The notes beneath the pieces were generated by a model, which did not search any database, had not been told where the DNA came from, and saw only the letters and a program-made list of their open reading frames with translations. A stretch of DNA of 32,000 nucleotides from Nocardia terpenica (GTDB lineage: Bacteria; Actinomycetota; Actinomycetes; Mycobacteriales; Mycobacteriaceae). Below, one piece after another: positions 1 through 32,000 of the stretch. The first letter of the stretch is position 1. Every line of letters begins with the position of its first letter. Location: positions 2,100,664 through 2,132,663 of the forward strand of contig NZ_JABMCZ010000001.1 in NCBI RefSeq assembly GCF_013186535.1. Direction: 5' to 3'. Position numbers and translations under genes: made by a program.

Positions 1-853
1 GATCGGCGACCAGCACCGCGGCCTCGTCGCGTGGGGCCTGGACCAGCACGCGGCCGTAGGGATCGCTGATGAACGACGATCCGTAGAAGTGCACGCCGCC
101 CTCATCGCCGAACCGGTTCGGCACCACCATGAAAGTGCCCGCGGTAATGCCGTTTCCGACGATGACGTGCTGCCACAGCGGTTGGGTGTCGAAGGCGGGG
201 AAGGACGGCTCCGAGCCGATCGCGGTGGGGTACACCAGGATTTCCGCGCCGCCCAGCGAATACATCCGGGAGACCTCCGGGAACCACTCGTCCCAGCAGG
301 TGGGCATGCCGATCGCGGCGCCGTCCAGGGCGGCGGGCCGGTAGATCGGGTAGGCGTCGTCGGCCGGGCCGGGCCGGAAGTAGGTGTCCTCGTAGTAGCC
401 GTCGCTGATCGGGATGTGCAGTTTCCGTGTGCGGCCGAGCAATTCGCCGTCCGGCGAGACGAGGATGGCGGTGTTGAAGCCCAGCCCGTCGGCGGCCTCG
501 GCGCGCTCGTACAGCGAGGCGTGCACCGCGACCCCGGTCTCCTTGGCGGCCTGCGTGGCGAAGGTGAAGGTGGGGCCGGTGCGCAGATCTTCCGCGCGCG
601 CACCGGGATTCGCCCCGGCCCGCACGTCGGCGGGATAGCGCGACAGCGTGAGTTCCGGCAGGAACACGGCTTTCGCGCCCAGGTCGGCGGCGCGGCGGAT
701 GCCCTCGGCGAGGGTGGCGCGCAGTTCGTCGGCGTCGGCGAGCCAGCGGTGCTGGACCAGGCCGACCCGCAGCGGGGCGCGCTGCGGCGGCTCGGCGCGG
801 GCGAACGAGGGGGGCGGGGTGAAGGCCGTCTCGACGACGAAGGATCGGGCCAT
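1..853 (-). CDS. Carbon-nitrogen hydrolase (nitrilase superfamily, N-carbamoyl-amide / N-carbamoylputrescine amidase-like); C-terminus cut by window edge
   Basis: Absent from the ORF track because it runs off the window. Hand translation of the minus strand from ATG (851-853) gives MARSFVVETAFTPPPSFARAEPPQRAPLRVGLVQHRWLADADELRATLAEGIRRAADLGAKAVFLPELTLSRYPAD...GRTRKLHIPISDGYYEDTYFRPG...GMPTCWDEWFPEVSRMYSLGGAEILVYPTAIGSEP. This shows the Glu / Lys / Cys(WD) triad context of CN hydrolases. AAGGAGG (865-871) lies 11 nt upstream of the ATG. Third codon positions are strongly G/C. Confidence 0.85.
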   Translation of the reverse strand, partial: MARSFVVETAFTPPPSFARAEPPQRAPLRVGLVQHRWLADADELRATLAEGIRRAADLGAKAVFLPELTLSRYPADVRAGANPGARAEDLRTGPTFTFATQAAKETGVAVHASLYERAEAADGLGFNTAILVSPDGELLGRTRKLHIPISDGYYEDTYFRPGPADDAYPIYRPAALDGAAIGMPTCWDEWFPEVSRMYSLGGAEILVYPTAIGSEPSFPAFDTQPLWQHVIVGNGITAGTFMVVPNRFGDEGGVHFYGSSFISDPYGRVLVQAPRDEAAVLVAD

Positions 854-880
854 GGTGCGGGGTACCTCCTTGTACAGACG

Positions 881-899
881 AACTGAAAACTCAGTCAGT
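881..899. promoter_or_regulatory. Operator-like motif AACTGAAAACTCAGTCAGT (core palindrome ACTGAAAACTCAGT), 27 nt upstream of the CN-hydrolase start
   Basis: 17 of 19 positions are identical to 2398-2416. Both copies sit directly upstream of minus-strand genes. The 14-bp core is an imperfect inverted repeat. Confidence 0.4.
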
Positions 900-906
900 A
901 ATGAAT

Positions 907-2397
907 TTACTCCGTCGGCGCCGTGAGCGCAGCGGTTTCCTCGTGGCGAGCCGCCGCCCGCCGGGGCGCGCCCGACAGCCGCAGCGCGATCGGGTAGATC
1001 ACGGCGGTGACCAGGGCCGAGCCGAGGGTGCTCACATCGATCCCCCCCGCGATGCCCGCGAGCGGGCCGGTGTAGAGCGTGGTGTCGACGGTGAGGATGC
1101 CGAAGATCGATCCGGCCGCCCAGGCCGCGGTCGCGGGCACGTTCCAGCCGCGGGTGAACCAGTAGCGTCCGCCCCGGCGGCCCTGTGCGAACGCTTGCAG
1201 ATCCACGGTGTCGAAGCCGTCGCCGCGCTGCCGCAGCACCCCGCCGACCAGCACCACGATCCACGGTGCGGCAACGGCATTGAGCACCACGGTCATCGCG
1301 GTCACGGCGTCGGCGGCGTTCACCACGAACACGCCGACATACAGCAGCACGATCGAGACGGTGGCGCTGATCGTCGTGGTCTGCACCCGGCGCAGGCGGG
1401 GGAGCAGGCCCTCCAGATCGAGGCCGCTGGCGTAGATGTTCATCACGCCCTGCCCGAGCCCGCCCGCCAGCGAGATGACCAGGATCGGCAGCAGGTACCA
1501 GGCGGGGGCGGCGGCGACCACGTCGTGCAGGAAAGATCCGGTGCGCGTGGTGAATCCGGTCGCGATGTACGCGCCGAGCAGCGCGGGCAGCTGGCCGACG
1601 AACAGGGCGATGCCGAAAGCCGCGACGATGGTGCGGCCGCGGTGGCGGCGCGCCGAGATGCGCCGGGAGTAGTCGCCGACGACCGGCGCGTACGACAGCG
1701 GGCCGCCGGCGGCCAGCACCGCCGACAGCATCCAGGTCTGCCAGTGCCCGCCCAGCCGGTAGGGGCCGAAAGTGGCGCTCGGAGCGAACCTTCCGGCGAA
1801 GGCGACCAGGCCCACCAGCATGAGCACGCCGACCACGGGAACCACGACCTGCTGCACCGCCACGATGGTCCCGTGCCCGAACAGGGCGACGGTCACCATC
1901 GCCGCGGCCACCAGCGCGTAGGCGAGCGCGCGCACCCCGTCGTTCTCCGGTGTCTCGAGCAGCCGGTGCGCGGCGGCGACCAGGGCGTCGCCGCTGGTCC
2001 ACACCGTGACCGCGCCGTAGGCGAGGGCGAAGGCCAAAGCCAGTGCGGAGCCGATGAACCGGCCGCGGATGCCGAACCAGGCCCCGCTGGCCACGGTCAT
2101 ATTGGTCCCGGTCCGCGGCCCGACGACCGCCAGCGGCGCCACCAGCACCGCCCCGGCCAGCGCCCCCACCACGATCGCCGAGGCGGCATCGGCGAAATCG
2201 AGTCCGAACGAGATTGCCAGCCAGCCGAATACGACCACGGTCCAGGTCAGATTGCCGCCGATGAAGACCGCCGCCAGATTACGGGGCCGGGAATCGCGCG
2301 CCTGCTCGGGAAGGAATTCCACACCGGCCTGCTCGATCTGCCCGACCCGATCGGCGTTCGGGTCCACGTACTCCGTCACAGCTGTGACCGTAACCAC
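907..2397 (-). CDS. NCS1 / purine-cytosine (hydantoin-allantoin type) permease
   Basis: ORF track 907..2523 (-). The body is multi-pass and hydrophobic, with the N-terminal signature IEQAGVEFLPEQARDSRPRNLAAVFIGGNLTW typical of cytosine/purine/allantoin permeases. The longest ORF would read through the operator-like motif and the hairpin repeat, so I trimmed the start to in-frame GTG 2397. Alternatives are GTG 2379 and GTG 2367 (GGAG 3 nt upstream). Start uncertain by about 30 nt. Confidence 0.85.
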   Translation of the reverse strand: MVTVTAVTEYVDPNADRVGQIEQAGVEFLPEQARDSRPRNLAAVFIGGNLTWTVVVFGWLAISFGLDFADAASAIVVGALAGAVLVAPLAVVGPRTGTNMTVASGAWFGIRGRFIGSALALAFALAYGAVTVWTSGDALVAAAHRLLETPENDGVRALAYALVAAAMVTVALFGHGTIVAVQQVVVPVVGVLMLVGLVAFAGRFAPSATFGPYRLGGHWQTWMLSAVLAAGGPLSYAPVVGDYSRRISARRHRGRTIVAAFGIALFVGQLPALLGAYIATGFTTRTGSFLHDVVAAAPAWYLLPILVISLAGGLGQGVMNIYASGLDLEGLLPRLRRVQTTTISATVSIVLLYVGVFVVNAADAVTAMTVVLNAVAAPWIVVLVGGVLRQRGDGFDTVDLQAFAQGRRGGRYWFTRGWNVPATAAWAAGSIFGILTVDTTLYTGPLAGIAGGIDVSTLGSALVTAVIYPIALRLSGAPRRAAARHEETAALTAPTE

Positions 2398-2416
2398 AAC
2401 TGAAAATTCAGTCAAT
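2398..2416. promoter_or_regulatory. Second copy of the operator-like motif AACTGAAAATTCAGTCAAT, upstream of the permease
   Basis: See 881-899. The core ACTGAAAATTCAGT (2399-2412) is a near-perfect palindrome. A separate perfect 14-bp palindrome GTCACAGCTGTGAC lies at 2375-2388. Confidence 0.4.
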
Positions 2417-2442
2417 GGTTGTTTCCGGCGTGCAATGCCTGT

Positions 2443-2465
2443 TCCCGGCATGCTTTTGGCCGGGA
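2443..2465 (-). repeat. Hairpin repeat head TCCCGGCATGCTTTTGGCCGGGA (7-bp GC stem, 9-nt loop), copy 1 of 5
   Basis: Direct reading. Stem TCCCGGC/GCCGGGA. A degenerate unit (ttccggcgtgcaatgcctgt) lies immediately to its left. It sits in the divergent intergenic region between the permease and the amidohydrolase. Confidence 0.8.
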
Positions 2466-2540
2466 TCGTCTCGAGTGGCGGTGTGAGTCGGGTCACGCTA
2501 AGTTGAAACGCGTTCTGTACCAACCCTTTGGGGGACCTGT

Positions 2541-2618
2541 ATGTGGATTATCGCGGTCATCTCCGTGATCAGTGCCGCCGTTATCGCCTACGGCTTCAAG
2601 ATCTCGTTTCCGGAGTAG
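2541..2618 (+). CDS. Tentative 25-aa hydrophobic small ORF (MWIIAVISVISAAVIAYGFKISFPE)
   Basis: Below the ORF-track size cutoff. ATG is preceded by GGGGGA 5 nt upstream. 21 of 25 codons end in G/C. The peptide has single-TM-helix-like composition. It lies 66 nt upstream of the amidohydrolase gene. Confidence 0.3.
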   Translation: MWIIAVISVISAAVIAYGFKISFPE

Positions 2619-2684
2619 GTGGGATGACGGTGACCGGGCCGACCTCGGTGGGGTGAGCCGCGCCAAGCGGGTGCGGACGCGAGG

Positions 2685-3797
2685 GTGATCTACAGTCGGA
2701 AGATGGCCTTCACTGCCGCAGATGCCGTTCGGACCGCGCTGACGAATGTGCGAATCTTCGACGGGCGCAAGCTTTCCGAACCGACCACCGTGGTGATCGA
2801 TGGGTCCGTGATCGCGACCGATGCCACCGGCGCGCGGCGGATCGACGCGGGTGGTGCGGTGTTGCTGCCGGGATTTATCGACTGTCATGTTCATGTGGCG
2901 GGGCCCGAGACGCCGGAATCGTTGGTGGCGCACGGGGTTACGACCGCGCTGGACATGGCGGCCTGGCCGCTGTCGATGCTGGCGGCGGTGCGTGCGGTGC
3001 GGGATTCGGCCACCGTGCGCAGTGCCGGGTTGCCGATCATCGGCCCGGGTGGTCCGCATGCCGGATTGTCCGGTCTCGCCGAACTGAGCGTGATCGGCGG
3101 GCCCGCGGAGGCGGAGCCCGCGGTGGCGGCGCGGGTGGCCGCGGGGTCGGACTACATCAAGCTCGTGCTGGAGGCTCCCGGCGACGGCGGGCCCGATCCC
3201 GAGACCGCGAAAGCCGTTGTGGCCGCGGCCCATGCGCGCGATCTGCTGGTGGTCGCGCATGCCACGACGGTCGGGGCCTATGCGCTGGGCCTCGACGTCG
3301 GCGTCGATGTGATCACGCACGTCCCGACCGATGCGGTCCTGCCGGACGCCGATAACGCCCGCATGGCCGCCGGGTCGCAGGTCGCCGTTCCCACCCTCAC
3401 GATGATGAAGGGCATCGGCGAGCTGACGGGTCGCGCCGAGGTGTTCGACGCCGCACTGGCCACTGTCGGCGCCCTGTACGCCGCGGGCATTCCCGTGCTG
3501 GCCGGAACCGATGCCAACCACACTCCCGGCATCCCGTATCAGCCTCCGTTCGGTGAGTCCATACACGGTGAGCTCGAGCTCCTGGTCGCCGCGGGTCTTC
3601 CGGCCGCGGCGGCCCTCGAGGCCGCGACGGCGCTCCCCGCCAGGCACTTCCGTCTCCCCGATCGCGGCGCCATCACCCCCGGCCACCGCGCCGATCTGAT
3701 CCTGCTCGACGGTGACCCGCTCGCCGATATCCGCGCGACCCGCACCATCACGCGAATCTGGTGCGGCGGAATCGAATACGCACCGGCGGGCGCATAG
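2685..3797 (+). CDS. Metal-dependent amidohydrolase superfamily protein
   Basis: ORF track 2685..3797. Contains the HxH motif in LLPGFIDCHVHV, later VLAGTDANH, and a C-terminal HRADLILLDGDPLADI segment typical of the family. Start is GTG 2685 or ATG 2703. Confidence 0.85.
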   Translation: MIYSRKMAFTAADAVRTALTNVRIFDGRKLSEPTTVVIDGSVIATDATGARRIDAGGAVLLPGFIDCHVHVAGPETPESLVAHGVTTALDMAAWPLSMLAAVRAVRDSATVRSAGLPIIGPGGPHAGLSGLAELSVIGGPAEAEPAVAARVAAGSDYIKLVLEAPGDGGPDPETAKAVVAAAHARDLLVVAHATTVGAYALGLDVGVDVITHVPTDAVLPDADNARMAAGSQVAVPTLTMMKGIGELTGRAEVFDAALATVGALYAAGIPVLAGTDANHTPGIPYQPPFGESIHGELELLVAAGLPAAAALEAATALPARHFRLPDRGAITPGHRADLILLDGDPLADIRATRTITRIWCGGIEYAPAGA

Positions 3798-3985
3798 GGC
3801 CGTGCTGACTGTTTGCCCGATGGGCATTGTGCGGGCTGGTGGTCGGTAGGACCCGTTTGCCGGTTGCGTCTGTTATGCGGCGGCGGCGGCGTAGCGGTAA
3901 AGGTCACATTCCGGTAACGGAAGGGTAGTGGGCGGCGACATGTGGCGCGACAACGCACAGCGCGGCTCACGAAAGGCATTGCTTC

Positions 3986-5062
3986 ATGCGATTATCGCGC
4001 CGTCGGCCGGGGTTCGGCCGGAACAGGACGTCGTTCGGGCGGGCCGTGCTCGCGCTGGTATTGGCCGTGCTGATGCCGGTCGGCGCGGCGGCGGTCGGCG
4101 GCGGGGCGACGGCGTCGGCGGCGTTCGACCCGGACGGTTTCGACTTCTGGGTGGATTCGAGCATGGGCCCGATCAAGTCGCGGGTGTTCCGCGCCGCGGA
4201 CGGCAATACCGATCGGGTGGTGTACGCGCTCGACGGCATGCGCGCCCGCCAGGATCTCAACGGCTGGGAGATCGAGACCGAGGTCGCCCGCGAGATGACC
4301 AAGTGGAACATCAACGTGGTCATGCCGGTCGGCGGTCAGTCCAGCTTCTACGCGGACTGGAACGCGCCGTCGAGCTTCGTCGGCATCGCGCCCGGTTCGG
4401 GGTCGTCGTCCGGGTCGTCGTCGGGCTCGTCCTCGGGTTCCGGTGGGATGCAGGTGTTCTCGGGCGGGCCGGGCAAGTCCTACGCCTACAGGTGGGAGAC
4501 CTTCCTGACCCAGGATCTGCGCACTGCGCTGCGGGATCGGCTGGGCTTCAACCCGAATCGCAACGGCGTGTTCGGCCTGTCGATGGGTGGCAGTGCGGCG
4601 CTGACGCTGTCGGCCTATCATCCGGATCAGTTCAGCTTCGCCGGTTCGTTCTCCGGCTACCTCAATATCTCCGCGCCCGGCATGCGCGAGGCCATCCGGG
4701 TGGCCATGATCGATGCCGGTGGCTACAACGTGGATTCGATGGCGCCGCCGTGGGGTCCGCAGTGGCTGCGGATGGACCCGTTCGTGTTCGCGCCGCGGCT
4801 GATCGCCAACAACACCCGGCTGTGGATCTCGGCCGCCAGCGGACGCCCCACCGCCACCGACGGACCGAATATCAACACCGTCTACGGCATGGGTCTCGAG
4901 GCGCTGGCGCTGGTGAACACCCGCGCCTTCCAGGTCCGGATGATGTCGCTGGGCGCGCGGAACGCCACCTACGACTTCCCGGCCTTCGGCGTGCACGCCT
5001 GGAACAACTGGCAGGACGAGGCATACCGCATGCTGCCGGACCTGTCGGCCAACATCGGCTGA
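3986..5062 (+). CDS. Secreted mycolyltransferase / esterase (antigen 85, FbpA-C family) with Ser/Gly-rich insertion
   Basis: ORF track 3986..5062. The signal peptide has an RRR motif. Family blocks are present: VVMPVGGQSSFYADW, YRWETFLTQDL, GLSMGGSAAL (GxSxG nucleophile), RLIANNTRLWI and FGVHAWNNW (His). Confidence 0.85.
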   Translation: MRLSRRRPGFGRNRTSFGRAVLALVLAVLMPVGAAAVGGGATASAAFDPDGFDFWVDSSMGPIKSRVFRAADGNTDRVVYALDGMRARQDLNGWEIETEVAREMTKWNINVVMPVGGQSSFYADWNAPSSFVGIAPGSGSSSGSSSGSSSGSGGMQVFSGGPGKSYAYRWETFLTQDLRTALRDRLGFNPNRNGVFGLSMGGSAALTLSAYHPDQFSFAGSFSGYLNISAPGMREAIRVAMIDAGGYNVDSMAPPWGPQWLRMDPFVFAPRLIANNTRLWISAASGRPTATDGPNINTVYGMGLEALALVNTRAFQVRMMSLGARNATYDFPAFGVHAWNNWQDEAYRMLPDLSANIG

Positions 5063-5064
5063 CG

Positions 5065-5181
5065 CCGACGTCCAGATTGTGGGCGGGCCGACGTCCAGAT
5101 TGTGGGCGGGCCGACGTCCAGATTGTGGACGGGCCGACGTCCAGATTGTGGACAGGCTGACGTCCATGATTGTGGACAGGC
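5065..5181. repeat. Tandem repeat, 5 units of 23 bp (CCGACGTCCAGATTGTGGGCGGG); the last unit is 24 bp
   Basis: Units start at 5065, 5088, 5111, 5134 and 5157. The array fills essentially the whole 122-bp spacer between the convergent stop codons at 5062 and 5185. Confidence 0.9.
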
Positions 5182-5184
5182 CGG

Positions 5185-6201
5185 TCAGTCGGCGACCTTG
5201 ATCACCAGTTTGCCGAGGTTGCGGCCGACGAGCAGGCCCCGGAACGCCTCGACGGCGTTGTCGAGACCGTCGACGACGTCCTCGAGGTATTTCATTCGCC
5301 CCTCGGCGATCCAGCCCGCGGTGTCGGCGAGGAAGGCCGGGTACTGCTCGGCGGCGAACTCGGTCTGGATGAAGCCGCGCACGGTCAGGCTGCGGCGCAA
5401 CACCATCGACATGAACAGGCCCAATCGGTCGGGGCCGGGCGGCAATTCGGTGTCGTTGTATCCGGCGATCAAGCCGCACACCGGGATTCGGGCGTACCGA
5501 TTGAGCCGCGGCAGCACGGCATCGAACACCGCGCCGCCGACGTTCTCGAAGTAGACGTCGATGCCGTCCGGCGTGGCGGCGGCCAGCTGCTCGGCGAAGT
5601 CGGGGGCGCGGTGGTCGACGGCGGCGTCGAAGCCGAAGTAATCGCGCAGCAGCGCAACCTTTTTCGGTCCGCCCGCGATGCCGACCGCCCGCGCGCCCCG
5701 GATCTTGGCGAGCTGGCCGACGGTCGCGCCCACCGGTCCGGTCGCGGCGGCCACGACGACGGTCTCGCCCGGTTGCGGCCGCCCGATGGTGAGCAGGCCG
5801 GAGTACGCGGTGAAGCCCGGCATGCCGAGCACGCCGAGGGCGGTGCGCGGCGGCGCGGCCGCGGGGTCGAGGCGGCGCAGAATGCGCACCGGCTCCACCG
5901 AATGTGTCTGCCAGCCACCGTATCCGAGCACGATATCGCCGGATCGCACGGTGTCGTCGGTGGTTTCGAGGACCCGGGAGACGGTGGCGCCGACCATGGG
6001 CTGCCCAATCCGCACCGGCGGGGCGTAGGACGGGGCGTCGCTCATCCGCCCGCGCATGTACGGGTCCAGCGACAGGTACAGCGTCTGGAGCAGGGCCTCG
6101 CCGGGTGCGAGGGCGGGCAGCTCGACGGTCTCGGTCCGGAAGTTCTCCGCCGTCGGCATGCCGGTCGGGCGGGAAGCCAGCACGATTCGGGTGCTCTGCA
6201 T
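5185..6201 (-). CDS. NADP-dependent MDR-family oxidoreductase (alkenal/enone reductase, YncB/CurA/PTGR1-like)
   Basis: ORF track 5185..6201 (-). N-terminus RIVLASRPTGMPTAENF, cofactor motif VVVAAATGPVGATVGQLAK, C-terminus NLGKLVIKV. Confidence 0.85.
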   Translation of the reverse strand: MQSTRIVLASRPTGMPTAENFRTETVELPALAPGEALLQTLYLSLDPYMRGRMSDAPSYAPPVRIGQPMVGATVSRVLETTDDTVRSGDIVLGYGGWQTHSVEPVRILRRLDPAAAPPRTALGVLGMPGFTAYSGLLTIGRPQPGETVVVAAATGPVGATVGQLAKIRGARAVGIAGGPKKVALLRDYFGFDAAVDHRAPDFAEQLAAATPDGIDVYFENVGGAVFDAVLPRLNRYARIPVCGLIAGYNDTELPPGPDRLGLFMSMVLRRSLTVRGFIQTEFAAEQYPAFLADTAGWIAEGRMKYLEDVVDGLDNAVEAFRGLLVGRNLGKLVIKVAD

Positions 6202-6287
6202 CGGTCGTCGGCCTTTCGGTCGGGGGCGTAGGGCAGTGTGCCACGTCGCGCGCCCCCGGCCCGGGATCCACCGGTCCGGCGGGCTGA

Positions 6288-6383
6288 TCAGTCGGTGGGG
6301 CCGATGACGAAGATCGAGGACCAGTAACCGGCCGTGTCGTTACCGAGTAGCGGCTGTAGCAGGGCGTACAGGATCGTGGACAT
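6288..6383 (-). CDS. Tentative 31-aa small ORF (MSTILYALLQPLLGNDTAGYWSSIFVIGPTD)
   Basis: Hand-translated and below the ORF-track cutoff. GAAGGGAG lies 7 nt upstream of the ATG. 28 of 31 codons end in G/C. It lies 45 nt downstream of the next small ORF, on the same strand as the GGDEF-EAL gene. Confidence 0.35.
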   Translation of the reverse strand: MSTILYALLQPLLGNDTAGYWSSIFVIGPTD

Positions 6384-6428
6384 GGTCGTGCTCCCTTCGG
6401 GTGGCGGCAAGACTCCGATCGCGACTAC

Positions 6429-6506
6429 TCACGATCGGAAGAACTGCTCCAGCAACCTTTCCCCGCCGTACAGCAGGAGAAACCACCCGTAGTAAATCTG
6501 CATCAT
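6429..6506 (-). CDS. Tentative 25-aa small ORF (MMQIYYGWFLLLYGGERLLEQFFRS)
   Basis: Hand-translated. GGGAGAG lies 8 nt upstream of the ATG. 21 of 25 codons end in G/C. It starts 45 nt downstream of the GGDEF-EAL stop codon. It shares I4, Y6, L12, G14 and an acidic residue at position 16 with the neighbouring small ORF. Confidence 0.35.
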   Translation of the reverse strand: MMQIYYGWFLLLYGGERLLEQFFRS

Positions 6507-6551
6507 CGCTGCATTCTCTCCCGGATGGTAACGATGTGCGACCGGACGGTT

Positions 6552-8669
6552 CTATTCGGCGGGATGCACGCAGGCCGCGGTGAGCAGCGCCGTGATCCGG
6601 TCGGCGGGCATCGGACGGTGGAACAGCCAGCCTTGCGCGGTGTCGCAGCCGAGGTCGAGCAGCCGGTCGGCCTGATGGCCGGTCTCCACGCACTCGGCGG
6701 TGACGGTAAGCCCCAGGCCGTGGGTGAGGCCGATGATGGTTTCCAGGATGAGCAGATCGCTGCGGTCGGCGGTGCCCGCGCTGCGGATGCGGTGGATGAA
6801 CGGCCCGGCCAGCTTGACCACGTGCAACGGAAGTCGGCCCAGATAGGCGAGGTTGGAGTAGCCGGTGCCGAAATCGTCGATGGCGATGCGGACTCCGGCC
6901 TCGGCGAGGGTGCGCAGCGCCTGCAGCGGCCGCCCGGTGGCGTGCATGAAGGTGCGCTCGGTCAGCTCCAATTGCAGTCTGGCAGGGTCGAATCCGGTGT
7001 CGGTGATGATCCGCTGCACCCGGTGCAGCCAGGCCGGGTCGGCGACCTCGGCGGCGGAGACGTTCACGCTGACCACCGGGGTGTGCGCGCCGAACTCGTC
7101 GTGCCAGCGGCGGCCGTCGCGGCACGCCTGCTCGAGCACCACCGTGCCGAGCGCGGCGATGTGCCCGCTGTCCTCGGCGAGGTCGACGAATCGTGCCGGG
7201 CTGAGCACGCCGAGCGCCGGATGCCGCCAGCGCACCAGCGCCTCCACGGCCAGCGGGCGCTGGTCGGCGAGCGCGACGATGGGCTGGTAGTCGAGGTAGA
7301 ACTCGCCGCGTGCGAGCGCCGCCGGCATGGCCGCGGTCAGCTCGGCGCGGGTGTGCTCGCGGCGGCGGCGATCCGGGTCGAAGATCGAATAGCGGGCGCG
7401 CCCATCGGTTTTCGCCCAGTACATGGTGGTGTCGGCGGCCTGCAGCAGCTCGTCGGTGGTGGTGTGGGCGGTGCGTTCGATCATCACGCCGACGCTGGCG
7501 GTGACGGTCAGGCGGTGGCCGAGGATGTCGAAGGGCACGCTGAAGGCGTCGACCACCGTGCGGGCCAGCTCGGCCAGTTCGCCGGAGTTGCGGGCGCGCG
7601 GCACCAGGATGATGAATTCGTCGCCGCCCATCCGCGCCACCAGCTGATCGGGGCCGCACGCGCAGGCGGTCAGGCGCGCGGCGGCCTGGGTGAGCAGCAC
7701 GTCGCCGACGGCGTGACCGAGGGTGTCGTTGACGGTCTTGAAATGGTCCAGATCCACGTAGCACAGGCCGACCCGGGCGGTCGGATCGGCGAAGGCGGTG
7801 GTGAGGGCGTCGAAGAAGCGGGATCGGTTGGCCAGGCCGGTGAGCGGGTCGTGGAGGGCGCGGTAGGTCAGCCGCTCGCGCAGGGCGCGGCGCTCGGAGA
7901 TGTCCTCCACCAGGACCAGCGTGTACTGCGGCAGGCCCTGTTCGTCGCGGATCAGCGAGACGTTGATATTGGTCCACACGGTGTGGCCGTCGCGGTGGCG
8001 GTACGCCTTCTCCAACTGCACGCTGTCGTGCTCGCCGCGCAGCACGCCCGCGTAGAGCTCCCACATGCCGGGCGGGTCGTCGGGGTGGGCCAGGTCGGTG
8101 ACGGTGAACCGGGTCATCTCCTCGGGGCGGTAGCCGAGCATGGTCGCGAACGCGGTGTTGACCTCGATGATCCGGCCGCTCATATCCGACAGGCCGGTGC
8201 CGATTCCGGCCTGGGAGAACACCGCTCGCAACCGGGCCTCGCTGCCGCGCAGCTGCTGCTCGACCACGCGGCGGGCGGCGATGTCGGCGGCGCGCACGCT
8301 CTCCTGTTCGGCGAGCAGCCAGGCGCGGAAGGCGCGCACGTAGCCGGAGGCGAACGCGCCGAGCACGGCGGCGGGGCAGGGCGCGCCGGTGTCGGCGAAA
8401 TAGCGCTCCAGGACGGCGATGCTGCGGCCGAGGACCTCGTCGCCGACGAAGTGCGCGCGGGCCAGTTCGGCGCCGAGTTCGGCGGCGCGGGCGGGGTCGC
8501 CGGTGTGGGTGGCGGTGACGAGGTCGGCGGCGAGACGGGTCAGCAACTCCCGTGTCTCGCTCGCGCTCAACGGCACGACGTGATCGCGAGCGCCGCCGCC
8601 GAGCGCGGCCGCCCACCGCTCGGCCAGTTCCGCGTGCGGGCCGTCGAGATCGGACCCATCCCACGCCAT
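6552..8669 (-). CDS. Cyclic-di-GMP turnover protein: N-terminal helical sensor region, PAS, GGDEF, EAL
   Basis: ORF track 6552..9719 (-), trimmed to MAWDGSDLDG (ATG 8667-8669). The upstream extension overlaps the methyltransferase gene and has shadow-ORF composition. Contains a PAS-like block (GRIIEVNTAFATMLGYRPEEM), intact GGDEF (RMGGDEFIIL) and EAL blocks (AVEALVRW, DDFGTGYSNL). Confidence 0.9.
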   Translation of the reverse strand: MAWDGSDLDGPHAELAERWAAALGGGARDHVVPLSASETRELLTRLAADLVTATHTGDPARAAELGAELARAHFVGDEVLGRSIAVLERYFADTGAPCPAAVLGAFASGYVRAFRAWLLAEQESVRAADIAARRVVEQQLRGSEARLRAVFSQAGIGTGLSDMSGRIIEVNTAFATMLGYRPEEMTRFTVTDLAHPDDPPGMWELYAGVLRGEHDSVQLEKAYRHRDGHTVWTNINVSLIRDEQGLPQYTLVLVEDISERRALRERLTYRALHDPLTGLANRSRFFDALTTAFADPTARVGLCYVDLDHFKTVNDTLGHAVGDVLLTQAAARLTACACGPDQLVARMGGDEFIILVPRARNSGELAELARTVVDAFSVPFDILGHRLTVTASVGVMIERTAHTTTDELLQAADTTMYWAKTDGRARYSIFDPDRRRREHTRAELTAAMPAALARGEFYLDYQPIVALADQRPLAVEALVRWRHPALGVLSPARFVDLAEDSGHIAALGTVVLEQACRDGRRWHDEFGAHTPVVSVNVSAAEVADPAWLHRVQRIITDTGFDPARLQLELTERTFMHATGRPLQALRTLAEAGVRIAIDDFGTGYSNLAYLGRLPLHVVKLAGPFIHRIRSAGTADRSDLLILETIIGLTHGLGLTVTAECVETGHQADRLLDLGCDTAQGWLFHRPMPADRITALLTAACVHPAE

Positions 8670-8786
8670 GAAGATCGATCGTAGCCGGGTCGGCGGCAAC
8701 ATGTGAACCGCAACCATTTCGCAGATGCTCGAATACGATTGCGGTGCCTGGCCTTCCGGCGGGGCGCGGTAGCGGAGAGAGCGGGA

Positions 8787-9593
8787 ATGACCAGACCTGA
8801 TTGGGCGCCGGAGGGCATCGACCTGGACCGGCCCAGTGCCTCCCGGGTGTACGACTACTTCGTCGGCGGGATGCACAATTTCGAGATCGACCGGGCGCTG
8901 GCGCGCCAGATCGAGGCGTTCACACCGAATGTCGCCGAAACCATGCGCGCCAATCGGGATCTGCTGCGGCGGTGTGTGCGGCTGCTGGTGGACGCCGGGA
9001 TCGATCAGTTCCTCGATCTGGGGTCGGGGATTCCGACGGTCGGCAACGTGCACGAGGTGGCGCAGGCCCGCAATCCGGGGGCGAGCGTGGTGTATGTCGA
9101 CATCGATCCGGTCGCCGTGGCGCACAGCCGCGCCATCCTCGCGGACAATCCGGGCGCGACGGTGATTCAGGCGGATGTGGCCGAGCCCGAGGCGATTCTG
9201 GCCGAGGCGGCGGCGACGGGGCTGCTGGATTTCCGGCGGCCGATGGCGGTGCTGCTGCTGGGTGTGCTGCATTTCGTGCCGGAGGGGGCCGACCCGGCGG
9301 CGAGCGTGGCGCGGCTGCGGGAGGCGGTGGCGCCCGGCAGCTATCTGGCCATCACCCACGCGACCGCCGACGGGCAGCCCGCCGAGGTGCTGGCGGCGCA
9401 GAAGCTGTCCGGACGCACCTCGACCGAGATCGTCCTGCGGTCGCGGGAACAGATCGGCGCCTACTTCGCCGATTGGACGCTGCTCGCGCCGGGGCTGGTG
9501 CCGCTGCCGCTGTGGCGGCCGGACGATCCGGCGGATGTGGGGGAGTGCCCGGAGATGTCGGGGGCGTACGGCGGGGTGGCGCGTAAGTACTGA
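8787..9593 (+). CDS. SAM-dependent methyltransferase, actinomycete DUF574 / Methyltransf_19 type
   Basis: ORF track 8703..9593, trimmed to ATG 8787 (GGAGAGAG upstream). Family blocks SRVYDYFVGGMHNFEIDR and FLDLGSGIPT. Confidence 0.8.
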   Translation: MTRPDWAPEGIDLDRPSASRVYDYFVGGMHNFEIDRALARQIEAFTPNVAETMRANRDLLRRCVRLLVDAGIDQFLDLGSGIPTVGNVHEVAQARNPGASVVYVDIDPVAVAHSRAILADNPGATVIQADVAEPEAILAEAAATGLLDFRRPMAVLLLGVLHFVPEGADPAASVARLREAVAPGSYLAITHATADGQPAEVLAAQKLSGRTSTEIVLRSREQIGAYFADWTLLAPGLVPLPLWRPDDPADVGECPEMSGAYGGVARKY

Positions 9594-9706
9594 GTGGCGT
9601 TGTGTACCAACGTATTCGCGAGCCAGGGTGCGCGCATGGGCGCGGGCGTCGGTATGGTGTGAGCGCCCGGCCGTCGGCCGTGGTGATCCAGGGATACGGA
9701 AGGACT

Positions 9707-10147
9707 GTGGTGCGTACACCTTTGCTGATGGTCGCGTTCGGCGTGGCGCTCGCCGCCGGTGGCACGAATGCGGTGGCGTGGGCCGATCCGGCGGCCGGAC
9801 CCGCCGTCGCGACGCCGATCTCGGAACCGATGATCGTGGGTACCGACGCGGACGGACAGACGGTGACGCTGACCGTCGGCCAGGAGCTGGCCATCGCCCT
9901 CCCCGACAACCCCTCCACCGGATACCGCTGGCAGCTGGCCGATTTCGACCAGGGCGTCATGCACCAGGAGGGCGACCCCCAATTTCGCCCGACCAACATC
10001 ATGCCCGGCTCCCCGGGAACGTCGGTGTGGACATTCACCGCATCCGCCCCCGGCAACACCCGCCTCGACCTGGTGTCACTGCCGCCCGCCTGGCAGCCGG
10101 GCACACCCCCGCCCCAACACTTCTCGGTGAACGCATCGGTTCACTGA
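9707..10147 (+). CDS. Secreted chagasin-family (MEROPS I42) cysteine-peptidase inhibitor
   Basis: ORF track 9602..10147, trimmed to GTG 9707 (GGAAGGA upstream). Has a signal peptide VVRTPLLMVAFGVALAAG. Family motifs NPSTGYRW and GSPGTSVWTF are present. Confidence 0.8.
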   Translation: MVRTPLLMVAFGVALAAGGTNAVAWADPAAGPAVATPISEPMIVGTDADGQTVTLTVGQELAIALPDNPSTGYRWQLADFDQGVMHQEGDPQFRPTNIMPGSPGTSVWTFTASAPGNTRLDLVSLPPAWQPGTPPPQHFSVNASVH

Positions 10148-10168
10148 GCGCGCTCGGGGCTTTGTCGA

Positions 10169-10283
10169 TCCCGGCGCGCCGGACCCGCTGATCCCGGCGT
10201 GCCGGACCTGTCGGTCCTGGTGTGCTGGGCCTGTTGGTCTTGGTGTGCTGGGCCTGTTGGTCCCGGCGTGCTTTTGGCCGGGA
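10169..10283 (-). repeat. Five exactly phased 23-bp units ending in hairpin head TCCCGGCGTGCTTTTGGCCGGGA (10261-10283), copy 2 of 5
   Basis: Units start at 10169, 10192, 10215, 10238 and 10261, and each begins TCC(C/T)GG or TCTTGG. The last unit is the canonical hairpin. Confidence 0.85.
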
Positions 10284-10390
10284 TCGCACACCATATTCTT
10301 CGTTATCCACCACGTTGCCCGGTGACCCGTGGTGTGCGATTCTCGGTGGAGCCCCTTCCGGGGGGAAATTCTTCGTCTGAGGGGGCTCGA

Positions 10391-10816
10391 ATGCGGATGA
10401 TGTCCAGGGTGGGCGCGGGGGTTGCGGCGTTCGGTGTGGTGGTCGGGGTCGCTTGTGCTGCACCCGATGCTGTGGCGGATGTGACTGCGGTCGAGGTTGC
10501 GCCGGGGATGAGTTTCGGGAGTTCGGGGGTGTATGGGACCGGGTGTTCGTACACGATTACCGCGACCGCGAAGCCGGGGACCTCGGTGTTGTTCATCGAT
10601 GAGGTCGGTGGGGTTCGTACGCAGGAGACGTTGCGGCCGCCGGGGGCGCCGACCGGCGATACCGGGAAGGCTCAGACCGTGTGGACGCCCGATCGGGCGG
10701 GCGTGCACACGATTTGGGCGGGTGAGTATCCGACGCCGGGGGCGGCGATCGTTACCTCCGAGGTGAACGTGGGTACCGGGATCAACCTGGGGCCCGCCTG
10801 CCTGGTGCTGCCGTAG
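10391..10816 (+). CDS. Small secreted protein of unknown function (141 aa, two Cys)
   Basis: ORF track 10199..10816, trimmed to ATG 10391 because the extension reads through the repeat array. Signal peptide MRMMSRVGAGVAAFGVVVGVACA. I recognise no family motif. Confidence 0.65.
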   Translation: MRMMSRVGAGVAAFGVVVGVACAAPDAVADVTAVEVAPGMSFGSSGVYGTGCSYTITATAKPGTSVLFIDEVGGVRTQETLRPPGAPTGDTGKAQTVWTPDRAGVHTIWAGEYPTPGAAIVTSEVNVGTGINLGPACLVLP

Positions 10817-10829
10817 AACGCCCGTATTG

Positions 10830-10844
10830 CCTTGCGGTGCAAGG
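10830..10844. terminator. Short hairpin CCTTGC-GGT-GCAAGG between convergent genes
   Basis: Perfect 6-bp stem with a 3-nt loop, inside the 35-bp spacer between the stops at 10816 and 10852. There is no U-tract, so function is unproven. Confidence 0.35.
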
Positions 10845-10851
10845 GGATCGG

Positions 10852-11757
10852 TCAGTCCTGTCGGCCGAGGTCGGCGACGATCTGTTCGATGTGATCGTGC
10901 CATGTAGCCAGAGCTTCGGCGGTCTCCTCGGGGGTCAGCTGCGGTGCGGTGTCGGTGAGGGTGATGCGCGCACCGCCGGGGCCGGGGCGGAGTTGCCAGC
11001 GGATGGTGTGGGGATTCGTTGTGGCGGTATGGAATTCGAGGAGTGATGGGGGATCGACGGTGCGAGCCGGGCCGGTGGGGAGACCGGCCGGGGCGAAGGG
11101 CGCCGGGGGTTCGGCGCCTGCGGTGGGGGTGTGCCCGGCGGTCAGGGCCTGCCAGACCTCGTCGACGGGGTGCATCATCAGCTGGCGTTCGAAGCGGATG
11201 ATTGTGGCGGTGTCGGTCTGTTCGGCCGTGCCCTCGTCCAGGCCGAACTGCCGGACGTACCGCTCGTGCTGCTGGGGCCAGGAGAAATCGGGGTCGGCGG
11301 AGGTGGGGGCGTCGGTGCGGGAATCGGCGAGTGCGTCCAGGCAGCGGTGCCAGCCGGTGGCGAAGCTCGCCGCGCCGGGGCGGTCGCCGAAGGTGTGCAG
11401 GAAGACGAGGCGGCAGCCGGTCGGGAGCGGGTGCAATTCGAAACGGAGAGTGCGGATTTCGTCGAATCCGGCCAACCCGACCGCGGAGGAGTCCATGCGG
11501 TACTCCAGGACGTGCGGCGGCTCCAGGGCGGTCACGACGCCGTGGATGGTCACCGCCTGCTCGCCCGCGCCGTAGACCTCGCGCACCTTGCCGCCGACGA
11601 CCGGCTCCAGCTCCCTTTCGGCCGCCGGATACCAGTGCGCCAGCCGGTCGGAGTCGAAGACGGCCCGCCACACGGTCTCCACCGGGTGGGCCAGTTCGCG
11701 TTCGAAGCGCAGCTCCCAGCGGTCGCCGTCGCGGCGCAGGGTTCCGGTGCGGCTCAT
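10852..11757 (-). CDS. Tandem SRPBCC / AHSA1-like (Activator of Hsp90 ATPase homolog 1-like) domain protein
   Basis: ORF track 10852..11838 (-), trimmed to ATG 11755-11757, which overlaps the ArsR stop (ATGA). Two similar halves are present (RWELRFERELAHPVETVWRAV and IIRFERQLMMHPVDEVWQAL). Confidence 0.8.
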   Translation of the reverse strand: MSRTGTLRRDGDRWELRFERELAHPVETVWRAVFDSDRLAHWYPAAERELEPVVGGKVREVYGAGEQAVTIHGVVTALEPPHVLEYRMDSSAVGLAGFDEIRTLRFELHPLPTGCRLVFLHTFGDRPGAASFATGWHRCLDALADSRTDAPTSADPDFSWPQQHERYVRQFGLDEGTAEQTDTATIIRFERQLMMHPVDEVWQALTAGHTPTAGAEPPAPFAPAGLPTGPARTVDPPSLLEFHTATTNPHTIRWQLRPGPGGARITLTDTAPQLTPEETAEALATWHDHIEQIVADLGRQD

Positions 11758-12092
11758 GACGTTTCTCCTCGTTCGGGATTCGCGGGCTCCGGCGGGGCGT
11801 CGAGATGGCGTTCGAGGGTGTCGAGACTGTCGGCCCACAACCGGCGATAGGGCGCCAGCCAGGCATCGAGCTCGGCCAGCGGCGCCGGATCCAGCTCGTA
11901 CCAGCGGCGCTGCGCGTCGACCCGGACCCGGACGAAACCGGCCTCCCGCAACACGCGCAGATGTTTCGAGGTACCCGGCTGGGACAACCCGAGCCGAGTG
12001 GCCAACTCGCCCACCGACTGCGGCCGCTGCAGCAGCAAATCCAGAATGCGGCGGCGATTCGGCTCGACGAGAACGTCGAACGCTACTGTCAC
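11754..12092 (-). CDS. ArsR/SmtB-family winged-helix transcriptional regulator
   Basis: ORF track 11754..12092 (-). wHTH segment RRRILDLLLQRPQSVGELATRLGLSQPGTSKHLRVLREAGFV. GTG start. Translationally coupled to the SRPBCC gene. Confidence 0.85.
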   Translation of the reverse strand: MTVAFDVLVEPNRRRILDLLLQRPQSVGELATRLGLSQPGTSKHLRVLREAGFVRVRVDAQRRWYELDPAPLAELDAWLAPYRRLWADSLDTLERHLDAPPEPANPERGETS

Positions 12093-12115
12093 AACCGCCA
12101 GTGTGCCTCTTTGGT

Positions 12116-12137
12116 TATATTCCCGTCAAGGCATATA
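12116..12137. promoter_or_regulatory. Candidate ArsR operator: inverted repeat TATATTCC-N6-GGCATATA
   Basis: 7 of 8 positions are complementary. It is AT-rich and lies 24-45 nt upstream of the ArsR GTG start. Confidence 0.3.
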
Positions 12138-12143
12138 GGGCCG

Positions 12144-12710
12144 TCAGCCCACGCCGCCGTCGCGTTCGCGGGTGGCGGCCAGGAGGTCTTCGCGGGCGCG
12201 GGCGATGCGAGAGCGGACGGTGCCCACGGGGCAGCCGCAGACCTCGGCGGCCTCCTGGTAGGACAGGCCCAGGACCTGGGTGAGGATCAGGGCCTCGCGG
12301 CGTTCGGGGTCCAGGCCGTCGAGCAGCATGCGGATCTCGACGAGGTCCTCGAAGGTGCGGCCGGTGCGCTGCACGGCGGCGCGCTGTTCGGCGGCGGACT
12401 CCCAGTCGTCGGTGTCGTGCAGGCGGGGGCGGGCGACCGCGGAGCGGATGGAGTCGACCACCACGCGGCGCGCGATCGACAGCAGCCAGGCGCGGGCCGA
12501 GGCGCGGCCCGCGAATCGGGGCAGGCTGCCGTAGGCGCGGACGAACGTCTCCTGGGTGAGGTCGTCGGCCGCGCCGGGGCCCGCGCGATAGGCGTGGAAC
12601 CGCCAGACATCGGCCTGCATGGCGCGCACCCATTGTTCGAATGCCCGCCGATCGCCGCGACCCGCGGCCAGGGCAAGCGCGGTCAGCTCGTCGTCTTTGT
12701 CACCGGGCAC
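12144..12710 (-). CDS. ECF (group 4) sigma-70 family RNA polymerase sigma factor
   Basis: ORF track 12144..12710 (-). Region 2 (DDLTQETFVRAYGSL) and region 4 (LSYQEAAEVCGCPVGTVRSRIARAR). Confidence 0.9.
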   Translation of the reverse strand: MPGDKDDELTALALAAGRGDRRAFEQWVRAMQADVWRFHAYRAGPGAADDLTQETFVRAYGSLPRFAGRASARAWLLSIARRVVVDSIRSAVARPRLHDTDDWESAAEQRAAVQRTGRTFEDLVEIRMLLDGLDPERREALILTQVLGLSYQEAAEVCGCPVGTVRSRIARAREDLLAATRERDGGVG

Positions 12711-12794
12711 GGTTCGTCAGGCTACTACATGCTGTCGTGGAAGCTTGCATACCGTGGCGGGAACTCTTCGGCGGGTCTGCGCGACCATAGGGAC

Positions 12795-13526
12795 ATGAGG
12801 TGCGAAACGGTCCGCGAAGCGTTGTCCGCGCGTATCGACGGCGAGCCGGAACCGATCCGGGCCGCGGTGGTCGATCGGCATGTGGTGGGCTGCGCGGGCT
12901 GCCGGGACTGGTACCGCCGCGCCGAAGAGCTGCGCCGGGCGACGATTCTGCATCCTGCGCCCGCGGTGCCGGACCTGACCGCGCGGATCATGGCGGCCGT
13001 GCCCGAACAGACCCGCGAGCCCGTCGGGCTGCGGGCCGCGCTGGCCGTCGTCGCCGTCGCGCAGACCAGCCTGGCGCTGGCCCAGCTGTTCGGCGCCGAC
13101 ACCGGCATGGGGCATGCGGCGCACGGCGCGTTCATGATGGGCCACATGAGCCACGAGAGCGCGGCCTGGAACCTGGCGATCGGCATCGGGCTGGTGTGGG
13201 CGGCGCTGCGCACCCGCACCGCGGCCGGGCAGCTGCCCATGCTGAGCGTGTTCGTCGGCGTGCTGACCGGGGTCTCGCTGCTCGACATCACGCGCGGGGA
13301 TGTGACTGCGGCCCGGCTGATTTCGCATGTTCCGGTGCTGCTCGGGGTGGCGCTGCTGTATCTGGTGTACCGCCGACACCGCGACGATGATCGGCCTATC
13401 GGAGACCGAATGGATACCGGGCGTGAGCGTTTCGCGGACGAGGTGCCGGATATCGATGTGGCGCACGAGGATTCGATCCTGCGGTTCCGGCATCGACGTC
13501 CGGCCAGTCGTCATCGCGCCGCGTAG
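12795..13526 (+). CDS. Membrane anti-sigma factor, zf-HC2 type (HxxxCxxC), with several hydrophobic segments
   Basis: Internal ATG 12795 of ORF 11805..13526. N-terminus MRCETVREALSARIDGE...HVVGCAGCRDWY carries the zf-HC2 signature. About four hydrophobic segments follow. Transcribed divergently from the sigma gene. Confidence 0.8.
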   Translation: MRCETVREALSARIDGEPEPIRAAVVDRHVVGCAGCRDWYRRAEELRRATILHPAPAVPDLTARIMAAVPEQTREPVGLRAALAVVAVAQTSLALAQLFGADTGMGHAAHGAFMMGHMSHESAAWNLAIGIGLVWAALRTRTAAGQLPMLSVFVGVLTGVSLLDITRGDVTAARLISHVPVLLGVALLYLVYRRHRDDDRPIGDRMDTGRERFADEVPDIDVAHEDSILRFRHRRPASRHRAA

Positions 13527-13545
13527 GTCGAGTGCGGCACATGGA

Positions 13546-13929
13546 TTCCGGCCAAAAGCATGCCGGAATCATGAGTGGCAGCACGCCGGACTGACGGGTG
13601 GCCGCTTGCCGGAGTGACGGGTGGCAGCCTGCCGGAATGACGAGTGGACGCTTGCCGGAGTGACGGGTGGCAGCCTGCCGGAATGACGAGTGGACGCTTG
13701 CCGGAGTGACGGGTGGCAGCCTGCCGGAATGACGAGTGGACGCTTGCCGGAGTGACGGGTGGCAGCCTGCCGGAGTGACGGGTGGCAGCCTGCCGGAATG
13801 GCGAGTGGACGCTTGCCGGAGTGACGGGCGGTAGCCTGCCGGAGTGACGGGTGGCAGCCTGCCGGAATGGCGAGTGGACGCTTGCCGGAGTGACGGGCGG
13901 TAGCATGCCGGAATGACGGTGCGGCCTAA
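13546..13929 (+). repeat. Hairpin head TTCCGGCCAAAAGCATGCCGGAA (13546-13568, copy 3 of 5) plus 16 exactly phased 23-bp units
   Basis: The GCCGGA anchor recurs at 13562 + 23k for k = 0 to 15, with no indel. Two unit types largely alternate (GCCGGAATGACGAGTGGACGCTT and GCCGGAGTGACGGGTGGCAGCCT). A 69-bp higher-order duplication is present (13792 and 13861). The array fills the spacer between the convergent stops at 13526 and 13936. Confidence 0.95.
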
Positions 13930-13935
13930 GCTGTT

Positions 13936-14790
13936 TCAGTAGCCGGACTTGGCGTTGACGCGCATGGGCCAGTACCGCTCGCCGTCGGCGGGGGTGTAGT
14001 TCGGCCAGCGGGGTGGGTTGCCCTCGGGGTGGTCGCCCAGGACTGTGACGCGGCGGCCGCGGCGGGGCTCGTCGTAGTCGTTGACCGCGTAGTGCTGGGT
14101 GACGCGGTTGTCCCAGAGGGCTACCGCGCCCGGCTGCCAGCGGAACCGGCAGGTGAACTGCGGGCCCTCGGAGAATTCGACGAGATGCTGGAGCAGCGCG
14201 TCGCTTTCGGGGCGGCTCAGCTGCGGGATGTGCGAGGTGAACAGCCGGTTCACATACAGCGAGCGGCGGCCGGTCTCCGGATGCACCCGCACCAGCGGAT
14301 GTTCGGCCGAGGCCGTGTAGTCGCCCGCCGTCACCGAATGCACCGCGGTCAGGCCGTCGACCAGATCCCGCAGCGGCGCGGACAGCCGCTCGTAGACCAG
14401 ATACTGATTGGTCCACATGGTGTCGCCGCCGCGCGGCGGGCAGGTCGTCAACTGCAGGATCGACACCAGCGGCGGGCTTTCGTGAAAGGTCATGTCGGTG
14501 TGCCAGCAGTCGACCTTTCCGCCCCGGTCCGACTCGATCAGAACTATTTCGGGAAAACCCTCGAGTTTCGGCAGATAGGGATGCAACTCGACCTCGCCGA
14601 AGCGGCGGCCGAACGCGATATGCGCGGCCGGCGGCAGGTCGCCCTGATCCGGGAAGAACAGCACCTGATATTCGAGCAGCAGCTCGTGCACCGTCTCGAA
14701 TTCGGTGTCGGTCAGCGTCGCGAGATCGATACCTCGCAGCTCGGCGCCGAGAGCGCCGGAAATCGGCTGAACGGTAATGGTCGCAGGCAT
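13936..14790 (-). CDS. TauD/TfdA-family Fe(II)/2-oxoglutarate dioxygenase
   Basis: ORF track 13936..14973 (-), trimmed to ATG 14788-14790 (GGAGGGG upstream). MPATITVQPISGALGAELRGIDL start. HxD in CWHTDMTF. Distal His in VTQHYAVNDY. Confidence 0.85.
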   Translation of the reverse strand: MPATITVQPISGALGAELRGIDLATLTDTEFETVHELLLEYQVLFFPDQGDLPPAAHIAFGRRFGEVELHPYLPKLEGFPEIVLIESDRGGKVDCWHTDMTFHESPPLVSILQLTTCPPRGGDTMWTNQYLVYERLSAPLRDLVDGLTAVHSVTAGDYTASAEHPLVRVHPETGRRSLYVNRLFTSHIPQLSRPESDALLQHLVEFSEGPQFTCRFRWQPGAVALWDNRVTQHYAVNDYDEPRRGRRVTVLGDHPEGNPPRWPNYTPADGERYWPMRVNAKSGY

Positions 14791-14860
14791 CGATGACCCC
14801 TCCTGGCCGCAACGGGAAGCCGACGGCTGCCATGGTATGTCGCGGATCCGAATCGCGCAG

Positions 14861-14940
14861 CCCAACGAGCGGATAAATTTAGGATAAACAATGCTTCCGG
14901 ACAATAATTTCTGGATAACATCGAAACCGGTCATATTGCC
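14861..14940. promoter_or_regulatory. AT-rich divergent promoter region with GGATAA(A/C) direct repeats
   Basis: 14871-14930 is 22/60 G+C by hand count, in a roughly 70% GC context. GGATAAA occurs at 14871 and 14882 (11-bp spacing), GGATAAC at 14913 and GGACAATAA at 14899. A CATATT -10-like hexamer lies at 14932-14937. Confidence 0.45.
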
Positions 14941-15087
14941 CGTGATCGGTTTTCCGTGGGATGATCCCGGCATACATTCGGTACGGGGTGGAGGTCGGAC
15001 GGTCCGGCAATTCTGTCGATCATGAATTGGTGAGTTTTTCCGGTGGCGTCACGGCGAAACCGGCGGTTGATAGCGGAGGGTCCGGTG

Positions 15088-16116
15088 ATGGTGAATTCCG
15101 GAGAATGGGTCGACGACCCCGACTTGTCCATGAACACCGTGGCATTTCGCCCGGATCGGCAGCTGGTGGCGAGGGCGGCGGAGGCGGCGGCCATCGCCAA
15201 CGACTATCCGGACATGACGGCCGCGGGCGCGACCGCCGCGCTGGCCGAGCATCTCGGGCTGCCCGCCGATCATCTGGTGTTCGGGCCGGGATCGGCCGCG
15301 CTGTGCCAGCTTCTGCTGCTGGTCTGCTGCGAGCCGGGCGCGCAGGTGGTGCACCAGTGGCCGTCGTTCGAGGGCTATCCGTCGATGATCGGGCACGTGC
15401 GCGCCGACGCGGTGCCGGTCGCCCTGGACGGGGTGGACACCGATCTGGACGCGATGGCCGCAGCGGTCACCGACCGGACCGCGGTGGTCATGCTGTGCAA
15501 TCCGAACAATCCCACCGGCGCGCTGCTGGATCAGCAGCGGCTGCGGCGGTTCCTGGACCGGCTGCCCGACCACGTCACGGTGCTGATCGACGAGGCGTAC
15601 CGGGATTTCGTGCTCGACCCCGGCTACCGCGACGCGCTCGACCTGGTCCGCGAGGATCCGAGAGTGTGTGTGCTGCGCACGTTTTCGAAGTCCTACCGGC
15701 TGGCCGGGCTGCGGATCGGCTACCTCGTCGCCCAGCCCGCGCTGACCGCGCGCCTGGCCGTCCTGCGCATGTTCTTCGCGCCCAGCGCTCCGGCGCAGGC
15801 CGCCGCGGTGGCCGCCCTGGCCGGGGTCGCGGAGATGCGGCAGCGGTGCGCGCAGGTCGGCGCGGAGCGAACCCGCCTGCGGGACCTGCTGATCGAGCAG
15901 GGCTGGCAGGTTCCGGTGAGCCAGGCCAACTTTCTGTGGGTGCCCACTCCCGACGCGGGCGAATTCACCAGGCACTGCGCCGCCTACGGCCTGCGGGTGC
16001 GCGAGTGGGCCGAGCGCGGGGTGCGCGTGACGATCGGCAGTCCGGCGACCAACGACGCGTTCGCGGAGGTGGCCGCCGGATTCCGGGCCGCCGCCCGGCA
16101 GGCGGTCGCGCCGTGA
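15088..16116 (+). CDS. PLP-dependent class I/II aminotransferase (histidinol-phosphate aminotransferase-like)
   Basis: ORF track 15043..16116. Motifs LCNPNNPTG and TFSKSYRLAGLRIGY (PLP lysine). Start ATG 15088 (GGAGGG 10 nt upstream). Alternatives are GTG 15085 and GTG 15043. Confidence 0.85.
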   Translation: MVNSGEWVDDPDLSMNTVAFRPDRQLVARAAEAAAIANDYPDMTAAGATAALAEHLGLPADHLVFGPGSAALCQLLLLVCCEPGAQVVHQWPSFEGYPSMIGHVRADAVPVALDGVDTDLDAMAAAVTDRTAVVMLCNPNNPTGALLDQQRLRRFLDRLPDHVTVLIDEAYRDFVLDPGYRDALDLVREDPRVCVLRTFSKSYRLAGLRIGYLVAQPALTARLAVLRMFFAPSAPAQAAAVAALAGVAEMRQRCAQVGAERTRLRDLLIEQGWQVPVSQANFLWVPTPDAGEFTRHCAAYGLRVREWAERGVRVTIGSPATNDAFAEVAAGFRAAARQAVAP

Positions 16117-17111
16117 AACCCGGCTATATCGACTCACGCACCGAGGAATTCGATCCGGCCCCGGCGCTGCGGCACTATCTGGCCGGGACCGCCGCGGGCG
16201 ACGGCGACCGGCTCGATGCCGTGACCCGCTACGCCGTGCAGCCGCCGGGCAAGCTGGTGCGCCCGGTGCTGCTGGTGGAGTCGGCGGCGGCGGTCGGCGC
16301 GGATCCCGCCGACCTGGTGCCGATCGCGGTGGCGCTGGAGTACCTGCACGTGGCCACCCTGGTGCACGACGACATCATCGACGGCGATCTGCTGCGCCGC
16401 GGCCGCCCCACCGTGCACGCCCGCTACGGCCGCGACGAGGCCATCGTGGCCGGGGATGCGTTGCTGCTGGACACCTTTCGCACGCTGACCGAGGCCGCGG
16501 AGCTCGGGTTCCCCCCGGCCGCGGTGCTGGAGGCGGTGCGCATCGTCGCGGTCGCGGGACTGGATCTGTGCCGGGGGCAGGCGATGGAGGCGGGCCTGGC
16601 CGGTGACCTGTACTGCGGGATGGCCCGCTACCGCACCATGGCCGGGCTGAAGACCGGTGCGCTGTTCATCGCGGCGTGCGCGGCGGGCGCGGTGCTCGGC
16701 GGCGGCAGCGGCGAGGAGGTCCGCGCGCTGCGCTCGTTCGCCGACCATCTCGGCTGCGCCTTCCAGATGCGCGACGATCTGCTGCCGTATCTGGCCGACA
16801 CCAGCCGGGCGGGCAAGAGCTCGGTCACCGACATCGTCAATCAGCGGCCGACGTTCCCGGTGCTGGTCGGCATCGAACTGGCCGACACGACGCAGTGCTG
16901 GCGCATCGAGCAGTCGCTGAGTGGGCGGCTGCCCGCCGACGAGGCGCACCGGCTGCTGCGGCAGGTGCTCACCGAGACCGGCGCGCTGGCCGAGGCGTCG
17001 GCGCGGGTGGCGGCCGAGGTGGCCGCGGCGCGTGCGGATCTCGCGCCGTTCGGTGTGCGCGGGGAGCGGCTGATCGCCTTGGCGGACAGCATGATCGGGC
17101 GCACGTGGTGA
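16113..17111 (+). CDS. trans-Polyprenyl diphosphate synthase (GGPP synthase-like) with atypical second Asp-rich motif
   Basis: GTG 16113 overlaps the upstream stop (GTGA) and is in frame with ORF 14961..17111. First motif LVHDDIIDGDLLRRGRPT. Second motif reads FQMRDDLLPY (DDLLP rather than DDxxD). Confidence 0.85.
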   Translation: MKPGYIDSRTEEFDPAPALRHYLAGTAAGDGDRLDAVTRYAVQPPGKLVRPVLLVESAAAVGADPADLVPIAVALEYLHVATLVHDDIIDGDLLRRGRPTVHARYGRDEAIVAGDALLLDTFRTLTEAAELGFPPAAVLEAVRIVAVAGLDLCRGQAMEAGLAGDLYCGMARYRTMAGLKTGALFIAACAAGAVLGGGSGEEVRALRSFADHLGCAFQMRDDLLPYLADTSRAGKSSVTDIVNQRPTFPVLVGIELADTTQCWRIEQSLSGRLPADEAHRLLRQVLTETGALAEASARVAAEVAAARADLAPFGVRGERLIALADSMIGRTW

Positions 17112-18076
17112 GCGCGCGCACCCGGCGGCACTGGTGGGCGCACGTGGAGACCTGCCGCCCCTACACCCTGGCCTATCCCGGCCTGGCGGGCCTGGCGGGC
17201 GCGGCCCTGGGCGGGCATCCCGCACCCGCGCAATGGATGACGGCGTGGCTGGCGCCGACGCTGGTGTGGGCCGCGGGCCTGTACCTGGGTGACTACCTCG
17301 ACCGCGAGTTGGACGCGGGCAGCAAACCGCACCGGCCGATCCCGTCGGGGCGGCTGCGCCCGGGGACCGCGGTGGCGGTGGGCGCGGGCTGCGTGGCGGT
17401 CGCGCTGGCGGTGACGGCGCTGGTCCAGGCGTGGGCGGTCGCGGTGGCGGTGCTGGGCGCGGTCGGCGTGGTGGTCTACAGCAAGGTGCTCAAGCCGCGC
17501 GGCATCTTCGGCAATCTGGCGCGCGGGCTGCTGACCGGCCTGGTGCTGCTGTTCGCGGCGACCGTGGTGGACGGCCATCCGGTCGCGCTCGCCTGGGCGT
17601 GGGCGTGCGTGTTCCTGGTGCAGGACACCGCGTCGAATCTGGTCGGCACCGTGCGCGATACCGCCGGGGATCGGGCGGGCGGGTACCGCACGCTGCCGGT
17701 GGTGATCGGCGCGCGGGCCGCGAGCTGGTGTGCGGCAGCGCTTTTCGCCGCCGCCATGGCGGCGGCCGTGGCGCTGGCGGTCATCGGCGGGCTGGGTGCG
17801 GTGGGCGGCGGGCTGGTGCTCGCGGCCGTCTGCCTGGGCCTGGCCGGGTACCGGGTGCTGCTCGGCGGCGACCCGGCCGATCCGCGGCGGGCGCTGCGCA
17901 CCCACGAGATCCTGATCGCCGAGCGGCTGGTGCTGGCCGCCGCGGTCGCCTCCGGCGGCCTCGGGGCGCCGGTCGCGGTCGTGATTCTGGTTGCGGCGCT
18001 GGCGATCTCCCTGTCCACGCAGGCGCTGCTGCGGCGCCGGCACGAATTCGGCGATATCCCTGTGAGGTCGGCATGA
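17108..18076 (+). CDS. UbiA-superfamily membrane prenyltransferase
   Basis: GTG 17108 overlaps the upstream stop (GTGA) and is in frame with ORF 16676..18076. Asp-rich motifs LGDYLDRELDAGSKPHRPIPSG and VRDTAGDRAGGYRTLPV. Multi-pass hydrophobic. Confidence 0.85.
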   Translation: MSARTRRHWWAHVETCRPYTLAYPGLAGLAGAALGGHPAPAQWMTAWLAPTLVWAAGLYLGDYLDRELDAGSKPHRPIPSGRLRPGTAVAVGAGCVAVALAVTALVQAWAVAVAVLGAVGVVVYSKVLKPRGIFGNLARGLLTGLVLLFAATVVDGHPVALAWAWACVFLVQDTASNLVGTVRDTAGDRAGGYRTLPVVIGARAASWCAAALFAAAMAAAVALAVIGGLGAVGGGLVLAAVCLGLAGYRVLLGGDPADPRRALRTHEILIAERLVLAAAVASGGLGAPVAVVILVAALAISLSTQALLRRRHEFGDIPVRSA

Positions 18077-19743
18077 CCACCCGCACGATCGATACCGCGC
18101 TCGAGACCGGTGCGGAGGCCGTGCTGCGCCACCGCGCCGCCGACGGGCTGTTCGACTACGACTCCGGGGTCGGCGCGACGCTGGCCACCGCGGGCGCGAC
18201 TCTCGTTCTGCACCTGCACGATCCGGTCGGCTCCCGCGCGTATGTGACGGGCGGGGTCGCGCACCTGAGCCGGACACAGAACGGCGACGGCGGCTGGGGT
18301 TCGGTGCCCGGCCAGCCCACCGAGGCGGTCACCACCGCCATCGCGGCCGCCGTGCTGCACCTGGTGGACGCCGACGGCAGCGGCGACCGCGTGCGGGCCG
18401 GGCGGGCCGCGCTGGACCGGCTCGGCGGGCTGTCCGGCATCGCCGACCCCGCGCTGTCGGCGGTGTGCCACCGTTTTCACGCCATGGCCGGGTGGGCGCC
18501 GCCCGCGCCGGTTCGGGTGCCGCTGTGGGTGTTCGCGCTGCCGCGGCTGCGGCGCACCCGGATGTCGTTCCGGTCCGGGGTGCTGGCCGCCACCGCGCTC
18601 GCCCAGGCGCGCGCCGAACCCGGCGGGCTGCTGCGCCGCCTGATCGACCACGCCGCCACCCCCGCCGCGCTGCGGGTGCTGTACGGCATCCATCGCGACG
18701 AGGGCGGCACCGGCGCGTTCGGCGCCGACGCCTGGGCGGCCGGGATGACCGGGTTGGGGCTCGTACGCTCCGGCGCCGCACCGGATCTCACCGAGGCCAT
18801 CGCGGACTTCCTGCGCCGCAGCGTCTTCGCCGACGGCTCCTGGACGATCGTCGAAATCCGGCTCACCTACACCGGTTTCGCGGCCACCGGCCTGTGCGAT
18901 GCGGGCTACGGGGCCGATCCGCGGCTGGCGGTGACCGCCGACGGCGTGCGCGCCGCGCAGCTGACCCGGCCGTTCACCATGCTGGACTGCCCGCCCGGCG
19001 GCTGGAGCTACTCCGGGCCCGACGGCTGGCCGGTCACCCTGGAATCGGCGGAACTGCTGTCGGCGCTGGCGAAAATGCCGGGCGCGGACCGCGATCCGCA
19101 CGTGGCGCGGGGCGCGCGCTGGCTGGCCGGGCGGCAGGACACCCGCGGCTCGTGGAGCCTGTGGGTGCGCGACACCGCCCTCGCCAACGACGGCCCGTGC
19201 CCGTACCTGACCGCGCAGGCCGTCGACGCGCTGCTGGACGCCGGAATCCCACCCGAGGACAACGGGATTCGGCGCGCGGCGCGCTGGCTGGCCGGGGTGC
19301 AGCGGCCCGACGGCTCGTTCGAATCGCTGTGGTACCGCGGCCACACCGCCGGGACCGCGCAGGTGATCGGCGCGCTGGCGCGGATCACCGACCCGGCCAC
19401 CGACCCCACCGTGCGCGGCGGCGTGCGCTGGCTGCTGGCGACCCAGCACTCGGACGGATCGTGGGGTCCCGGCGACGGCCGGGCGGGCTCGGTGGAGGAG
19501 ACCGCGTGGGCGCTGCGCGCCCTGCTCGAGGCCGGAATCGCCCCCGGCACAGCCGAAATCGACCGCGCCGCGGACTGGCTGCTGGCCCGGCAGCAACCCG
19601 ACGGGCACTGGCCCGAGGCGCCGGTCAGCGCCTACATCCGGCACTGCGTGCACTACCCCAACGGCGCGATCACCGCGGGCCTGGCCCTGCGCGCGCTGGC
19701 CGCCTATCGCCGCGGCCTCGGCAGGAAGGACGACGATGGCTAG
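18073..19743 (+). CDS. Class II terpene cyclase of the squalene-hopene / oxidosqualene cyclase fold (556 aa)
   Basis: ATG 18073 overlaps the upstream stop (ATGA). Several QW-type repeats are present (QNGDGGWG, RQDTRGSW, QRPDGSF, QHSDGSWG, QQPDGHW). The GGWSYS...WPVTLESAE block lines up by eye with SHC GGFAFQ...YPDVDDTA and OSC GGFSFS...VSDCTAE. Confidence 0.85.
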   Translation: MTTRTIDTALETGAEAVLRHRAADGLFDYDSGVGATLATAGATLVLHLHDPVGSRAYVTGGVAHLSRTQNGDGGWGSVPGQPTEAVTTAIAAAVLHLVDADGSGDRVRAGRAALDRLGGLSGIADPALSAVCHRFHAMAGWAPPAPVRVPLWVFALPRLRRTRMSFRSGVLAATALAQARAEPGGLLRRLIDHAATPAALRVLYGIHRDEGGTGAFGADAWAAGMTGLGLVRSGAAPDLTEAIADFLRRSVFADGSWTIVEIRLTYTGFAATGLCDAGYGADPRLAVTADGVRAAQLTRPFTMLDCPPGGWSYSGPDGWPVTLESAELLSALAKMPGADRDPHVARGARWLAGRQDTRGSWSLWVRDTALANDGPCPYLTAQAVDALLDAGIPPEDNGIRRAARWLAGVQRPDGSFESLWYRGHTAGTAQVIGALARITDPATDPTVRGGVRWLLATQHSDGSWGPGDGRAGSVEETAWALRALLEAGIAPGTAEIDRAADWLLARQQPDGHWPEAPVSAYIRHCVHYPNGAITAGLALRALAAYRRGLGRKDDDG

Positions 19744-21004
19744 TGGAACCGACGCCGACGCCGTGGTGTGCGGCGCGGGAGCGGGCGGCCTGGCCGCGGC
19801 CTGCGCGCTCGCGGCGGCCGGGCTGGCGGTGATCGTCCTGGACAAACAGCGACAGCCGCCGTCGATCGCGAAGGGTGAACTGCTGCAACCGGGTTCGCTC
19901 ACCGCGCTGGATCGGTGGGGAGTGACTCGACGGCTGCTGGCGGCGGGCGGCGTGGAGATCGACCGGCTGTGCGCCCGCGCGAGCGACGGGCGGGCACTGC
20001 TGGAACTGGACTATCCGGGGCTGCTCGGCGGCCGCCGACGGATCCTGTCCGCCGACTACCCGACGATTCTCGCCGCCCTGGCCGACAGCCTGCCGCCGGG
20101 CGTGCGGGTGCATCGCGGCGTGCCGGTGCGCGGGCCGCTGCACGACGACACCGGACGGGTGTGCGGAGTCGAGGTGGCCGACGAGCGGCTCGGCAGCGTG
20201 CGCGCGCCGCTGGTGGTGGCCGCCGACGGCGCGGCCTCCGGACTGCGCGCGGCGGCGGGGATCGCCGTCGCCCGCACCCAGTATCCGCACCGGCTGGTGT
20301 CGTTCGACGTGCCCGGCGCCCGGGACGAGGAATTGACCGCCTACGTCACCGATCGCGGTCTGCGCCTGGTGTATCCGCTGCCGCACGCGCGCACCCGGCT
20401 CTACATCCAGGCCGGTCCGCAGGAGCTGCGCGGCCGCGACGACGCGGCCATGCGGCGCTGGGCGGTCGAGGCGACCGCCGGGATCGCGGCCCTGGCCCCG
20501 CTCGCCGAGCTGCTGCTCGATCCGCGCACCCAGCGCCAATTGTTCTCCGTGCCACGGTATCTGGTGGACCGGCTGGCGCTGCCCGGCCTGGCGCTGGTGG
20601 GCGAGTCCGCGCACGCGGTGCATCCGATGGCCGCGCAGGGCATGAACTCCGCCATCGCCGACGCGGCCGAGCTGGCCGACCGGATCACCGCGGTGGGCGC
20701 GGCGGACCCGGCCGCCCTCGATCGGGCGCTGACCGACTACGAGCGGGTCCGGCTGCCGCAGCTGCGGCACGTGGCCACCGTGAGCCACAATGCTTCGCGC
20801 ATGCTCACCGCGGTCTCGCCGGTGGGGCGCCGGCTCGGGCGGCGGCTGCTGCGCGGCACGGCGAACAATCCGCGGCTGCTGGCGGCGACCTGCCGCAATA
20901 TCGCCGGGGTGAACCCCGCCCCGCTGGGCATGGTCGACCGGCTCTACCAATTGGGCCTGCTGCCCGCCCAGCGTGGCCGCGACATCGAGGAGGCGATGTG
21001 CTGA
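19736..21004 (+). CDS. FAD-dependent monooxygenase (epoxidase / UbiH-type)
   Basis: ORF track 19736..21004. Contains VVCGAGAGGLAAA (GxGxxG), DGAASGLR, and GESAHAVHPMAAQGMN. Overlaps the cyclase gene by 8 nt. Confidence 0.85.
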   Translation: MASGTDADAVVCGAGAGGLAAACALAAAGLAVIVLDKQRQPPSIAKGELLQPGSLTALDRWGVTRRLLAAGGVEIDRLCARASDGRALLELDYPGLLGGRRRILSADYPTILAALADSLPPGVRVHRGVPVRGPLHDDTGRVCGVEVADERLGSVRAPLVVAADGAASGLRAAAGIAVARTQYPHRLVSFDVPGARDEELTAYVTDRGLRLVYPLPHARTRLYIQAGPQELRGRDDAAMRRWAVEATAGIAALAPLAELLLDPRTQRQLFSVPRYLVDRLALPGLALVGESAHAVHPMAAQGMNSAIADAAELADRITAVGAADPAALDRALTDYERVRLPQLRHVATVSHNASRMLTAVSPVGRRLGRRLLRGTANNPRLLAATCRNIAGVNPAPLGMVDRLYQLGLLPAQRGRDIEEAMC

Positions 21005-22206
21005 CCGAAGAGCACGCCTGGCGGCTGCCGGTGGTGCGCGACGGCGCGTACGACCTGCCCGCCGTCTGCCGGTCCATGCAGCAGGCCGGGCCGATCGTGC
21101 CCGCCCGCACCCCGAACGGGAAGACGGTGTGGGTGGTGACCCGGCACGCGGAAGTCCGCCGGGTGCTGGCGGATTCGCGGACCACCGCCGATCGCGCGCA
21201 CCCGAACTTCCCGTCGTTCGAGCAGTCCGCGGACGCGCCGGTGCTGATCTCCGGGCCGAATCCGTTTCTGGTGTCGATGGATCCGCCCGCGCACACCCGG
21301 GCGCGCGGCGATCTGAAGCGGGAGTTCGAGGAGCGGCGCATCCGCGACTACGCGCCGGTGGTGGAGAAGATCATCGCCGAGGCCGTGGGGCAGCTGCGGG
21401 CCGGGCCGCGGCCGGTGGATCTGGTGGCGGAGTTCGCGCTGCGGGTGCCGTCGCGGGTCATCTGTGAACTGCTCGGCGTGCCGTATGCCGACCACGACTT
21501 CTTCGAATCCCGCACGCCCGCACTGATCGACAACACCGTCACGCCCGAACAGGGCCGGGCCGCGTTCGGCGAGATCCACGAGTACCTCACCGGGCTGGTC
21601 GCCGCGCAGGAGGCCGATCCCGGTGACGACATCATCGGCAACTATGTGCGCGCGACCCGCGAACGCGGCGACTACCGGCGCGAAGCCCTGGTGTCGCATG
21701 CGTTCCTGCTGCTGATCGCGGGGCACGAGACCACCGCGAATCAGATCGCGCTGAGCGCGCTGGCCCTGATGCAGCGCCCGGAGCTGCGCGAGCATCTCGA
21801 CGGCGACCCCGTCCGGATGGCGAGCGCGGTGGACGAGATGCTGCGGTATTTCACCATCGTGGACACCGTGTCGCGGGTGGCCACCGCCGATATCGAGATC
21901 GGCGGGGTCACCATTCGCGCCGGGGACGGGATCGTGGCCCTGTGCACGATCGCCAACCGCGACCCCGACGTGTATGCCGACCCCGACGAGCTGGATCTCA
22001 CCCGTGGCAGCCGCAGGCACCTGGCCTTCGGCTTCGGCCCGCACCAGTGCCTCGGCCAGGGCCTGGCCCGCCTGGAACTGGAACTGGCCCTGCGCACCCT
22101 GGTCACCGAGCTGCCGGGCATGCGGCTGGCGGTTCCGGCGACGGAATTGGAATTCAAGGGCACCACTTCGGCTTTCGGGGTTCGTCGGCTTCCGGTGACG
22201 TGGTAG
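20998..22206 (+). CDS. Cytochrome P450
   Basis: GTG 20998 (GAGGAGG 5 nt upstream) is in frame with ORF 19915..22206. I-helix AGHETT, EMLRY (ExxR), heme loop FGFGPHQCLGQGLA. Confidence 0.9.
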   Translation: MLTEEHAWRLPVVRDGAYDLPAVCRSMQQAGPIVPARTPNGKTVWVVTRHAEVRRVLADSRTTADRAHPNFPSFEQSADAPVLISGPNPFLVSMDPPAHTRARGDLKREFEERRIRDYAPVVEKIIAEAVGQLRAGPRPVDLVAEFALRVPSRVICELLGVPYADHDFFESRTPALIDNTVTPEQGRAAFGEIHEYLTGLVAAQEADPGDDIIGNYVRATRERGDYRREALVSHAFLLLIAGHETTANQIALSALALMQRPELREHLDGDPVRMASAVDEMLRYFTIVDTVSRVATADIEIGGVTIRAGDGIVALCTIANRDPDVYADPDELDLTRGSRRHLAFGFGPHQCLGQGLARLELELALRTLVTELPGMRLAVPATELEFKGTTSAFGVRRLPVTW

Positions 22207-22207
22207 G

Positions 22208-22390
22208 TCCCGGCCAAAAGCATGCCGGGAACAAATCGGAGGGCGCGTGCTGGAACAAATCGGAGGGCGCGTGCTGGAACAAATCGGAGGGTGCGTGCTG
22301 GAACAAAGCAGAGGGTGCGCGCCGGAACGAAGCAGAGGGCGCGTGTCGGGAGCGAAGCAGAGGGCAGCCGGGAGCACATCGGAGGGTCGA
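22208..22390 (+). repeat. Hairpin head TCCCGGCCAAAAGCATGCCGGGA (22208-22230, copy 4 of 5) plus about 7 units of 24 bp (GCTGGAACAAATCGGAGGGCGCGT)
   Basis: The head starts 2 nt after the P450 stop codon. Units start at 22224, 22249, 22273, 22297, 22321, 22345 and 22367. The array ends about 22 nt before the next gene start. Confidence 0.9.
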
Positions 22391-22412
22391 CGGAAGTGAA
22401 GGGACTGCTGTG

Positions 22413-24047
22413 GTGGGATTGAGCAGCGGGTCGCTGGGTGGGGCGATGTGGGAGTGGGCGCGGCGCGGCGGGGATCGGGTCGCGCTGTGGGACGACGCCG
22501 GTGCGGTGAGTTACGCGGCGCTGGCGCGGCGGGCCGATGCGCTGGCGGTGGTGTTGCGGGAGGTGGGGATCGGGCGGGGGGATCGGGTGCTGATGCAGCT
22601 GCCCAACGGGTGGGAGCTGGTGGTGGGGATGCTGGCGGTGCAGCGGGCCGGGGCGGCGGCGATTCCGGCGCTCATGGGGCATCGGCTGCACGATCTGACG
22701 CGGATCGCCGAGACCGCCGGTGTGGCGGCCGTTTTCACCGTCGACACCCATCAGGGGCACGATCATCGCGGCGATGCGCATCGGCTGGCCGCCGGGCGGC
22801 CGGTGTTCGTGGCGGGGGAGGACGTGGGCGCCGCCGATATCGATCTGCGCCGCGCGTGCGAGCACCGGGTCGAGGAGGCGGACCGGGTGCGCGCCGACCT
22901 GGACCGGCACGACCCGGACGTCGACGAGGACGCGGTGATCCTGCTGTCGGGCGGCACCACCGGCCGTCCCAAGCTGGTGCCGCACACCCATCGCGACTAC
23001 CGGCACGCCTTCCGGGCGTGCGCGGCCGCGAGCGGGGTGGACGCGGCGACGGTGTATCTGGCGGCATTGCCTGTCGCACACAACTTTTCGCTGGCCTCGC
23101 CGGGCATCCTCGGCGTGCTCGACGCCGGGGGCACCGTGGTGCTGGGCCGCTCGCCCAGTCCCGAGGCCGCGTTCGCGGCGATCGCCCGGCACGGGGTGAC
23201 GATGTCGGCCCTGGTCCCGGCCGTGGCCCGGCGCTGGGCCGAGCATGCCCGGTCCTCGCCCGCCGCCCGCGCCGCGGTGGCCGGTCTGCGCCTGCTGCAA
23301 CTCGGTGGCGCGGTCACGCCGCCCGACCTCGCCGCCGAGGTGGAAGGGGCCCTCGGGGTCACCGTGCAGCAGGTGTACGGGATGTCGGAGGGGCCGGTGT
23401 GCATGACCTCGCCGGACGATCCGCCCGAATTCCGGTACCACACCCAGGGATTGCCGGTCACCGGCGACGAGATCCGCCTGCTCGACACCGCCGGGCAGGA
23501 GGCCGACGCGGGAACGGTCGGGGAGGTGGTGACCCGCGGACCGTCGCTGGTGCGCGGCTATCTCGGCGCCGCCGACGACAGCGCGTTCACCGCCGACGGC
23601 TGGTACCACACCGGTGATCTGGCCCGCCGCCGCGCGGACGGTCGGATCGACATCGCCGGGCGCATCAAGGATCTCGTCAATCGCGGCGGCGAGAAGATCT
23701 CGGTGGTGGAGGTCGAGACGGTGCTGTACGGGCTGCCCGGGATCGCGGCCGCGGCGGTGGTGTCGCTGCCGCACCCGGACCTCGGCGAATGCATCGCGGC
23801 CGCCGTCGTTCCCGCCGCCGGGACCGCGGTGGATCTCCCACGGGTCCGGAAGTTCTTCGCCGACACCGGCGTTGCCGCGCACAAGACGCCCGACGCACTG
23901 TTCGTCGTGGACGACATCCCGCGGACCGGCATGGGCAAGGTGGATCGCCCGACGCTGCGGGACCGGTTGACGGCGGCGCGATCCGCCGCGAACGACAATG
24001 CGAAGGATGGTGTTCGTGCGTGCGGTACGGTCGGCGCTGAGCTGTGA
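22413..24047 (+). CDS. Aryl-acid adenylating enzyme (ANL superfamily, DhbE/EntE-like)
   Basis: In frame with ORF 21942..24047. Motifs LLSGGTTGRPKLVPHTH, ALPVAHNFSL, YGMSEG, WYHTGD, GRIKDLVNRGGEKIS, PRTGMGKVDR. Start GTG 22413 (GAAGGGA 8 nt upstream) or ATG 22446. Confidence 0.85.
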   Translation: MGLSSGSLGGAMWEWARRGGDRVALWDDAGAVSYAALARRADALAVVLREVGIGRGDRVLMQLPNGWELVVGMLAVQRAGAAAIPALMGHRLHDLTRIAETAGVAAVFTVDTHQGHDHRGDAHRLAAGRPVFVAGEDVGAADIDLRRACEHRVEEADRVRADLDRHDPDVDEDAVILLSGGTTGRPKLVPHTHRDYRHAFRACAAASGVDAATVYLAALPVAHNFSLASPGILGVLDAGGTVVLGRSPSPEAAFAAIARHGVTMSALVPAVARRWAEHARSSPAARAAVAGLRLLQLGGAVTPPDLAAEVEGALGVTVQQVYGMSEGPVCMTSPDDPPEFRYHTQGLPVTGDEIRLLDTAGQEADAGTVGEVVTRGPSLVRGYLGAADDSAFTADGWYHTGDLARRRADGRIDIAGRIKDLVNRGGEKISVVEVETVLYGLPGIAAAAVVSLPHPDLGECIAAAVVPAAGTAVDLPRVRKFFADTGVAAHKTPDALFVVDDIPRTGMGKVDRPTLRDRLTAARSAANDNAKDGVRACGTVGAEL

Positions 24048-24999
24048 TTACGAGAATGCCGCGACGGCGGTGACCGGGCGGCGCGCCCTGGCCGTCGTGG
24101 AATTCGGCGCCGAGGAGGGCCCCGCGGAGCTGCGCGACGGCGTCCCGGTGGTCCGGATCCGCGCCGCCGCAACCGAATCCGCGGGTTTCCGCGAGGTGTG
24201 GATCACCGACGGCGACGCGCGGACCGGCCACACCGACGGCCTGGTCTACGCGCACGACGACGATATCCTGTTCTGCGCCGGGCACATTCGGCACGGCGAC
24301 CGGTACGCGGCACACACCCGCGAGCGGTACGCGGCCGCCTTCGGCCTCGCCGACGCGCTCGGCTACCCCACGCTGGTCCGGATGTGGAACTACGTCGGCG
24401 ACATCAACGCGGCCAATGCCGACGGCCTGGAGATCTACCGCGACTTCTGCCTGGGACGGGCGGAAGCCTTTGCCGCACACGGGAAGGCGATGCCCGCCGC
24501 GACCGGTGTCGGCACGCACGGCAGCGGCGTGGTCTTCTACTTCCTGAGCTGCCGGTCCGGCGGCGTCACCCACATCGAGAACCCGCGCCAGATCCCGGCC
24601 TACCGGTATCCGCGCCGCTACGGTCCGAAGGCGCCGACCTTCGCGCGGGCGACCCACCTGCTGCCCGACGGCGGCAGCGACACCCTGTTCGTCTCGGGCA
24701 CCGCCGCGATCCTCGGGCACGAGACGGTGTGCCCGGGCGATGTGGCGCGGCAGTGCGAGGTGGCGCTCGCCAATATCCGGGAACTGGTCGGCGAGCAGAA
24801 TCTGGGCCGGTACGGGATCGCCAAACCCTATGGGCTGTCGGCGATTCGGCGCGCCAAGGTGTACGTCCGCCACCGCGAGCACCTGGAGGTGGTGCGCCGG
24901 GCCTGCGCCGCCGCGCTGCCGCCGGAGGCCGAGATCGCGTACCTGGTCGTCGACATCTGCCGCAGGGACCTGCTGGTCGAGATCGAGGCCGTGGCATGA
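23998..24999 (+). CDS. FkbO/Hyg5-family chorismatase (hydroxybenzoate or dihydroxycyclohexadiene-carboxylate synthase)
   Basis: ORF track 23998..24999. Family blocks LVRMWNYVGDINA and EIYRDFCLGRAEAF, with a RidA-like C-terminal half. Start uncertain (ATG 23998, ATG 24007 or GTG 24016). Overlaps the adenylase 3' end by 30-50 nt. Confidence 0.8.
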   Translation: MRRMVFVRAVRSALSCDYENAATAVTGRRALAVVEFGAEEGPAELRDGVPVVRIRAAATESAGFREVWITDGDARTGHTDGLVYAHDDDILFCAGHIRHGDRYAAHTRERYAAAFGLADALGYPTLVRMWNYVGDINAANADGLEIYRDFCLGRAEAFAAHGKAMPAATGVGTHGSGVVFYFLSCRSGGVTHIENPRQIPAYRYPRRYGPKAPTFARATHLLPDGGSDTLFVSGTAAILGHETVCPGDVARQCEVALANIRELVGEQNLGRYGIAKPYGLSAIRRAKVYVRHREHLEVVRRACAAALPPEAEIAYLVVDICRRDLLVEIEAVA

Positions 25000-25012
25000 G
25001 GGACGAAAAGTG

Positions 25013-26251
25013 ATGGAGCAGACGATAATTCGGCCACTGTCCCCGTCGGAGCGACGGTTCGTGTCCAGCGGTGTCTTCGGCTACTGGACCGTCCCGGTGA
25101 CGGGGGACTTCGATCCGGACGCGATGCGGGCGGCGTTCACCGCCCTCCAGCACGCCTACCCGGTCCTGGGCTGCCGGATCGTCACCCTCGAGGACGGCGA
25201 TCGGCTGGTGCGGCCCACCGAGTTTCCCGCCGAGGGCGCCTGGGTGCGCGCCGGTGATCCGGAACCGGTGCGGGCCCCGGCCGGATTCACCGATCCGGAT
25301 CGGCAACTGGCGTACCTGGATATCGTGTGCGGCCGGGACGGGGCGCGGGTCACGCTGTTCGTGCATCACAGCATCGCCGACGCCCGCCACGACATGGAAC
25401 TGTTCGCGCGGCTGTGGGACCTGTACGCGGGCCATCCGGCCTCGGTCGCCGATCTGCCTGCGCCGCAGGACTATCCGCAGTCGCTGGAGTGGCACGTGAC
25501 CACGCGCGGCATCGAGCGCGGGCCCCGCTCGGGTCTGGAACCGGTCTACCGGCCCATGCCCGACGAGCCGGAGACCGTCGGCGAGATCCCCTACCGCAAT
25601 ATCCTGGCCCGCCCCGACCGCCTGATCCTCGACGCCGAGATCACCACCGGCATAGTCGAATCCGGCCGCCGCACCGGGCTGTCGGTCAACAGCCTGGTCA
25701 GCGCCGCCCTGCTGCGCGCCTACGCCACCGTGGCGTCGACGGACGGCAGCCCGGTGCCGGTGGGCGTGTTGGCGGCGGTGGATCTGCGGTCGCGGCTGCT
25801 GCCCGCGGTGTCGGCGACCGGCGGCACCACCATGTCGACCTTCGCCTGCTTCGACGCCGAGATCGAAACCGCCACCGCCGCCACCGATCTCGCCCGCCGC
25901 ATCGGCGACCGGTTGCGCACCGACCTGGACAGCGGCGTGGTCGCCCAGTCGGTGCTGCACTTCCCGGATCTGTTCGGCGACACCCGCAAACACAGTCTGG
26001 CCGGGCACATCTCGCTCACCAATCTGGGCGCGATCCCCGCGCTGCGCACGCCCGCCGGGCTGACGGTCACCGACTACGAGACCGGATTCCACCTCGCCCA
26101 CCCGCGCCCCTCGGCCGCCGATTCCCCGGCCGCGCTGCTGCAGGTCTACACCTACGCCGGGCGCATGACCATCGGCTACGTCGGCGACCACCTCGGCACC
26201 GACGCCGTCCTCGATGCCATCCGCGCCGAACTGACGGAGGTGAGCCGATGA
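25013..26251 (+). CDS. Stand-alone condensation-domain-like acyltransferase (HHxxxD, PapA5/NRPS C-domain superfamily)
   Basis: ATG 25013 (GAGGGA 9 nt upstream) is in frame with ORF 24740..26251. Catalytic motif FVHHSIADARH. About 410 aa, with no adjacent A or T domains. Confidence 0.75.
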   Translation: MEQTIIRPLSPSERRFVSSGVFGYWTVPVTGDFDPDAMRAAFTALQHAYPVLGCRIVTLEDGDRLVRPTEFPAEGAWVRAGDPEPVRAPAGFTDPDRQLAYLDIVCGRDGARVTLFVHHSIADARHDMELFARLWDLYAGHPASVADLPAPQDYPQSLEWHVTTRGIERGPRSGLEPVYRPMPDEPETVGEIPYRNILARPDRLILDAEITTGIVESGRRTGLSVNSLVSAALLRAYATVASTDGSPVPVGVLAAVDLRSRLLPAVSATGGTTMSTFACFDAEIETATAATDLARRIGDRLRTDLDSGVVAQSVLHFPDLFGDTRKHSLAGHISLTNLGAIPALRTPAGLTVTDYETGFHLAHPRPSAADSPAALLQVYTYAGRMTIGYVGDHLGTDAVLDAIRAELTEVSR

Positions 26252-27177
26252 CCGGCCCGGCCTTCGGCGTGGTGATCGTCACCTGGAATCCCACGCCCGG
26301 CAATGTCGAGCACGCGATATCGCTGGCGCGGCGCGGCATCCAGGTGTGCGTGGTCGACAACACCCCCGTGCCCCAACCCTGGTACGCGCGCCTCACCGAC
26401 GCGGGAATCACGGTGCTGCACAACGGGAACGAGGGCGGCCTCGGCGGCGGCTTCAACCGCGGCATCGACCTGCTCGCCGGGCGCGGCGCCGAGGTCTTCT
26501 TCCTGTTCGACCAGGACTCCGAACCCGGCGACGACTACTTCGACGCCATGCTCGCCACACCCCGGCCCGAAGGGTCGGCCCCGCTGCTGGCCGGTCCGGT
26601 GATCTACGACCGCGGCACCGGCATATTCCTGCTCGGCAACGAGGTGGTCGACGCCGACACCATTGCCGCGCACGCGAAGAACGGCCCGCTGGAGGCGCCC
26701 TTCGTGATCTCGTCGGGCACCATGATCACCCGGGACGCGTGGCAGGCCATGGGCCCGTTCGACGAGCGCTACATCATCGACTACCTGGACTGGGACCTGT
26801 GCCTGCGCGCGACCCGGCGCGGCGTGCGCGTCGTGGTGAATACCGGTGTGGTGCTGCGGCACAGCGTCGGCGCGTTCGAGATCCGGTCGCTGCTCGGCAG
26901 ATCCATGCTGGCCTTCCACTATCCGCCGTTCCGGCGCTACTACACCGCCCGCAACTGCGTGCACTTCACCACCCGCAATGCCCGCCACCGGGCCGAGTTG
27001 CTGCGGCTCAATGCCCACCTGATCTCGAACGTGCTGTCCATCGGCCTGTTCGAGCGCGACCGGACGAGCAAGCTGCTCGCCCTGGCCGCCGGGGTCGTCG
27101 ACGGTGCGCTCGGCCGCCTCGGCCATTTCACCGATACCCGGCCCCACCTGGCCGCGCTGGTCGCGCGGTCGCGATGA
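26248..27177 (+). CDS. Family 2 (GT-A fold) glycosyltransferase, rhamnosyltransferase/WbbL-like
   Basis: ATG 26248 overlaps the upstream stop (ATGA). Blocks FGVVIVTWNP, CVVDNTP, NEGGLGGGFNRGI, FLFDQDSEP (DxD) and SSGTMITRDAWQAMGPFDERYIIDYLDWDLCLR. Confidence 0.8.
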   Translation: MTGPAFGVVIVTWNPTPGNVEHAISLARRGIQVCVVDNTPVPQPWYARLTDAGITVLHNGNEGGLGGGFNRGIDLLAGRGAEVFFLFDQDSEPGDDYFDAMLATPRPEGSAPLLAGPVIYDRGTGIFLLGNEVVDADTIAAHAKNGPLEAPFVISSGTMITRDAWQAMGPFDERYIIDYLDWDLCLRATRRGVRVVVNTGVVLRHSVGAFEIRSLLGRSMLAFHYPPFRRYYTARNCVHFTTRNARHRAELLRLNAHLISNVLSIGLFERDRTSKLLALAAGVVDGALGRLGHFTDTRPHLAALVARSR

Positions 27178-28220
27178 CAACCCATCCCCGAGCGAGGAGT
27201 GTGCAGATGCCCGACGTGGCAACCGATCCCGACGCGATCCTGGCCCGGCTCACCGACGTGGCCACGCCCTACGCGGTGCGCGCCGCGGTCACCCTCGGCG
27301 TGCCGGAGCTGCTCGCCGACGGCCCGGCGTCGCTGGGCGAGCTGGCGGCGGCCACCGGCGTCGACGCCGACACGCTGGGCCGACTGCTGCGGTACCTGGT
27401 GGCGCACGGCCTGTTCGGCGAGCCCGAACCGCAGCGCTACGCCCTCACCGACGTCTCGCGCGGCCTGATCGGCGAGGCGGGCGCCGCGCGGCGCGCCTGG
27501 ATGGACCTGTCCGGCCCCGGTGCGCGCATGGACGCCGCCTACGGCGGCCTGGCGCACGCGCTGCGCACCGGCGGCGACGGCTACAGCGCGGTGCACGGCC
27601 GCCCGCTGTGGGAGGACCTGGCCGACAAACCGCGGCTGCGTGCCGAATTCGACACCCTCATGGGCACCGACACCGCCACCGTGGCGCACCTGGTGGCCAC
27701 CGAGTACGACTGGACCGGCATCGAGCACGTGATCGACGTCGGCGGCGGCGCGGGCATCCTGCTCACCGAGATCCTGCGTGCCCGGCCGAGCATGCGCGGC
27801 ACGGTCGTGGATCTGCCGCGCGCGGTCGACACCGCGCGGCAGCGGTTCGCCGCCGCCGGGCTCGGCGCCCGCGCCGACGCGATCGGCGGCAGCTTCTTCG
27901 AGCCGCTGCCCGCCGGCGCCGACGCCTACATCGTGTCCCGCGTGCTGACCGATTGGAACGACCAAGCGGCGCACGACATTCTGCGCAACTGCGTGGCGGC
28001 CGCCCGGCCCGGCGGCCGGGTGCTGATCGTGGAGGTGCTGCCCGACGACAGCGTGCTCGCCCCCGATTCGCCCTACGACCTACAGATGCTCGCCGTGGTC
28101 GGCGGGCGGCTGCGCGACGCCGACCAGTTCACCGCCCTCGCCGCCCGCGCCGGTGCGACGGTGGCCGGGGTGCGGCGCTGGGACGGCGGGCTCACCGTCA
28201 TCGACTGCCGCCCGCGCTGA
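27174..28220 (+). CDS. Class I SAM-dependent O-methyltransferase (Methyltransf_2 type with N-terminal dimerisation/wHTH domain)
   Basis: ATG 27174 overlaps the upstream stop (ATGA); ATG 27207 is an alternative. SAM motif VIDVGGGAGILL. The YIVSRVLTDWND segment is typical of natural-product OMTs. Confidence 0.85.
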   Translation: MTTHPRARSVQMPDVATDPDAILARLTDVATPYAVRAAVTLGVPELLADGPASLGELAAATGVDADTLGRLLRYLVAHGLFGEPEPQRYALTDVSRGLIGEAGAARRAWMDLSGPGARMDAAYGGLAHALRTGGDGYSAVHGRPLWEDLADKPRLRAEFDTLMGTDTATVAHLVATEYDWTGIEHVIDVGGGAGILLTEILRARPSMRGTVVDLPRAVDTARQRFAAAGLGARADAIGGSFFEPLPAGADAYIVSRVLTDWNDQAAHDILRNCVAAARPGGRVLIVEVLPDDSVLAPDSPYDLQMLAVVGGRLRDADQFTALAARAGATVAGVRRWDGGLTVIDCRPR

Positions 28221-28221
28221 G

Positions 28222-30081
28222 CTATCCGGAACACTGCGTGCACGGCAGGATCACCGGGCTCGGCGCCCCGATGAACCCGGTCGGGCGGCGCATCGCGGCC
28301 GATGCGTCGGAATCCGGTCTGCTGCGGGCGAATACCCGCACCAGATCGTGGAAGCGGTAGCGCCCGGGCGCCGGGCTGTCCAGCATGCCGCGATCGACCA
28401 GGGCGTCGCACAGGCGCACCGCCTCGCCCGGATCGCAGCCGAGCGCGGCCGCGACCGCCGCCACGGTCGCGTCCGGGCGGTCCAGCCGGGCCAGCGTCCG
28501 AAACGCGTGCGCCAGTTCGGGATCCAGCTGGTCGTAGGCCGATTGGAAGGCGCTCTCCAGCGAGGTGTCGCGAAACCGGAACTGCTGCAGGCCGTCCCGC
28601 TCGGCGCCCAGCCGGTCGGCCTCGTCGGCGATCATCCAGCCCGGCCGGGTCACCAGGCGCGCGGCGATGATCCGGATCGCCAGCGGCAGGCCGCCGCACA
28701 GGACGACGACGCGGCGCACCGCCTGCGGTTCCGCGGCCGGGCGGGCGTCGGCGACGATCCGGGTGAACAGCTCGGCGGCCTCGGCGGGCTCCATCGGCGC
28801 CAGCCGCACCCGCCGCGCCACCGGCAGCGCCGTCATCGGCGTGCGGGCCGTGACCAGCACCGCGCATCCGGCCGACGCGGGCAGCAGCGGCGTCACCTGT
28901 TCGGTGCAGATGGCGTTGTCGAGCAGCACCAGCAGGCGTTTGCCGCGGGCGACGGTCCGAAACAGGGCCGACCGCTCCGCGCCGCCCGCCGGGATCTCGG
29001 CCTCGGCGACACCCAGGGCGCGCAGGAAACCCGCCAGCACCTCGGCCACATCGGGCGGCCCGTCGGCGGGCCGCAGATCGACGTACAGGCGGCCGTCGGG
29101 AAACCGGTCCTGCACCCGATGCCCGACATGCACCGCCAGCGCCGTCTTGCCCACCCCGCCCATGCCGGTGAGGGCCACCACCGAGACCGCGCGGCCCGGG
29201 GCGAGCGCCGCGGTCACCTGCGCGAGTTCGGCGGTGCGGCCGGTGAAGTCGATGGTGTCCGGCGGCAACTGCGACGGCACCGGCCGCGCCGGAGCCGACA
29301 CCGCGGCCGGGGCGAGGGCGCCACCGCCCACCGTCTCGCCGCTCAGGATGTGTTGGTGCAGTTCGGTCATGGCGGGACTGGGCTCCAAACCCATGGTGTC
29401 GATGAACCAGTCGCGCGCGGCCCGGTAGACCTCGAGGGCGTCGATGCGCCGCCCGGCCCGAAACAGCGCCGTCATCAACAGGATTCGCCACTGCTCGGAC
29501 TGCGGCTCGGCATGCACCAGGGCCTCCAGCTGCGCGATCGCCGCCTCGTGATTGCCCTGATCGATGGAGATCTCGATGGCCCAGCGGCGCAGCGTCTCTC
29601 GCGAGCGATGCAGCCGCGCCCGCTCACCCGCCGCCCACGGCCCCGGAACCCCGGACAGCGCCTCCCCGCGCCATAATCGCAGCCCGGCGCGGATGCTGTC
29701 GGCGGCCAGATCCAGCCGCCCGGACGCGCGGGCGGCCTCGGCGGAGACCAGGAATCGCTCCACCGCGGCGGCGTCGATCTCCAGCGTCGCGTCGAACCGG
29801 TAGCCGCCGCCCGCCCAGCGCAGCGCGTCCTGCCTGCACCCGTGATGGCGGAGCATCGTTCGCAGCGACGACATGTAGTTGCGCAGCGCGCTCAGCGCGG
29901 ACGGCGGACTGCCCTCGCCCCAGATGCCGCCGATGAGATCGGCGATCGGGACGGTGCGGCCGCTGTTGGCCGCCATCATGGCGAACACCGCCTGCTGCTT
30001 GGGCTGATGCAGGCCGTCCAGCCGCACGCGATCGACCAGCACCTCCAACGGACCGAGCAGCCCCAGCCGAACCAGTGACAT
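28222..30081 (-). CDS. SARP/AfsR-family regulator: OmpR-type winged helix + BTAD + NB-ARC ATPase
   Basis: ORF track 28222..30129 (-), trimmed to ATG 30079-30081 (GGAGGT 3 nt upstream). The 16-codon extension has only 5 of 15 G/C-ending codons. Start LGLLGPLEV. A BTAD region follows. Walker A GMGGVGKT and Walker B LLVLLDNA are present. Confidence 0.85.
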   Translation of the reverse strand: MSLVRLGLLGPLEVLVDRVRLDGLHQPKQQAVFAMMAANSGRTVPIADLIGGIWGEGSPPSALSALRNYMSSLRTMLRHHGCRQDALRWAGGGYRFDATLEIDAAAVERFLVSAEAARASGRLDLAADSIRAGLRLWRGEALSGVPGPWAAGERARLHRSRETLRRWAIEISIDQGNHEAAIAQLEALVHAEPQSEQWRILLMTALFRAGRRIDALEVYRAARDWFIDTMGLEPSPAMTELHQHILSGETVGGGALAPAAVSAPARPVPSQLPPDTIDFTGRTAELAQVTAALAPGRAVSVVALTGMGGVGKTALAVHVGHRVQDRFPDGRLYVDLRPADGPPDVAEVLAGFLRALGVAEAEIPAGGAERSALFRTVARGKRLLVLLDNAICTEQVTPLLPASAGCAVLVTARTPMTALPVARRVRLAPMEPAEAAELFTRIVADARPAAEPQAVRRVVVLCGGLPLAIRIIAARLVTRPGWMIADEADRLGAERDGLQQFRFRDTSLESAFQSAYDQLDPELAHAFRTLARLDRPDATVAAVAAALGCDPGEAVRLCDALVDRGMLDSPAPGRYRFHDLVRVFARSRPDSDASAAMRRPTGFIGAPSPVILPCTQCSG

Positions 30082-30101
30082 ATAACCTCCCGGATCGAAA
30101 A

Positions 30102-30124
30102 CTGGTGCACCAGAAGGCTTCTGG
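30102..30124. promoter_or_regulatory. Two overlapping perfect palindromes, CTGGTGCACCAG (30102-30113) and CCAGAAGGCTTCTGG (30110-30124), upstream of the SARP gene
   Basis: Direct reading. They lie 21-43 nt upstream of the SARP ATG, just 5' of its Shine-Dalgarno sequence. They share the CCAG/CTGG arm, so as RNA the two hairpins would be mutually exclusive. Confidence 0.4.
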
Positions 30125-30223
30125 ATCATCAGACTCCCCCGGGTGTGGATAGTCAGTATGTCAAACGATCTCTGTCCGGGATGGTCCTCGGCATAAATTT
30201 TGGGTAATACCCTGATAATCCGG

Positions 30224-31135
30224 TCACGGCAGCGGCAGGCCGTCGATGGCGTCGCGCAGGCAGGCGGCCAGATCGTCGACCGCGTCGGTGATCAGGCCGG
30301 GCAGCCGGGCCAGCAGCACCCGCCGGGTCACCGGCGCGCCCTCGACGACGCGCACCACCCGCACCGTATCCGGGACCAGCGCCAGCAGGTACGGGGGCAG
30401 CGTGGTGACCCCGTACCCGGCGGCGACCAGCGACAGCTTCGACAGCCAATCCCGGGTCTGATGGCCGATGATCGGGCGCTGGGGGAGCGCGGGCCAGACG
30501 CCGATGCCGTGCTCGCCGGTGGTGTGCGGGCCGGAGACCCAGGTCGCGGTCTGCAGGTCGTCGAGGCCGACGGTGCCGTCGCGGCCCAGGCGGCTGTCGG
30601 CGGGCACGGCCACCAGCAGTTCGCCCTCGAGCAGCACGTCCAGTTCCAGCGGCGGGTCCTGGTCGTCGGGCGCCGGGTAGGGCGGGCGCGCGGAGATCAC
30701 GGCCAGGTCCAGGGTGCCCGCGCGCAGGCTGCGGGTGAGCGCGGCGGTCGAACCCTCCCGGGTGACGACGTCGACGTCCGGGCGGCGGCGGCGCATCAGC
30801 GTCAGGGTCTCCGGCAGCACCGCCGCGCCGATGCTGGTGAACACCCCGACACGCACCGTGCCGCCGCCGGGTTCGATGCCGTGCAGGGCGCGCTCGGCCC
30901 GGTCCAGATCGTCGAGCGCGGCCGAGGCGTGCCGCAGCAGCGTGGCCCCGGCCGCGGTGAGGGTCGCCCCGCCGCTGCGCCGCTCGAACAGCGGCGTGCC
31001 CGCCGCGTGTTCGAGCACGGCCATCTGCCGCGACACCGCCGACTGGGTATAGCCGAGCGCTCCCGCGGCGGCGGTGAACGACCCCAGCTCCGCAATCGCC
31101 CGCAGCACCCGCAGCGCGGTCGAGGACCACTCCAT
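30224..31135 (-). CDS. LysR-family transcriptional regulator
   Basis: ORF track 30224..31210 (-), trimmed to MEWSSTALRVLRAIAELGSFTAAAGALGYTQSAVSRQMAVLE (ATG 31133-31135), the canonical LysR HTH N-terminus. A substrate-binding domain follows. Confidence 0.85.
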   Translation of the reverse strand: MEWSSTALRVLRAIAELGSFTAAAGALGYTQSAVSRQMAVLEHAAGTPLFERRSGGATLTAAGATLLRHASAALDDLDRAERALHGIEPGGGTVRVGVFTSIGAAVLPETLTLMRRRRPDVDVVTREGSTAALTRSLRAGTLDLAVISARPPYPAPDDQDPPLELDVLLEGELLVAVPADSRLGRDGTVGLDDLQTATWVSGPHTTGEHGIGVWPALPQRPIIGHQTRDWLSKLSLVAAGYGVTTLPPYLLALVPDTVRVVRVVEGAPVTRRVLLARLPGLITDAVDDLAACLRDAIDGLPLP

Positions 31136-31180
31136 GGCGAAACAACATACCCGGCAGTCGAATCCGTCGTTCCGCAAGAG

Positions 31181-31196
31181 ATTGATCGCGAACAAT
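31181..31196. promoter_or_regulatory. Candidate LysR box ATTGATCGCGAACAAT (T-N11-A within a 7/8 dyad)
   Basis: Lies 46-61 nt upstream of the LysR start. Arms ATTG/CAAT are perfect and the centre TCGCGA is palindromic. Confidence 0.3.
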
Positions 31197-31216
31197 CCGG
31201 AGCGGCCCACCTATTA

Positions 31217-31262
31217 TCCAGGCGTGCTACCACCCGTTGTCCCGGCGTGCTTTTGGCCGGGA
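31217..31262 (-). repeat. Hairpin head TCCCGGCGTGCTTTTGGCCGGGA (31240-31262, copy 5 of 5) with one degenerate 23-bp unit (31217-31239)
   Basis: Direct reading. Same head as copies 1 and 2. The preceding unit TCCAGGCGTGCTACCACCCGTTG shares the TCC.GGCGTGCT start. Confidence 0.8.
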
Positions 31263-31278
31263 CCACCCGCCCGCAGTG

Positions 31279-32000
31279 TCAGCGGACCGCGGCCGCGAGC
31301 GGGACCTGCTGGCGCCGAGCGAGATTGCGCTCCAGCAGCTCCAGCGACATGCTCACGCCGACGCTGGTGTCGGTGACCACCGGCAGGCGGCCGTCGTTGG
31401 CGCGCAGCGCCAGCAGGGCGTCGGTGATGGCGGTGTGGGCGGCGAACAGGCACGGCGTGGAGTAGATCGCGACGTTCACCCCCAGCTCACCGAGTTCGGT
31501 CAGCGACAGCCGCGGCGACAGGCCGCCCGCGATCTGGTTGAACAGCAGCGGCTTGTCGCCGACGACGCCGCGCACCTTGCGAATCCACTCGACGCTGCGC
31601 ACCCCGTCCACCAGCAGCACGTCCGCGTCGGTGTCGGCCAGGGCGGCGGCGCGGTAGAGGATCTCCGACTCCTCGGTGGCATCGGTGCGCGCCACGACCA
31701 CCAGATCCGACCGGGTGTCGAGCACCATGGTCAGCTTCTCCCGGTACTCCTCGAAGGGCAGGATCTGCTTGCCCGCGACGTGCCCGCAGCGGCGCGGCCG
31801 CTTCTGGTCCTCCAGGATCACCCCGGACGCGCCGATGCGTTCCAGATTCGCCACCACCTGGCAGGCGACCTCGGGATCGACATAGCCGTCGTCGATGTCG
31901 ACCAGCAGATGCTGGCGCGGGAACGCCAGGCGCAGCCGCGCGACGAAGTCGACCATATCGGGCCAGGCGATGAATCCGATGTCGGGCAGGCCGTAGTAGG
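31279..32000 (-). CDS. Isocitrate lyase / PEP mutase family protein (methylisocitrate lyase or carboxyvinyl-carboxyphosphonate phosphorylmutase-like); N-terminus beyond window
   Basis: ORF track 31279..31956 (-). The frame stays open to the window edge (…YYGLPDIGFIAWPDMVDF…). Family motifs VDIDDGY and ILEDQKRPRRCGH. Confidence 0.8.
   Translation of the reverse strand, partial: YYGLPDIGFIAWPDMVDFVARLRLAFPRQHLLVDIDDGYVDPEVACQVVANLERIGASGVILEDQKRPRRCGHVAGKQILPFEEYREKLTMVLDTRSDLVVVARTDATEESEILYRAAALADTDADVLLVDGVRSVEWIRKVRGVVGDKPLLFNQIAGGLSPRLSLTELGELGVNVAIYSTPCLFAAHTAITDALLALRANDGRLPVVTDTSVGVSMSLELLERNLARRQQVPLAAAVR

Follow-up and report, generated by a model that had tools for sequence, protein, structure and literature searches.

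The stretch of DNA analysed here (the window, 32,000 nucleotides of Nocardia terpenica sequence) carries the genes bra0 to bra12 and lysRNt between positions 13936 and 31135. A third-position GC frame plot revealed one minus-strand gene at about 13951-14640, a plus-strand run without break at 15181-28230, and minus-strand genes at 28291-30000 and 30301-31140. Together with the Pfam matches, this plot bore out the layout proposed in the initial annotation, in which a TauD dioxygenase gene on the minus strand is divergent from 11 plus-strand genes; the gene families listed there, and the convergent SARP followed by a LysR regulator, were likewise recovered by Pfam.

All seven coupling sites named in that annotation were present in the sequence. 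These are GTGA at 16113-16116 (bra1/bra2) and 17108-17111 (bra2/bra3), ATGA at 18073-18076 (bra3/bra4), an 8-nt overlap of bra4 and bra5 at 19736-19743 (ATGGCTAG), a 7-nt overlap of bra5 and bra6 at 20998-21004 (GTGCTGA), and ATGA at 26248-26251 (bra9/bra10) and 27174-27177 (bra10/bra11). Start codons were corrected by using published primers and the gene calls of the assembly. The start of bra0, first placed at 14973, was moved to ATG 14790, which is preceded by AGGAGG, and bra1 and bra12 were found to start at ATG 15088 and ATG 30081, respectively. The gene calls place the starts of bra7, bra8 and bra11 at GTG 22410, GTG 24016 and ATG 27207. Since the bra11 start of the assembly lies at 27207, the ATGA at 27174-27177, a real sequence, may not include the start codon in use. 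The bra0-bra1 divergent control region, previously estimated at about 70 bp, actually spans about 300 bp (14791-15087).

The first six genes of the plus-strand block are bra1 to bra6. Bra1 (15088-16116, 342 aa) is a class I/II PLP aminotransferase (Aminotran_1_2, E 4e-48), identical to QKQ14790.1 and UniRef100_B1Q2P1, for which conversion of an alpha-keto acid tail to an alpha-amino acid has been proposed (PMC11317874). Bra2 (16113-17111, 332 aa) is a trans-polyprenyl (geranylgeranyl) diphosphate synthase (polyprenyl_synt, E 9e-58) with a DDIID motif at residue 86. Bra3 (17108-18076, 322 aa; UbiA, E 1.7e-34), a UbiA-family prenyltransferase identical to QKQ14792.1, has the Asp-rich motifs DYLDRELD at 62 and DTAGD at 184, and its analogue is PlaT3 (PMC11317874). 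Bra4 (18073-19743, 556 aa) matches SQHop_cyclase_C/N and is a non-canonical, oxidosqualene-cyclase-like class II meroterpenoid cyclase. A motif search of this protein found no DxDD; VTLESAE at 321-327 agrees with the cyclase motif xxx(E/D)(T/S)xE defined in PMC11600129, and three QW-like repeats were also observed. Bra4 is identical to KZM73520.1 and shares a 90% cluster with BAG16278.1, 'diterpene cyclase'. Bra5 (19736-21004, 422 aa; FAD_binding_3 and SE, squalene epoxidase) is an FAD-dependent monooxygenase of the terminal-alkene epoxidase type with GAGAGG at residue 13, and Bra6 (20998-22206, 402 aa; p450) is a cytochrome P450 with the heme loop FGFGPHQCLG at 344, EMLR at 280 and AGHET at 241.

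The tailoring enzymes are encoded by bra0 and by bra7 to bra11. Bra0 (AWN90_RS33405; 13936-14790, minus strand, 284 aa) is an Fe/2-oxoglutarate TauD/TfdA dioxygenase (TauD, E 1.6e-64 to 3e-64), identical to KZM73522.1 and with HTD at residue 97; its ATG adjoins the published primer doxgn500_rev (14791-14807), and the enzyme has been assigned to hydroxylation of the side chain ahead of O-methylation (PMC7837296). Bra7 (22410-24047; AMP-binding, E 1.6e-74, and AMP-binding_C) is a DhbE/EntE-type aryl acid adenylating enzyme of 545 aa when read from GTG 22410, as in the gene calls, or of 533 aa when read from ATG 22446, the shorter form being identical to QKQ14797.1/BAG16281.1, named 'Bra7'. A search of all frames of the 32-kb window for an aryl carrier protein motif (GxDS) gave no match. 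Bra8 (24016-24999, 327 aa; FkbO_Hyg5-like_N, E 5e-38) is a Hyg5-type chorismatase, whose best solved relatives are PDB entries 5AG3 and 5A3K, which we take to be Hyg5 (337 bits, compared with 271 bits for FkbO, 4BPS); it keeps the Cys (VDICR) that differs between 5AG3 and 5A3K. Bra9 (25013-26251, 412 aa; PapA_C, E 6.5e-55), a PapA5-like stand-alone acyltransferase identical to QKQ14798.1, contains the expected HHxxxD motif as HHSIAD at residue 118 and presumably transfers 3-hydroxybenzoyl onto rhamnose. Bra10 (26248-27177, 309 aa) is a GT2-family glycosyltransferase (L-rhamnosyltransferase) with a weak match, below the gathering score, to the Glycos_transf_2 family; it is identical to KZM73515.1 and clusters with BAG16284.1, 'putative dTDP-rhamnosyl transferase'. 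It is the single glycosyltransferase of the window and, as previously noted, no sugar-nucleotide genes were found in these 32 kb. Finally, Bra11 (27174-28220; Methyltransf_2, E 1.9e-43, and Dimerisation) is a SAM-dependent O-methyltransferase of 348 aa from ATG 27174 or 337 aa from the start in the gene calls, with VIDVGGG at residue 186.

Three regulators are present. Bra12 (AWN90_RS33345; 28222-30081, minus strand, 619 aa) is a SARP/AfsR-type activator with wHTH, BTAD (E 1e-33) and NB-ARC (E 2e-15) domains, the Trans_reg_C match being below the gathering score. It has a Walker A motif, GMGGVGKT, at 306 and is identical to WP_067591004.1; the bra12 cloning primers match exactly at 30062-30081 and 28225-28244, and the protein has been reported as essential for production. 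LysRNt (AWN90_RS33340; 30224-31135, minus strand, 303 aa; HTH_1 and LysR_substrate) is identical to KZM73512.1, and its locus tag and function as a negative regulator were given in PMC7837296. SdpR, an ArsR/SmtB-type protein (11754-12092, minus strand, 112 aa; HTH_5, E 6e-16), lies outside the interval first delimited; four published sdpR primers match exactly, and SdpR has been described as a second regulator of the bra promoters (PMC12185567).

The bra0-bra1 control region, bounded by the bra0p and bra1p primers, is bound by Bra12, SdpR and LysRNt (PMC7837296, PMC12185567) and contains an M1-type box, TTCTGGATAA, at 14909-14918. In total, 6 sites for the published LysRNt motif (TKCTGGAWMA) were counted, compared with 0.06 expected; they lie upstream of bra0-1, bra7 and bra12, with one within bra1. 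Apart from the divergent bra0, the genes are organised as two sub-operons (bra1-6 and bra7-11); activation is by the SARP Bra12, and LysRNt and SdpR act as modulators. Transcription of bra was low but real, rising at bra7 (PMC12185567, supplement 2).

In order to identify the locus, the window was aligned with KV411304.1 (GCA_001625105.1), the draft assembly of N. terpenica IFM 0406. No substitution was observed over the whole 32 kb; near-100% identity had been named in the initial annotation as the mark of the known cluster. The sole differences were gaps of whole repeat units in three tandem arrays, the window being longer by 2 units (46 nt) at 5064-5109, 7 units (161 nt) at 13672-13832 and 1 unit (24 nt) at 22228-22251. 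Since these arrays are longer than in the draft, the window stems from a different assembly or subculture of IFM 0406. The matched range of KV411304.1 sits within the coordinates of fosmid bcaAB01 (PMC7837296). Furthermore, 16 primers of Table S2 in PMC12185567 match the window exactly, in positions that fit the genes and promoters for which they were designed, and 3 others match with one indel. Of the ten window proteins compared, nine are identical to N. terpenica entries; for four of them (Bra1, Bra3, Bra7 and Bra9), the identical entries belong to the bra cluster deposits (QKQ147xx, BAG16281). The locus tags, from AWN90_RS33345 (bra12) through AWN90_RS33405 (bra0), follow the gene order.

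On these three independent tests (DNA identity, primer matches and protein identity), the interval 13936-31135 is almost certainly the bra0-bra12 cluster for brasilicardin A biosynthesis, together with lysRNt, of N. terpenica IFM 0406, as first proposed, and nothing in the analysis contradicts this assignment. The gene order, orientation, proteins, primer sites and operator motifs are those of the bra cluster (GenBank MT247069; KV411304.1, 2,712,512-2,752,696), of which bra1-bra11 were first reported by the Dairi laboratory. The locus is not new: the cluster, its heterologous expression and the regulators Bra12, LysRNt and SdpR have all been published, in line with the earlier suspicion that the pathway class was already described.

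It is highly improbable that the window holds instead a brasilicardin-like cluster of another strain or species, perhaps making new congeners. Other N. terpenica strains do have the cluster, with DNA that is about 98-99% identical, a different Nocardia species has a reduced version whose proteins are 66-78% identical, and the array lengths of the window are unlike those of the draft. However, the next strain differs by substitution at more than 200 positions within about 21 kb, and the absence of any substitution relative to IFM 0406, along with proteins identical to the entries of that strain, effectively refutes such an origin. Even less probable is another perhydrophenanthrene meroterpenoid member (phenalinolactone, tiancilactone or atolypene type) that is merely bra-like: although a four-gene core (polyprenyl synthase, UbiA prenyltransferase, flavin epoxidase and non-canonical cyclase) is common to these systems, and Streptomyces and Actinomadura loci have it at 40-63% identity, the tailoring genes are the bra set (Hyg5 chorismatase, adenylase, PapA-type acyltransferase, GT2, dioxygenase and O-methyltransferase) and the complete sequence identity to the bra reference refutes this reading.

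For the brasilicardin cluster, the following pathway can be proposed. Bra2 would form geranylgeranyl diphosphate. From the phenalinolactone and atolypene pathways (PMC11317874, PMC11600129), we infer that prenylation is followed by epoxidation and then by cyclisation: the terminal alkene would be oxidised by the flavin epoxidase Bra5, and Bra4, with an ESxE acid motif replacing DxDD, would protonate the epoxide to give the perhydrophenanthrene core with its C-3 hydroxyl. Bra1 may then convert the keto acid tail into the amino acid by transamination, while Bra6 would hydroxylate the core at a predicted site. Hydroxylation of the side chain by Bra0 and O-methylation by Bra11 would provide the methoxy group, and Bra10 would attach L-rhamnose. 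Bra8 is predicted to convert chorismate to 3-hydroxybenzoate, which would be adenylated by Bra7 and moved to rhamnose by Bra9, through a putative hand-over of the Bra7-adenylate to Bra9. The product predicted in the initial annotation, an epoxide-cyclised diterpenoid with an amino acid, a methoxy group, a sugar and a hydroxybenzoyl ester, agrees with the assignments of PMC7837296 (epoxide-cyclised diterpenoid, amino acid tail, methoxy, sugar and 3-hydroxybenzoyl ester).

The genes for rhamnose and GlcNAc supply and the GlcNAc transferase would be located elsewhere in the genome; the sugar and GlcNAc-transferase genes are missing from the cluster according to the gene roles given in PMC7837296. 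The borders of the cluster, the requirement for bra0 and bra12, the dependence on rhamnose and regulator binding have been established in the literature, the redefinition of the borders, the rhamnose dependence and the supply of this sugar being due to PMC8251711. As brasilicardin A itself was never made by heterologous hosts (PMC8251711), the bra cluster by itself is insufficient for the final product.

The phenalinolactone cluster (pla, Streptomyces, PlaT1-PlaT4) follows the bra scheme in its core: besides a GGPP synthase and a flavin epoxidase, it has a UbiA prenyltransferase, which acts first, and a class II cyclase of the oxidosqualene-cyclase-like type, by which the epoxide is opened (PMC11317874). 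In pla, the alpha-keto acid tail is kept and becomes a tetronic acid, the core is anti/anti/syn and the tailoring is different, whereas bra is characterised by an aminotransferase of its own, an anti/syn/anti core and a 3-hydroxybenzoyl-rhamnose cassette. Similarly, the atolypene cluster (ato) has an aminotransferase, a UbiA prenyltransferase, an epoxidase, a P450 and a cyclase (AtoE) with xxxE(T/S)xE, and its cyclisation after prenylation and epoxidation was demonstrated in vitro (PMC11600129). Unlike bra, ato uses a C25 (geranylfarnesyl) donor and is devoid of sugar or hydroxybenzoate tailoring; Bra4 was assigned to clade IV, a distinct clade made up of Nocardia members only (PMC11600129).

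In addition, intergenic tandem arrays of 23-24-nt units, whose copy number varies between assemblies and strains, were observed; arrays of varying copy number are absent from two papers on the bra regulators. A conserved hairpin, GGCCAAAAGCAYGCCGG, precedes four arrays and a two-unit remnant. In the bra6-bra7 intergenic region (22207-22409, plus strand; TRF and motif matches), the hairpin head GGCCAAAAGCATGCCGG at 22212-22228 begins at most about 2 nt from the bra6 stop codon and is followed by a 24-nt array of about 5-6.6 units (22228-22386). This array contains three LysRNt M1 boxes, TGCTGGAACA, at 22248, 22272 and 22296; the draft assembly, with one unit fewer, has two, the number reported in PMC7837296. 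At the left border of the cluster (13543-13919, plus strand; TRF score 418-506, head match), a head at 13550-13566 is associated with a 23-nt array at 13557-13919 (about 16 units, higher-order periods 46 and 69), which occupies the gap between the stop of an anti-sigma gene and that of bra0. Compared with the window, this array is shorter by 7 units in the IFM 0406 draft and by about 3 in strain GCA_015476995.1.

Being short, intergenic and strain-variable in copy number, these elements resemble extragenic hairpin repeats of the REP/BIME type, mycobacterial MIRU-VNTR loci and, presumably, the Neisseria dRS3/NIME repeats, and the conserved hairpin is also found as inverted doublets, as in this comparison set. 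Unlike in these, one hairpin head is followed here by a one-sided tandem array of 21-24-nt units, in which the 3' half of the hairpin is copied again and which carry a variable half-unit specific to each locus.

Alignment of the whole window (1-32000) with contig KV411304.1 of the N. terpenica IFM 0406 draft (2,709,573-2,756,491) revealed 0 substitutions. The sole differences were gaps of 46, 161 and 24 nt, which corresponded to whole repeat units in three tandem arrays. The matched range of KV411304.1 is located inside the coordinates of the brasilicardin fosmid bcaAB01 (PMC7837296). When a second N. terpenica strain (GCA_015476995.1) was compared with the window, more than 200 substitutions were counted over about 21 kb. 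Furthermore, 22 of the N. terpenica IFM 0406 primers listed in Table S2 of PMC12185567 were searched in the window; 16 matched exactly and 3 with one indel. The matching primers were found at the expected places, in bra12 and sdpR, in the 33470 promoter and in the promoter fragments of bra0, bra1, bra12 and sdpR. No match in the window was obtained for the cloning primers of kstR and ompR, because those genes lie just outside it, and kstRp_fw2 gave only a poor match.

In the comparison with the Bra proteins, already envisaged in the initial annotation, nine of ten window proteins were identical to N. terpenica database entries, among them QKQ14790.1, QKQ14792.1, QKQ14797.1/BAG16281.1 (source name 'Bra7') and QKQ14798.1. 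The tenth, Bra8, was not exact only because an alternative start codon was used. In addition, the locus tags of a published RNA-seq table, from AWN90_RS33345 (bra12) to RS33405 (bra0), follow the same gene order as the window (PMC12185567). From this agreement of sequence, primers, proteins and locus tags, it was concluded that the window is the reference cluster itself, i.e. the known brasilicardin cluster of N. terpenica IFM 0406, and no new finding. A diverged brasilicardin-type cluster had first been suspected when a genome-collection scan with Bra4 gave no self match and a best match of 71% in Nocardia sp. NPDC052566; this reading was ruled out by the primer, protein and contig matches.

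The assignment to the brasilicardin cluster made from the bare sequence is thus supported by the absence of substitutions, the primers and the identical proteins, and the pathway, presented there as probably already described, has indeed been published in detail. Since the cluster is known at this level, its value as a discovery is low and the locus drops out of the candidates for novelty. Little is at stake in the cluster itself, which has been cloned, re-bordered and expressed in other hosts, its regulation dissected, and which has already been engineered to gram-per-litre titres of intermediates. The result confirms that even a hybrid terpenoid cluster of this complexity is recognisable in a sequence-only reading of raw DNA. 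Only the repeat arrays and an unstudied ECF sigma pair adjoining bra0 are worth passing on.

Due to the G+C content of the window (about 70%), raw ORF lists were full of shadow frames. A third-position GC frame plot showed a minus-strand gene at about 13951-14640, a plus-strand run without break at 15181-28230 and minus-strand genes at 28291-30000 and 30301-31140. Pfam scans recovered the gene families listed in the initial annotation: TauD in the divergent gene; class I/II aminotransferase, polyprenyl synthase, UbiA, squalene-hopene-cyclase fold, FAD_binding_3 (also matching squalene epoxidase) and P450 in the first half of the plus-strand block; AMP-binding, FkbO/Hyg5 chorismatase, PapA_C acyltransferase, a weak GT2 match and O-methyltransferase with its dimerisation domain in the second half; and, as regulators, a SARP with BTAD and NB-ARC and a LysR regulator. 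All seven gene overlaps claimed there were present in the sequence, and bra2-bra5 (polyprenyl synthase, UbiA prenyltransferase, flavin epoxidase and class II cyclase) form one translationally coupled operon. According to frame plot, Pfam, assembly gene calls and locus tags, the genes stand in the published order, with bra0 divergent, bra1-bra11 co-directional, bra12 convergent and lysRNt next.

Start codons were placed from primer positions, ribosome-binding sites and assembly gene calls. The start of bra0 is the ATG at 14790, not 14973; bra1 starts at ATG 15088, bra8 at GTG 24016 and bra12 at ATG 30081. For bra7, the start is GTG 22410, MT247069/BAG16281 having ATG 22446 instead, and for bra11 it is ATG 27207 in the assembly gene calls, the alternative being ATG 27174. 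With the revised starts, the divergent bra0-bra1 control region is therefore about 300 bp long. The expected catalytic motifs were observed: HxD in the dioxygenase, DDxxD in the synthase, Asp-rich motifs in the UbiA enzyme, GxGxxG in the flavoenzyme, the FGxGxHxCxG heme loop and HHxxxD in the acyltransferase. Bra12 has the build of a large SARP/AfsR-type activator, made of an OmpR-type winged helix at the N-terminus (Trans_reg_C, below the gathering score), BTAD and an NB-ARC ATPase with the Walker A sequence GMGGVGKT.

In the published pathway, bra1-bra6 build the core, bra0 and bra11 the methoxy group, bra7-bra9 ensure the synthesis and attachment of 3-hydroxybenzoate and bra10 adds L-rhamnose, while the sugar supply and the GlcNAc transferase are encoded elsewhere than in the cluster (PMC7837296). 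In line with this and with the initial reading of one glycosyltransferase without sugar-nucleotide genes, bra10 was the only glycosyltransferase gene detected by Pfam; neither sugar-nucleotide genes nor a GlcNAc transferase were found, and the genes on either side are unrelated. A gene set typical of amino-sugar handling, with BcrAD_BadFG, SIS and NagA-like amidohydrolase domains, is located to the right of the window, some 8-10 kb past lysRNt (positions 1-2257 of L151, a piece of KV411304.1). That the cluster directs brasilicardin production is known from heterologous expression (PMC8251711, PMC7837296); the heterologous hosts yield brasilicardins C, D, E, F and G, never A, and glycosylation in them requires a TDP-rhamnose cassette (PMC8251711).

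In the phenalinolactone and atolypene pathways, the prenyl diphosphate is acted on by the UbiA enzyme before the epoxidase and then the cyclase come in (PMC11317874, PMC11600129). By analogy, the same order from UbiA enzyme to epoxidase to cyclase is proposed, not proven, for the early steps of brasilicardin synthesis. Bra4 carries at residues 321-327 the sequence VTLESAE, which fits the cyclase motif xxx(E/D)(T/S)xE defined in PMC11600129, in place of DxDDTxx; no DxDD was found anywhere in the protein.

Bra8 scored 337 bits against PDB 5AG3 versus 271 bits against 4BPS (FkbO). It also keeps the cysteine which differs between the entries 5AG3 and 5A3K, VDICR in Bra8 being aligned with VDVCR. 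We take 5AG3/5A3K to be Hyg5, and the functional meaning of this cysteine is likewise assumed. On that identity, Bra8 is closer to Hyg5 and is predicted to be a Hyg5-type chorismatase, which would make 3-hydroxybenzoate. No GxDS phosphopantetheine motif of a carrier protein was found in the six frames of the 32-kb window. VTLESAE in Bra4, the Hyg5-likeness of Bra8 and the absence of a carrier motif all fit the published pathway. Neither Bra7, the adenylase of DhbE type, nor Bra9, the PapA5-like acyltransferase, has a carrier protein partner in the window (22410-26251 for the Bra7-Bra9 stretch).

Relatives were collected by a genome scan with Bra4 and a tblastn matrix. In Nocardia sp. NPDC052566 (contig L001, about 5957-14000), homologues of bra0-bra5 (66-78% identity) lead straight into a bra11 homologue, and within 10 kb neither a P450 nor a hydroxybenzoate cassette, a glycosyltransferase or a SARP was found; the product of this reduced cluster may be a methoxylated aglycone-type compound. 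An Allokutzneria contig bears bra1-bra5 at 48-57% identity, and in Actinomadura and Streptomyces loci a core made of dioxygenase, UbiA, cyclase and epoxidase is present at 40-63%. These three groups agree with the wider meroterpenoid family pictured in PMC11600129. bra2-bra5 correspond to the core cassette of perhydrophenanthrene meroterpenoids (PlaT1-T4/AtoC-F type), with its four-gene set and a cyclase bearing the non-canonical motif.

Bra12 is the essential activator (PMC7837296, PMC12185567). LysRNt binds the upstream regions of bra0-1, bra7 and bra12 (PMC7837296), and SdpR binds the bra0-1 and bra12 regions as well as the promoter of its own gene (PMC12185567). For the published LysRNt motif TKCTGGAWMA, six sites were counted in the window where 0.06 would be expected; they are located in the bra0-1, bra7 and bra12 upstream regions, with one inside bra1. 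As the bra0-1 and bra12 promoter regions shared no 12-15-mer, the published 15-nt Bra12 box was left unannotated. In the bra6-bra7 gap, no promoter or terminator was found by a simple scan, which is uninformative for actinomycete promoters. A divergent pair formed by an ECF sigma gene (12144-12710, minus strand) and a zf-HC2 anti-sigma gene (12795-13526, plus strand) lies between sdpR and bra0. The terms ECF and anti-sigma are absent from PMC12185567 and the pair is not among the regulators tested in that study; adjoining bra0, it may be of use to brasilicardin workers.

Tandem Repeats Finder detected five arrays in intergenic regions, each with a 23- or 24-nt period. Array 2 (10169-10272, 4.5 copies) belongs to an element at 10169-10279, array 3 (13557-13919, 15.8 copies) to an element at 13543-13919, array 4 (22228-22386, 4.9 to 6.6 copies) to an element in the gap 22207-22409 and array 5 (31207-31251, 2 copies) to an element at 31207-31263. 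These four of the five arrays, as well as a two-unit remnant at about 2400-2445 (element 2400-2461), start at a conserved hairpin head, GGCCAAAAGCAYGCCGG, which contains an inverted repeat and is present in 5 copies in the window versus 0.1 expected. On one side of the head, the array units (21-24 nt) re-copy its 3' half (core AGCAYGCCGGRA) and continue with a locus-specific half. Array 1 (5064-5183, 5.2 copies of the 23-nt unit GCCGACGTCCAGATTGTGGACGG) is without this head. It fills the entire gap between convergent esterase and alcohol dehydrogenase genes, is length-variable and has the period of the other arrays.

Heads are present in the intergenic gaps which bound the cluster transcription units, and three heads start about 2-20 nt from the stop of the same-strand upstream gene (bra6, the anti-sigma gene and a PEP-mutase-like gene). 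In N. terpenica, 7 heads were counted in about 47 kb, including one inverted doublet between der and kstR. A common ancestry of the whole array units was rejected: in cyclic alignment, only the 13557 and 31207 units were significantly similar (16/23 positions), the other pairs being within shuffles. The link between the arrays is the shared head and core, not whole-unit similarity. Upon RNA folding, the bra6-bra7 array was no better than shuffles (z 0.17), while the 13527-13935 array gave a z value of -4.15; a structured RNA is therefore not consistently supported by these values, and Rfam at gathering thresholds returned nothing for the whole window.

Compared with the IFM 0406 draft, the window is longer by two units at 5064-5109, seven at 13672-13832 and one at 22228-22251. 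Yet other array lengths, changed by about -2, +2 and -3 units, were observed in the other N. terpenica strain. These length differences are either variable-number repeats or a collapse in the draft assembly. Upstream of bra7 (22248-22305), the LysRNt M1 boxes (TGCTGGAACA) form the core of the repeated 24-nt unit; three are present in the window and two in the draft, and 'two exact copies' are reported in PMC7837296, as in the draft genome used there for the EMSA work. It is conceivable, but rather improbable in our view, that the bra7-upstream array supplies the M1 operators, that its copy number tunes the tailoring sub-operon bra7-bra11 and that the arrays grow by hairpin-directed duplication, not by plain slippage. 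As the LysRNt region upstream of bra7 is a variable repeat, constructs or strains may differ unnoticed in operator number.

When metagenome contigs were scanned for the 19-nt head, at least 126 matches were obtained. Among the matches listed, 85 of 126 were embedded in the longer frame TGGATTCCGGCCAAAAGCATGCCGGAATGACGG, of which the outer stem pairs covary (ATT/AAT 51, ATC/GAT 23, ACC/GGT 4, GTT/AAC 3). The contigs bearing the listed matches ranged from 26% to 70% GC and, again among the matches listed, short tandem re-copies were observed only where the contig GC reached 65% or more (8/50 by a strict pattern). High-GC contigs contain many copies each, frequently paired as inverted doublets and in some cases accompanied by 2-3 tandem re-copies.

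No relevant result came from literature searches for the hairpin DNA and the peptides it would encode, and nothing specific from those on Nocardia tandem repeats; the words 'repeat' and 'tandem' are absent from both regulator papers (PMC7837296, PMC12185567). When the 34-nt hairpin was searched by blastn in a plasmid collection, one weak Nocardia match and chance matches were obtained. The repeat element in and around the cluster may be undescribed. By its short conserved palindrome, its many intergenic copies and its inverted doublets, the head with its array looks like a REP-type extragenic element (REP/REPIN), from which the N. terpenica hairpin differs by an unusual one-sided tandem tail. 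A small ORF (2542-2618, plus strand) in the divergent permease/amidohydrolase gap encodes the 25-residue hydrophobic peptide MWIIAVISVISAAVIAYGFKISFPE.
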